A stretch of 64,000 bases of DNA from Torpedo marmorata. Lineage: Eukaryota. Under the pieces are notes generated by a model that saw only the letters and a program-made list of their open reading frames with translations, was not told where the DNA came from and did no database searches. The translations under genes and the position numbers were made by a program. This document shows positions 1 to 64,000 of the stretch, piece by piece; the first letter of the stretch is position 1; each line of letters starts with the position of its first letter. The stretch is taken from contig OZ360221.1 in assembly GCA_977017645.1 (NCBI GenBank), positions 7,812,001 through 7,876,000 on the forward strand, given 5' to 3'.

Positions 1-340
1 ATTTGAACTCGGCCAGCGCGATCATAGGCATCAGTCTTTACTCCATCGAGGACATCTATAAGAGGCGGTATCTTAAGAAAGCAGTCTCTATCCTCACCAT
101 CCAGTCCATGCCCTCTTAACATTGCTACCATCAGGAAGGGATGTGCAGGAACCTGAAGACGAACACCCAATGGCACAAAACAGCTTCTTCTCAACTGCCA
201 TTCTATTTCTGAACGGACGGTGAACCACAGACGCCACCTCACTTTATATTGTTTTGCACCAATTTATTGCAATATTTGCAGCTGCAATTGTGCCGCAAAA
301 CAAAGAATTTCTGAAATGTTCATGACAATAAATTCTCATT
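1..340 (+). mobile_element. Rex1/Babar-like LINE 3' fragment (paralog of ~8770-9130)
   Basis: Near-colinear with the 3' part of the 8245-9130 element (ccatcgaggacatcta..aggcggtatcttaagaaagcag). Confidence 0.6.
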
Positions 341-506
341 AAAATTCTTCTGGTGAGGGGTATAGTTCCAGAAATGGGAGACCACATCTCCAGCAATGAA
401 GTCTTCAGAACATGTCGGGATATGCTCACGATTTGGTTCGAATCGCAGCAGACTCAGACTTCATGCAGATGCTAGCTTCTCACCGTGAAACCTTCATCTC
501 TTTCAG

Positions 507-667
507 CTGTGGAACAGTGCATGCAGTTTCCGGAACGACGTTTACATTCAGTTGCGTTGGTATAACAGGACGATATGTGAATATCATCATCCCAGGCTGG
601 AGCAAAATCCTGACCCTGTGCGAGGTCGAGGTCTTTGGGTCGAAGTTCCCAGAGAAAGCACATGCAG
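507..667 (+). CDS. FTLD exon B1 (C-terminal half of a domain whose A exon lies upstream of the window)
   Basis: tttcag|C TGT GGA ACA...CAT GCA G|gtaaga; 161 nt; CGTVHAVSG...LTLCEVEVFGSKFPEKAHA. Confidence 0.9.
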
Positions 668-3600
668 GTAAGATGGTTCCTCAGTCGCTCTTTATACAGA
701 CATTCATCTCGTCAGTCAATAAGTATCTTGCTCGGTGTGTGATGGGCGGGGGGGGGGGACGTTCGGTTGATAGAGGTGAGTGTCGATCAGATGGTGGGTG
801 TCCCAGTCCAGAGATAGCGCCTTTGACGATAAAGTTATTTTTCCATTTTTATGGAAGAAAAAGAAAATAGATTAAGAACATTCATCTGGTCGTTTCAATC
901 AACATTACAATTGCCACGATCCATGCAAAATTGAGGTGGATTGCCTGCTTTCTCACGTCTCCACCCTCTGCCATTCCAGTTTACGCGCCTGTGCATGTCC
1001 CTAACCTTTGCAGAAAAACAATCACGTTGAAGATTAACGTAACATGCACCATTATTCAGTGACAGAGGGTATTATCCGAGCAGGTAGTTTCGACATCTCA
1101 TAAACAGCACTTAAGGCAAGACACAGAGAGAACGGCAGAGTTACAGAGAAGGTGGTTACGTGCAAAGGAAACGAAATATTACAATTTTGAGGTGCTTCAG
1201 AGGAATGATAGCGGCAGAAGACATTCTCCCCCTGAGTCGTCGGGAGCTTAATCTTCTTCTCGTGAATTTACAATCTGACGCGAGGGGCCTGACGTTTGGG
1301 CCCAGAAAGGTTAAACAGTTAATGTCTTGGCTGTTTACGGAAGCGGGAGTTAGACATGGAATCAACGAACGGTAGGGTGCTGTATGTGATGGCATGAGCC
1401 GCGTTCACAACCGTCGGCCATACCTAGATGTCTTGGCGGATGAGTGTCCGTACCACACAAAGCATGCACAATGAGAGGATGGTTTAAATCAATTCTCAAT
1501 CTTCCTTCGGGTTACGTCCCCCATGAGTCTATTCAAAATTCATTAGCCCCCTTCCCTGTGAAGCAGTCAAGTATAGTTTTCTTACATACTTCTCTCCTTC
1601 CGACTGCACAACAAACTATGTAAAATATTAACGTTACGATATGAAATGAGAACAAGCCTTTTATTTAAATGTGCCATTGGCTTTCCCAGTATGGTGGGCT
1701 TGGGTGGGGGGTGGGTGGGGAAGGGAGAATGCCCTCTGTTGTGTATGGCTGCTTTAAATCGTGCCCCTGTAAAAAAAGTTTGAAGGGAGATCACAAATTC
1801 CCTCAGGTTTCTAAGGAATTCCATCCGCTGATGGGCTTTACCGGACATGCATATGCGTATGTTGAGCAGGACAGGCAACAAGAGATGTTTATTCCTCGGG
1901 ACATTAATCTCCTAATTGACGAGAACCTCAATCATGAAAACATGCATAAAGGAGCTCCGAGGATTCCCAGCGCAAAGAACTGCACAGGTTTAAATTATAG
2001 GTCCAACCAGTCTTAACTTTATGTCTCTCAAATAAAATAAATTTCAGCCGACGTACAGCAGAATCCGAAATTTAAAGTTGGAAATAAACATTTCGCTCAT
2101 TACAGCGATGCTGTGCGCTATGTTACCAGCTTTGTCCATCCTTCTTCGTGGATTGTGTTCATTATACAGGGGGAAACGTGGCGTTTGGAGGAACGGCGAC
2201 GCAGTCCAGCACCTCTGGCCGTGCCGGCCCTGAAAGAGCCACTGACGGAAACACCGACAACTCCTTACCAAGCGGATCTTGCACGGAGACGAAGAAAACC
2301 AAGGACCCTTGGTGGAGAGTCGACTTACATCAAACCTTTGCCGTGTCAGTGGTGCGAATCAGCAACAGAGGAGACTGTTGTTCCGAACGGCTCAGAGGAG
2401 CCGAAATCCGCATCGGGAATTCGCTGAAGAACAACGGGAATGTAAACAGACTGTAAGTATTCATGTGCAAACACTTGTTTCATTCAGGCTGTACCTGAGA
2501 CATCTCTGACAGTGGTTCAGGAAGTCTCACCAAGGCTGATGCAGAGTCGCCATGCGTGTATAATGACGTATGTAACATCCCTGCTCTTTGCGTTGCTGTA
2601 CTCGATGCCAAACCTCGGCGTCGCTGCTAAACGGAGGACGAACACGGGGCTGGTGCATTGGACCATCCGTGTGAATAAATGATCCAGAACTATGGACCAC
2701 TTATACCGCGGTACAGAAAAACAATCCCAGGACGACAATAGCTAATCCAAGATGCTCTTTGTACCGGGTGAGCGGGTGCTGAGAAGTGAGGGGTAGTTTT
2801 ATTTTTTCAGACAGTGGTGAGACACTGAACACACTCTCCGCGGATGTTGCTGGAGACGTAAAAAATAAGCACAATTTAAAAAAAAAGTATTTGATGGGCT
2901 CATGGATATCAGAGAAATTGAGGGTTATAGACAATGAGGGAAATAAGCACGAGATCGATCATGGAGGCGGTAACAAAAGATTGGTACAACATCGTGCGTA
3001 GAATGCTCGTGTGTGCTACATTAATTCCACAGAGACAGATCTCGTAAAACTACAGAGTGTATGATGCCGGGTACTCACCGTGAGATTCCATCTCTTTCAG
3101 CTGTGGAACCATCCGATCTGCTTCGGCAAGGACGATTACTTTGAATTGCGGTGGATTCACAGGTCGTTATGTAAATATCATCGTCCCGGGTCCTGATAAA
3201 ATTCTTACCCTGTGCGAGGTTCAGGTCTTTGGTTCCAAACTCCCCTCACTGGAAGGTGCAGGTAGGTTCCAATTGCCTCGAAATCATTTGTTGGACACTA
3301 CGTTAGTTATTCAGTCAGTGGAACGTGGGCTGATAGAACCTCGCCAAGTAACAAATGATCACAATCATCGAAGGCGTGTTTAATGTTGTTCCCAGAGAAT
3401 GGTCATACATTCCCGTGCACAGCAAGATGACGTGATACAGAAATGGGAAGAAGCCACTCACCGTAAGATTGGGGTTATGGTTAGGGAGTCACAGTCATTC
3501 ATATCGAGATCCATAATCATTAGTCAAACGTCGCGACGCCTAAACCACAGACATTGCGCACAAACCTATACAGATCACTCGGACATAACGTCAGACAGGG

Positions 3601-6600
3601 CAGTGCACACAAAGCAAAACATGGCATTCTGTGGAGCATGCAGCAGGTAGGGGTCTGATTGAATTGACGATCTGAAATGAGAAATCAGGAAAGCGCATCT
3701 TCATGGATGTATCAAAACCGTCCCTCGCCCATTGTGCCGAATTAACTTTTCACGAGATCTCTTGACATTTAAAAAAATATTTTATTTTTAACTATAGATT
3801 GGTAACAGGCCCTTCCGGCCCACGAGCCCGTGCCGCCCAATTACACCCAATTGACCTACAATCCGCGGTACGTTTTTAAACGGTGGGAGGAAACAGGTGC
3901 CACCGGAGTAAACCCACACAGACACGGGGAGAACGTACAAACTCCGGACAGGCAGTGCCGGATTCGAACGACGGTCGCAGGCAGTGTAACCAGTTGCGTT
4001 AACCACTGCGCTAACCGTGACGCTCCAATCCGTGCAATACATGATGTGAACGGCTTTAGTTGCTCTTTAAAACTTGACCGGCTGCTTGAATGTTTAGCAT
4101 CAGATTTATTCCATGCACCTTTCTGAAAATGTGCCCCCCCCCTCAATAGAAAACGTGGTGCTTGGAGAGTTGAGAAACCCACCATGAGCCATCCTCAATG
4201 AGTTTTTAGGAGAAGTGGAAGAAGAATAAGAGCAAACGATGATGTGAATGATCTTGCTTGTTTATTTAAGTTTGATGAGAGTGCGGCTGCTTGGTCGTTG
4301 GTGTCAAATTGGATCCATGCAGTTTTCTGTTTTCCCACTCAACAGCAAACTTGGCTCTCGGAGCATCTGCGATGCAGTCGAGTACATTTCAGCGAGGTGC
4401 TGCTCAGCGAGCCATTGATGGCAAGAACAGCAGCATCTGGAGTCAAGGTTCCTGCACGCACACCAAGAGAAGCAAGGACCCCTGGTGGCGAGTCGATCTG
4501 AAGGGAATATACAACGTGTCAGTTGTAAGAATCACCAACAGAAGAGACTGCTGCTCCATACGGCTTCAAGGAGCCGAGGTACGAATTGGAAACTCCCTGA
4601 ACAATGCGGGAAATTCCAACAGACTGTAAGTACTCATGAACAAACGCCGGGTCTTATCAGCTATGGCATTGTGCTCTAAAAGTCCCATTGTTGCTGTTAC
4701 GTTTAGGATATTAGGATATAGCGCTAATAGGAAGGGTACTCTAATTTAGTTCGTATAAAAATGTAGAGGAACCTACAGAGTCCTCCATAATGTTTGGGAC
4801 AAATACATGTTTCCTTTATTTGCACCTGTCCTCCACAATTTTAAATTTGTAATGAAACAATTCACATAATTAAAGTTCACCTTCCAAATTTTATTCGAGG
4901 TTATTTGTATACATTTTAGTTTGAACAGTTAGAATTACAGAACTTTTTATGCATAGTCCCCTCATTTAAGGGCACAATAATGTTTGGGACATTTGGCTTC
5001 ACATGTGTTTGTGAGTATTCAGGTATGTTTAATTGCTTCATTGGTGCATGTATAAGTGAGCTATGCTTGCTTCTAAGCTTTTCATCAGCTTTGGAGTCTG
5101 TAGTTGCCAATTTGCAACATGAGGCCCAGGGCTGTGCAAATCGAAGTCAACAAAGCCTTTATGAGGCTGCAAAACAAGAATAAAAAAGTAAGAGACATCG
5201 CCCAAACCTTCGGGTTACCTGAACCAACAGTTTGGAACATTATTGAGAAGAAAGAGCGTACTGATGAGCTCAGTAATCGCAAAGGGATTGGTATTCCAAG
5301 GAAGACCTCCACTGCTGATGGCAGAAGAATTATCATCATAATGAATAAAATTCCCCAAACGTATGTCCAACAGATCATAAACGCGCTTCAGTAGGCAGGT
5401 GTGGACATGTCAATGACTACCGTCCACAGACGTCTTCATGAAAATAAATACAGAGGCCACACTGCAAGATACAACCACGGCAAACGTGGTATGCTTTGGA
5501 TCTTTGGCAGTTCCTTTCCGCCTCCACACTTTGCTCTTGGCATCACTCTGAAACATGTTATTCTTGGTCTCATCTGTCCACAAGACATGTTTCCGGAATT
5601 CTGCAGGCTCTTTTATATACTTCTAGGCAAACTGTAATCTAGCCATCCTTTCTGTGGCTAACTAATGGTTTGCATCTTGCAATGTTACGTCAGTATTTAT
5701 TTTCATGAAGTCGTCTGGAGACATTAGTCATTGACATATCCAGTCCTGCCTCCTGAAGAGTGTTTCTAATCTGTTGGACATAAGGTTGAGGATTTGTCTT
5801 CATTATGATGAGAAATCTTCTGTCATCAGCAGTGGAAGTCTTCCTTGGAATACCAGTTCCTTTACGATTACGGAGTTCACCAGTACGCTCTTTATTCTTA
5901 ATGACGTTCTAAACCTTTGGCGTTGGTAATCCTAAAGTTTGGGCGAAGTCTCTTACTGTTTTAATCTTGTTTGTCAGCCTCACAATGGCTTCTTTGACTT
6001 TCATTGGCACAACTCTGCTCCTCATGTTGAAAAATGGCAACTACAGATTCCAAAGGTGATCAAAAGCTTAGAAGCAAACCTTGCTCTCTTATACCTGCAC
6101 CAATGAAGCAATTGAGCATACCTGAGTAACACAAACACCTGTGAAGCCAAATTTCCCAAACATTATGGTGCCCTGAAATGATGCGTCTACGTATAAAAAG
6201 TGCTATAATTTCTACATGGTCAAACCAAAATATATACAAATAACTTTGAATAAAATCTCGAATGTGCACTTTAATTACATGTGAATTGTTTGATTACATG
6301 TTTAAAACTGCTGAGCACAGGGGCAAATAAAGGAAAAAAGTGCATTTGTCCCAAGCTGAAGAAAGGATTTAGGAAATCTCGAATGGGGCGTGAGAAGGCC
6401 TTGGCATATAGGATTACGGAGAACCCCAAGGCGTTCTATGCATATGTGAAGAACAGAAAGATTATGAGAATGAAGGTGGGACCGCTAAATGATAAAGAAG
6501 GAAACATGTGCCTGGAGGTGGAGGAGGTTGCGGAGGTCGTAAATGAATATTTTGCTTCAGTATTCAGACATTGATCACGGTGAGGTCGGAATAGAGCAGG

Positions 6601-9600
6601 TTTGTGTGCTGGAGAATGTTGAGATTAAGGAAGGGGAAGTGTTGGATCTTCTTAAAAACATTAAGATTGATACGTCCTCGGGGCCGGACGTGATATACCC
6701 CAGGTTTCTATGGGAAGTGAGTGAAGAGATAGCTGGGGCCGTAGCTATGACCTTTGAGTCCTCATCGGCAGCAGTGGAGTTGCCGGGGGATTGGAGAATG
6801 GCAAGTGTAGTCCCCTTGTTTAAAAAAGGTAATAAGGAAAATCCTGGGAATTACAGACCGGTGAATCGTATGTCAGTGGTGTGAAAACTATTGGAGAGGA
6901 TTCTTAAGGATAGGATATATGAGAATTTGGCGAAGTATAGTCCACTCAAGGATAGTCAGCATGGCTTTGCGAAGAGAAGGTCGTGCCTCACGATCCTAAA
7001 TGATTTTTTCGAAAATGTAACAAAATCAATTGATGATAGTAAGGCGGTATATGTGGTCTACATGGATTTTATTAAGGTATTTAACAAGTTCCCCCATGTG
7101 AGACTCGTTCAGAAAGTCTTGAGGCATGGGATCCATGGAACCTTGCCTGTGTGGATAGAAGGTTTGCTTGCAGGTAGAAAGCTGAGAGTTGTAGTGGAAG
7201 GAAAGTATTCTTCCTGGAGGTCAGTGACTACAGGAGTACCGCAAGGATCTGTTCTGGGACCCCTGGCGTTGGTGGATTTATAAATGACCTGGACGAAGAG
7301 GCGGAAGGATGGGTCAGTAATTTTGCGGAGGATATGTTTGTGGAGGAGTTGTGGATGGAGCTGAAGATTGTCGAAGATTGCAAAAGGATATAGACAGGAT
7401 GCAGAGTTGGGCGGAAAAGTGGCAGATGGAGTTCAATCCGGATATGTGTGAGGTGATGCATTTTTCAAGCGGAAACCATAAGGCGGAGTACAGGTTAATG
7501 ACCGGTTACTTCAGGGTGTGGATAAAGAGAGGGACCTTGGGGTCCAAATCCACACATCCCTCCAGGTCGCCGCACAGGTTGACTGGACAGTTAAGAAGGC
7601 CTATGGGATGCTTGGCTTCATTAATAGGGGGATTGAGTTCAATAGAGAGGTCATATAGAGATACTTAAAGTATTGTGTTCAGTTCTGGTCAACTCATTAT
7701 AGGAAGGATGTGGAAGCTATGGAGAGGGTGCAGAGGAGATTTACCAGGATGTTATCTGGATTAGAAAATAAGTTTTATGAGGCAAGGTTAGCAGAGCTGG
7801 GACTTTTCTCTTTGGAGTGTAGAAGGATGAGAGGAGACTTAATAGAGGTCTACAAAATCATGAGATCATAGATAGGAATGACAGCAAGCGCCCGTTTCCC
7901 AGGGCAGGAATAGCAAACACCAGAGGACATGTGTACAAAGTTAAGGGAGGGAAGTTTAGGGGAGACATCAGAGGTAAGTTTTTTACACAGAGAGTTGTGG
8001 GTGCCTGGAATGCCTTGCCAGGTGTGGTGGTGGAGGCTGGAACATTGGGGGCATTTGAGAGACTCCTAGACAGGCACATGGGTGAAATAAAAATAGAGGG
8101 TTACAGGGTTTGGAGGGTTTTTACTTTTTAAAGGAATATATGGGTCGGTATAACATCGAGGGCCGAAGGACCTGTACTGTGCTGTAGTGTTCTATGTTCT
8201 TTGTTCAAGCATTACGGTGGATACTGTATATCTGTGCAGTAGACCTCAAGGATGCATGCTTATCCCATTGCTTTACTCGCTCTACACCCATGATTGCGGG
8301 CTGGGCAGAATTGAAATGCCATCTAAAAATTTTCAGTTGACACCACAGACATCGGCAGAATCACAGATGGATATGAAGAAGCGTATGGGAGTGAGACAGA
8401 TCAGATAGTTGAGTAGTATCACAACAACAACCTTGCACTGAACGTCAGTAAAACAAAGGAACTGTTTGTGGAGGGGAACATCAGGAGAATACAAACCAGT
8501 CATTTTCTAGGGGTCAGCAGTGTAAAGTGTTATGAACGTCCCTTTTCTGGATGTCAACATCTCTGAGCATCTATCCTCGGTCCTTCATGTCAAAGCAATC
8601 ACGAAGAAGGCTCGCCAGCGGTGGTTCTTCGTGATGAATTTGAGGAGACTTGGTCTGTCAGCAAAGACTCTTGCAAATTTCTACAGGTGTACCGTATGGA
8701 GCATTTTGACTGGTTGCACCCATGTGTGGTATTGAGGTGCCAATGCAGAGGACAGGAAAATACTGCAGAGAGTTGTGAAACCGGCCAGCACCATCATGGG
8801 CACCAGTCGTCAATCCATCGAGGACATCTACAAGAGGCGGTATCTTAAGAAAGCAGCCTCTATCCTCACCACCCAGGCCATGCTGTCTTAACACTGCTAC
8901 CATCCGTAAGGAGGTACAGGAGCCTGAAGACAAACAACTAACGGTACAAAAACAGGTTCTTCCCCCCGGCATCGCATTTCTGAATGGGCAATGAATCACA
9001 GACACTACCTCACTTTATTGTATTTTGGACCAATTTATTTAATTTTTAAACGTAATTGATAGCAATATTTGTACCTGTAATGCTGCAGCAAAACAAACAT
9101 TTTCGTGACGTGTTCATGACAATAAATTCTGCTTCTAATTCCTTTGATGATCCATATAGTTTGAGAAATGGGAGACCAAATCTCCAGAAATGAAGTCTCC
9201 AGCACTTCGTAGGAAATGCTCACAATGTGGTTCGATGCACTCCAGACTCGGACGTCATGCAGATGCTAGCTTCTCACCGTGAAATCTTCATCTCTTTCAG
9301 CTGTGGAACAGTGCATGCAGTTTCCGGAACGACGTTTACATTCAGTTGCGTTGGTATAACGGGTCGATATGTGAATATCATCATCCCAGGCTGGAGCAAA
9401 ATCCTGACCCTGTGCGAGGTCGAGGTCTTTGGGTCGAAGTTCCCAGAGAAAGGACATGCAGGTAAGATGGGTCCTCAGGCGCTCTTTACACACATGTTCA
9501 TATCATTAGTCAGGAAGCATCTTGCTCGCTGTGTGGTGGTGGTATGTTCGCTTGATAGAGGTGAGTGTCGATCACATTGTGGGCTTTCCAGTCCAGAGAT

Positions 9601-11513
9601 AACGCCTTTGGCGCGAAAGTACATTTCCATCATCATGGAAGTAAAAAGAAAATAGATGAAGAGTCTTTATCTGGTCGTTCCCATCAACATTACAATTCCG
9701 AAAATCCCTGCGCAGAGCGGCAGGCCTGCAAAATGGAGGCGGAATGCCTGTTTTCTCTCGTCTCGACCCTCTGCCACTTCCATTTGCGCGCCACGTGCAT
9801 GGCCCAAACCTTTGCATAAAGCAATCACGTAGAAGATTACTGTCAAATGTACCATGGTTCAGTGACAGTTTAGACATCTCATGAAGACACAGAGAGAACT
9901 GTAGAGTTACAGAGAAGGTGGTTGCGTGCAAAGGAAATGTAATATTACAATTGGAGGTACTTTCAGAGGCATGATAGCGGCGGAACAATTCTCCCCTTGA
10001 GTCGGCTTGCGCCTGATCTCCTTCTCGTTAATTTACTTTCTGAGCTCGGGGCATGAAGCCTAGGTCCAGAAGAGAGCAGACTGTTTATGAGTTGGCTGTT
10101 TCTTACAGCAACGGGAGTTATAACTGGATCCAAATAAACGGTAGCGGCCTCTCTGTAACGGCCTTAGCTGCGTTCACAACCCTGGGACGTTTTGGACGTC
10201 TTGGCGGTTGGCGGATGAGTGTCCGAACTACACAAAATGGACACGGAGAGGTTGGTTTCTCAATCTCTCTCTCGGCTCTGTCACCCCAGATCTCTGGTCA
10301 AATGTTTTCCGCCCCCTTCCCTGTGAAGCAGCCAAGTTTTGATTTCTTCAGTACTTCTCTCCTTCTGACTACATTGAAAAAAAAAAACAGAAAAAGATTT
10401 CACGTTACGTGAGGTGAAAATAAAACAAGAGTTTTACGTAAATGTGTTGTGGCCCCCGGGCGGGGACAAGGGTGCTCATTCTCTCTGTTGAGTACAGCTG
10501 CTTTAATTCGTGCCCTGTAAAAGGGGTGAAGGTAAGATAACAAATTCCATCAGACTGCTAAGGGAGTATGGACGCTGATGGGCTTTGCCGGACATGCAGG
10601 TGCATGCGTTGAGCAGGAAAGATCACTAGAGATGTTTATCGCTCGGGACATAAATATCCAAATTGATCAGAACGTGCGAAATCATGACAACATGATGGAA
10701 CTGCAAGGAGTCCGAGCGCAAAGACCAGCAAAGGCTCAAAGTGCAGGTGCAACAAGGAATAACTTCCTTTCTCGCACACATCCAATGAAGTACATTGCAG
10801 ACGCTAAACGGCAGTGCCCGAACACTCAATGATGGGAATACATTTTGTAATTCATTACAGCGATGCTGTGTGCTATGCCAACAACGTTATCCATCCCTCT
10901 TCGTGGATTATTTTCATTATACAGGGGGAAACGTGGCGTTGGGAGGAACAGCGACTCAGTCCAGCACTTCTGGCCGTGCCGGCGCTGAACGAGCTACTGA
11001 CGACAACACGGACAACTCCTTACCTCGGGGATCTTGCACGGAGACCAAGAAAACCAAGGACCCTTGGTGGAGAGTCGACCTGCACCAAACCTATGCCGTG
11101 TCAGTGGTGCGAATCAGCAACAGAGGAGACTGTTGTTCGGAACGGCTCCGAGGTGCCGAGATCCGCATCGGGAATTCGCTGAAGAACAATGGGAATTCAA
11201 ACCGACTGTAAGTATTCATGAGCAAACACTTGTTCTCTTCACGGTGCGCCTAAGAAAACTCTGACGGTGGTTCGGGAAGTCTCACCACGGCTGATGCACC
11301 GAAGCCAATGGTGTAATAATGAAGTCTGTTGCATCCCTCCTCTTGGCGTTGCATGTACAAAGCAAAACCTCGGCGTCACTGCTGAAGGGAGGGCGAACAA
11401 GGAGCTTGTACATTGACCAGCCATGTGGATCAATGATCCACAAGTATGGACCAGTCATCCGGAGGCACAGAATAACAATTCAAAGGCGACAGAAGCCAAT
11501 GCAAGATGACATT

Positions 11514-11576
<63 letters not shown>

Positions 11577-14500
11577 GTGTTTAATTTAGACGTATAGCAC
11601 GGTAACAGGCCCTTTAGGCTCACGAGCCCGTGCCGCCCAATTACACTCAATTAACCTACAATCCCCGGTACGTTTTTCTGAACACTGGTAAGAACTCGGA
11701 GGCCCCTGGAAAACCCCACGCAGACACGGGGAGAACTTACAAACTCCTTACAGACAGCGCCGGATTCGAACTCGTTCCCGGTTGCTGGCGCTGTAGCAGT
11801 GTTTCGCCAACCGCTATTCCAACCTTGACGCCCCGAGCGGGGAACGTGTTTTCTGAGAAGTCAGAGGTCGTTTAATTTATTTAGATAGTTGTGCGTCCCT
11901 GCAATACACTGTCCGCGGATGTTGTTGGAGACTTATGAAATACGGACAATTGAAAAAAGGTCTTTGTTAGGCTCATGGATGTCAGAGAAATGGAGGGTTA
12001 TAGATTGTGAGGGAAATAAACACTCGATCGATTATGGAGGCGGTAACAAAAGATTGGTACAACATCGTGCGGAGAATGCTTGTCCGTGCTACATTAATTC
12101 CAGAATAGTAGATGCCGCCAACTAACCGCGAGATTCCATCTCTTTCAGCTGTGGAACCGTCCGATCGGCTTCGGCAAGGACGCTTACTTTCAGTTGCGGT
12201 GGATTTACGGGTCGTTATGTGAATATCATCATCCCGGGTCTTGATAAAATTCTTACCCTGTGCGAGGTTCAGGTCTTTGGTTCCAAACTCCCGTCACTGG
12301 AAGGTGCAGGTAGGTTCCAATGGCCTCGAGAACATTTGTTGTATACTTAGCTATTTTGTCAGTGGATCGTCCGCGGATAGAACGTCGCTGCGCAGCAAAT
12401 GATTCACACAAATTGAAGGATATTTTGCGTTACTGCCAGAGAAGGGCAATGCATACTTGTGCACCGCAAGATGACACTGAGGCAGAAATGGGAAGACATA
12501 AGTCAGCATAGAGATGTGAGTGGGGCCACATCAATTTATATCTAGACCCTTAATCATTGGACAAAACTCGCGACGCCAATACCACAGACTTCATGCAGAA
12601 ACCGACACAGATCACCCGGACAGAACGTCAGACAGGGCAGTGCGCACAAAGCAAAACATGGCATCATGTGCAGCACGTAGCAAGAAGGGATGTGATAGAA
12701 TTGATGGTCTGTAGAAGTAAAACAGGAAATACCATCCTCATGGATATATCAAACGGTTCCCCCATTGTGATCAGCGGATCAGAATATTATTCATTTAAAT
12801 GGAAAGAGAATTCAGTATGCTGCCGCGCAGTAGGACTTGGGAGTGCTTGTGCATGAATCACAAAAACGTTGGTTTCCAGGTGCAGTAGGCTATCAAGAAG
12901 GCAAATGGAATGTTGGCCTTCATATCTAGAGGGATTGAGTTTAAGAGCAGGGAGGTTATACCGCAACTGTACGCGGTACTGGTGAGGCTGCATCTGGAGT
13001 ATTGTGTGCAGTTATGGTCTTCTTACTTGAGGAAGGATGTACTTGCTTTGGAGGCGGTACAGAGGAGGTTCACCAGGTTGAGGAGTGATTGAGTCTTATG
13101 GGAATGTACTCGCTGGAATGTAAAAGAGTGAGAGTAGATCTTATAGAAACGTATAAAACTATGAAAGGCCGAGATAAGATAGAGGTAGGTATGTTTTTTT
13201 CCATTTGTAGAGGAGACAAGAACTCGGGGACATCGTATCAAGGTCCAGAGTAGTAGACCAAGGACGGAGATGAGGAGGAACTGCTTCTCCCAGAGGGTGG
13301 TGAATCTGTGGAAATCGCTGCCTATTGAAGGAGTGGAAGCGATAGCAGTAAATACATAGCAAGGGAATTAAGTGATATGAGATAAAGGCAAATAGGTAGA
13401 GAAGAGCCTATCATCAAATCAACCATGATCTTATTGAATGGCTCAACAGGCTCTACAGGTCGGATGGCCGACTCCTGCTCCTATTGTTTATCTTCTCATT
13501 GTGCCGTGATGACATACCATGAGAACACTTGAGATTTAGACAGAGTCCAGGAACAATCCTTACAATAGGTGGTGGGAATGGTTTTACTTGCTCATTCAAA
13601 TATGAACGGCTGTTTGGCGATTTAGCATCAGATGTACTCCGTGAACGTTACTGAACATTTGTCACCCGACATAAAATTTTACTTTAGGGGCATTGGCCTC
13701 CCAGTCGAGTACTAATCACCAGGCAGGAGCCCAGCGAGCTCGAGAGGAGTGGGCGAAGCAGATTATGGCAATCAGCTGCTTATTTATTCAAGGGAGAGGG
13801 GAGTGCAGTTGCATCGCGGTTTGTCATTATACTTACACCATACAGTTCACTGAATTCATCCTACCTAACAGAAAACGTGGCGCTGCGAGCATCGGCCATT
13901 CAATCGAGCACTGATCACCAGGCAGGAGCCCAGCGAGCCATTGATGGCAACAGCAACAGCACCTGGCGGCAAGGTTCCTGCTCGCAAACCAAGAAAAGCA
14001 AGAGCCCGTGGTGGCGAGTCGATCTGAAGGGAACCTACAATGTGTCAGTTGTTAGAATCACCAACAGAAGAGACTGCTGCTCGGAGTGGCTGCAAGGAGC
14101 CGAAGTTCGCATTGGGAATTCGCTGAAGAACCATGGAAACTCCAACAGGCTGTATGTATTCAGCTGCAAACGCCAGCACTTCTTGGTTGCGTCTACTGCT
14201 CTGGAAGTTCAGTTTTTGCTGTTGCATTATATAACCATATAACCATATAACATTTACAGCACTGAAACAAGCCAGGTCGGCCCTTCGAGGCCATGCCGAA
14301 CACATTCTCCCACCTAGTCCAGCTGACTCGCACCCGGCCCATAACCCTCCACGCCTCTCTCGTCCATATACCTATCCAACTTTTCCTTAAACATTAAAAT
14401 TGAACCTGCATCTACCACTTCGGCCGGAAGCTCGTTCCACCCTCCTACCACCCTCTGAGTGAAAATAATCCCCCTCAGGTTTCCTTTAAACTTTTCCCCC

Positions 14501-17500
14501 TTCAATCTCAATCCGTGCACTCTTGTTTGAATGTTCCCCTCTCTCAATGGAAAAAGCCAGTCCACGTTGACTCTATCTTTCCCCTTCATAATTTTAAATA
14601 CCTCTATCAAATCACCCCTCAACCTTCTACGCTCCAGGGAATAAAGTCCCAGCCTGTTCAACCTTTCCCTATAACTCAAACCCAGAAACCCAGGCAACAT
14701 TCTTGTAAAGCTCCTCTGCACTCTCTCTATTCTGTTTATATCCTTCCTGTAATTCGGCGACCAAAACTGCGCACAATATTCCAAATTTGGCCTCACCAAT
14801 GCCTTATACAACTTCAACATGACATCCCAACTCCTACATTCAATACTCTGATTTATGAAGGCCAACATACCAAATGCTTTCTTCACCACGCTATCTCCGT
14901 GTGACTCAACTTTCAGGGAATTATGTACCAGAATTCCTAAATCCCTCTGTTCTACTGCACTTCTCAATTGACTTCCATTTAACATGTATGACCTTTGCTG
15001 ATTAATCCTACCAAAATGTAGCACCTCACATTTATCAGTATTAAATTCCATCTGTCATGTTTCCGCCCACTCCTCTAACTGTCCAATATCCCCCTGCAAG
15101 CTTTGATAATCTTCTTCACTGTCCACAACACCACCAATCTTCGTATCATCTGCATAATTACGAATCCAATTTACCACCCTATCATCCAGATCATTAATAT
15201 ATATGACAAACAACAATGGACCCAGTACCGATCCCTGAGGCACTCCACTAGCCACCGGCCTCCAATTGGAAAAACAATTTTCCACCACTACTCTCTGGCA
15301 TCTCCTATCCAACCATTGTTGAATCCAGTTCACTTCTTCGTCATTAATACCTAATGCTTGAACCTTCCTAACGAGCCTCTTATGCGGAACCTTGTCAAAT
15401 GCCTTACTAAAGACCATATAGACAACATCCACAGCCTTCCCCTCGTCAACCCTCTTAGTAACCTCATCTATGAGATTGGTCAAACATGATCTACCACGAA
15501 CAAAACAGTGTTGACTACTCCTAATCAATGCTTGTCTTTCGAAATAACTGTATACACCATCTCTAAGAACACTCTCCATTAATTTACCCACTACCGATGT
15601 CAGACTCACAGGCCTATAATTTCCAGGTTTACTTTTGGAACCCTTCTTAAATAGCGGGACAACATGAGCTACCCTCCAATCCTCCGGAACCTCCCCGTGA
15701 CCAGTGACGTTTTAAATATTTCTGTCAGAGCCCCCACTATTTGTACACTAACCTCACTCAGGGTCCTCGGGAATATCCTGTCAGGACCTGGAGATTTATC
15801 CACCTTTATACTCTTCAAAATAGCGAATACTACCTCCTCATTAATCCTTATATTATCCATGACCTCCCTGCCAGATTGCCTTACTTCACCTGGCTCAATA
15901 TTCCTTTCCTTTGTAAATACATGAAGAAAAAAATTCATTTAAAATCTCCCCCATCTCCTCTGACCTCTCACATAGCCTACCCGTCTGATCCTCAATGGGC
16001 CCAATTTTATCTCTCACTATTATTTTGCTTTTAATGTACCTGTAGAAACCCTTTGGATTTATTTTTACCTTGCCTGCCAACGCAGCCTCATATCTCCTTT
16101 TAGCCTTTCTAATTTCTTTCTTAAGTTTTTATTACACTCCTTATATTCCTCAAGGACCTCATCTATTCCCTGCTGTCTATACCTTTTGTACACATCCCTC
16201 TTCCTCCGAACCAAATTTCCTATATCCTTTGAAAACCAAGGCTCCCTATATTTTCTAACACTTACTTCAATCCTCACAGGGACGAACCGACTCTGTACTC
16301 TCAAAATTTCCCCTTTGAATATCCTCCATTTTTCTGTGACATCCTTTCCTAACAATAAATTATCCCAATCCACACCCTATAAATCCATCCTCATCTCCTC
16401 AAAATTTGCCTTATTCCAATCAAGAATCTCAACCTTAGGCCCAGCCCTATCATTAAGGATATGATTAGATTTACGAGGGATTCAATTTCTATCTGTCTCT
16501 GAAAGCGCCAAACAGTTTGCAGCGTTGATGTCCGGACGAGAGAAATTGATCCAGAGCCGGAGACCTCTTGCTAACTGCATGATTTCCATACTTAACACTT
16601 GGCTGTGAGCATTTAAATTGAAATAGATGCAGACGGCTGCAAGGCATGAATACATTATATTTCAGGTTGAATGAGAGACGAAGAGTATGGAAGCAGGCCT
16701 TTTGGCTCAAGTTTAAATTTAAAATTAAATTAAATTAAATGTACACATACAGCCCTTCCGGCCCCCGAGCCCGTGCCTCCCAATTACAACCAATTGACCT
16801 ACAACCCCCGGTACGCTTTGAACCGTGGGAGGAAACCGGAGCCACCGGGGAAACCCACCTAGACACGCGGAGAACGTGCAAAGTCCTTACAGACAGCGCG
16901 GGCGTCGAAACCCTTTCCCGATCGCTGACACTGTAACAGCGTTGCGCTAACCGTTAAGCTATCCATGCCGCCCAACATCCAAACGCCGACTAAAATGTCC
17001 CAACCATGTCGCAATCTGCCAGCGGTCATACCCGTGTAAACGTGTAAGCCAGTGGTTTTCAAACTTTTTCTTTCCACTCACATACCACTGTAAATAATCC
17101 CAATGCCATAGGTGCTCTGTGATTAGTAAGGGATTACTTAAAGTGGTATGTGAGTGGAAAGAAAAAGTTTGAAAACCACTGTTTTAATCGTACCTAATTG
17201 ACTCGTTATGTGCACGGTTTCATAACTCCAAAGGAAATGAACCTTTTTTTAAATTTTTTTTTATTATTTTATTTAAAATTTTAAATCACAAAATACATAG
17301 ATTAAAATGTATAGCTTTCAAAATGCATGTGATATATATTTCCTCCCCCCATACCCACCCTCCCTTCCCAAACCCCCCCCCATCCCCACTATTCTAAAAA
17401 ATAATACAAAAAAAAAAAAAGTATAGTAAAAAAGAAAGAAGAAAAAGATAGATTAATAGTAAGGGGAGAACCATCTACAAGCTAATTCTATCATGGAGGT

Positions 17501-20500
17501 TAAACTCGCCAGTAGACCTGATATCTAGAGATTTTCAAATCATTAAACCCATAACTCTCATATATGGGCTCCAAATTTTCAAAAAAGAATGATACTTTTT
17601 ACGTAAATTATAAGTAATCTTTTCCAGTGGTATACACGAACGAAGTTCAGCATGCCACCTTTCTAAACTTAAATCTAAATCTGATTTCCAAGTAATAGCA
17701 ATGCATTTTTTTGAAACAGCTAAAGCAATTCGTAAAAATTCTACCTGATACATATTCAATCTATTCCTAATACTAAACTTTCTAATATCTCCGAGTAAAA
17801 ATAACATAGGATCCATTGGAAACATAACATTGAAAACTCTATCTAAAAAATTCTTAACTTTCAACCAAAAATCTTGAATTTTTGGACATAACCATGTAGA
17901 GTGAACAAAATAACCTACTTCACTCTTACATCTAAAACACAAATCCGATAATGTCGGATTAAATTTCTTTAATTTTTTTGGTGTTAAATATAATTGATGG
18001 AAAAAATTATATTGTACTAATCTATATCTAACATTAATAACTTTAGTCATACTTAATTTACTTAAATCTTTCCAATGATTTTCAGCTATATTAACATTTA
18101 AATATAATTCCCATTTTAATCTTGATTTATGTAATCCTACTTTAGGCATTTTTCTCTGAAATAATTTATACATTTGAGAAATAAACTTATTGAAATTTGC
18201 TTTAGTTATTAATAATTCTAACTCATTTTGTCTTGGTGCAATCAAATCATCCCCTAATTTCTCAATCAAAAAAGCTTTAACTTGATAGTAAGCTAACCAT
18301 GTATTATCTAATACATTAAATTTTTCCTTCAATCTTTGAAACGTAACAAATCTTCCAGCCTCAAAACAATCTTTAAAATTCTTAATTCCTTTTTGAAACC
18401 ATAATTTCAATAACTGATTATTAATAGTAAATGGTAAAAGTGGATTTTGACATAATGGCATATTTAAAGAAATTAACCCTTTTCCATCTATTTCTTTATC
18501 TACCTGTGTCCATATTTCCAACAAATGTTTAATAATCGATGATTTTTTCTTTTTTACTGATAATACTTTAGAGTTCCACTTATAAATAATATCCTCTTTA
18601 TAATTTTCTCCTATATTATTTAATTCTATATTAATCCAAGCAGAAGATTTAGCTAAATCAAAAAATTCATTAACAAATTTTAATTGAGCTGCTTTAAAAT
18701 AATATTGAAAATTAGGAAGTTGCAATCCTCCCATCTCATAATTCCATGTTAATTTATCCATACTTACTCTTGATAACTTCCCTTTCCATAAAAATTTCCT
18801 AATAATAAACTTTAAATCTTTAAAAAAAAATTGGAATTCCAAAAGGAATTGATTGAAAAAGATATTGAACTCTTGTAAAAATATTCATCTTAATACAATT
18901 TACTCTTCCCATTAAAGTTATAGGAAAATCTTTCCAATTTTCCAAGTCTTTCTTTATTTTCATAAATAAAGGTACATAATTTAATTTATACAAATTTTCT
19001 AATTTTGTATCCACTTTAACTCCCAAATATTTGATTCCTTCTTTTACCCACTTAAATTCCGTGACCTCTCTACATCTAGTATAATCACCTTGAAATAAAG
19101 CCATTATCTCACTTTTATCTGAATTTATTTTATAACCAGATATTTCACCATATTCTGTTAATATACTAGCTAGTTGTTGAAGTGATGTAATAGATTTCGT
19201 CATATATATTAATACATCGTCTGCAAACAAACTAATCTTATGTTCTTCCATGCCTACTTTAATCCCTACTATGTTAGGATCTATTCTAATCAATTCAGCC
19301 AAAGGTTCTATTGCCAAAACAAATAGGGCTGGTGACAGCGGACATCCCTGCCTCGTAGAACGCGTTAAAGGAAATTTTGGCCATATTTGTCCATTTGTAA
19401 TTACTTTAGCTGTAGGTTCTCTATATATAGTTTTAATCCAATTTATAAAAGTATTCCCAAAACCAAATTTCTCTAACACCTTAAATAAAAAATTCCATTC
19501 TAATCTGTCAAAAGCCTTTTCTGCATCCAGCGTTACAACCAATGGTAAATCCTGTTTCTTTTTATATAAGTTAATTAAACTTATTAATCTAGCTATATTG
19601 TCTTCTGAATATCTCTTTTTAATAAAGCCAGCTTTATCTGGATGTATCAAATTTGGTAAATATTTAGCTATTCTATTAGCCAAAATCTTTGCCATTATTT
19701 TATAGTCTACATTTAACAAAGAAATAGGTCTGTATGACTCAGTTTTTAATACATCGCTATCTTTCTTTGGTATAACTGTAATAATAGCATTCAAAAATGT
19801 TTTCGGTAATAAATGGGTTTCCGTAATTTGATTCAATACTTCCATATATGGAGGTATTAATAAATCTTTAAATTCCTTATACAATTCTACTGGAAGTCCA
19901 TCATCACCAGGGGATTTACCACTTTTCAACGTCGAAAGAACCTCACTAACTTCTCTCATCGTAAAAGGTAAATCCAAAGAATTTTTATTCTGAATATTCA
20001 ATTTAGGTAAAGTAATTTTAGATAGAAATCTATTAATCTTCAAATCGTCATGATCAACCTGAGATCTATATAAATTCTGATAATAATCTTTAAAAGATTC
20101 ATTTATTTCTTGGGGTTTATAAGTTATTTCACCGGTATTTTTTTTCTTTATAGCATTTATAGTTTTAGAAACTTGCTCTTTTTTCAATTGCCATGCTAAA
20201 ACCTTATGAGCTTTTTCCCCTAATTCATAATATCTTTGCTTCATTCTTTCAATTAATTTTTCCGTTTTATAAGTTTGTAATAAATTATAATGTAATTTCC
20301 TCCTTATTAAACGATTTATCTTACGAATTGATTTATTTCTCTGTAAATCTTCTTCCATAAGGTCAATCTCCTTCTCTAATTTTTCTGCTTCTTTCAAATA
20401 ATCTTTCTTAATTTTTACCGAATAGCTTATTATCAAACCTCTTAAATAAATTTTTAAAGTTTCCCAAATTATAAATTTATCATTAATCGATTGAACATTT

Positions 20501-23500
20501 ATTCTCAAAAATTCCTGAATTTCTCTTCTTATATATTCACAAAAATCTTTCCTTTTCAATAAAGAAGGATCAAATCTCCAATTAAATATAGTTTTCTCTT
20601 TTTCCGGGATTATACAAGTCATTAGCAAAGGCGAATGGTCTGAAATTATTCTCGCTTTATAAGATGCTTGTGTTATTCTATCTTGAATTTGTGAAGATAA
20701 TAAAAATAAATCTATCCTAGTATATGAATCATGTCTAAAAGAATAAAATGAATAATCTTTCTCTCCAGGATTCAATATTCTCCAAATATCTATTAAATTC
20801 AAATCTTTCATCAAACTAATAATTATTTTAACTATTTTAGGTCTAACAGACGATCTAGAAGTCCTATCCATTATTGAATCTAAACAACAATTGAAATCTC
20901 CACCAATTAAAATATTTTCCTTAGCATCTGATAAATGTAAAAATGCATCTTGAATAAATTGTTCATCATCTGGATTTGACACATATAAATTCATAAGAGT
21001 CCAAAATTCTGAATAAATCAGACAATATACCAAAACATATCTTCCTGCCACATCTGTCACTACCGATTGTATCTTAAAAGGTAGAAGGAAATGAACCTTT
21101 GACAATTTTTCTGAAGCAAAATATTTCAGTTACAATTGGGTCTAGAGCAGTGGTTCTCAACCTTTTTTTACCACTCACATGCCACCTTAAGCAATCCCTT
21201 ACCAATCACAGAGCACCTATGGCATAAGGATTACTTAAGGTGGTACGTGAGTGGAAAGAAAAAGTTTGAAAACCACCGTTTCCGCCAAGGGCAAGGTATC
21301 ATGCCGTGCCAACGCAGCCTCTTCTATTTGTTGTTTTGTATCCTCTCCTGTTTAAACAAAATGTGGGATAAAAACGGGTCAAGCCTTTAGGTCCACACAC
21401 ATAATGCACATTGGTGTAAATTAAACGGACAGCCTATTTTCTTAATGGGGATAAAGTTGAAAATACCCAGATGCATGGGGACCTGGGAGACCTCGTGCAG
21501 GACAGCCTGCAGGTAAACGTACGTATTGAGTCATTCGTGAAGAATACAATGCTGGCATTTACTTCAAGAGGAATAATATGTAAGAGCAGGGATGTGATGT
21601 TGAGGCTTTATAAGGCCCTGGTAAGTCCTCACTTGGAGTATTGTGAGCAGTTTCGGGCCCCTCATTTAAGAAAGGATGCGCTGACGTTCGAGACACTTCA
21701 TAGGATTTTCACAAGGATGATTCCGGGAATGAAAGGGTTATTACGTTAGGAGCGTTTGTCACTTGTTGGCCTGACTCGTTGAAATTTAGGAGAATGAGGG
21801 GGGGGGGGGTGGCGTCTCATTGAAATATCTTGAATGTTGAAAAGTATGGACATAGAAGATGTTTAAATGTTGTTTCCCATGGTGGGAGGATCTACGTCGG
21901 ACAAGAGGGCACAACTTCAGGATTTAAGGGCGCCCATTTTGAACAGAGATGAGGACAAATTTCTTCAGCCAGAGGGTGGTGATTCATTTGAATCTGCTGC
22001 CACGGGCAGATGTGGACGCCCGGTCATTGGGTGCATTTAAGCCAGAGATTGATAGGTTCTTGATTAGCCAGGGAATCAAAGGTTATGTGGTGAAGGCCGG
22101 GCAGCGGGGTTGAGTAGGAAAACGAATTCACTCATGATTAAAAGGAGGGGCAGACTTGGTGGGCTATTTCTGCTGCGGTCCTCTGGTCTTATAATCCATG
22201 ACACGTTCCCAGCAGTTCTTGCAGGATCTCTCATCGTCCGGTCCCGTAGTTCACGGAATCATCCTTCATGTAATTACTCTCTTCTCACCGTGAAATCCTC
22301 ATTCTTTTAGCTGCGGAACTGTACATGCAATCACTGGAACGATGTTCACATTCAGTTGCGGTGGTTTTACCGGTCGATATGTGAATATCATCACACCAGG
22401 CCGGGGCAAAATCCTGACCCTGTGCGAGGTCGAAGTATTTGGGTCGAAATTACCAGTGAACGAACATGCAGGTAAGGAGCAGTGGGTCCTCTGGAGCTCT
22501 TTGCACACATATCCATCGCCTCAGTCAGGAACTATCTCGCTCGGCGAGTGATGGTAGAATGTTCGGATGATAGAGGGGGATATCATATCTATCAGATGAT
22601 GGGTCACCCAGCCCAGATATTGTACACTTGGCGAGAAATTTAATTTCCCATCATCATTGAAGTAAATGAGGACAGTTTAAGAGTATTCATCTGGTCGTGC
22701 CGATCAACCTAACGATTCCAACGACCTCTCTTCCGAGAAACAGATCCTTAGAATTGAGGCGAGGTGCTTGCTGTCTAACGTCTCGTCACTGTGTCAATTC
22801 CAATTTTCGTGCAATAGACATGGCCCGAACTTTTTGGGAAAAGAAGCAATCAAGTTGAAGTTTATTGTCAAATGTACCATTATGAAGTGAACAGAGTGTG
22901 CTATGCGAGCAGGCGAGTTATACATCTCATACACAGTACACGAAGTAAGGCACAGAGAGAAATGCAGAGTTGCAGTGGGAGAGAAGCATGTTCCGTGCAC
23001 AGGAAACGCGAAATTGCAATTTAATGGTTCATTCAGAGGTAGGTTAGCCGCGATAAACATTCTCCCTTGAATAGGCTTAAGCGTTATCTCAATCTGAATT
23101 TTCAATCTGACGCGAGGGGCATGAAGTGAGTGTCGCGTGAAGGGATTGTTTTTTAAAATGTTTTGGCTGTTTCGCATGGCCGCAGGAGTTATAGATTGAA
23201 CCAATAGAAGGGAGCGGGCTATCCGTGAGAGCCTGAGCCGCGATTTCAACCCACTGCCATTTCTAGACGTCTTAGCAGAGGAGTGTTCGAACCTCACAGT
23301 AAAGCACACGGAGAGTATGCTTCAAATCGTGCCCCTGTCATCGTGTGAAGACGACATAGCAAATTCTCTCAGACGTCTCAGGAAGTATGGGCGCTGATGT
23401 GCTTTGCTGGACATGCATAGGGGTGCGAGGAGCAGGCCAGGTCACTGGAGATGTTTATCCCTCGGGACCTAAAACTCCGTATTGGTGAGAAGCTGTGACA

Positions 23501-26500
23501 ATGTGCATAAAGGAGCTGCGATGGTACCCAGTGCAGAGAACGGCAATGGCTCAAAATACAGATCCAACAAGTCTCACACATATCCGATGGGATGAATTTC
23601 AGACGCACAACACCAGTACCGCAACACTCAATGATGGGAATAAATTCTATGATTCATTACAGCGACGCTGTGCGCTATGCGACTAGGTTTATCCATCCCT
23701 ATTCCTGGAATATTTTCATTATACAGGGGCAAACGTGGCGTTGGGAGGAACTGCGACTCAGTCCAGCACTTCCGGCCGTGCCGGCCCTCAACGGGCCACT
23801 GACGGAAACACCGACAACTTCTTACCAAGGGGATCTTGCACTCAGACCAAGAAAACCAAGGACCCTTGGTGGAGAGTCGACTTACATCAAACCTATGCCG
23901 TGTCAGTGGTACGAATCAGCAACAGAAGAGACTGCTGTTCGGAACGGCTCGGAGGAGCCGAGATCCGCATCGGGAATTCGCTGAAAAACAACGGGAATAC
24001 AAACCGACTGTAAGTATTCTTGAGCACACACTCGTTCCCTTCACGCTGCCCCCGAGAAAACTGTGACCATTGTTCGGGAAGTCTCACCACGGCTGATGCA
24101 TTGACGCCATGCCTGGACAATTCAGTCAGCACTATCCATACACTTTGCGTTGTTGTAATCGAAGCAAAAACTCGGCGTTCCTGATTGAGGGACGACGAAC
24201 ACGGAGCTGGTGCATTGGACTAGCCGTGTGGATCAATGATCCACACGTATGGACCAGTCACCCGGAGATACAAAAAGAAAACAACGCCAGGGCGACAAGA
24301 GACAATACAAGGTTACATATGTTTCTCGTGAGAATGAAGAGCATTTGCTAAGAGGTCAGAGGTCGTTTTCATTTTTCATACAGTGTTCCTACCCTGCAAC
24401 ACACTGTCCGCGGATGTTGCTGGGGTCTTACGAAATATGGACAATTAAAAAAAGTATTTGATAGGCTCATGGATGTCAGATAAATGGAGCGTTATAGACC
24501 TTGAGGGAAATAAAGATTTGACTGATCATGGAGTAGGTCATAGAAGGTTGGCGCAATGTCGTGTGCAGAAATGCTCCTGTTTGCTGCATTTATTCCACAG
24601 AGCGAAATCTCGGGAAACTGAAGTTTAGAAGATTCCACCTACTCACCGCGAGAATTCCATCTCTTTCAGTTGTGGAACCGTCCGATCGGCTTCGTCAAGC
24701 ACATTGACTTTCAGTTGCGGTGGATTTACGGGTCGTTATGTGAATATCATCGTCCCGGGTCGTGATAAAATTCTTACCCTGTGTGAGGTTCAGGTCTTTG
24801 GTTCCACACTCCCGTCACTGGAAGGTGCAGGTAGGTTCCAAGAGCCTGGAAAGCATTTTTAGGACACATCCTTAGGTATCTTGACAGTAAATCGTCCGCG
24901 GATAGAACCTGGGAACATAGCAAATGATTCACAGCGATTGGAGGAGTATTTAGTGTTGCTGCCACAGAATGGCAATAAATACTCGTGAACAGCAAGATGA
25001 CACTGAGACAGAAACGGGAAGAAGTAAGTCACCGTAGAGCTCTGAGTTAGGCCACAGCAATTCATATCGAGATCCTGAATCTTTCGTCAAATTTCGAGAC
25101 ACCAATACCACAGACATTGCGCACAAACCTATACAGGTCACTCGTACATAAGGTCAGACAGGGCAATGCGCAGAAGGCAAACTATGGCACCCTGTGGAGC
25201 ATGCGGCTGGCAGGGATGTGATCGACTCAACGACCTGAAGTGGGAAATCAGGAAATCGCATCCTCATGGATGTCTCAAAATCCCCACACCATTGTGCCAA
25301 ATTCACATCTGAAGAGAATACTTGTGATTGTAGACAGACGCAAGGCACAATTCGTGCAACATATGATCGGAACGAGTTTACATGCTCATTCAAATTTGAC
25401 CTGCCGCTTAGCGACTTAGCATCAGATTTACTCAATGCACTTCACTGAACATTTACCACCCAACATAAAACGTGGCTCTTGGAGAATTCCTAAATATACC
25501 ATGAGCTATTCTATTAGGTGGATTCGAAGACTAATCAGCGCCAACGATGATGGGAATGATCTTGCTGGTTTATTTATGTTTGATGAGAGTGCGGCTGCAT
25601 GGTCGTTAGTCTCAAACCGGCTCCATGCAATTCTCTGTTTTCCCACTCAACAGAAAACGTGGCTCTCGGAGCATCTGCGATGCAGTCGAGTACATTTCAG
25701 CGAGCTGTTGCTCAGAGAGCCATTGATGGCAAGAACAGCAGCATCTGGAGGCAAGGGTCTTGCACGCACACCAAGAGAAGCAAGGACCCTTGGTGGCGAG
25801 TCGATCTGAAGGGTATATACAACGTGTCAGTTGTAAGAATCACCAACAGAAGAGACTGCTGCTCCAAACGTCTCCAAGGAGCCGAGATACGAATTGGAAA
25901 CTCTCTGTTCAACGAGGGGAATTCAAACAGGCTGTAAGTACTCATGAACAAACGCCGGGTCTTATCAGTGTTGGTGTTTTGTTCTGAAAGTTCCTTTGTT
26001 GCTGTTACTTTGAATATAAATAGGAGTGGGTGAAGTGCTAATAGGAGGGGTAGACTAATTTAGTTCGTGTCTGACTGAGGAGGAAAATATATCTTTGTAG
26101 CAGAGATGCAATGATGAGGGGAATATTTCCAGAATTGGAGACCTCTTCTCCAGCAATGAAATTTCCACTTGCCAGGAAATGCTAACATAGAACACAGAAC
26201 AAAATACAGCACAGTACAGGCCATTAGGCCCTCGATATTGTGCCGAGCTATATATTCCTTCCTAAAAAAGGTACTGAACCCTCCCTACCCCATAACCCTC
26301 TATTTATATTTTATCCATGTGCCTGTCTAAGAGTCTCTTAAATTCCCCCAATGTTTCAGCCTCCACCACCATCGCTGGCAAGGCATTCCAGGCATGCACA
26401 ACTCTCTGTGTAAATATCTGACCCCTGATGACTCCCCTAAACCTCCTTCCCTTCACTTTGGACACATGTTCTTTGGTGTTTGTTGATCCTTCCCTGGGAA

Positions 26501-29500
26501 AAGGTGCAGGCTGTCCACCCTATTTATGCCTATCATAATCTTGTAGACCTCTATCAAGTCTCCTCTCATTCTACCACGCTACAAAGAGAAAAATCCCAGC
26601 TCTTCTAACCTCATAAGACTTGTTTTCCAATCCAGGCAACATCCTGGTAAATCTCCTCTGCACCCTCTCCATAGCTTCCACATCCTTTCTATAATGAGGT
26701 GACCAGAACTGAACACAATACTCCAAGTGTGGTCTTACTAGAGATGTGTAGAGTTGCAACATGACCTCTCTACTCCTGAACTTAATCCCCCTATTAATGA
26801 AGCCCAGCATCCCATAGGCCTTCTTAACTATCCTATCAACCTGTGCGGCGACCTTGAAGGATGTATGGATTTGAACCCCAAGATCCCTCTGTTCATCAAA
26901 CACTCTTAAGTAACCGACCATTAACCCTGTACTCAGCCTTCTGGTTTGTCCTTCCAAAATGCATCACCTCACACTTATCCGGATTGAATAAGTGTGAGGT
27001 GATGCATTTTGGAAGACATGGTTCGATACGCTGCAGAGTCAAACTTCACGTAGATGCTGACTTCATCTCTTTCAGCTGTGGAACGGTGCATGCTGTTTCC
27101 GGAACGAAGTTTACATTCAGTTGCGTTGGTCTCGCCGGTCGATTTGTGAATATTATTATCCCAGGCCGGAGTAAAATCCTGACCCTGTGCGAGGTCGAGG
27201 TGTTTGGTTCTATTCTTCCGTCATTCGAACATACAGGTGGGTTGATGTCCTTGCTGAGACCGCCTCAATCAATGGCATCATGCTTAGCGCAACGCTATTG
27301 TAGCGGCAGTTACTAGGGTTCGAATCCGGTGCTGCCTGTAAGGAGTTTGTAAGTTCTCCCCGTATCGCTTGGTTTTCCTCTGGGTGTTACGTTTTCCTCC
27401 CACACCAAAAATATACCGGGGTCGTAGGCCAATTGAGGTATTTGGGCTGCACAGATTCGTGGGCCGAAAGTGCATGTCACCGTGATGTGTGTCTAAATTA
27501 ATATTAAAATACATGAAAATTAAATGAGTCGTTTTAGGGATGTTTGGCTCGTAGATATGGTTGGGGGTCAACTGTTGTGGCCGACTGTGCAGAGTGAGGA
27601 GTAGTGGAGTGAAATCTTAAATTCATTCCTTCATCGAAGTTTAACAGCACAGAGGAGGAGCAACAACAACCAGTGGGCGATATTTCGTGAGCTTTCCCCT
27701 TAAGGCTTCTCTGAGTACACTGTACAAACGCTTTAACGTCCCTATGACTCTATTCTGTTGGGTATAAGATTACAAATAGCGGTCTGTTAATGTACATTTC
27801 AGGTTTGGTGATCGCACCCTCAGTTGCAACGTCTGTGTCTGTCCGACTCTCCGAGCCCACCAGACGAAGCACTTTGCCAAAAGCATCGAATGCCAGCGCG
27901 GTTCACCGGCAAGAGCAGACCGCTGGCGGATCCAGAATTCCCGGATCCCCATACAGAAGCACAAATCTTCCTTCTATCTCAGGTACTCGACCAGCTGCCA
28001 ACATATTTTTGGGAAGCATCAAGACCCGTAGAACTCTCTCTTTGAAAACGCCGTAAATTCCTTCAAGAGGTTTACTTCTCTGGAGTGTGTAGGACGTGTG
28101 CTATTGGCTAGTTTCCATGCACGATGTGGATTGAGATCACGTGGAGAGGCGAGTAAAACAGGGAATCATTCACCTCATCTTGTCCATGAATGCTAATGCT
28201 TCGAACGATCGGCAGGTCGGTAAACTTGCCGAAGATATATATCATTCCCTGTTGCCTGAGGCGTGTCATCAAAATCTCCCTGAGACACTGTATCCTGTTT
28301 CGCAACAACAACCTTAGTTTCAGCATAATTGTCAATTTCTAAATTTTGAATTTACATTTGGACAGACTATGAGGCTTTCCTGCTCATGAGAACGTGCCGC
28401 CCAAATACCCAACCCCCGTACTTTTTGAAGTGTGGGAGGAATCCGGCTCACCACCAGGAAGCCCATGCAGATACGGGGAGAAAGTACAAACTACTTACAA
28501 ACAGCACTGGAGTCGACGCCTGGTCGCTGTAATAGCGTTCCACTAACCACTAAGCTAAAAGTGTCGCCGAAAACATGCCTACCTCTTTGTCCAAATATTC
28601 GCCTTAACTTTAAGCGAGTTCCGAGTTCCGCGGATTCCACTGCAAGGAAATTCACTCGTCGTAATTGCCGATCCAACAACTCTACTGAGGCGGTACGGAT
28701 ATCCTAGCGGTTAGCGCAACGCTGTTACAACTCTACCGAGGCGGTACGGATATCCTAGCGGTTAGCGCAACGCTGTTACAGCACCTGCGACCGAGATTCG
28801 AATCCGGCGTTGTCTGTAAGGAGTTTGTACGTTCTCCCCGTGCCTGCCTGGGTTTTCCCCGGGGGCTCCGGTTTCCTCCCACCGTTCCAAACATACGGGG
28901 GTTGTGGCACAATAGGGTGTAATCAGCCTGCACGGGCTTGTGGGCCGTAGGGTCTGTCACCGTGCTGTATGTTTAAACTTAAAAAAATCCTGCTCTCACA
29001 CGTGTACAAGGAAATTGTATATCAGAGGAAATAACTGAAATGTCCGAACTCCAGATGATAGGAAGGGAATTCATCAATCATTTTTCGTTTTAATTCTCCC
29101 TCTGGAACGAGCTTCACCGCTTCTCCCTCATTCGGTTTTTCATAACCTGACAGGAAACAACGTGGCGTTGGGATCCAGGTCCACGCAGTCCAGCACTTCT
29201 GGTCGATCAGGGGCGGAGCGAGCCACCGACGGCAACAAAGACAACTCCTGCACACAGACTAAGAAAAGCAACGGCCCTTGGTGGAGAGTCGACCTAAATG
29301 AAACCTACGCCGTATCAGCCATACGAATCAGCACCAGAAGCGACTGCTGCTCCGAATGGCTCCTGGGAGCCGAGATCCGCATCGGAAATTCGTTGCACAA
29401 CAATGGCAATTCAAACAGACTGTAAGTGTTCATCATTGTATACCAGTATCCATCCGCCTGTATCCCGTAAAGCACTGTGGATGTTTGGAAGAATATCATA

Positions 29501-32500
29501 ATTCCCGAGGCCCTATTGTATAAGTGCAGAACTGCGGACGGCAGCGTCCTTTAATTTTAACTCTGAACACTGATCGAGAGACGAAACAAATCGAGCCCGT
29601 ATATGAACCACTGTTAAAGACAAGATATGGATAAATTATCCACGTATGTTGAACACAGATGAACGGCTACAGTGGACCAATCCAAATGTTTTGGTCTCTA
29701 ATCCATTGTCGTGACTTGCACCGCTCTGTCAAGCTCGATAAACGGCGGATGATTGCAGGCGAAAGATGAAAGGAGGAGTAATTTTTCATGAAAGGTCATC
29801 AATGAAATAGTGAGGTCTTGTTATTGCAGGCATTACCAACTGACAAACGCCGACACATAAAATGTCGTGCATAGTCGCCCAGATTGTCCAGTGCTCCAGA
29901 CTTATTTAACGTTAGCACCTCATCTTGGGGCAAAGGCAATTAAGTCCAAAGCCGTTATTATGTCAAACAATGTTTGAATATGACATGCTGATGATTACGT
30001 GCGATATGCAGCAAATTAGAGGCTGCGGTGCCATAATTCACCAGCAGCATGTTTCAGAAAATTATGGAACTGCAGTTACTTTCTACTCACTGTCCTTTCC
30101 ATGTCTTTCAGATGTGGCATCGTCAAATCCCTTTCTGCTTCGACACTTAATGTTAGTTGTGGTGGATTTACGGGTCGATATGTGAATATCATCATCCCCG
30201 GCCCTGGTAGAATCCTGACCCTGTGCGAGGTTCAGGTCATTGGTTCCAAACTCCCCTCACTGGAAGGAGCAGGTAGGTTTCGAATGTCCACCAAGGCTCT
30301 TGTTGTTTACACCCTCAGCTATTCAATTCAATAAGATTCAGTTCGCTCCGATCTCGGCAGGCATCAATTGATTCCACGCCAATAGAAACACATTTCTATT
30401 GCATTCATTGATGTATAGAGGAACATGGTCTAAGAGAAGGGATGTGATGATGAGGCTTTATATCACACTGGTGAGGCCTCGCTTGGATGACGGGGTACAG
30501 TTATGATCTCCTTATTTATGAAAGGGTGTGCTGATATTGATAGAGCTCAGGGAAGATTTACAAGGATGATTTATATAATGAAGGGATCAGGAGATTAGGA
30601 ACATTTGATCGCTCTTGGCCAATACAACTTGGAATTCAGAAGAATGAGGGGAAAGAAAGAAGAAAGAAATAAAGAGGAAGAATGAGAAGAAAAATCCTCA
30701 TAGAAGCATTTCGGATGGTCAAAGGCCTGAGGGCGTCGCTGCAGCCATTATTTCCGCCATGGTGTAGGAGTCAAGGACAAATGGGCAAAATAACAGGGTT
30801 AAAGGTCGCCAATTTAAAAAAGGGATGCGGAGGAATTTCTTCAGCGATATAGTTTAGAACCTCTGGAATCTGCTTCCACAGGCGGCCGTGGAGGCAATGT
30901 CGTTGGGTGTATTTAAGGCAGATATTAATATGGGTCTGAATAGTCAGGGTATCAAAGGTTATGGGGAGAAAGCAGAGGAGTGGGCTGAGGCGAAAATGGA
31001 TCAACGCTTGATGAAATGGAGGAGCGGACTCGAAGGGCCGAATGGCCTGATTCTTCTCCTATATCATGTCCCTATGGTCTTAAGTACTGATTGCAGGACC
31101 TTCAACATTGATAAACCCGAGACTCAATGAAATCAGCATATGCTGGTGTAGCAGCTATATGTTACCCGGTATTTACACAATCTAAAGAACATATTCACTA
31201 GTTCTTCAGTACAAAATGGAGTCGATCTTCCTTATTCTTCTCTTTCTTCATCCCACACAGCACCCAGCCAAACCCCCTGACCATTTCATTGGCTCTCCGC
31301 CACACAGGTGATCAGGACGCTCTTAATCTCCTCCTCCTGCGTCCGCGATCCATCACAGTCTGCGCAACCCCCCGTTCCGATCCGCGCATGTGCGCTACTA
31401 CTCTCGTGCGTTGCCCCGGATACGTCACCAGCGGCGACCGGCACTATTCGCGACGCAGATAAGCACGCGGTCGCAACACTGGAATCCGAAACCAGATACA
31501 ATCTGCTGGAGAAATTAAGCGGGTCACGAGGCCTGAGAGAATGAATAAGAATGTCTCCGGGAAGCGGCGGAACGCTTAATCAAGACAGCAAAGCGTTTTT
31601 ATTAAAGGTACAGCAGGAAAACAAGAATATTCGTTTTCCACCACTGATTCCGTTCCACTCGTTGAGTTCCTCCAGCAGATTCAGCTTCACTTCGGCAATC
31701 CCTGCTTTGAACCGCGGCACCAAAACAATTGACCCTATGCACCTACACACAGCAGCTGTTGGGTCATAAGCTCCAGAAAGGGGCAGCGCGAAGTAGATGG
31801 AAAGATTTGAAGAAAGGAGAACGTGGAAGGGATTGATCGGCCGGTCAGAGCACAGTGACGATCGCTGCAGGAAAATATCAGGATCGCATCCTCATTTACG
31901 GCAATATCGTCCAGAGTCGCCACGCTTATATTGATTACGGTTTCCGGATTTTATTCTGTAGCACTCAAATGACCTGCTCATCCAGATTCTGAACAGATGT
32001 CTTGTGAATAGACACCTGCAGCCCAGAGTCTTACTCATCAGAACCACGTTGCACATAGCACGATCTTCAACATGCTCACTGTCTCAAGAATTTCCCCGCA
32101 ATTGTACCGCCGTTATACATGATGATAAACATTCCCCGCCATTCTGCATGAGTTATTAGATAGAGTGGAAGACCAATCGGAGCAAAGGATGATGGGAATT
32201 ATTTTTCTTGTTTACTCAAATTTGATGAGAGTGCGGCTGCTTGGTCGTTGGTGCCGAATTGGCTCCATGCAGGTCTCTGTTTTCACACTCAACAGGAAAC
32301 GTGGCTCTCGGAGCTTCTGCGATGCAGTCGAGTACATTTCAGCGAGGTGCTGCTCCCCGAGCCATTGATGGCAAGAACAGCAGCACTTGGCGGCAAGGGT
32401 CCTGCACGCACACCAAAAGAAGCAAGGACCCCTGGTGGCGAGTCGATCTGAAGGGAATATACAACGTGTCAGTTGTAAGGATCACCAACAGAAGAGACTG

Positions 32501-35500
32501 CTGCTCCAAACGACTCCAAGGAGCCGAGATACGAATTGGAAACTCCCTGTACAACGAGGGGAATTCCAACAGTCTGTAAGTATTCATAAACAAACTCCCG
32601 ATCTTCTGAGTTGTGGTGTTGTGTTCTGGAAGTTAAATTGTTGCTGTTACGTTGAAGACATTCGGAGTGGATGAAGCGCTAATAGGAGGGGTACTCTAAT
32701 TTAGTTCTTGTCTGACTGTCGTGGACAATATATATTTTCAGTAAAGATCCAATGATGACGGGAATAATTCCAGAATGTGAGACCACATCTCCAGCAATGA
32801 AGACTCCAGCACTAGTCAGGAGATGCTCACGATGTGTTTCTATGCGCTGCAGACTAAGCATTCCTGCAGTTGCTGGCTGTTTACCGTGAAACCCTCATCT
32901 CTTACAGCTGTGGAATAGTACATGCAGATTCCGGAACGAAGTTTACATTCAGTTGCGTTGGTTTCACCGGTCGATTTGTGAATATCATTATCCCAGGCCG
33001 GAGTAAAATCCTGACCCTGTGCGAGGTCGAGGTGTTTGGTTCCAAACTCCCGTCATTCGAACATGCAAGTAAGTTGAAGTCCTTGCTGAGTCTCTTGCGG
33101 TACAAACGCTCACAGCCTCAGTAAATGGTTAGCATAGCGGTTGGCGCAACGCTGTTACAGCACCAGTACACAAGGATCGAATCCGGCGCTGTCTGGACGT
33201 TCTCCATGTATTCTGCGTGGATTTCCTCCGAGGGTTACGGTTTCTTCCCACCCTTTAAACCGTACGGGAGCTGTAGTTGAAATTGGGTGTAATTGGGCGG
33301 CACGGGCTCGCGGGTCGGAAGGGCCTGTTACCGTGCTGTAGTCTAAACGTTAAAAAAATCCTGTTCCCTGACGTGTCCAAAGAAATTGTACGACAGCAAA
33401 GAACTGCAACGTACAAACTCAAGGTGAAGGGAAGGGAATTTATCAATCAAATTTCCTTTTAATTCTCCCTCTGGAACAAGTTACACCGCTTCTCCCTCAG
33501 TCGGATTTGCTTTCACCTGACAGTTAACAACGTGGCGTTGGGATCCAAGGCCACGCAGTCCAGCACTTCCGGTCGAGCAGGGGCTGAGCGTGCCACTGAT
33601 GGCAACAAAGACAACTCCTGTACACAGACTAAGAAAAGCAACGGCCCTTGGTGGAGAGTCGACCTAAATGAAACCTACGCTGTGTCAGCCGTACGAATCA
33701 GCACCAGAACAGACTGCTGCTCCGACTGGCTCTTGGGAGCCGAGATCCGCATCGGAAATTCGTTGCACAGCAGTGGGAATTCAAACCGGCTGTAAGTGTT
33801 CATTAGCGAATTCCATCATTCCTCCGTTTGTATTTTGTTATGCCCTGTGGTTGGTTTGAAGACTTTCATTATTCCCGAGGCCGTATTGTATATGTGCAGA
33901 ACTGCGGACTGCTGCGTTCTTTATTTTAACCCTGAACACCGATCGAGAGACGAAGAAAATCGAGCCCGTATGTTAACAACTGTTAAAGACCAGATATGGA
34001 TAAATTATCAACATATGTTGACCACAGGGCCGTAGCTACAGTGGACCAATCCAAATGTTTTGGTCTCTAATCCATTGGCGTGAGTTGCAACGCTCTTTCA
34101 AACTCGATAAACGGGGGAGGATTGCTGGCGTAAGATGAAACGAGGAGTAATTTTGCATGAAACGTCATCGCTGAAATAGTGATGTCTTGTTATTGCAGGC
34201 ATTACCAACTCACAAATGCAGACACAGAAAAATGTCGCGCATACTCGCCCATGCTTGTCCAGTTCTCCAACCTTATCTTTGCGTTTGCATCTCAATTTGG
34301 GGCAAAGGCCATCGAATCCAAAGCCGTTGTTAGACCTTACAATATTTAAGTAGAACATGCTGAGGGTTACGTGTGATAGGCAGCAAATCAGTGGCTGCGC
34401 CGCCATAATTCACCAGCACCATATTTCAGAAAATGGTGGAGCTGTAGATGTTTCCTACTCACTGTGCGTTCCATGTTTTTCAGCTGTGGTACCGTCAAAT
34501 CCATTGCTGCATCGACAATTACTTTCCGTTGTGGTGGATTTACGGGTCGATATGTGAATATCGTCGTCCCGGGTCCTGGTAGAATCCTGACCCTGTGCGA
34601 GGTTCAGGTGTTTGGTTCCAAACTCCCCTCATTAGAAGGAGCAGGTAGGTTTTGAAAATGCTTCAAGGCTCTTGATGTTTACACACTCAGCTATTCAGTT
34701 CGTTGCGATCTCGGCAGGCATCATTCGATTCGGCGCCAATGGAAATGTTTCTATTGCATTCATTGATGTATAGAGGAATAGGATCGAAGTACAGGGAATG
34801 TGATGATGAGAGTTTATATCGCACTGGTGAGGCTTCGCTTGGAGCAAGGGGTACAGTTTTGATCTCCTTATTTACGAAACGGTGTGCTGATATTGAGAGG
34901 GTTCAGAAAGGATTTACAAGAATGATTCCTAGAATGAAGGGATCAGCAGAGTAGAACATTTTTGATGGCTCGTGGCCAACATTCCTTGGAGTTCAGATGA
35001 ATGCTGGGAAAGAAATAAAGAACAAAGAAGGAGAAGGAGAAGACGATTCCTCAGAGAATCAGTTCGGAGGCTGAAAGGCCTGGACAGCGTCGATGTAGCC
35101 AGGAGTTTCGAAATGGTAGGGGAGTAAAGGTCAAGTGGGCAAAATATCAGAGATGAAGTGCACCAATTGCAAACAGAGATGCGGAGGAATTTCTTCAGCC
35201 AAATAGTGTCGAATCTCTGGAATTCTCTACCCCGGACGGCTGTGGAGGCCAAGTAGTTTGGTATATTTAAGGCAGATATTGATATTTATCTGACTAAAAA
35301 GGGTAATAAACGTTATAGGGAGAAGGCAGGGGAGTCAGGCTGAGTGGGTGAATGGATCAGCGCCTGACGCAATCGCAGCGGACAGACAGGCCGAATGATA
35401 TGCTTCTCTGCAATCATATTACAATGGTTTCAATATTGATTTCAGGGCCTCCAACATTGATAAACCCGAGTCACACTGAAAACAGCAGATGCTGTTATCT

Positions 35501-38500
35501 GAAGCGAGATACAACCGGCTGGAGGAATTAAGCGGATTACGAGTATTGAGAGTATGAATAAGATTGGTCTCTGGGATGCGCCGGAACCCTTCATCAAGAC
35601 AACGAATGGTTTTGATTAAAGGTTCCAGCAGGAAACCGTGAACACTCATTTTCCACCACGGCTGCCGCTCCACACGTTGAGTTCCTCCAGCAGATTGTGC
35701 TTCGCTTCGGCAATCCCTGCTTTGAGTCTGCAGCATCAAAACAATTGGCCCTCTGCACCCACACACAGAAGTTGTTTGGGGATAAGCTCCCTAAATGGCA
35801 ACGCGAAGAAGTTGCAAAAATTTTAGAAAAGGAGGTTGTGGACTGGAGTGATGGGCTGGACAGACTGAAGGGAAATCAGATGATCTCAACCTCAATGAAT
35901 AACAAAGTAATTCCACCATCTATGGCAATATCGGCAAAGGTCACCACGGCGAGATTTGGTACGGTTGCCGGCATTTATTCTGTTGCATTCACGTGACCTG
36001 CTCACCCAGATTCTAAACAGGTGTTTTGTGTATAGGCACCTGTAGCCCATTGTGTTCCTGATCATAACTAACCATGCTGCCCAAAGTGCGAACATCATCG
36101 TCCTCCTCGTGTCCATAATTTCAAAGAATTATACCTCCCCTATACATGACGAGGGAGCTGAGAAACACATCCTACAATTATCAATTAGTTTTTAGGAGGA
36201 GTGGAAGACCAATATGCGCAAACAATGATGAGACTGCGGCTACGTGGGCGTTGCTGTCGAATTGACTCCATGCAGTTCTCTGTTTTCCCACTCAACAGCA
36301 AACGTGGCTCTCGGAGCATCTGCGATGCAGTCGAGTACATTTCAGCGAGCTGCTGCTCCGCGAGCCATTGATGGCAAGAACAGCAGCATCTGGAGGCAAG
36401 GTTCCTGCACGCACACCAAGAGAAGCAAGGACCCCTGGTGGCGAGTCGATCTGAAGGAAATATATAACGTGTCAGTTGTAAGAATCACCAACAGAAGAGA
36501 CTGCTGCTCCAAACGGCTCGAAGGAGCGGAGATACGAATTGGAAACGCTCTGTACAACGAGGGGAATTCCAACAGTCTGTAAGTACTCATGAACAAACGC
36601 CGGTTCTTCGCAGCTGTGACGTTGTTTTCTGAGAGTTCCATTGTTTCTATTACGTCGATGACAAAGAGGAGTGGATATAGTGGCAATATGAGGGTAACTT
36701 AGTTCGTGTCTGACTGTGGAGGAAAATATATCTTTGCAGTAGCGATACATTGATGAGTGTTACAGTTCCAGAAAGGGAGACCACATCTCCAGCAATGAAG
36801 TTTCCAGTACTTGTCAGGAAGTTTTCACGATATGGTTCAATGCGCTGAAGACTCAGACTTCATGTAAATTCTGGTCTGTGCTCACTTTCGTCTCTTTCAG
36901 CTGTGGAACCGTACATGCTGATTCCGGAACGAAGTTTACATTCAGTTGCGTTGGCTTCACGGGTCGATTTGTGAACATCATCATCCGAGGCCGGAGTAAA
37001 ATCCTGACCCTGTGCGAGGTCGAGGTGTTTGGTTCTGAACTCCCGTCATTCGAACATGAAGGTAGGTTGAAGTCCTTGCTGAGTCAGTCTCTGCAGAACC
37101 GCTCACAGTCTCAGTCAATGGATCGTATTTGGGGACGTATGATAAGTACATCTGGATGGGTGTCAGACATGGAGGCCGAGTGTCCATAGTGATGATTAGT
37201 GCAGTGAAATGTTAAGTTCACTCCTTCATCGACGTAAAACAGCAGAAAGTAAGACCAAAATGAGTGGGGGGTATTTCGTGAGCTTTCCCCATATGGCTTC
37301 TCTTCGCACCCCGTACAAACTTAACATCTTTATGGCTAGACTCTGTTACATACAGGATTGAAAATAACGTTCTTTCAATGTATATGTCAGGTCTGGTGAT
37401 CCCATCCTCAGAAGCAACGTCTGTGTCCGTTGGATTCGCGGAACCCACGAGACGAAGCGCTTTGCCAAGAGCATCGACAGACGCCACGGTTCACCGCCAA
37501 GATAAGACCGCTGGAGGTTCCAGACTTCCCGGATCTACATTCGGTAGCACAATAGTTCCATTTCGTTCAGTTACTGGACGAGCTGCTAACATATTACTGG
37601 GAAACGCCAATAGCCTCAGAACTCTCGCTTTGCAAACGGTGTTCGATGGTAAATTCCGTCAAGAGGCCTGGCTTCTTGGGGTGTGCAGGACATGCGATGT
37701 TGAATAGTTTTTTGTGAATGATGTCGATGGAGATGACTTGGAGAGCCGAGTAAAACGAGGCATCATTCACGCAATCTTGTCCACGAACGCCACCGCTTAG
37801 AACTATCGGCAGGCCGGCAAATTTGCCGAGCACCTCTCATTCCCTATTGATCGATGCGCGTCATCAAAATCTTCCTGAGGCACTGCATCTTGTTTCGAAA
37901 CAACAAACTCAGTATCAGCCCAAATTTTTTTTCAAAAATTAAATGTAGACATGCATTTAATTTTTAGTAAGAGGCCCGTCCGGCTCACGAGACCGTGCCG
38001 TCCAATATCCACAGATTAACGGACAAACCCCGAACATCTTGAAGGGTGGGTGGGGGGGATGAAATGCGGAGCGCCCGGAGAAACCCACAGAGACACCTGG
38101 ATAACGTATAAACACCTGACTGACAGCAGCGGAATCGAAGGCTGCTCACTGTAATAGCGTTGCGTTAACTGTTACCCTAACAGCTCCAAATGTAACCCCG
38201 AAAATTATAGGCCGTTGAGCCTGAGGTCAATAGTAGGTAAATTATTGGAAGGTGTTCTAAGAGATCAGATATACAATTATTTGGATAGCCATGGACTGAT
38301 TATGGATAGGCAACATGGCTTCGGGCGTGCTAGGTCGTGTTTAACAAACCTTGTAGAGTTTTTCGAGGAGGTTACCAGGAAAGATGACGAAGGAAAGGCT
38401 GTGGATGTCGTCTACATGGACTTTAGTAAGGCCTTTGACAAGGTCCCACATGGGAGGTTAGTCAGGAAGGTTCAGACGTTTGGTATTAATGGTGAAGTAG

Positions 38501-41500
38501 TGAAATGGATTCGACAATGGCTGGAGGAGAGAAGCCAGAAAGTAGTGGTGGATGATTGCTTCTCAGACTGGAGGCATGTGACTAGTGGTGTGCCTCAGGG
38601 ATCGGTACTGGGAACATTGTTGTTTGTCATCTATATCAATGATCTGGAATATAATGTGATATATTGGATCAGAAAGTGTGCAGATGACACTAAGATTGTA
38701 GGTGTTGTGGACATCGAAGAAGGTTTTCAAAGCTTGCAGAGGGTCTGGACCAGCTATAAAAATGGGCTGAAATATGGCAGCTGGAATTTAATGCAGACAA
38801 ATGTGAGGTGTTGCATTTTGGAATGATAAACCAAGAAAGGACATACACGGTACATGGTAGGGCACTGAGGAGTGCGGTAGAACAGAGGGATCTGGGAATA
38901 CAGATACATAATTCCCTCAAAGTGGTATCACAGGTGGATAGGGTTGTAAAGAGAGCTTCTGGCATATTGACCTTCATAAATCAAAGTATTGAGTACCGGA
39001 GTTATGTTGCTATGTTAAAGTTGTATAAGACATTGGTGTGGCCACATTTGGAGTATAGTGTGCAGTTTTGGTCACCTAACTACAGGAAAGTTATCAATAA
39101 CATAGAAAGAGGCAGAGAAGATTTCATAGGATGACGCCCGGACTTCAGGAACTGAGTTACAGGGAAAGGTTAAACAGGTTATGACTTTATTCCCTGGAGC
39201 GAAGAAGAATGAAGGGAGATTTGATGGAGGTATTATACTTATGAGCGGGATAGACAGAGGAAATGTAGATAGGCTTTTTCCACTTAGGGTAGGTGAGATA
39301 ACAACCAGAGGACATGGGGTAAGAGTGAAAGGGGAAAAGTTGAGGGGGAACGTGAGGGGGAACAACTTCACACAGAGAGTGGTGTGGGTGTGGAATGAGC
39401 TTTCAGCTGAAGTGATGAATGCAGGCTACATTTTAACATTTAAGAGGAATTTGGACAGATACATGGCTGGGAGAGGTATGGAGGGCTATGGACGGCGTGC
39501 AGGACAGTGGGACGGGAAGAAAATGGTTCGCAACAAACTAGGAGGGCCGAAGGGGCCTCTTTCTGTGATGTGGAGTTCTATGCTTCTATGGAATACCACT
39601 CTGACCCATGTTTGTTCTTTACCATCCCCTCTGACCTTCCCGTCTCTGAGACAGGGCGCTCGGTTCTCAGCAGAGGCCTTACCTTCGTCCACCCACCTCC
39701 TCGCCCACACCTTAATGTGTTCTGTGCATGCCACGATGCCCAATTCCTGTTCCATCGCCTCCGGTTCCAGGCCTACGTTCACCACCGTGACTCTCCACCC
39801 CCTACCCAAGACCCCTTCTCCCACTTTAAGCCTTCTGCTTCTTCTTTGGCACTTCGTCGCGGCCAGCTGCCCGCTCTGCATATTTTGTATTGCCAATTGA
39901 AACTGAGACATCAATCGTCCCAACGTCACCACTCCTCTCTCTTATTCTAATCTTAATTTCTCCGAGCGCTCTGCCATCCACTGTCCGTGCAATAATCCCA
40001 ACCTCACCATCAAACCCGCAGACAAGAGGAGTGCTGTTGTGGTCTGACGCTCTGACCTCAACGTTACTGAGGCCAGACGACAGCTCTCAGATACCTTATC
40101 ATACTACTCTTTCCACAGGTCCCCACCACAGCTCATCAAGCCTCCGTCTCCAACACCATCTCCAACCTCATCACCTCTGGTTATATCCCCACACAGCCTC
40201 CGACCCCATTGTTCCCCATCCCCGCACTGCCCTGTTCTACCTTTTTCCCATGATACATAAACCCACCCATCCGGATAGACCCATTGTTTCCGTTTGCTCA
40301 TGCCTCGCCGAACTAGTTTTGTCTTACCTTGACTATATTATCTCCCCTAGTCCAATCCTTCCCCACCTATATCCACGATTCTTCACATGCCCTCCATCTC
40401 TTCAATGACTTCAAATTCACTGAACTGCATAGCCTCAGTTTTACAGATGTCCAATCCCTTCATCGCTCCATCCCCCATACGGAATATCTTAAAGCAATTC
40501 ACTTCTTTCTGGACAAGATACCCAAACACTCACCCTCTATCAGCACCCTATTCTGCCTGGTAGAACTTGTCCACATTCTATATAACTTCTCCTTTGATTC
40601 ATCTCACTTCCTCCAAGTCAATGGAGTGGTCATGGGTACCCGTATGTGTCATACCTACGCATGCCTTGTGGGCTTTGTGGAACAATCCATGCTGTAAACC
40701 TACACAGGCAAGGCTCCTCAATTCTTTCACCGCTATATTGACGACAACATTGGGGCTGCCTCATGCATCCGCGATGAGCTCGTCAACTTCATTCATTTCG
40801 CTGCCAACTACCACCGCGATCACAAAGTCACCTGGTCCATCCCCGACAATACTCTCCCCTGTCTGGATCCCTCTGTCTCCATCTCGGGAGACAATCTTTC
40901 TACCGACATATATTACAAACCCGCCAACTCCCACAACTACCTCACACCCTGTTCCCTGCAAGGATTCTAATTCCTTCGCACAATTTATCCAACTCCGCCC
41001 CCTGTGTTTCCAAGATGAGGTCTTCCAGTCCAGATCATCTGAAATGTCCGTCTTCATCCACAAACGTGGATTCCCCTCCACCACCATCAACTTAGCCCTA
41101 ACCCGCCTCTCCTCCATTTCCTGCTCATCTGCCCTGTCCCCCTCTGCACCTCGACTTAACACACACAAGATTCCCCTTGTCCTTACCCACCACCCCACCA
41201 GCCTCGGCATCAAAGACATTATCCTCCGGAATTGTCGGCACTTACAACAGGATCGCTCTACCAGACACATCTTGCTCTCTCCTCCTCTCTCTGCCTTCCG
41301 AAAGGACCGCTTCCTCCGTGACTCCCTCGTGCATCCACCCCTCCCCACTTATCGACCCCCGGCACCTTCTGTACCACCCTGCCGCCCACACCTACGCCCA
41401 CACCTACTCCCTCACCACTGTCCGGGGCTCCAAGCAGATCTTTCAAGTGAAGCAACACTTGATTGGGCGCAGACCGGGAGCTCGTTTCGCTCAGCACCTT

Positions 41501-44500
41501 CACTCTGTCTGCATCAGTGACAGGGACATCCCTGTGGCTCATTATTTCAGTTCTGCGTACCATTCCCATCCTCACGTATCGTTCCACGGCCTCATGCACT
41601 ATCCCAACAAGACCACCCGGAAATTGAAGGAACATCACTTTATTATCCGTCTGGGCACTTTCCAGCCGGATGGCATTCACATCGACTTCTCCGGTTTCTG
41701 CTAACCTGCTCTCCTTTCTCCCTCCCTTCCTTTCCCCTGTCTTCCTTCCCTCAGCTCTCCACCCTCTTTCCTCTCTATTCACCGAGCCATTCCCCCTCCA
41801 CCAGCTTTCGGCTGTGCCCTCCCTCCTTCATTTGGGACCATGCTCCTCCCCCAGGCCTGCCCCTGACCTTTTTATTCGGACGTCTTCCGACATTTTCCCA
41901 CAGCTTGATAAAGGTCTCAAGCCCGAAACGTCGGTAATGTATTTTTATCTTTGGCATATAAAGTACAGTGTGAGACCTGCTGAGTTCTCCAGCCTTGTGT
42001 TTTTTATTGGAGAAGATGGGAAGTAACATTATCGATCAGTTTTTACTTTCAATTCTCCCTCTGGAACGAGCTTCACTGCTCCTTGCTCAATAGGGTTTGC
42101 TTTACCTTCCAGGAAAGAACGTGGCGTTGGGATCCAGGTCCACGCAGTCCAGCACTTCCGGTCGAGCTGGGGCTGAGCGTGCCACTGATGGCAACAAAGA
42201 CAACTCCTGTACACAGACTAAGAAAAGCAACGGCCCTTGGTGGAGAGTCGACCTTAATGAAACCTACGCCGTGTCAGCCGTACGAATCAGCACCAGAACA
42301 GACTGCTGCTCCGAATGGCTGCTGGGAGCCGAGATCCGCATCGGAAATTCGTTGCACAACAACGGGAATTCCAACAGACTGTAAGTGTTGAACGGCGAAC
42401 ACCGGCACTCTTTCATCTGTATCTCGTGAAGCACTGTGTATGATTGTGAGAGTTTCAATATTCCCGAAGCCCTGTCGTAACTGTGTAGAACTGCGGACTG
42501 CTGCGTCTTTTATTTAAACACTTAACTCCAATCGAGACACGAAGAAATTCTAGCCTTTATATTAACCACTTTTAAAGACAAGATATAGATAAAAGATCCG
42601 CACATGTTAACCACAGATTGGCAGCTATAGTGGACCAAAGGTCCTAGTCACTAAACCATTGTTGGTAGTTTCACCGCTCATTCAAACACTATAAACGGCG
42701 GCTGATTGGAGGCGACAGTTGAAAGGAAGAGTAATTTCGCATGAACCTACATCTCTGATGCAATGAGGTCTTCTTGTTATAGACATCACCAAGTGATCAA
42801 TGCGGACACATAAACATGGCGTGCATACTCGCCCATAGTTGTGCAGTGTTCGAGACTATTCTTGCCTTTGCATCTCAACTTGTGGCAAAGGTGATTGAAT
42901 TTAAAGCATTGTATAATCTTACAATGTTTGATTATAACATGCTGATTGTGACGTTCGATGGGCCGCAAATTACAGGCTGTGCTGCCATTGTTCACTTGCA
43001 CCATATTTCAGAAAATTGTGGAGCTGGAGATGCTTCCTAATCCCTGTGCGTTCCATGTCTTTCAGCTGTGGTACCGTCAAATCCGTTGCTGCATCGACAC
43101 TTATTTTCCGTTGTGGTGGATTTACGGGTCGATATGTGAATATCATCGTCCCCGGACTTGGTAGAATCCTGACCCTGTGCGAGGTTCAGGTGTTTGGTTC
43201 TAAACTTCCCTCATTAGAAGGAGCAGGTAGGTTTTGAAAGTGCTTCAAGGCTCTTGTTGTTTACACACTCAGCTATTCAGTTCGATGCGATCTCGGCAGG
43301 CATCATTCGATTCGGCGCCAATGGAAATGTTTCTATTGCATTCATAGAGGAATAGGATCGAAGAACAGGGAATGTGATGATGAGAGTTTATATCGCACTG
43401 GTGAGGCTTCGCTTGGAGCAAGGGGTACAGTTTTGATCTCCGTATTTACGAAAGGGTGTGCTGATATTGAGAGGGTTCAGAAAGGATTTACAAGAATGAT
43501 TCCTAGAATGAAGGGATCAGCAGATTAGAACATTTTTGATGGCACGTGGCCAACATTCCTTGGAGTTCAGATGAATGCTGGGAAAGAAATAAAGAACGAA
43601 GAAGGAGAAGGAGAAGACGATCCCTCAGAGAAGCAGTTCGGAGGCTGAAAGGCCTGGACAGCGTCGATGTTGCCAGGAGTTTCGAAATGGTAGGGGAGTC
43701 AAGGTCAAGTGGGCAAAATATCAGAGATGAAGTGCACCAATTGCAAACAGAGATGCGGAGGAATTTCTTCAGCCAAATAGTGTCGAATCTCTGGAATTCT
43801 CTACCCCGGACGGCTGTGGAGGCCAAGTAGTTTGGTATATTTAAGGCAGATATTGATATTTATCTGACTAAAAAGGGTAATAAACGTTATAGGGAGAAGG
43901 CAGGGGAGTCAGGCTGAGTGGGTGAATGGATCAGCGCCTGACGCAATGGCAGCGGACCGACGGGCCGAATGGTATGCTTCTCTGCAATCATATTACAATG
44001 GTTTCAATATTGATTTCAGGGCCTCCAAAATTGATAAACCCGATTCACACTGAAAACAGCAGATGCTGGAATCTGAAGCTAGATACAACCGGCTGGAGGA
44101 ATTAAGCGGATCACAATATTGAGAGTATGAATAAGAATGGTCTCTGGGATGCGCCGGAACCCTTCATCAAGACAACGAATGGTTTTGATTAAAGGTTCCA
44201 GCAGGAAACCGTGAACACTCATTTTCCACCACGGCTGCCGCTCCACACGTTGAGTTCCTCCAGCAGATTGTGCTTCGCTTCGGCAATCCCTGCTTTGAGT
44301 CTGCAGCATCAAAACAATTGGCCCTCTGCACCCACACACAGAAGTTGTTTGGGGATAAGCTCCCTAAATGGCAACGCGAAGAAGTTGCAAAAATTTTAGA
44401 AAAGGAGATTGTGGACTGGAGTGATGGGCTGTACAGACCACAGTGAGGATCGCGTAAGGGAAATCAGATGATCTCAACCTCAATGAATAACAAAATAATT

Positions 44501-47500
44501 CCACCATCTATGGCAATATAGGGAAAGGTCACCACGGCGAGATTTGGTACGGTTGCCGGCATTTATTCTGTTGCATTCACGTGACCTGCTCACCCATATT
44601 CTAAACAGGTGTTTTGGGAAAAGGCACCTGCAGCCCATTGTGTTCCTGATCATAACTAACCATGCTGCCCAAAGTGGGAACATCATCGTCCTCCTCGTGT
44701 CCATAATTTCAAAGAATTATACCTCCCCTATACATGACGAGGGAGCTGAGAAACGCATCCTACAATTATCAATGAGTTTTTAGGTGGAGTGGAAGACCAA
44801 TATGCGCAAACAATGATGAGACTGCGGCTACGTGGGCGTTGGTGTCGAATTGACTCCATGCAGTTCTCTGTTTTCCCACTCAACAGCAAACGTGGCTCTC
44901 GGAGCATCTGCGATGCAGTCGAGTACATTTCAGCGAGGTGCTGCTCCGCGAGCCATTGATGGAAAGAGCAGCAGCACCTGGCGGCAAGGGTCCTGCACGC
45001 ACACTAAGAGAAGCAAGGACCCCTGGTGGCGAGTCCATCTGAAGGAAATATATAACGTTTCAGTTGTAAGAATCACCAACAGAAGAGACTGCTGCTCCAA
45101 ACGGCTCGAAGGAGCGGAGATACGAATTGGAAACGCTCTGTACAACGAGGGGAATTCCAACAGTCTGTAAGTACTCATGAACAAACGCCGGTTCTTCGCA
45201 GCTGTGACGTTGTTTTCTGAGAGTTCCATTGTTTCTATTACGTTGATGACAAAGAGGAGTGGATATAGTGGTAATATGAGGGTAACTTAGTTCGTGTCTG
45301 ACTGTGGAGGAAAATATATCTTTGCAGTAGCGATACATTGATGAGTGTTACAGTTCCAGAAAGGGAGACCACATCTCCAGCAATGAAGTTTCCAGTACTT
45401 GTCAGGAAATTTTCACGATATGGTTCAATGCGCTGAAGACTCAGACTTCATGTAAATTCTGGTCTGTGCTCACTTTCGTCTATTTCAGCTGTGGAACCGT
45501 ACATGCTGATTCCGGAACGAAGTTTACATTCAGTTGCGTTGGCTTCACGGGTCGATTTGTGAACATCATCATCCGAGGCCGGAGTAAAATCCTGACCCTG
45601 TGCGAGGTCGAGGTGTTTGGTTCTGAACTCCCGTCATTCGAACATGAAGGTAGGTTGAAGTCCTTGCTGAGTCAGTCTCTGCAGACCCGCTCACAGTCTC
45701 AGTCAATGGATCGTATTTGGGGACGTATGATAAGTACATCTGGATGGGTGTCAGACATGGAGGCCGAGTGTCCATAGTGATGATTAGTGCAGTGAAATGT
45801 TAAGTTCACTCCTTCATCGACATAAAAGAGCAGAAAGTAAAACCAAAATGAGTGGGGGGTATTTCGTGAGCTTTCCCCATATGGCTTCTCTTCGCACCCC
45901 GTACAAACTTAACATCTTTATGGCTAGACTCTGTTACATACAGGATTGAAAATAACGGTCTTTCAATGTATATGTCAGGTCTGGTGATCCCATCCTCAGA
46001 AGCAACGTCTGTGTCCGTTGGATTCGCGGAACCCACGAGACGAAGCGCTTTGCCAAGAGCATCGACAGACGCCACGGTTCACCGCCAAGATAAGACCGCT
46101 GGAGGTTCCAGACTTCCCGGATCTACGTTCGGTAGCACAATAGTTCCATTTCTTTCAGTTACTGAACGAGCTGCTAACATATTACTGGGAAACGCCAATA
46201 GCCTCAGAACTCTCGCTTTGCAAACGGTGTTCGATGGTAAATTCCGTCAAGAGGCCTGGCTTCTTGGGGTGTGCAGGACATGCGATGTTGAATAGTTTTT
46301 TGTGAATGATGTCGAAGGAGATGACTTGGAGAGCCGAGTAAAACGAGGCATCATTCACGCAATCTTGTCCACGAACGCCACCGCTTAGAACTATCGGCAG
46401 GCCGGCACATTTTCCGAGCACCTCTCATTCCCTATTGATCGATGCGCGTCATCAAAATCTTCCTGAGGCACTGCATCTTGTTTCGAAACAACAAACTCAG
46501 TATCAGCCCAATTTTTTTTTCAAAAATTAAATGTAGACATGCATTTAATTTTTAGTAAGAGGCCCGTCCGGCTCACGAGACCGTGCCGTCCAATATCCAC
46601 AGATTAACGGACAAACCCCGAACATCTTGAAGGGTGGGTGGGGGGGATTAAATGCGGAGCGCCCGGAGAAACCCACAGAGACACCTGGATAACGTATAAA
46701 CACCTGACAGACAGCAGCGGAATCGAAGGCTGCTCACTGTAATAGCGTTGCGTTAACTGTTACCCTAACAGCTCCAAATGTAACCCCGAAAATTATAGGC
46801 CGTTGAGCCTGAGGTCAATAGTAGGTAAATTATTGGAAGGTGTTCTAAGAGATCGGATATACAATTATTTGGATAGCCATGGACTGATTATGGATAGGCA
46901 ACATGGCTTCGGGCGTGCTAGGTCGTGTTTAACAAACCTTGTAGAGTTTTCGAGGAGGTTACCAGGAAAGATGACGAAGGAAAGGCTGTGGATGTCGTCT
47001 ACATGGACTTTAGTAAGGCCTTTGACAAGGTCCCACATGGGTGGTTAGTCAGGAAGGTTCAGACGCTTGGTATTAATGGTGAAGTAGTGAAATGGATTCG
47101 ACAATGGCTGGAGGAGAGAAGCCAGAAACTAATGGTGGATGATTGCTTCTCAGACTGGAGGCCTGTGACTAGTGGTGTGCCTCAGGGATCGGTGCTGCGA
47201 CCATTGTTGTTTGTTGTCTATATCAATGATCTGGATGATAATGTGATTTATTGGATCAGAAAGTGTGCAGATGACACTAAGATTGGTGGTGTTGTGGACA
47301 GCGAAGAAGATTTTCAAAGCTTGCAGAGGGTCTAGACCAGCTGGAAAAATGGGCTGAAATATGGCAGCTGGAATTTAATGCAGACAAGTGTGAGGTGTTG
47401 CATTTTGGAAGGACAAACCAAGAAAGGACCTACACGGTACATGGTAGGGCACTGAGGAGTGCGGTGGAACGGAGGGATCTGGGAATACAGATACATAATT

Positions 47501-50500
47501 CCCTCAAAGTGGTATCACAGGTGGACAGGGTTGTAAAGAGAGCTTCTGGCATATTGGCCTTCATAAATCAAAGTATTGAGTACCGGAGTTATGTTGCTAT
47601 GTGTGCAGTTTTTGTCACCTAACTACAGGAAAGGTATCAATAACATAGAAAGAAGCAGAGAAGATTTCATAGGATGACGCCCGGACTTCAGGAACTGAGT
47701 TACAGGGAAAGGTTAAACAGGTTATGACTTTATTCACTGGAGCGTAGAAGAATGAGGGAAGATTTGTTGGAGGTATTATACTTATGAGGGGGTAGACAGA
47801 GTAAATGTAGATAGGCTTTTTCCACTGAGAGTAGGTGAGATACAAACCAGAGGACATGGGGTAAGAGTGAAAGGGGAAAAGTTGAGGGGGAACATGAGGG
47901 GGAACAACTTCACACAGAGAGTGGTGTGGGTGTGGAATGAGCTTTCAGCTGAAGTGATGAATGCAGGGTACATTTTAACATTTAAGAGGAATTTGGACAG
48001 ATACATGGCTGGGAGAGGTATGGAGGGCTATGGACTGCGTGCAGGAAAGTGGGACGAGAAGAAAATGGTTCGGAACAAACTAGGAGGGCCGAAGGGGCCT
48101 CTTTCTGTGATGTGGAGTTCTATGCTTCTATGGAATCCCACTCTGACCCATGTTTGTTCTTTACCATCCCCTCTGACCTTCCCATCTCTGAGACAGGGCG
48201 GTCGGTTCTCAGCAGAGGCCTTACGTTCGTCCACCCACCTCCTCGCCCACACCTTAATGTGTTCTGTGCATGCCACGATGCCCAATTCCTGTTCCGTCGC
48301 CTCCGGTTCCAGGCCTACGTTCACCACCGTGACTCTCCACCCCCTACCCAAGACCCCTTCTCCCACTTTAAGCCTTCTGCTTCCTCTTTGGCACTTCGTC
48401 GCGGCCAGCTGCCCGCTCTGCATATTTTGTATTGCCAATTGAAGCTGAGACATCAATCGTCCCAACGTCACCACTCCTCTCTCTTATTCTAATCTTAATT
48501 TCTCCGAGCGCTCTGCCATCCACTGTCCGTGCAACAATCCCAACCTCACCATCAAACCCGCAGACAAGGGGAGGGCTGTTGTGGTCTGACGCTCTGACCT
48601 CAACGTTACTGAGGCCAGACGACAGCTCTCAGACACCTTATCATACTACTCTTTCCACAGGTCCCCACCACAGCTCATCAAGCCTCCGTCTCCAACACCA
48701 TCTCCAACCTCATCACCTCTGGTCATATCCCCACACAGCCTCCGACCCCATTGTTCCCCATCCCCGCACTGCCCTGTTCTACCTTTTTCCCATGATACAT
48801 AAACCCACCCATCCGGATAGACCCATTGTTTCCGTTTGCTCATGCCTCGCTGAACTAACTTTGTCTTATCTTGACTATATTATCTCCCCTAGTCCAATCC
48901 TTCCCCACCTACATCCACGATTCTTCACATGCCCTCCATCTCTTCAATGACTTCAAATTCCCTGAACTGCATAGCCTCAGTTTTACAGATGTCCAATCCC
49001 TTTATCCCTCCATCCCCCATACGGAATATCTTAAAGCACTTCACTTCTTTCTGGACAAGATACCCAAACAGTCACCCTCTATCAGCACCCTATTCTGCCT
49101 GGTAGAACTTTTCCTCATTCTAAATAACTTCTCCTTTGATTCATCTCACTTCCTCCAAGTCAATGGAGTGGTCATGGGTACCCGTATGTGTCATACCTAC
49201 GCATGCCTTGTGGGCTTTGTGGAGCAATCCATGCTGCAAACCTACACAGGCAAGGCTCCACAACTCTTCCACCGCTATAATGACGACAACATTGGGGCTG
49301 CCTCATGCATCCGCGATGAGCTCGTCAACTTCATTCATTTCGCTGCCAACTTCCACCGCGATCACAAAGTCACCTGGTCCATCCCCGACAATACTCTCCC
49401 CTGTCTGGATCCCTCTGTCTACATCTCGGGAGACAAGCTTTCTACCGACATATATTACAAACCCGCCAACTCCCACAACTACCTCACACCCTGTCCCCTG
49501 CAAGGATTCTATTTCCTTCGCACAATTTATCCAACTCCGCCCCCTGTTCCCAAGATGAGGTCTTCCAGTCCACATCATCTGAAATGTCCGTCTTCATCCA
49601 CAAAGGTGGATTCCCCTCCACTACCATCAACTTAGCCCTCACCCGCCTCTCCTCCATTTCCTGCTCATCTGCCCTGTCCCCCTCTGCACCTCGACTTAAC
49701 ACACACAAGATTCCCTTGTCCTTACCCACATCCCCACCAGCCTCCGCATCCAAGACATTATCCTTCGGAATTGTCGGCACTTACAACAGGATCGCTCTAC
49801 CAGACACATCTTGCTCTCTCCTCCTCTCTCTATGCCTTCCGAAAGGACCGCTTCCTCCGTGACTCCCTCGTGCACCCATCCCTCCCCACTAATCGACCCC
49901 CGGCACCTTCTCCAGCGGCGGCAGGATGTACCACCCTGCCGCCCACACCTACTCCCTCACCACTGTCCGGGGCCCCAAACAGATCTTTCAAGTGAAGCCA
50001 CACTTGATTGGGCGCAGACCGGGAGCTCGTTTCGCTGAGCACCTTCACTCTGTCTGCATCAGTGACAGGGACATCCCTGTGGCTAATTATTTCAGTTCTG
50101 CGTACCATTCCCATCCTCACGTATCGTTCCACGGCCTCATGCACTATCCCAACAAGACCACCAGGAAATTGAAAGAACATCACTTTATTATCCGTCTGGT
50201 CACTTTCCAGCCGGATGGCATTCACATCGACTTCTCCGGTTTCTGCTAACCTGCTCTCCTTTCTCCCTCCCTTCCTTTCCCCTGTCTTCCTTCCCTCAGC
50301 TCTCCACCCTCTTTCCTCTCTATTCACCGAGCCATTCCCCCTCCACCAGCTCTCGGCTGTGCCCTCCCTCCTTCATTTGGGACCATGCTCCTCCCCCAGG
50401 CCTGCCCCTGACCTTTTTATTCGGACGTCTTCCGACATTTTCCCACAGCTTTATAAACGTCTCAAGCCCGAAACGTCGGTAATGTATTTTTATCTTTGGC

Positions 50501-53500
50501 ATATAAAGTACAGTGTGAGACCTGCTGAGTTCTCCAGCCTTGTGTTTTTTACTGGAGAAGATGGGAAGTGACATCATCGATCATCTTTTCCTTTCAATTC
50601 TTCCTCTGGAACGAGCTTCACTGCTCCTTGCTCAATAGGGTTTGCTTTACCTTCCAGGAAAGAACGTGGCGTTGGGATCCAGGTCCACGCAGTCCAGCAC
50701 TTCCGGTCGAGCTGGGGCTGAGCGTGCCACTGATGGCAACAAAGACAACTCCTGTACACAGACTAAGAAAAGCAACGGCCCTTGGTGGAGAGTCGACCTA
50801 AATGAAACCTACGCTGTGTCAGCCGTACGAATCAGCACCAGAACAGACTGCTGCTCCGAATGGCTCCTGGGAGCCGAAATCCGCATCGGAAATTCGTTGC
50901 ACAACAAAGGGAATTCCAACAGACTGTAAGTGTTGAACGGCGAATACCGGCACTCTTTCATCTGTATCTCGTGAAGCACTGTGTATGATTTTGAGAGTTT
51001 CAATATTCCCGAAGCCCTGTCGTAACTGTGTAGAACTGCGGACTGCTGCGTCTTTTATTTAAACACTTAACTCCAATCGAGACACGAAGAAATTCTAACC
51101 TTTATATTAACCACTTTTAAAGACAAGATATAGATAAAAGTTCCGCACATGTTAACCACAGATTGGCAGCTATAGTGGACCAAAGGTCCTGGTCACTAAA
51201 CCATTGTTGGTAGTTTCACCGCTCATTCAAACACTATAAACGGCGGCTGATTGGAGGCGACAGTTGAAAGGAAGAGTAATTTTGCATGAACCTACATCTC
51301 TGAATCAATGAGGTCTTCTTGTTATAGACATCACCAAGTGATCAATGCGGACACATAAACAGGGCGTGCATACTCGCCCATAATTGTGCAGTGCTCGAGA
51401 CTATTCTTGACTTTGCATCTCAACATGTGGCAAAGGTGATTGAATTTAAAGCAATTGTATAATCTTACAATGTTTGATTATAACATGCTGATTGTTACGT
51501 TCGATGGGCCGCAAATTACAGGCTGTGCTGCCATTGTTCACTCGCACCGTATTTCAGAAAATTGTGGAGCTCGAGATGCTTCCTAATCACTGTGCGTTCC
51601 ATGTCTTTCAGCTGTGGTACCGTCAAATCCGTTTCTGCATCGACACTTACTTTCAGTTGTGGTGGATTTACGGGTCGATATGTGAATATCGTCGTCCCGG
51701 GTCCTGGTAGAATCCTGACCCTGTGCGAGGTTCAGGTCGTTGGTTCCAAACTCCCCTCATTGGATGGAGAAGGTAGGTTTCGAATGTCCCCTGAGGTTCT
51801 TGTTGTTTACACCCTCATCTTTTCAGTTCCATTAGTTTCAGTTGATGCAATCTCGGCAGGCATCAATTGATTCGATGCCAATAGAAACACATTACTATTG
51901 CATTCATTGATGTACAGAGGTACAGGATCTAAGAGCAGGCATGTGATTATGAGGCTTTATATCGCTCTGGTGAGACCTCACTTGGATCAGAGGGGTACAG
52001 ATTTGTGTTCCTTGTTTATGAAAGTGTGGGATGACATTGAAATGGTTCAGAGAAGCTTTACAGGGATGAATCCTGGAATGAAGAGATCAGTAGACGAGGA
52101 ACATTATATTTGCTCTTAGACTATACTCATTGTAATTCAAAAGAATGAGGGGTTCCTCACAGACGTACTTCGTGCGTTGTACGGCCTGAACAGCGTAGAT
52201 GTATCTACGTTTTTTGCCATTTTATGGGAATCAAAGAAAAGTGGGAAACATTCAATCAGATGGGCACTTATTTGAAACAGATATGCGGACGAATTTATTC
52301 AACCAATCACTGTCGAACTTCAGGAATTTTCTGCCACGGTCGGCTGTGGAGGCCCGGTTGTTTGGTGTATCTGACTAGTCAAGGTTTCAAAGGTTATGGG
52401 GAGAAGGCACAGGATTGGGCTGAGTGGGAGAATGGACCAGCGAATGATGGAAGGCGGTGCGGAATGGAGGGGCCGAGCGGCCTTCTACTGCTCCGATATC
52501 GTATGTTCCTACGATCATATTGTTTAAGAACTGATCTCGGGGTCACGAGCACTGGTAAACCCGAGACATAGAAAGCAGCCGATGCTGGAATCTGACGCTG
52601 GACACAATCCGCTGGAAGAACTCAGCGGGTCACGAGGCTTGAGCTGATGAATAAGAATGGTCCACGGTAAGTTCCGGAACCATTCTTCAAGACAGCGACG
52701 CGTTTTGATTAAATGTTGCCCCACAAAACTCGAATATTCTTTCCACCACTGATTCCGCTCCACGCGTTGAGTTCCTTCAGCAGATTCTGCTTCACTTAGG
52801 TAAACCCTGCTTTAAATCCGGGGCACCAAAACAATTGACCTAATACACCTACACAGAGAAGCAGTTTGGCGATGAACCCCAGTAAGGGGCAGCGCCTAGT
52901 AGATGAAATTCTATAAGAAAACGAGAATGTGGAAGGTAGCGATAAGCCGGCCTCACCATCGTGATGATCGCTGCAGGGAAATGAGAAGATCGCAGCCTTA
53001 GTGAAAGATCAAAAATATTCCACCATCTCTGGCATTAGCGTCCAATGCGGCCATGTTTAGATTGATTATGGTTTCCGGTTTTAATTATGTCGCACTCACG
53101 TGACCTGCTCGCCCGGATTCTGAACTGGTGTCTTTTGAATAGACACCTGCAGTCCCGAGTGTTCCTCATCAGAACCAAGCACGTTGCAAAGAGCGCGATC
53201 TTCACCATGCTCACTGTCCAGATAATTTCCTCGAAATTATACCGCCGCGATACATGACGAGAGAGTTCAGAATCACATCCTGCCATTCTAAATGAGTTAT
53301 TACGTTGCGTGGAAGACAATTCGGCGCTAACGATGATGGGAATGATCTAGCTGGTTTATTTAAGTTTGATGAGAGTGCGGCTGCTTCGTCGTTGGAGTCA
53401 AATTGGATCCATGCAGTTCTCTGTTTGCCCACTCAACAGAAAACGTGGCTCTCGGAGCATCTGCGATGCAGTCGAGTACATTTCAGCGAGGTGCTGCTCA

Positions 53501-56500
53501 ACGAGCCATTGATGGCAAGAACAGTAGCACCTGGTGGCAAGGGTCCTGCACGCACACCAAGAGAAGCAATGACCCTTGGTGGCGAGTCGATCTAAAGGGA
53601 ATATACAACGTGTCAGTTGTGCGAATTACAAACAGAAGAGACTGCTGCTCCAAACGGCTCCAAGGAGCCGAAATACGAATTGGAAACTCCGTGTACAACG
53701 AGGGGAATTCCAACAGTCTGTAAGTACTCATGAACAAATGCCGGGTCTTCTCAGTGTTGCTGTTACGTTGAAGACAAATATGAGTGGATGTCGTGCTCAC
53801 AGGATCGGGTACAGTAACTTAGTTCATGTCTGACTGTGGAGGAAAATATATCTTTGCAGTAAACAGCCAATGATGAGGGGAATAATTCCAGAACGGGAGA
53901 CCACATCTACAGTAATGAAGTCTGCAGCACTTGTCAGGAAATGCTCACGATGTGGTTCGATGTGCTGCAGATGCTGCTTTCTCACCGTTAAACCTTCATC
54001 TCTTTCAGCTGTGGAATCCTACATGCAGATTCCGGAACGAAGTTCATATTCAGTTGCGTTGGCTTCACGGGTCGATTTGTGAACATTATCATCCCAGGAC
54101 GGAGTAAAATCCTGACCCTGTGTGAGGTCGAGGTGTTCGGTTCTGAACTCCCGTCATTCGAACATGCAGGTAGGTGAAGTCCTTGTTGCGTTACTCGCTG
54201 CACAAACGCTCACAGCCTCAGTCTAATAATCGTTTTTGAGGACGTTTGGTTAGTCGATGTATATGGAGGTTACATGTTGTGGCCGACTGTGCACAGTGAT
54301 GATCAGTGGAGTGAAACGATAAGTTCACTCCCTTATCGACGTAAAACTACAGAGATGAAAACCAACATGAGTGGGCGACATTGAGTGAGATTTCCTGTAA
54401 GGCTTCTCTTCGCACACTGTAATTTTTTAAAAGTTAAATTTAGATATACAGATGTACATCACGATAACAGGCCATTTCAGCCCACGATTCCGTGCCGCCA
54501 AATTTACACCTCAGTAAACTACACCCCCGGTACGTTTTGAACGGTGGGCGGAAACCGGAGACCCTGGAGATAACACACGCAGACAGGGGGAGAACGGACA
54601 AACATCTTACAGACAGCGCGGGATTCGTTCCCCTGTCTGGGCCCGATCGCTGGCGCTGTAAAGGCGTTGCGCTGACCGCTACGCCAAATGTGCAGCCCAC
54701 AAACTATTTAACTTCATTCTGGACACCACCAGACTAAGCGCTTTTACAAGAGCATGGACAGCCGCCACTGTTCACCGACAAGACGAGACCGGTTTGGGCT
54801 CAGGACTCGCGGATCCCCATATCGAAGCACAAAGCTTCCATCTATTTCAGCTACTGGACTAGCTGCCAACATATTTCTGGAAAACACCAAGACCCGTAGA
54901 ATTCGATCTTTAAAGGCATGCGCCGTTGGAGTCTGTCGGACGTGTACTGTTGAATACCTAGTTTGGGTGTTGTGAATAGAGATCAAGTGGAGAGGCGAGT
55001 AAAACAGGGCATCATTCATCTTATATCGTCCATGTCCGCCAACTCTCCGAACGATCGGCAGGCCGGCAAATTACCCGAACACCTCTCATTCCCTGTTCGA
55101 TGTGCACCATCATAATATACCAGAGGAACTGCATCGCTTTTGGCAACAACGACCTTAGTCCCAGCGCTATTGCCATGCCCACGTCGTTGTCCAGATATTC
55201 ACTTTCATTCTAAATGGGTTACGTGGATTCCCACTGCAAGGAAATCACCCACCGAACGGGAAGTCAATCAGGAAAAGTGTGAAGTGATGCATGTTGCAGG
55301 GCCATACTTGAAGGAAGAGTATATGGTGGATATCAGGATTCTCAATTGTGCAGAGGAGCAGAGGTACCTTAGGTACAAATCCTCAGATCTTTAAAGGTTC
55401 CCGCGGGGGTGGGGTAAATAAAAAAACCTAATGGTATACTTCTCTTCATTAGTCGGGGGATTGCACCTCAATTGTCGTGAGTTGATTTTTCAGATCTATA
55501 AAATTGTGGCATGAGAACACCTGGACAATTGATTTCAGGTCTGGTTGCAAGAAGAATGTAGAAGCAACGGCGAACTTTCAGAAGCCATTTAACAGGATGT
55601 TGCCTTGTTTAGAGTACAAAATTAACAAAGCAATGGACTTTCTGTTTGGAGCCAATGAGGATGATGGTTGACAGTAGAGGTCTGCAGGTTTAAGGAAGGA
55701 ATAGATCGGGTGGACATACTCCACCTTACCACGGGGGCAAGAGTATTAAACATGAGGAAACATCACATCAAGGTGAAGGGAGGAACGTTTAGGGGATATG
55801 TTAGGCGTACGTGGTTTAAAAAGAGAGTAGTGGTGGCCGAGTGTGGTGTAGAAATACAATACAATATGGATATTTATAAGACTCTCCGAGAAGCACATGG
55901 ATATAAAGAATAGACAGTCATAGGTGTGACGTAGGTAAATTTAGTTTGTTCATGTTTATCTATTGGTCGGCGCTAAATCCTGGGCCTCAGGGCCTCTAAT
56001 GTTCCGTAGTATCCTATGTTCGGTGAATTTATAGATCGAGCAATTCTTTGTTTCCAGTTCTCATACGTGTCCAATCAATATATATTTTAAAGGAAGAAAC
56101 TGCAAGGTCTGAACTCTGGATGATGGGAAAGAACTTGTTTAATTATTTTTCCTTTTAATACTCCCTCTGGAACTTGCTTCATCGCTTCTCTCTCAGTCCG
56201 ATTTGATTTCACCTGTCAGGAAACAACGTGGCGTTGGGATCCAGCACCACGCAGTCCAGCACTTCTGGTCGAGCAGGGGCTGAGCGAGCCACCGACGGCA
56301 TCAAAGACAACTCCTGTACACAGACTAAGAAAACAAGTGACCCTTGGTGGAGAGTCGACTTAAATGAAACCTACGCTGTGTCGGCCGTACGAATCAGCAC
56401 CAGAAGAGACTGCTGCTCCGAATGGCTCCTGGGAGCCCAGATCCGCATCGGAAATTCGTTGCACAACAACGGGAATTCAAACAGACTGTAAGTGTTCAAC

Positions 56501-59500
56501 GCGAATACCGGCACTCTTTCGTCTGTATCTCGTGAAACGCTGTGCATCGTTTCGAGTGTTTCATTATTCCCGAAGCCCTGTCGTAACTGTGCAGAACTGC
56601 GGACTGCTGCATCTTTTATTCGAGCCCGTATATTAACCACTGTTAAAGAGAAGATATAGATAAATGATCCACATATGTTAACAACAGATTCGCAGCTACA
56701 GTGGACTAAAGGTGTATTTCACTAACCCATTGTTGTGTGTTTCACCACTTATTCAAACTCGTTAAACGGTGGAGGATTGGAGGTGTCAGTTGAAAGGAAG
56801 AGTAATTTTGCATAAAACGTCATCTCTGAAACAATCAGTTCTTCCTATTATAGGCATTACCACGTGATCAATGAGGACACATAAACAGGGCGTGCATACT
56901 CGCCCATAGTTGTGCAGTGCTTGAGAATATTCTTGCGTTTGCATCTTAACTTGGGGCAAAGGCGATTGAATTTAAAGCAATTGTATTATCTTAAAATGTT
57001 TGATTGTTACGTTCGATGGGCAGCAAATTATAGGCTGTGCTGCCATTGTTCACTCGTACCGTATTTCAGAAAATTGTGGAGCTGTAGATGCTTCCTAATC
57101 ACTGTGCGTTCCATGTCTTTCAGCTGTGGTACCGTCAAATCCGTGTCTGCATCGACACTTACTTTCAGTTGTGGTGGATTTACGGGTCGATATGTGAATA
57201 TCATCGTCCCGGGTCCTGGTAGAATCCTGACCCTGTGCGAGGTTCAGGTCTTTGGTTCCAAACTCCCCTCATTGGATGGAGAAGGTAGGTTTCGAATGTC
57301 CCCTGAGGTTCTTGTTGTTTACAGCCTCATCGTTTCAGTTCCATTAGATTCAGTTGATGCGATCTCGGCAGGCATCATTGATTCGATGCCAATAGAAACA
57401 CATTTCTATTGCATTCATTGATGTACAGAGATACAGGATCTAAGAGCAGGGATGTGATTATGAGGCTTTATATCGCACTGGTGAGACCTCGCTTGGATCA
57501 GAGGGGTACAGATTTGTGTTCCTTGTTTATGAAAGTGTGGGATGACATTGAAATGGTTCAGAGAAGCTTTACAGGGATGATTCCTGGAATGAAGAAATCA
57601 GTAGACGAGGAACATTATATTTGCTCTTGGACTATACTCATTGCAATTCAGAAGAATGAGGGGTTCCTCACAGAAGTACTTCGGGCGTTGTACGGCCTGA
57701 ACAGCGTCGATGTAGCTACGTTTTTTGCCATTTTAAGGGAGTCAAGGAAATGTGGGAAGAACCTTAGGCTGATGGGCGCCTATTTGAAACAGATATGCGG
57801 ACGAATTTATTCAACCAATGATTGTCGAACCTCAGGAATTTTCTGGCACGGTCGGCTGTGGAGGCCCGGTCGTTGGGTGCATGTAAGGCAAACCTTGATG
57901 TGTATCTGACTAGTTAGGGTGTCAAAGGTTATGGGGTGAAGGCACAGGATTGGGCTGAGTGGAAGAATAGATTAGCGAATGATGGAAGGCGGTGCGGAAT
58001 CGAGGGGCCGGTCGGCCTTATTCTGCTCCGATATCGTATGTTCCTACGATCATATTGTTAAAGAACTGATCTCGGGGTCACGAGCATTGGTAAACCCGAG
58101 ACATAGAAAGCAGCCGATGCTGGAATCTGACGCTAGACACAATCTGCTGGAAGAACTCTGCGGGTCACGAGGCTTGAGCTGATGAATCAGAATGGTCCAC
58201 GGTAGGTTCCGGAACCATTCTTCAAGACAGCGACGCGTTTTGATTAAATGTTGCCCCACAAAACTCGAACATTCTTTCCACCACTGATTCCTCTCCACGC
58301 GTTGAGTTCCTTCAGCAGATTCTGCTTCGCTTCGGTAAACCCTGCTTTAAATCCGCGGCACCAAAACAATTGACCCTATACACCTACACACAGCAGCTGT
58401 TTTTCGATGAACTCCATTAAGGGGCAGCTCCTTGCAGATGAAATGATTTAAGGAACTGAGAATGTGGAAGGCAGCGATAAGCCGGCCTCACCATCGTGAT
58501 GATCGCTGCAGGGAAATGAGAAGATCGCAGCCATAGTGAAAGAACAAAAATATTCCACCATCTCTGGCAATAGCGTCCATGCGGCCATATTTAGATTGAT
58601 TATGGTTTCCGGTTTTTATTATGTCGCACTCACGTGACCTGCTCGCCCGGATTCTGAACTGGTGTCTTTTGAATAGACACCTGCAGTCCAGAGTCTTCCT
58701 TATCAGAACCAAGCACGTTGCAAAGAGCGCGATCTTCACCATGCTCATTGTCCAGATAATTTCCTCGAAATTATACCGCCGCGATACATGACGAGAGAGT
58801 TCAGAATCACATCCAGCCATTCCAAATGAGTTATTACGTTGCGTGGAAGACTATTCAGCGCTAACGATGATGGGAATGATCTAGCTGGTTTATTTAAGTT
58901 TTTAGTGAGAGTGTGGCTGCTTGGTCGTTGGAGTCAAATTGGATCCATGCAGTTTTCTGTTTCCCCACTCAACAGCAAACGTGGCTATCGGAGCATCTGC
59001 GATGCAGTCGAGTACATTTCAGCGAGGTGCTGCTCAGAGAGCCATTGATGGCAAGAGCAGCAGCATCTGGAGGGAAGGTTCCTGCACGCACACCAAGAGA
59101 AGCAAGGACCCCTGGTGGCGAGTCGATCTGAAGGGAATATACAACGTGTCAGTTGTAAGGATCACCAACAGAAGAGACTGCTGCTCCAAACGGATCCAAG
59201 GAGCCGAAATACGAATTGGAAACTCCGTGTACAACGAGGGGAATTCCAACAGTCTGTAAGTACTCATGAACAAATTCCGGGTCTTTTCAGTGTTGAGGTT
59301 GTGTTCTGAAAGTTCCATCGTTTCTGTTACGTTGAAGACAAATATGAGTGGATATAGTGATACCAGGATCGGGTAAAGTAACTTACGTCGTGTCTGAGCG
59401 TGGAGAAAAATATATCTTTGCAGTAGACTGCTAATGATGAGGGGAATAATTCCAGAAAGGGAGACCACATCTACAGTAATGAAGTCTACAGCACTTGTCA

Positions 59501-62500
59501 GGAAATGCTCACGATGTGGTTCGATGTGCTGCAGATGCTGCTTTCTCACCGTTAAAGCTTTATCTCTTTCAGCTGTGGTATCGTACATGCAGATTCCGGA
59601 ACGAAGTTCATATTTAGTTGCGTTGGCTTCACGGGTCGATTTGTGAACATTATCATCCCCGGCCGGAGTAAAATCCTGACCCTGTGCGAGGTCGAGGTGT
59701 TCGGTTATGAACTCCCGACTTTCGAACATGCAGGTAGGTGAAGTCCTTTCTGCGTTACTCGCTGCACAAACGCTCACGTCCTCAGTCTAATAATCGTTTT
59801 TGAGGACGTTTGGTTAGTCGATGTATATGGAGGTTACATGTTGTGGCCGACTGTGCACAGTGATGATCAGTGGTGTGAAACGATTAGTGCACTCCCTTAT
59901 CGACGTAAAACAACAGAGATGAAAACCAACATGAGTGGGCGACATTGAGTGAGATTTCCCGTAAGGCTTCTCTTCGCACACTGTATTTTTTAAAAATTTA
60001 AATTTAGATATACAGACATACATCACAGTAACAGGCCATTTCAGCCCACGATTCCGTGCCGCCAAATTTACACCGCAGTAACCTACACCCCCGGTACGTT
60101 TTGAATGGTGGGAGGAAACCGGAGCACCTGGAGAAAACCCACGCAGACAGGTGGAGAACGTACAAACTTCTTACAGTCAGCGCGGGATTCGGTCTCCTGT
60201 CTGGGCCCGATCGCTGGCGCTGTAAAGACGTTGCGCTGACCGCTACGCCAACTGTGCAGCCCACAAACCCTTTAACGTCCTCCTGGACACCACCAGACTA
60301 AGCGCTTTGACAAGAGCATGGACAGCCGCCACTGTTCACTGACAAGACGAGACCGGTTTGGCTCAGGACTCGGGGATCCCCATATAGAAGCACAAAGCTT
60401 CCATCTATTTCAGCTACTGGACTAGCTGCCAACATATTTCTGGAAAACACCACGACCCGTAGAATTCGATCTTTAAAGGCATGCGCCGTTGGAGTCTGTA
60501 GGACTGTATTGTTGAATACCTTGGGTGGGTGATGTGAATAGAGATCAAGTGGAGAGGAGAGTAAAAGAGGGCATCATTCATCTTATATCGTCCATGTCCG
60601 CCAATTCTCCGAACGATCGGCAGGCCGGCAAATTACCCGAACACCTCTCATTCCCTGTTGTTCGATGTGCACCATCATAATATACAAGAGGCACTGCATC
60701 GCTTTTGGCAACAACGACCTTAGTCCCAGCGCTATTGTCATGCCCACGTCTTTGTCCAGATATTCACCTTTATTCTAAATGAGTTACAAAGGAAAATCAC
60801 CCACCGAACGGGAAGTCAATCAGGAAAAGTGTGAAGTGATGCATGTTGCAGGGCCATACTTGAAGGAAGAGTATATGGTGGATATCAGGATTCTCAATTG
60901 TGCAGAGGAGCAGAGGTACCTTAGGTACAAATCCTCAGATCTTTAAAGGTTCCCGCGGGGGTGGGGTAAATAAAAAAGCCTAATGGTATACTTCTCTTCA
61001 TTGGTCGGGGGATTGCACCTCAATTGTCGTGAGTTGATTGTTCAGATCTATAAAACTGTGGCATGACCACACCTGGACAATTGATTTCAGGTCTGGTTGC
61101 AAGAAGAATGTAGAAGCAACGGCGAACTTTCAGAAGCCATTTACCAGGATGTTGCCTTGTTTAGAGTACAAGATGAACAAAGCAATGGACTTTCTGTTTG
61201 GAGCCAATGAGGATGATGGTTGACAGTAGAGGTCTGCAGGTTTAAGGAAGGAATAGATCGGGTGGACATACTCCACCTTACCACGGGGGCAAGAGTATTA
61301 AACATGAGGAAACATCACTTCAAGGTGAAGGAGGAAAGTTTAGGGGATATGTTAGGCGTAAGTGTTTTAAAAAGAGAGTAGTGCGGGCCGAGTGTGGTGT
61401 AGAAATACAATACAATATGGATATTTATAAGACTCTCCGAGAGGCATCTGGATATAAAGAATAGACAGTTATGGGTGTAACGTAGGTAAAGTTTAGTTTG
61501 TTGATGTTTGTCTATTGGTCGGCGCTAAATCCTGGGCCTCAGGGCCTCTAATGTTCCGTAGTATCCTATGTTCGGTGAATTTATAGATCGAGCAATTCTT
61601 TGTTTCCAGTTCTCATACGTGTCCAATCAATATGTATTTTAAAGGAAGAAACTGCAAGGTCTGAACTCTGGGTGATGGGAAATAACTTGTTCAATTATTT
61701 TTCATTTTAATACTCCCTCTGGAACTTGCTTCATCGCTTCTCTCTCAGTCCGATTTGATTTCACCTGACAGGAAACAACGTGGCGTTGGGATCCAGCACC
61801 ACGCAGTCCAGCACTTCTGGTCGAGCAGGGGCTGAGCGAGCCACCGACGGCATCAAAGACAACTCCTGTACACAGACTAAGAAAACAAGTGACCCTTGGT
61901 GGAGAGTCGACTTAAATGAAACCTACGCTGTGTCAGCCGTACGAATCAGCACCAGAAGAGACTGCTGCACCGAATGGCTCCTGGGAGCCCAGATCCGCAT
62001 CGGAAATTCGTTGCACAACAACGGGAATTCAAACAGACTGTAAGTGTTCAACGCGAATACCGGCACTCTTTCCTCTTTATCTCGTGAAGCACTGTGCATG
62101 GTTTGGTGTGTTTGGTTATTCCCGAAGCCCTGTCGTAACTGTGCAGAACTGCGGACTGCTGCGTCTTTTATTTTACCCCCCAACACCAATCGAGACACGA
62201 TGAAATTAGAGTCCGTATATTAACCACTGTTAAACAGAAGATATAGATAAATGATCCACATATGTTAACCACAGATTCGCAGCTACAGTGGACTAAAGGT
62301 GTATGTCACTAACCCATTGATGTGTGTTTCACCACTTATTCAAACTCGTTAAACGGTGGAGGATTGGAGGTGTCAGTTGAAAGGAAGAGTAATTTTGCAT
62401 GAAACGTCATCTCTGTAACAATCAGTTCTTCTTATTATAGGCATTACCAAGTGATCAATGCGGACACATAAACAGGGCGTGCATACTCGCCCATAGTTGT

Positions 62501-62885
62501 GCAGTGCTTGAGAATATTCTTGCGTTTGCATCTTAACTTGGGGCAAAGGCGATTGAATTTAAAGCAATTGTATTATCTTACAATGTTTGATTATAACATG
62601 CTGATTGTGACGTTCGATGGGCCGCAAATTACAGGCTGTGCTGTGATTGTTCACTCGCACCATATTTCAGAAAATTGTGGAGCTCGAGATGCTTCCTAAT
62701 CCCTGTGCGTTCCATGTCTTTCAGCTGTGGTACCGTCAAATCCGTTTCTTCATCGACACTTACTTTCAGTTGTGGTGGATTTACGGGTCGATATGTGAAT
62801 ATCATCGTCCCGGGTCCTAGTAGAATCCTGACCCTATGCGAGGTTCAGGTCTTTGGTTCCAAACTCCCCTCATTGGATGGAGAAG
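507..62885 (+). CDS. Predicted multi-exon gene (partial at both ends) for a very large tandem F-type lectin: 17 complete FTLDs plus a half domain in 35 exons
   Basis: Exons alternate A/B with AG acceptors and GT donors. Phases are compatible at every junction (A ends CT, B starts with 1 nt = Leu; B ends with 1 nt, A starts with 2 nt). No internal stops. FTLD hallmarks in each repeat: NVALG, A(I/T)DG, C-x-(H/Q/E)-T, PWWRVDL, RxDCC, GAEIRIG, GR(Y/F)VNI, LTLCEV(E/Q)V. Confidence 0.8.
2170..2452 (+). CDS. FTLD exon A1 (X type, 283 nt; His replaced by Glu)
   Basis: atacag|GG GGA AAC GTG...AAC AGA CT|gtaagt; CTET...RGDCCSERL. Confidence 0.9.
3101..3261 (+). CDS. FTLD exon B2
   Basis: tttcag|CTGTGGAACC...GGTGCAG|gtaggt; 161 nt; ends LPSLEGA. 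Confidence 0.9.
3790..4025 (-). mobile_element. tRNA-derived SINE (HE1/V-SINE-like)
   Basis: Reverse complement has a tRNA-like head and the V-domain-like core ggagtttgtacgttctccccgtgtctg; about 11 copies in the window. Confidence 0.75.
4346..4625 (+). CDS. FTLD exon A2 (Y type, 280 nt; canonical fucose motif)
   Basis: caacag|CA AAC TTG...AGA CT|gtaagt; CTHT...RRDCCSIRL. Confidence 0.9.
4776..8226. mobile_element. Non-autonomous Tc1/mariner element with long inverted arms; right TIR interrupted by a CR1
   Basis: TA|CAGAGTCCTCCATAATGTTTGGGAC at left. Right TIR is split (ending ...ttgtcccaag near 6355, resuming caagcattacggtggatactg|TA at 8206-8228). Tc1 N-terminal HTH-like peptide at 5104-5480 (RDIAQTFG..TVWNII..PRKTSTADGRRI..TTVHRRL). 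Confidence 0.8.
6355..8205 (+). mobile_element. CR1-clade LINE, 5'-truncated, degenerate ORF2 (RT)
   Basis: Fragments PLFKKG..NPGNYRPV, QHGF..RSCLT, GVPQGSVLGP, FFTQRVV..WN; 3' tail gttctatgttct. Confidence 0.9.
8245..9130 (+). mobile_element. Rex1/Babar-like LINE RT fragment
   Basis: Peptides PLLYSLYTHDC, KKARQRWFF..LRR, FYRCTVWSILTGC, typical of Rex1/Babar ORF2; frameshifted. Confidence 0.7.
9301..9461 (+). CDS. FTLD exon B3
   Basis: tttcag|CTGTGGAACA...CATGCAG|gtaaga; near-identical to B1. Confidence 0.9.
10925..11207 (+). CDS. FTLD exon A3 (X type, 283 nt; His to Glu, DG to DD)
   Basis: atacag|GG GGA AAC...CGA CT|gtaagt; ATDDN, CTET, RGDCCSERL. Confidence 0.9.
11514..11576. repeat. (TA)n microsatellite at the 3' end of a SINE
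   Basis: Imperfect TA dinucleotide run. Confidence 0.95.
11585..11830 (-). mobile_element. HE1/V-SINE-like SINE
   Basis: Same family core as 3790-4025. Confidence 0.75.
12149..12309 (+). CDS. FTLD exon B4
   Basis: tttcag|CTGTGGAACC...GGTGCAG|gtaggt; 161 nt (absent from the ORF track). Confidence 0.9.
12810..13500 (+). mobile_element. CR1 LINE 3' fragment
   Basis: MLAFISRGIEFKSREV..LVRLHLEYCVQLW..QRRFTR. Confidence 0.85.
13688..13740 (+). pseudogene. Short intronic duplicate of part of exon A4
   Basis: gcattggcctcccagtcgagtactaatcaccaggcaggagcccagcgagc closely matches ~13889-13938 inside exon A4. Confidence 0.75.
13872..14151 (+). CDS. FTLD exon A4 (divergent Y-position exon, 280 nt; motif lost)
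   Basis: taacag|AA AAC GTG...AGG CT|gtatgt; CSQT...RRDCCSEWL. Confidence 0.85.
14230..16450 (-). mobile_element. CR1-clade LINE, 5'-truncated, ORF2 fragments
   Basis: Minus-strand ORFs with KSPGPD, RSCLTNL, FSKAFDKVPH, GVPQGSVLGP, YADDTK; short-repeat tail (ataaccat)n; possible TSD CATTA (14225-14229 / 16451-16455). Confidence 0.92.
16735..16970 (-). mobile_element. HE1/V-SINE-like SINE
   Basis: Same SINE core. Confidence 0.75.
17050..21278. mobile_element. hAT(Charlie)-like MITE built from two ~130-bp palindromes (17050-17181, 21148-21278), split by an L1 insertion
   Basis: Termini CAGTGGTTTTCAAAC...GTTTGAAAACCACTG. The second unit is preceded by GTCTAGAG, a Charlie-type target. No outer 8-bp TSD seen. 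Confidence 0.7.
17247..21084 (-). mobile_element. L1-clade LINE, 5'-truncated, near-intact ORF2 (APE endonuclease + RT + Cys-rich region)
   Basis: ORFs 18820-21105 (GGDFN, TRIDLF, SDHSP, YRPISLLN, DAEKAFD, RQGCPLSP, LFADD) and 17535-18842 (CFRC..H..WLC) are separated by one frameshift at an A run. Poly(A)-like tail; TSD AAGGAAATGAACCTTT at 17231-17246 and 21085-21100. Confidence 0.95.
21420..22195 (+). mobile_element. CR1 LINE 3' fragment
   Basis: MLAFTSRGI..KSRDVMLRLYKALVSPHLEYC..FTRMIPGMKG. Confidence 0.85.
22311..22471 (+). CDS. FTLD exon B5
   Basis: ttttag|CTGCGGAACT...CATGCAG|gtaagg; 161 nt. Confidence 0.9.
23727..24009 (+). CDS. FTLD exon A5 (X type, 283 nt; His to Gln)
   Basis: atacag|GG GCA AAC...CGA CT|gtaagt; CTQT...RRDCCSERL. 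Confidence 0.9.
24670..24830 (+). CDS. FTLD exon B6
   Basis: tttcag|TTGTGGAACC...GGTGCAG|gtaggt; 161 nt (absent from the ORF track). Confidence 0.9.
25654..25933 (+). CDS. FTLD exon A6 (Y type; canonical motif)
   Basis: caacag|AA AAC GTG...AGG CT|gtaagt; CTHT...RRDCCSKRL. Confidence 0.9.
26188..27015 (-). mobile_element. CR1 LINE fragment with a short 5' fold-back
   Basis: Minus ORF 26571-26957 (RDLGVQI..LVRPHLEYCVQFWSP..RFTRMLPG); 28-bp perfect inverted repeat at 26951-27015. Confidence 0.88.
27076..27236 (+). CDS. FTLD exon B7
   Basis: tttcag|CTGTGGAACG...CATACAG|gtgggt; 161 nt. Confidence 0.85.
27283..27500 (+). mobile_element. HE1/V-SINE-like SINE
   Basis: ttagcgcaacgc..ggttcgaatccgg (box B-like)..ggagtttgtaagttctccccg. 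Confidence 0.75.
28355..28570 (-). mobile_element. Degenerate HE1/V-SINE-like SINE
   Basis: Weaker match to the SINE core on the minus strand. Confidence 0.55.
28680..28980 (+). mobile_element. HE1/V-SINE-like SINE with a 51-bp tandem duplication at its 5' end
   Basis: 28680-28730 is repeated at 28731-28780, followed by the full SINE body. Confidence 0.8.
29154..29421 (+). CDS. FTLD exon A7 (short X type, 268 nt; His to Gln, Arg to Trp)
   Basis: tgacag|GA AAC AAC GTG...AGA CT|gtaagt; DNSCTQT...RSDCCSEWL. Confidence 0.9.
30112..30272 (+). CDS. FTLD exon B8
   Basis: tttcag|ATGTGGCATC...GGAGCAG|gtaggt; 161 nt. Confidence 0.9.
30400..31080 (+). mobile_element. Old CR1 3' fragment, copied along with the lectin unit (paralogs ~34755-35425, 43340-44000, 51900-52520, 57410-58050, 63010-63655)
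   Basis: SRDVIMRLYIALVRP / FTRMIPG-like remnants at the same intron position in six units. Confidence 0.75.
31147..31478. mobile_element. Solo LTR-like insertion (332 bp, TGT...ACA, 4-bp TSD CTGG)
   Basis: ctgg|TGTAGCAGC...GGTCGCAACA|ctgg; paralogous introns show the empty site gatgctggaatct. Confidence 0.75.
32296..32575 (+). CDS. FTLD exon A8 (Y type; canonical motif)
   Basis: caacag|GA AAC GTG...AGT CT|gtaagt; CTHT...RRDCCSKRL. Confidence 0.9.
32908..33068 (+). CDS. FTLD exon B9
   Basis: ttacag|CTGTGGAATA...CATGCAA|gtaagt; 161 nt. Confidence 0.88.
33135..33350 (+). mobile_element. HE1/V-SINE-like SINE (probable recombinant of two SINEs)
   Basis: 5' flank resembles that of SINE 27283; 3' flank resembles that of SINE 28680-28980. 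Confidence 0.7.
33524..33791 (+). CDS. FTLD exon A9 (short X type)
   Basis: tgacag|TT AAC AAC GTG...CGG CT|gtaagt; CTQT...RTDCCSDWL. Confidence 0.9.
34484..34644 (+). CDS. FTLD exon B10
   Basis: tttcag|CTGTGGTACC...GGAGCAG|gtaggt. Confidence 0.9.
35480..35725. mobile_element. ~250-bp inverted-repeat element resembling two opposed Penelope termini (paralogs ~31130-31710, 44055-44300, 52570-52815, 58105-58350, 63710-63950)
   Basis: Left arm (aatctgctggaggaactcagcg in the 63.7-kb copy) is complementary to right arm cgttgagttcctccagcagatt; resembles the Penelope end ctgctgagttctccagc at ~41980. Confidence 0.55.
36299..36578 (+). CDS. FTLD exon A10 (Y type; canonical motif)
   Basis: caacag|CA AAC GTG...AGT CT|gtaagt; CTHT...RRDCCSKRL. 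Confidence 0.9.
36901..37061 (+). CDS. FTLD exon B11
   Basis: tttcag|CTGTGGAACC...CATGAAG|gtaggt. Confidence 0.9.
37965..38180 (-). mobile_element. Degenerate HE1/V-SINE-like SINE (paralog ~46555-46770)
   Basis: SINE core on the minus strand. Confidence 0.6.
38190..39591 (+). mobile_element. CR1 LINE RT fragment
   Basis: RSCLTNLVEFFEEVT, YMDFSKAFDKVPH, GVPQGSVLG, ADDTK, FTQRVV..WN. Confidence 0.92.
39592..42007 (+). mobile_element. Penelope-like retroelement (RT + GIY-YIG remnant), degenerate
   Basis: SVLSRGLTFV, DRPIVS, DVQSL..SIPH, FLQVNGVVMGT, RYIDD, RFAQHL, RKLKEHHFIIRLGTFQPDGIHIDF; terminal segment cccgaaacgtcgg..ctgctgagttctccagc. Confidence 0.85.
42113..42380 (+). CDS. FTLD exon A11 (short X type)
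   Basis: ttccag|GA AAG AAC GTG...AGA CT|gtaagt; CTQT...RTDCCSEWL. Confidence 0.9.
43066..43226 (+). CDS. FTLD exon B12 (probable chimeric exon)
   Basis: tttcag|CTGTGGTACC...GGAGCAG|gtaggt. Confidence 0.9.
44887..45166 (+). CDS. FTLD exon A12 (Y type; canonical motif, RVDL changed to RVHL)
   Basis: caacag|CA AAC GTG...AGT CT|gtaagt; CTHT...RRDCCSKRL. Confidence 0.9.
45489..45649 (+). CDS. FTLD exon B13
   Basis: tttcag|CTGTGGAACC...CATGAAG|gtaggt. Confidence 0.9.
46780..48132 (+). mobile_element. CR1 LINE RT fragment (duplicate of 38190-39591)
   Basis: Same motifs, with an additional small internal deletion near 47600. Confidence 0.9.
48133..50552 (+). mobile_element. Penelope-like retroelement (duplicate of 39592-42007)
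   Basis: ORF 48871-49635 with DVQSLYPSIPH, LNNFSF, GVVMGT, RYNDD, TDIYYKP; GIY-YIG C-terminal remnant at 49926-50249. Confidence 0.85.
50658..50925 (+). CDS. FTLD exon A13 (short X type)
   Basis: ttccag|GA AAG AAC...AGA CT|gtaagt; CTQT...RTDCCSEWL. Confidence 0.9.
51612..51772 (+). CDS. FTLD exon B14
   Basis: tttcag|CTGTGGTACC...GGAGAAG|gtaggt. Confidence 0.9.
53440..53719 (+). CDS. FTLD exon A14 (Y type; canonical motif)
   Basis: caacag|AA AAC GTG...AGT CT|gtaagt; CTHT...RRDCCSKRL. Confidence 0.9.
54009..54169 (+). CDS. FTLD exon B15
   Basis: tttcag|CTGTGGAATC...CATGCAG|gtaggt; 161 nt, open (absent from the ORF track). Confidence 0.9.
54440..54690 (-). mobile_element. HE1/V-SINE-like SINE (paralog ~60003-60255)
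   Basis: SINE core on the minus strand. Confidence 0.75.
55265..56020 (+). mobile_element. Old CR1 3' fragment (paralog ~60815-61570)
   Basis: EKCEVMH, FTRMLPCLE, KVKGG.FRG remnants. Confidence 0.7.
56220..56487 (+). CDS. FTLD exon A15 (short X type)
   Basis: tgtcag|GA AAC AAC...AGA CT|gtaagt; ATDGI, CTQT...RRDCCSEWL. Confidence 0.9.
57124..57284 (+). CDS. FTLD exon B16
   Basis: tttcag|CTGTGGTACC...GGAGAAG|gtaggt. Confidence 0.9.
58976..59255 (+). CDS. FTLD exon A16 (Y type; canonical motif)
   Basis: caacag|CA AAC GTG...AGT CT|gtaagt; CTHT...RRDCCSKRI. Confidence 0.9.
59573..59733 (+). CDS. FTLD exon B17
   Basis: tttcag|CTGTGGTATC...CATGCAG|gtaggt; 161 nt, open (absent from the ORF track). 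Confidence 0.9.
61772..62039 (+). CDS. FTLD exon A17 (short X type)
   Basis: tgacag|GA AAC AAC...AGA CT|gtaagt; CTQT...RRDCCTEWL. Confidence 0.9.
62725..62885 (+). CDS. FTLD exon B18
   Basis: tttcag|CTGTGGTACC...GGAGAAG|gtaggt. Confidence 0.9.
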
Positions 62886-64000
62886 GTAGGTTTCGAATGT
62901 CCCCTGAGGTTCTCGTTGTTTACAGCCTCATCTTTTCAGTTCCATTAGTTTCAGTTGATGCAATCTCGGCAGGCATCAATTGATACGATGCCAATAGAAA
63001 CACATTTCTATTGCATTCACTGATGTACAGAGGTACAGGATCTAAGAGCAATGATGTCATTATAAGGCTTTATATCGCACTGGTGAGACCTCGCTTGGAT
63101 CAGAGGGGTACAGATTTGTGTTCCTTGTTTATGAAAGTGTGGGATGACATTGAAATGGTTCAGAGAAGCTTTACAGGGATGATTCCTGGAATGAAGAGAT
63201 CAGTAGACGAGGAACATTATATTTGCTCTTGGACTATACTCATTGCAATTCAGAAGAATGAGGGGTTCCTCACAGAAGTACTTCGGGCGTTGTACGGCCT
63301 GAACAGCGTCGATGTAGCTACGTTTTTTGCCATTTTATGGGAATCAAAGAAAAGTGGGAAAAAACTCAATCGGATGGGCACCTATTTGAAACAGATATGC
63401 GGACGAATTTATTCAACCAATGACTGTCGAACCTGAGGAATTTTCTGCCACGGTCGGCTGTGGACACCCGGTCGTTGGGTGTATTTAAGGCAGATATTGA
63501 TGTGTATCTGACAAGTCAAGGTTTCAAAGGTTATGGGGAGAAGGCACAGGATTGGGCTGAGTGGGAGAATGGATGAGCGAATGATGGAAGGCGGTGCGGA
63601 ATGGAGGGGCCGAGCGGCCTTCTACTGCTCCGATATCGTATGTTCCAATGATCATATTGTTTAAGAACTGATCTCGGGGTCACGAGCATTGGTAAACCCG
63701 AGACATAGAAAGCAGCAGATGCTGGAATCTGACGCTAGACACAATCTGCTGGAGGAACTCAGCGGGTCACGAGGCTTGAGCTGATGAATAAGAATGGTCC
63801 ACGGTAGGTTCCGGAACCATTCTTCAAGACAGCGACGCGTTTTGATTAAATGTTGCCCCACAAAACTCGAACATTCTTTCCACCACTGATTCCGCTCCAC
63901 GCGTTGAGTTCCTTCAGCAGATTCTGCTTCGCTTCGGTAAACCCTGCTTTAAATCCGCGGCACCAAAACAATTGACCCTATACACCTACACAGAGAAGCC

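Follow-up and report, generated by a model that had tools for sequence, protein, structure and literature searches.

A candidate F-type lectin gene of 50 tandem domains, with canonical and non-canonical binding sites in alternation, in the ray Torpedo marmorata

The DNA examined here, which we call the window, is a stretch of 64,000 nucleotides (C5:7,812,001-7,876,000, where C5 denotes the contig of the window) in the 6.2 Gb genome of Torpedo marmorata, and it lies within a long tandem array whose units are F-type lectin domains (FTLDs), each encoded by two exons, A and B. A motif scan and exon build placed 35 exons in the window, all 35 preceded by AG and followed by GT. The B exons measure 161 nt in 18 of 18 cases and the A exons 268, 280 or 283 nt; joined together they produce 7,595 nt, or 2,531 codons, with no stop, and each of the 17 whole domains has six cysteines and a length of 143-148 aa. 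An earlier reading made from the letters of the window alone (the sequence-only reading) had proposed a GT-AG spliced frame of 35 exons with a constant 161-nt B exon and these same domain properties, and our map reproduces it exactly.

All features of the array lie on the plus strand, and the window covers D20 (exon B) to D37 of 50 domains numbered from the start of the array. It opens with the end of the D20 A-B intron (1..506) and the 161-nt exon B of D20 (507..667), a domain with the site His-Arg-Arg, the three residues of the fucose triad discussed below. There follow D21 (2170..3261; A 2170-2452, B 3101-3261; Glu-Arg-Arg), D22 (4346..9461; A 4346-4625, B 9301-9461; His-Arg-Arg) and D23 (10925..12309; A 10925-11207, B 12149-12309; Glu-Arg-Arg), and then D24 (13872..22471; A 13872-14151, B 22311-22471), an older, unhomogenised even-type copy with the site Gln-Arg-Trp that stands between two expanded blocks, and D25 (23727..24830; A 23727-24009, B 24670-24830; Gln-Arg-Arg). 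From here the even domains carry His-Arg-Arg, namely D26 (25654..27236; A 25654-25933, B 27076-27236), D28 (32296..33068; A 32296-32575, B 32908-33068), D30 (36299..37061; A 36299-36578, B 36901-37061), D32 (44887..45649; A 44887-45166, B 45489-45649), D34 (53440..54169; A 53440-53719, B 54009-54169) and D36 (58976..59733; A 58976-59255, B 59573-59733). The odd domains carry Gln-Arg-Trp: D27 (29154..30272; A 29154-29421, B 30112-30272), which has 143 aa and a shortened loop before its first cysteine, D29 (33524..34644; A 33524-33791, B 34484-34644), D31 (42113..43226; A 42113-42380, B 43066-43226), D33 (50658..51772; A 50658-50925, B 51612-51772), D35 (56220..57284; A 56220-56487, B 57124-57284) and D37 (61772..62885; A 61772-62039, B 62725-62885). 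The start of the D37-D38 intron (62886..64000) closes the window. The shortest inter-domain intron is that between D28 and D29 (33069..33523, 455 bp), whose middle part of about 205 bp (approximately 33140-33345) has 50-74 overlapping matches in 1.26 Mb compared with 2-12 for its flanks; this high-copy repeat is on our reading a SINE, in agreement with the earlier description of an intron that is about half SINE.

Profile searches for FTLD exons across about 1.23-1.26 Mb around the window, which has no N runs in 1.26 Mb, located 50 A exons and as many B exons, the two kinds strictly alternating along the plus strand between C5:7,679,818 and 7,983,118 (303 kb), all with AG/GT boundaries. D1-D19 and exon A of D20 (39 exons, C5:7679818-7811013) lie to the left of the window and D38-D50 (26 exons, C5:7876576-7983117) to the right, such that the array does run past both ends, as the sequence-only reading had supposed. 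A leader exon of 70 nt (C5:7674401-7674470, plus strand) is found about 137.6 kb upstream of the window and 5.3 kb before D1; it encodes a predicted signal peptide of 22 codons, the residues are hydrophobic, and its phase-1 donor is of the right phase. D50 closes with the sole stop of the joined frame; AATAAA follows about 250 nt beyond it, and a donor-like GT is kept immediately 3' of the stop. Extending the window, which had been suggested as a check, has thus yielded one signal-peptide exon in front of the array and one stop at its end. The resulting gene model has 101 coding exons over 309 kb and 22,017 nt of coding sequence, with a predicted product of 7,338 aa and about 790 kDa; the proposal of a single giant lectin of more than 2,500 aa is supported as to one gene, but was too low as to size. 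Only FTLDs were seen in the frame, which ends with D50, by an exon search that covered FTLD-like exons; the predicted linkers are about 10 residues long and the 7,338-aa chain contains no membrane-length hydrophobic stretch. Rfam gave no matches and TRF one 51-bp repeat. In ungapped comparison the array leader is identical at 10/22 positions to that of a sawshark model with 11 FTLDs and at 8/22 to that of a neighbouring 8-domain gene, judged against shuffles that retain composition, not general signal-peptide shape.

Other FTL genes and gene pieces surround the array. Upstream, 54 kb before the array leader, there is a single-domain gene (C5:~7,603,100-7,620,350) with His-Arg-Arg and a candidate leader, and its exon B contains a stop. 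Downstream, a second multi-domain gene with its own leader and eight diverged domains extends from C5:8,307,654 to ~8,407,400; this leader is identical to that of a Narcine (electric ray) protein at 15/22 positions in an ungapped comparison, and with BLASTP the 22-aa leader and the Narcine protein gave no alignment. A 5-domain run occurs twice in opposite orientation, at C5:8,155,445-8,224,351 (minus) and 8,782,435-8,842,849 (plus), each ending in a stop and with no leader found within 60 kb of either; the pair is probably part of a large inverted duplication. There is a further run of five FTLDs (C5:8,437,295-8,520,646) and two single copies (8,057,331-8,062,654 and 8,634,317-8,640,014), for which no leader was found and some of whose B exons are short or have no good donor. 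Lastly, nine inverted and leaderless copies of D38-D46 type occupy four runs on the minus strand (C5:8,588,570-8,729,506), 0.6-0.75 Mb away. Two of these orphan copies have stops, one has lost its A donor and two their B donors, so that four of nine domains are disabled; Asp-to-Tyr changes are also seen in the binding motif. From the state of these exons we take the orphan copies to be decaying spin-offs of the array.

The assignment of the array to the F-type lectin family is based on three A exons, all of which passed the Pfam cut-offs for F5_F8_type_C (PF22633, PF00754); a single B exon scanned alone had no Pfam match. An A exon also matches FBP32 (PDB 3cqo) with an E-value of 2e-52, as well as eel agglutinin (PDB 1k12), the closest relatives with a solved structure, and together these results exclude chance similarity. 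At least six cysteines are present in 50 of 50 domains, and every one has the motif DCC, a vicinal cysteine pair at the site. By sequence and profile, then, these are F-type lectin domains. The array has a leader exon and two exons per domain, the plan of the FBP32 gene with its five coding exons, two per domain (PMC12221842; this and other papers are cited for the sections covered). It departs from the binary plan of exactly two domains per chain in having 50 in one frame, and for the exons scanned Pfam gave only F5/8-type families and no SRCR, which places the array outside the DMBT1/SRCR family. A fold model of a skate homologue has well-folded domains (pLDDT 86), one of which fits 1k12 at 1.5 Å over 142 residues (Z 24.6). 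The mutual orientation of the domains is not confident (pTM 0.45), and the departure of the model from the two-domain pose of FBP32 (rmsd 9.9 Å over 287 residues) is weak evidence; such a model is compatible with beads on a string, without showing it.

We defined the fucose motif as His...Arg-x-Asp-x4-Arg/Lys, which corresponds to His52, Arg79 and Arg86 of the eel agglutinin AAA, the residues that hold the 4-OH of fucose (PMC5712786). The spacing used was 26 residues, chosen from AAA numbering and alignment; it is printed as 24 in a 2025 review (PMC12221842). The His-Arg-Arg triad is present in 21 of 50 domains, seven of them among the 17 whole domains of the window. The other 29 sites are non-canonical, comprising Gln-Arg-Trp (12), Glu-Arg-Arg (9), Gln-Arg-Arg (5) and three others, and the two kinds alternate along the array, a feature unremarked by the sequence-only reading. 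FTLDs that deviate from the fucose motif are known among family members, and such deviations are taken as changed or lost binding (PMC12221842). The idea that avidity simply follows from repetition therefore needs amending, because 29 of 50 domains are without the triad and alternate with canonical ones. The calcium motif retains its DG core in 48/50 domains, most of which read AIDGK or ATDGN, and takes the strict form h2DGx (h small hydrophobic; x = N, D or S) in 8/50.

Several observations suggest that the array domains, canonical and non-canonical alike, are under purifying selection. Nei-Gojobori dN/dS is 0.31, 0.25, 0.22 and 0.39 in four repeat classes (pairs within them are not independent), and 0.28 among ten diverged flanking domains; a ratio near 1 had been named beforehand as evidence against a functional array, and the range of 0.22-0.39 is far from it. 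When 39 copies are compared with the commonest codon in each column there are 140 synonymous and 137 non-synonymous differences, against 328 of the latter expected if neutral, and no stops against 17.6 expected if neutral (from the 140 synonymous variants), though homogenisation among repeats can also remove stops. Indels number 0 in exons and 35 in sampled 150-nt intron ends. No array domain is disabled by a stop or lost GT (0/50), compared with 4/9 orphan copies (Fisher p 0.0003, or 0.005 against D26-D46 only), and these p-values are optimistic since the orphan copies are in part mutual duplicates.

The manner of expansion can be read from the pattern of likeness. Adjacent domains are mostly about 60-65% identical, while next-but-one domains within the expanded blocks are 87-100% identical, and in a tree D4 and D24 group with the 20 even His domains, whereas D3, D5, D47 and D48 fall with the odd domains on the other side of the split. 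The existence of two lineages, together with the likeness between each domain and the next but one, indicates two bursts (D6-D23 and D26-D46) in which a unit of two domains was multiplied, and unequal crossing-over of this unit would account for the growth of the array. Given two diverged neighbours, unequal crossing-over could by itself produce the alternation, but purifying selection acts on the non-canonical domains as well.

Against this background we can ask what is known of comparable proteins. Reviews give two or four FTLDs in most teleost proteins and up to five in Xenopus, zebrafish and oyster (PMC5712786, PMC12221842), and a review of tandem-repeat lectins has FBP32 as its F-type example (PMC11186620); marsupial FTLDs are mentioned, without a chain of 18 FTLDs of the wallaby type in the sections covered. 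The literature searched, a body that most subscription journals fall outside, yielded no description of an FTL in which the tandem domains exceed five. The range of about one to five domains cited by the sequence-only reading thus agrees with the reviews, but database models, all unnamed, reach 18-38. Among 358 proteins, counting near-full domains and including isoforms, 88 have at least 6 FTLDs, 28 at least 10 and 13 at least 17. The longest are from Scomber japonicus (chub mackerel, XP_053183584.1, 38 FTLDs), Ascaphus truei (tailed frog, XP_075444567.1 and XP_075444568.1, 32 and 29), Scomber scombrus (Atlantic mackerel, XP_062278424.1, 20), Sander lucioperca (pikeperch, 18-19, with 19 in XP_035862489.1), a flatworm (19) and Notamacropus eugenii (tammar wallaby, XP_072509775.1, 18, with a signal-peptide-like start and no canonical triad); Xenopus tropicalis LOC100491211 has 12-13 and Pristiophorus japonicus (sawshark) 10-11. 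Like the array, the long RefSeq models consist almost wholly of tandem FTLDs, several have a signal peptide, and those of mackerel mix canonical and non-canonical domains; unlike it, all have fewer than 50 FTLDs and all are predictions. The predicted 50-domain chain is the longest among the 358 proteins compared, a statement limited to them because homologue searches were restricted by length (162-2000, 2936-5000 and 2407-7662 aa) and clustering hides long members behind short representatives. In a quick protein tree that included 20 of the 50 array domains, sawshark repeats form their own clade apart from the array, and so at least these two expansions are independent.

The nearest domains, with 58-71% identity and a similar linker, belong mostly to models from skates (Rhinoraja LOC144607515 and Amblyraja LOC116984017/049/036 and LOC116983989), which differ from the array in having 3-9 domains each and sites that are mostly Arg-Arg-Gln. 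Three of the skate models, analysed over their full length, have no signal peptide and start or end within a domain, and with leaders missing and domains broken they are probably pieces of a longer related or orthologous array split by annotation; their sites imply that the batoid array has not conserved the binding of fucose. Among characterised lectins, FBP32 (MsFTL1, striped bass, 3cqo) has the same domain, a triad that aligns gap-free to its first domain, two exons per domain and two unlike domains side by side. It has two domains rather than 50, forms a trimer, and retains His and fucose binding at both sites, whereas every second array domain lacks this His. Eel agglutinin (1k12) and the Xenopus pentraxin fusion share an F-type fold as well as the His52/Arg79/Arg86 triad (PMC5712786), but have one and five FTLDs respectively, and the array contains only FTLDs as far as seen, and no pentraxin. 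Oyster sperm bindin also has tandem FTLDs, some without the triad, in isoforms produced by splicing (PMC5712786); its 1-5 domains are under positive selection, those of the array under purifying selection. DMBT1, or salivary agglutinin, resembles the array only in how it works, since it is secreted and strings together recognition domains, the number of which influences binding, and differs in its unrelated SRCR fold, glycosylated spacers and other domains. It has 7-21 SRCR domains, binding rises with their number, and bacterial binding changes by 30-40% between 8 and 13 tandem domains (PMC9038570).

Our contention is that the Torpedo locus represents a giant variant, real and apparently not yet described, within the F-type lectin family, and the explanation we prefer, and think probable, is a single gene, expressed mainly as a full-length multivalent lectin, in which a leader and 50 two-exon modules specify a predicted secreted chain of 7,338 aa. 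The whole chain would be transcribed and spliced, and would be secreted given its signal peptide and lack of a hydrophobic anchor. The His-Arg-Arg domains would bind L-fucose as those of eel agglutinin and FBP32 do, while the intervening Glu/Gln-Arg-Arg and Gln-Arg-Trp domains would have lost or changed their specificity and might act as spacers or present a second face for binding. Some 21 canonical sites spaced in this way could cross-link fucose-bearing surfaces, achieving within one polypeptide the multivalency, and hence the avidity, that short FTLs gain as trimers and hexamers (PMC12221842). A barrier setting, with skin or gut mucus in which microbes are trapped or mucins tied, is the most likely one, although we regard it as evenly balanced; an FTP-domain (F-type lectin) fragment has been reported from catshark skin mucus and fucosylated glycans from dogfish (PMC10707392).

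In preferring a single full-length product we need to explain why the array should not be divided into many small genes with one or two domains, as short FTL genes are the rule in the literature, a single-domain gene with its own stop lies 54 kb upstream, and some array introns are 20-25 kb. We consider this very improbable. A strict scan for leader exons on both strands of 1.264 Mb found two matches, each before an FTLD run (5.3 kb before D1 and before the separate 8-domain gene), and none inside the array. A first loose scan had many matches in simple repeats and introns, and a looser leader scan gave 15 matches at four places within the array, which we rejected as internal leaders, since no such match forms a proper exon that reappears from one repeat unit to the next. 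Since the strict scan also found no leader for the two 5-domain genes and one 5-domain run of the cluster, and the looser scan did match inside the array, leader absence is moderate evidence. As to the splice donors, the 49 internal B exons all end at GT, with a purine at +3 in 48 and G at +5 in 47, and identity drops to 33-53% from +8, a pattern repeated in the 15 most diverged representatives, such that the sequence comparison shows inter-domain donors to be under selection. Gene ends in the cluster take the form of a stop in exon B (the upstream single-domain gene, the two 5-domain genes and D50); B read-through tails in the array range from 1 to more than 100 codons. AATAAA/ATTAAA is absent from the first 800 nt of 32/49 inter-domain introns, and neither occurs in the 455-bp intron, half of which is repeat. 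The slightest chance of all attaches to the copy number being an assembly artefact, or the array a young functionless duplication. The coding sequences of D11, D13 and D15 are indeed identical and units from D7 to D20 are 97-99.3% identical, but among the most alike 5.6-kb units 21/21 pairs differ, by 37-169 substitutions (0.7-3.0%) and 4-14 indels, divergence grows with distance in four of four repeat classes, all 91 A-exon matches in the genome sit on one contig, and dN/dS is well under 1. Copy differences and the trend with distance fit real tandem copies, the exact count being provisional.

Accepting one gene, the form of its product must still be considered, as an mRNA of about 22 kb composed of near-identical symmetric modules could be spliced shorter. 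On this view the array would be a library of cassettes in which the single leader is joined to varying selections from the 50 phase-1 modules, yielding many shorter lectins, and the full chain is rare. The A-B modules are all phase-symmetric, which allows any number of them to be left out without loss of frame; database models of relatives have isoforms differing by whole domains (9/8, 19/18, 11/10); exon B of D1 could reach a stop a few codons on by read-through; and oyster bindin provides a precedent, with splice forms of 1-5 FTLDs (PMC5712786). However, these database isoforms drop one domain and not most, copies within a class that are 87-100% identical in most next-but-one pairs and under purifying selection offer little diversity to choose from, and in long reads of DMBT1 four of five transcripts contained all genomic repeats (PMC9038570). 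We therefore think such a library unlikely. A further step down in probability is a long protein that is mainly a structural or charge-based scaffold, whether of mucus, egg coat or jelly, and in which recognition of fucose takes second place. This would suit the predicted pI of 9.45, a net charge that is zero or positive in 50/50 domains, the 55 N-glycosylation sequons and the 29/50 non-canonical sites, as well as the absence of the triad throughout long models of wallaby (18/18), pikeperch (19/19) and skate (9/9). It is harder to reconcile with a triad that is invariant in 20/20 even-type copies of the two expanded blocks, where 16 and 42 other columns vary, or with frog and sawshark chains that keep the triad in nearly all domains.

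If the array does encode a full-length lectin, a single chain could form a bridge from microbes or glycans of one type to glycans of a different type. The tandem giant architecture is not unique, since other vertebrate models carry 18-38 FTLDs, uncharacterised and without a paper that we could find, which partly answers the question of novelty that the sequence-only reading had raised; that reading had the outline right, but it put the number of domains too low, gave an incomplete account of the binding sites and claimed too much uniqueness. What appears new in the architecture, from the predicted chain, is its length, the greatest seen, and the way canonical domains alternate strictly with non-canonical ones. 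Both its components and the way it expanded are of familiar kinds, and so the extension is striking but the chemistry is not new. In reviews from 2017 and 2025 vertebrate FTLs have one to five domains, at most a tenth of the number predicted here, with multivalency achieved through oligomers, and the 50-domain chain and the unnamed models of 18-38 domains would mean that long-read genomes hide very large lectins missed by surveys and fragmented annotation. With more doubt than confidence, we suggest an unrecognised vertebrate class of giant secreted chains of 18-50 FTLDs, expanded independently in rays, sharks, teleosts, frogs and marsupials, of which the ray protein would be the longest and a cross-linker of two specificities. 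The array offers a direct test of domain number against avidity, as DMBT1 does in people, and of the role of non-canonical FTLDs, here kept in strict alternation with canonical ones.

The introns of the window contain mobile element remains. One degenerate piece of an A exon (~13650-13720), about 170 nt before the D24 acceptor, is the only extra exon-like match in the array. In the D22 intron there is a broken transposase-like frame (5100-5500), presumably Tc1-like, of which 5128-5391 has no Pfam match. Intronic transposable elements had been described as decayed, and most are indeed broken, but the D24 intron contains a non-LTR (LINE) ORF2 with endonuclease and RVT_1 (17538-21129, minus strand) that is open over 769 and 449 codons in two frames, within a stretch of 27-37% GC; this retrotransposon is a fairly young insertion. 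Two introns of 5 kb each (37062-42112 and 45650-50657) have nested repeat fragments in common, which were copied along with the two-domain unit and include an RVT_1 piece at 38158-38823 with its counterpart near 46922.

Follow-up and report, generated by a model that had tools for sequence, protein, structure and literature searches.

A predicted 50-domain F-type lectin of Torpedo marmorata in which fucose-motif-intact and motif-less domains largely alternate

Two reviews (PMC5712786, PMC12221842) describe, in their accessible parts, F-type lectins with between one and five domains, some of which depart from the fucose motif; these parts give no role for motif-departing domains in animal tandem proteins. 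AAA (Anguilla anguilla agglutinin, PDB entry 1K12) is a single domain that gains its valency through trimers and hexamers, and the roles of its triad (His52/Arg79/Arg86) and calcium ligands are taken from PMC5712786. MsaFBP32 (MsFTL1) from Morone saxatilis (PDB entry 3CQO) is a binary tandem F-type lectin built from two unlike domains, each split by an intron and each with the triad and fucose binding; PMC12221842 describes its sites as facing opposite ways. Frog pentraxin-fusion lectins (Xla-PXN-FBPL type), as predicted in databases, contain mixed arrays from xxYxY up to xYxYxYxx. A literature search, covering mainly open-access papers, returned nothing on the present gene and nothing on F-type arrays that alternate over a long stretch.

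The window (the whole stretch of 64 000 nucleotides that was analysed, C5:7812001-7876000 of contig OZ360221.1) lies in the middle of such an array, which extends well past both window ends. Its domains d21-d37 are part of a run of 50 in-frame domains, predicted from the DNA to be likely one secreted F-type lectin chain of about 790-800 kDa. The predicted gene reaches from a signal exon at 7674404 to a stop at 7983117 (C5 coordinates). Its model, a single giant transcript of 50 domains, consists of one signal exon and 100 in-frame domain exons encoding 7,339 residues with a single terminal stop; the acceptors are AG in 100/100 cases and the internal donors GT in 99/99. Each domain is a frame-preserving module of two exons (A and B), and an AATAAA is present in the DNA 250 nt 3' of the stop. 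Introns measure up to 25 kb, and in the large ones 58-100% of the length is sequence that recurs at other places in the DNA examined. Hidden signal exons in the array introns were rejected after homology and de novo scans that found no second signal exon, the de novo scan recovering only the 5' one. A gene boundary at A4 was likewise rejected: the long AT-rich gap there, which contains LINE remnants, separates the A exon of a single domain from its own B exon. The reading frame ends within the d50 B exon and no pentraxin or other domain type was found after the F-type repeats, unlike in the frog lectins.

The F-type assignment was confirmed by comparison with solved structures, the best PDB match being 3CQO: A6 gave E values of 9e-51 against 3CQO and 4e-21 against 1K12, and A9 gave 4e-36 and 3e-16, respectively. 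The cut-offs of PF00754 and PF22633 were passed by all four A exons tested. The fucose motif was taken as His...R-x-D-x4-(R/K), with the 26 residues that separate His52 from Arg79 in AAA; this spacing is printed as X24 in the reviews (PMC5712786, PMC12221842).

All window exons lie on the forward strand. The first-pass annotation had proposed that fucose-competent and motif-dead domains alternate along the 17 A exons (2170..62039). The alternation is present but imperfect, seven of the eight even A exons having the motif. H-x26-R-x-D-x4-R plus AIDG was confirmed in the Y-type exons A2 (d22, 4346..4625; His52, Arg79, Arg86, Trp45), A6 (d26, 25654..25933; first unit of the 3' block), A8 (d28, 32296..32575), A10 (d30, 36299..36578), A12 (d32, 44887..45166), A14 (d34, 53440..53719) and A16 (d36, 58976..59255). 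The exception, A4 (d24, 13872..14151), had been passed over; this motif-less domain of the even lineage keeps AIDG and an EVEV B exon, yet carries Gln52 and Trp86, and its A exon is closest to d4. As annotated, the histidine is absent from all nine odd A exons. It is replaced by Glu in the X1-type exons A1 (d21, 2170..2452; Leu45, Arg79, Arg86) and A3 (d23, 10925..11207; calcium-motif Gly changed to Asp) and by Gln from A5 to A17. A5 (d25, 23727..24009) belongs to the X lineage and retains Arg86 and a full CDR2. The X2-type exons are A7 (d27, 29154..29421), A9 (d29, 33524..33791), A11 (d31, 42113..42380), A13 (d33, 50658..50925), A15 (d35, 56220..56487) and A17 (d37, 61772..62039). The reported change of the second Arg to Trp holds in all six of these, but the exact string CCSEWL in only four (CCSDWL in A9, CCTEWL in A17); they also lack five CDR2 residues, including the Phe45/Tyr46 equivalents, a deletion that had been missed.

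The B exons were said to change in step with the A exons, and the EVEV/EVQV switch is indeed unbroken in 18/18 (B0-B17). B0 (507..667) is the second exon of d20, a Y-type domain whose A exon falls outside the window, 1 kb ahead of it. EVEV is found in B2 (9301..9461), B4 (22311..22471; Y-like), B6 (27076..27236), B8 (32908..33068), B10 (36901..37061), B12 (45489..45649), B14 (54009..54169) and B16 (59573..59733), and EVQV in B1 (3101..3261), B3 (12149..12309), B5 (24670..24830), B7 (30112..30272), B9 (34484..34644), B11 (43066..43226), B13 (51612..51772), B15 (57124..57284) and B17 (62725..62885). The ending EH(A/E/T) given for the Y-type B exons does not extend to B0 and B2, which end in AHA and GHA. 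A reading of this switch as a calcium-site change was rejected: the position is that of Glu149, whereas the calcium ligand is Glu147, and both classes lack Arg41, the residue that would pair with it (PMC5712786).

The state switches between neighbours in 14 of the 16 pairs in the window and in 42/49 in the whole gene. With shuffled domains at least 14 switches were reached in 177 of 100,000 trials in the window, and the whole-gene value in 0/100,000; since the domains are duplicated units, shuffling is the wrong null and the test shows that the domains are ordered, but not that this order was selected. The gene contains two alternating runs, one of 19 and one of 23 domains, and motif-less domains stand three in a row at A3-A4-A5 and four in a row at the C-terminus.

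The fucose motif is present in 21 of the 50 domains of the predicted gene (d3 and 20 Y domains, leaving 29 motif-less) and in 7/17 of those in the window. His52/Arg79/Arg86, the vicinal cysteine pair and Trp45 are retained in 20/20 Y domains, in which the Arg86 codon varies only silently (CGG, CGT, CGA). Y shares with AAA the triad, Cys82-Cys83, Asp38, Ser49, Cys146 and Glu147, and differs from it in a shorter CDR1 without His27 and in lacking an Arg41 to pair with Glu149; its CDR1 length and Trp at position 45 resemble the C-domain of MsaFBP32. Among the odd domains d5-d47, His52 occurs in 0/22 and Arg79, Asp81 and Cys82-Cys83 in 22/22; 11 of the 22 also carry Trp86 and lack the Phe45/Tyr46 loop. 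From these residues the Y domains are likely to bind fucose, and the X domains are likely not to do so at the usual site. The cation-ligand residues are kept in both classes (Asp38 and Ser49 49/50 each, Cys146 50/50, Glu147 48/50 with Asp in d39 and d49), as is the cation motif h2DGx overall, X having mostly Thr for the second hydrophobic residue; calcium binding is less sure in X2, where the loop is shortened. Equivalents of the disulfide cysteines (Cys50-Cys146, Cys82-Cys83, Cys108-Cys124) account for six cysteines in all Y5 and in all 19 X1 and X2 domains, and Y3 domains have six or seven. X and Y are about 63% identical and are separated by 14 diagnostic positions, several of them outside the sugar pocket; the interdomain linkers are short, with a constant length of 10 or 11 residues. 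For the F-type jellyroll fold a homologue was modelled, the two-domain ray protein Narcine P0087, which is 58-60% identical to A9. Its predicted structure (pLDDT 80) had 3CQO as its top match, and with a pTM of 0.52 and an r.m.s.d. of 6.2 A to 3CQO it does not fix the domain orientation.

Homologues were compared in 145 proteins with 701 domains by an alignment-based triad call, domain hits of <100 residues being dropped. The triad is present in 362/701 domains and absent from 339/701, including 46/50 batoid domains. Entirely motif-less arrays were found in skate (Rhinoraja, 9/9), pikeperch (Sander, 18/18) and wallaby (Notamacropus, 18/18), and the label 'motif-dead' given to such domains was therefore too strong. 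Long arrays that mix or alternate states, all of them database predictions and not characterized proteins, include Scomber P0122, Sander P0121, Notamacropus P0123, Rhinoraja P0002 and Pristiophorus P0001; alternation recurs in the mackerel (Scomber P0122) over 11 of 20 domains and in frogs over up to seven. Period-2 similarity is common, and it is also seen in proteins whose domains mostly retain the triad (Xenopus P0008, Megalops P0007, Dissostichus P0017 and Macrostomum P0126).

The repeats split into a Y clade of 20 domains (SH-aLRT 99) and an X clade of 23 (SH-aLRT 96), as had been predicted, in a tree that was a quick search without bootstrap; clades and sub-clades track two blocks of the array. 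In the 5' block most YX units measure 5.6 kb, and the units are 95.7-99.8% identical over their full length including introns (99.2-99.8% for u10-u14). Domain identity is 93% at lag 2 versus 63% at lag 1, the lineages keep their parity without a break from d5 to d47, and the 50 domains contain no YY pair. The period most likely arises from the duplication unit, a YX cassette of four exons that multiplied in two bursts; these (d6-d23 and d26-d46) would flank an older joint at d24-d25. Unequal crossing-over would pair like with like and the array would grow by two domains per step, so that parity would be kept without any need for selection on spacing. The earlier proposal that X domains are spacers setting the distance between fucose sites is not supported as worded, the alternation following mechanically from a two-domain unit and breaking at A4. 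We hold, with somewhat more confidence than doubt, the joint reading of a 50-domain chain with fucose-binding Y domains, folded X domains that do not bind at the usual site and an origin by YX-cassette duplication.

The first-pass annotation had treated X domains as functional, and they do not evolve neutrally: omega was 0.29-0.31 for X and 0.27 for Y (same-omega test p=0.73), both below 1 at p<1e-18, under a tree model that gene conversion violates. X is thus under purifying selection like Y, which argues that it is not decaying. It is very improbable that X domains are decaying passengers of the duplication or are routinely spliced out, even though Arg86 becomes Trp through one CpG transition (CGG to TGG), a change that recurs in d24, X2, d47, d48 and d50, and the omega of X2 is the highest of four groups (0.40, versus 0.26 for X1; difference p=0.097); X2 may be somewhat relaxed. 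A relaxation specific to the X binding face was rejected, omega for face and rest being 0.18/0.22 for X1-X2 and 0.39/0.36 within X2 (few sites). Besides the rejection of neutrality, 22/22 X domains retain an open frame and each of their four splice sites, with donor scores at least as high as in Y, and the six cysteines are complete in all 19 X1 and X2 domains. Frameshifting indels number 0 in X exons versus ~12 (X1) and ~14 (X2) expected from the intron-flank rate, expectations inflated by overlapping neighbour pairs and by homopolymer runs in the intron counts. Detached inverted copies 0.6-0.75 Mb downstream have two stops and three broken donors in 18 exons and a pN/pS of 0.73 versus 0.21-0.38 in the array; this control consists mostly of Y exons, and its three X orphans have no stop and a pN/pS of 0.54 on 29 changes. 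The X domains are therefore likely, as judged from their coding sequence, to fold and to be kept as working modules of the chain. That they bind another ligand has close to an even chance, a purely structural role is quite conceivable though short of even, and weak residual fucose binding is improbable. Ranaspumin-4 and bryohealin, F-type lectins with an atypical motif that are reported to bind galactose/lactose and GlcNAc/GalNAc (PMC12221842), are a precedent that an altered motif can mean a different sugar rather than no binding. The X pockets are very unlike each other (Glu52/Leu45/Arg86 in X1 versus Gln52/deletion/Trp86 in X2), which argues against one conserved alternative ligand.

It is rather doubtful that the alternation itself was selected, with zig-zag domains presenting fucose sites on one face and X on the other in a two-faced or fixed-pitch lectin, which corresponds to the spacer or packing idea of the first-pass annotation. 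Unbroken parity, the lack of YY pairs despite frame-preserving modules, the fixed linkers, the diagnostic positions off the sugar pocket, the opposite-facing sites of MsaFBP32 and the recurrence in mackerel and frogs all fit such selection. The same pattern is however predicted by a two-domain duplication unit without selection on order, motif-less runs are tolerated, period-2 arrays with both positions intact and arrays without any intact site exist, and the ray homologue model fixes no orientation. An unlikely alternative to the single-chain model is that the array was never one protein, but gives several shorter transcripts or splice forms of variable length, the 5' block being partly copy-number polymorphic or mis-assembled. 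Any number of the two-exon modules could be skipped in frame, the introns are long, u10-u14 are nearly identical, the largest homologue has only 20 domains and oyster bindin has a variable number of F-type domains (PMC5712786). Against this stand the finding of only a single signal exon and a single final exon with a stop, the repeat content of the large introns, and unit lengths and sequences that vary as in real copies.

Returning to the single chain with an origin by cassette duplication, the encoded molecule would be long, basic and multivalent, with ~21 fucose sites that would cross-link fucosylated glycans; its likely setting would be defence in mucus or plasma. Its valency would sit within one chain, unlike that of AAA, and in contrast to MsaFBP32 one domain of each pair lacks the triad and the pair is repeated ~20 times. 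A 7,300-residue two-faced polymer with ~20 fucose sites on one side and ~22 selected non-fucose sites of two kinds on the other, bridging two glycan surfaces (for example microbe and host mucus), is quite unlikely. Since the duplication unit accounts for the alternation, that pattern by itself is of modest interest; the locus is notable mainly for size, with 2.5 times the domains of any F-type lectin found in this comparison, and would encode an unusually large lectin if the single-transcript model holds. The role of motif-less domains is at issue for roughly half of the homologous domains compared and for most batoid ones. For this question the array provides a natural matched set, 20 domains with the motif intact and 22 without it, the latter of two kinds, under equal purifying selection, with decaying orphan copies as a control, which makes the role of motif-less F-type domains directly testable.

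The array was extended over 7.58–8.04 Mb of the contig, where 50 consecutive F-type lectin domains (d1–d50) run from 7,679,818 to a stop codon at 7,983,117, preceded on the 5' side by a 67 nt signal exon at 7,674,404; the window covers 7,812,001–7,876,000, and its exons A1–A17 belong to domains 21–37. Each domain is encoded by two exons (A, 268–283 nt; B, 161 nt) with outer borders in phase 1. The joined exons encode 7,339 residues (791 kDa) with no internal stop, and all splice sites are canonical (AG acceptors 100/100, GT internal donors 99/99). Homology searches and a de novo filter, both of limited sensitivity, revealed no second signal exon within the introns of the array; the filter did recover the known 5' signal exon. 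A single transcript spanning all 50 domains is a prediction from sequence, and its product, judged by homology, cysteines and calcium motif, is an F-type lectin. This predicted 50-domain, ∼790 kDa lectin is the most unusual feature of the locus and lay beyond the view of the first-pass annotation.

Two lineages were distinguished by sequence: Y, which carries the predicted fucose motif H-x26-R-x-D-x4-R (triad His52/Arg79/Arg86 in the numbering of Anguilla anguilla agglutinin, AAA; 1K12), and X, which lacks His52 and with it the motif. Along d1–d50 the motif string is xxYxxYxYxYxYxYxYxYxYxYxxxYxYxYxYxYxYxYxYxYxYxYxxxx (Y, intact; x, not), with 21/50 domains intact, 42 of 49 neighbouring pairs switching state and no YY pair. 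In the window the alternation is real, and partly as first described. His is absent from all nine odd A exons, as had been noted; the motif assigned to the even A exons is present in seven of eight but not in A4 (d24), which had been left out and has Gln52 and Trp86, so that A3–A5 are three consecutive motif-less domains. The string CCSEWL ascribed to the late odd exons is exact in only 4/6. The accompanying EVEV/EVQV switch in the B exons sits at the equivalent of Glu149, a salt-bridge residue of AAA (PMC5712786), and leaves the calcium ligand Glu147 untouched.

Lys85 and Trp45 accompany His52 in separate lineages (d3, d49 and all Y domains); Lys85 is found in 21/22 His-bearing domains (Ile in A2), and Glu or Asp in 28/28 His-less domains. 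An N-glycosylation sequon lies near residue 56 in 20/20 Y domains (e.g. window 25654–25933).

A quick protein tree of the repeats (65 rows, SH-aLRT support only) gave the separate clades that had been anticipated, Y with 20 domains (99) and X with 23 (96; odd d5–d47 plus d48), although gene conversion weakens these and all other tree-based figures, omega (dN/dS) included. The tree places d24 as sister to Y (91), and d3, whose motif is intact, as sister to X (82); lineage and motif state are therefore not equivalent. Within each clade the domains of a 5' block (Y5 and X1) separate from those of a 3' block (Y3 and X2). YX units of the 5' block mostly measure 5.6 kb and share 95.7–99.8% identity with their neighbours, introns included; the 3' units span 4.0–8.6 kb at 79–95% identity, and similarity drops to 72–79% across d22–d26. 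In d24 the A exon is nearest d4, but the B exon and the flanking sequence resemble Y, so that d24–d25 appears to be an older junction of two amplification bursts. A short out-of-context remnant of an A-exon start (window 13684–13740), ∼190 nt upstream of A4 and most like d4 and d24, is a trace of rearrangement at the joint of the two blocks. The A4–B4 intron (14152–22310; 8.2 kb, AT-rich, GC as low as 27%) holds minus-strand LINE remnants, one at 18820–21129 with a 769-residue frame matching endonuclease and reverse transcriptase and one at 15055–15711 with a second reverse-transcriptase piece. The 5 kb introns at 37062–42112 and 45650–50657 contain several long frames and are part of a recent 8.6 kb duplication of YX units (u30/u32, 91% identical across their full length).

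Adjacent domains (lag 1) share 63% protein identity and domains two apart (lag 2) share 93%. In unequal crossing-over, pairing takes place between the sequences that are most alike; on this array an exchange would shift two domains per event, and such steps would produce alternation without further cause. The period is best read, with reasonable though not high confidence, as the mark left by repeated duplication of a YX cassette. That the alternating geometry was itself selected, giving a two-faced lectin, seems rather unlikely: it builds on analogy with the two-domain striped-bass lectin MsaFBP32 (3CQO), whose two sites are oriented in opposite directions (PMC12221842), and two-domain crossing-over alone would suffice. 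When a Narcine homologue with two domains was modelled, the fold was confirmed (against 3CQO, E = 1.2e-35, TM 0.57, r.m.s.d. 6.2 Å) but the domain orientation was not fixed (pTM 0.52).

Under codon models omega was 0.27 in the 20 Y domains and 0.31 in 22 X domains (0.29 when limited to d7–d45), far below 1 in both, so X is not neutral, and the two values do not differ significantly (p = 0.73); by block they were 0.29 (Y5), 0.26 (X1), 0.26 (Y3) and 0.40 (X2; Y3 versus X2, p = 0.097), and pairwise substitution counts agreed. Frameshifting indels numbered 0 in 3,548 and 0 in 3,846 aligned bases of X exons, against 25 and 27 per ∼7,200–7,300 bases of intron flank, a rate inflated by overlapping pairs and homopolymers. 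Inverted partial copies of the array's 3' end (8588563–8729505, minus strand, L044–L058; 18 exons, six Y and three X domains) contain two stops and three broken donors, share Asp81-to-Tyr in 4/6 Y copies and have pN/pS of 0.73 (Y 0.84; X 0.54 on 29 changes) versus 0.21–0.38 within the array; they are likely pseudogene fragments from a segmental duplication. Together these contrasts argue that X domains of the array are translated and under constraint: conserved, and not 'dead' as they had been called. The X binding face, judged on few sites, is no more relaxed than the X core; all 22 X domains retain Arg79, Asp81 and the vicinal cysteines. The pockets of X1 and X2 are very different and the Trp86 codon is one CpG transition from an Arg codon, which argues against a single new ligand for X. 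X2 has its own sequon at residue 48 (10/10) and X1 has none; Y, X1 and X2 are all basic (pI 9.1–9.9). Khairnar, in 2019, reportedly tested natural motif variants, which could bear on Gln or Glu at His52.

The comparison set comprised 145 homologues (120 listed of 248 matches plus all 25 of a second search; domain hits under 100 residues dropped). Among the matches listed, 701 domains were classified (triad present in 362, absent in 339), 76/145 proteins mixed both kinds, batoids had the triad in 4/50 domains of 16 proteins, and arrays with no triad in any domain occurred in Rhinoraja (9), Sander (18) and Notamacropus (18); F-type arrays of this motif-less kind seem to form a recurring class. 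The predicted 18-domain arrays P0121 (pikeperch; Val/Ile at His52) and P0123 (tammar wallaby) have no intact triad. The longest alternating runs among the matches listed span 11 domains in Scomber and 7 in a frog; similarity with period 2 is also present in arrays keeping the triad in most domains. The largest array among the matches listed has 20 domains, in a set leaving out proteins of 2,001–2,587 and >5,000 residues, and longer arrays may therefore be known. According to two reviews, tandem F-type domains can deviate from the motif with specificity altered or lost (PMC5712786; PMC12221842); ranaspumin-4 binds galactose and bryohealin HexNAc (PMC12221842), and catshark skin mucus contains a fragment of an F-type domain protein (PMC10707392), a weak hint at the site of action.

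Exon A2, searched against the 6.2 Gb assembly, matched 91 times; every match is on this contig and 88 lie within 7.60–8.85 Mb, which by sequence is an F-type lectin cluster. The nearest named homologues among the matches listed belong to skates, rays and a sawshark, and both the array's last domain and one signal exon of the cluster are similar to Narcine proteins, which suggests that the host is probably a batoid. The remaining cluster (8.06–8.84 Mb, L061–L080) also holds short genes for F-type lectins, arranged as mirrored pairs: 8.16–8.22 Mb (minus) resembles 8.78–8.84 Mb (plus), and 8.062 Mb matches 8.634 Mb. Their triad states are mixed (HRR, QRR, ERR, RRQ and QRA).
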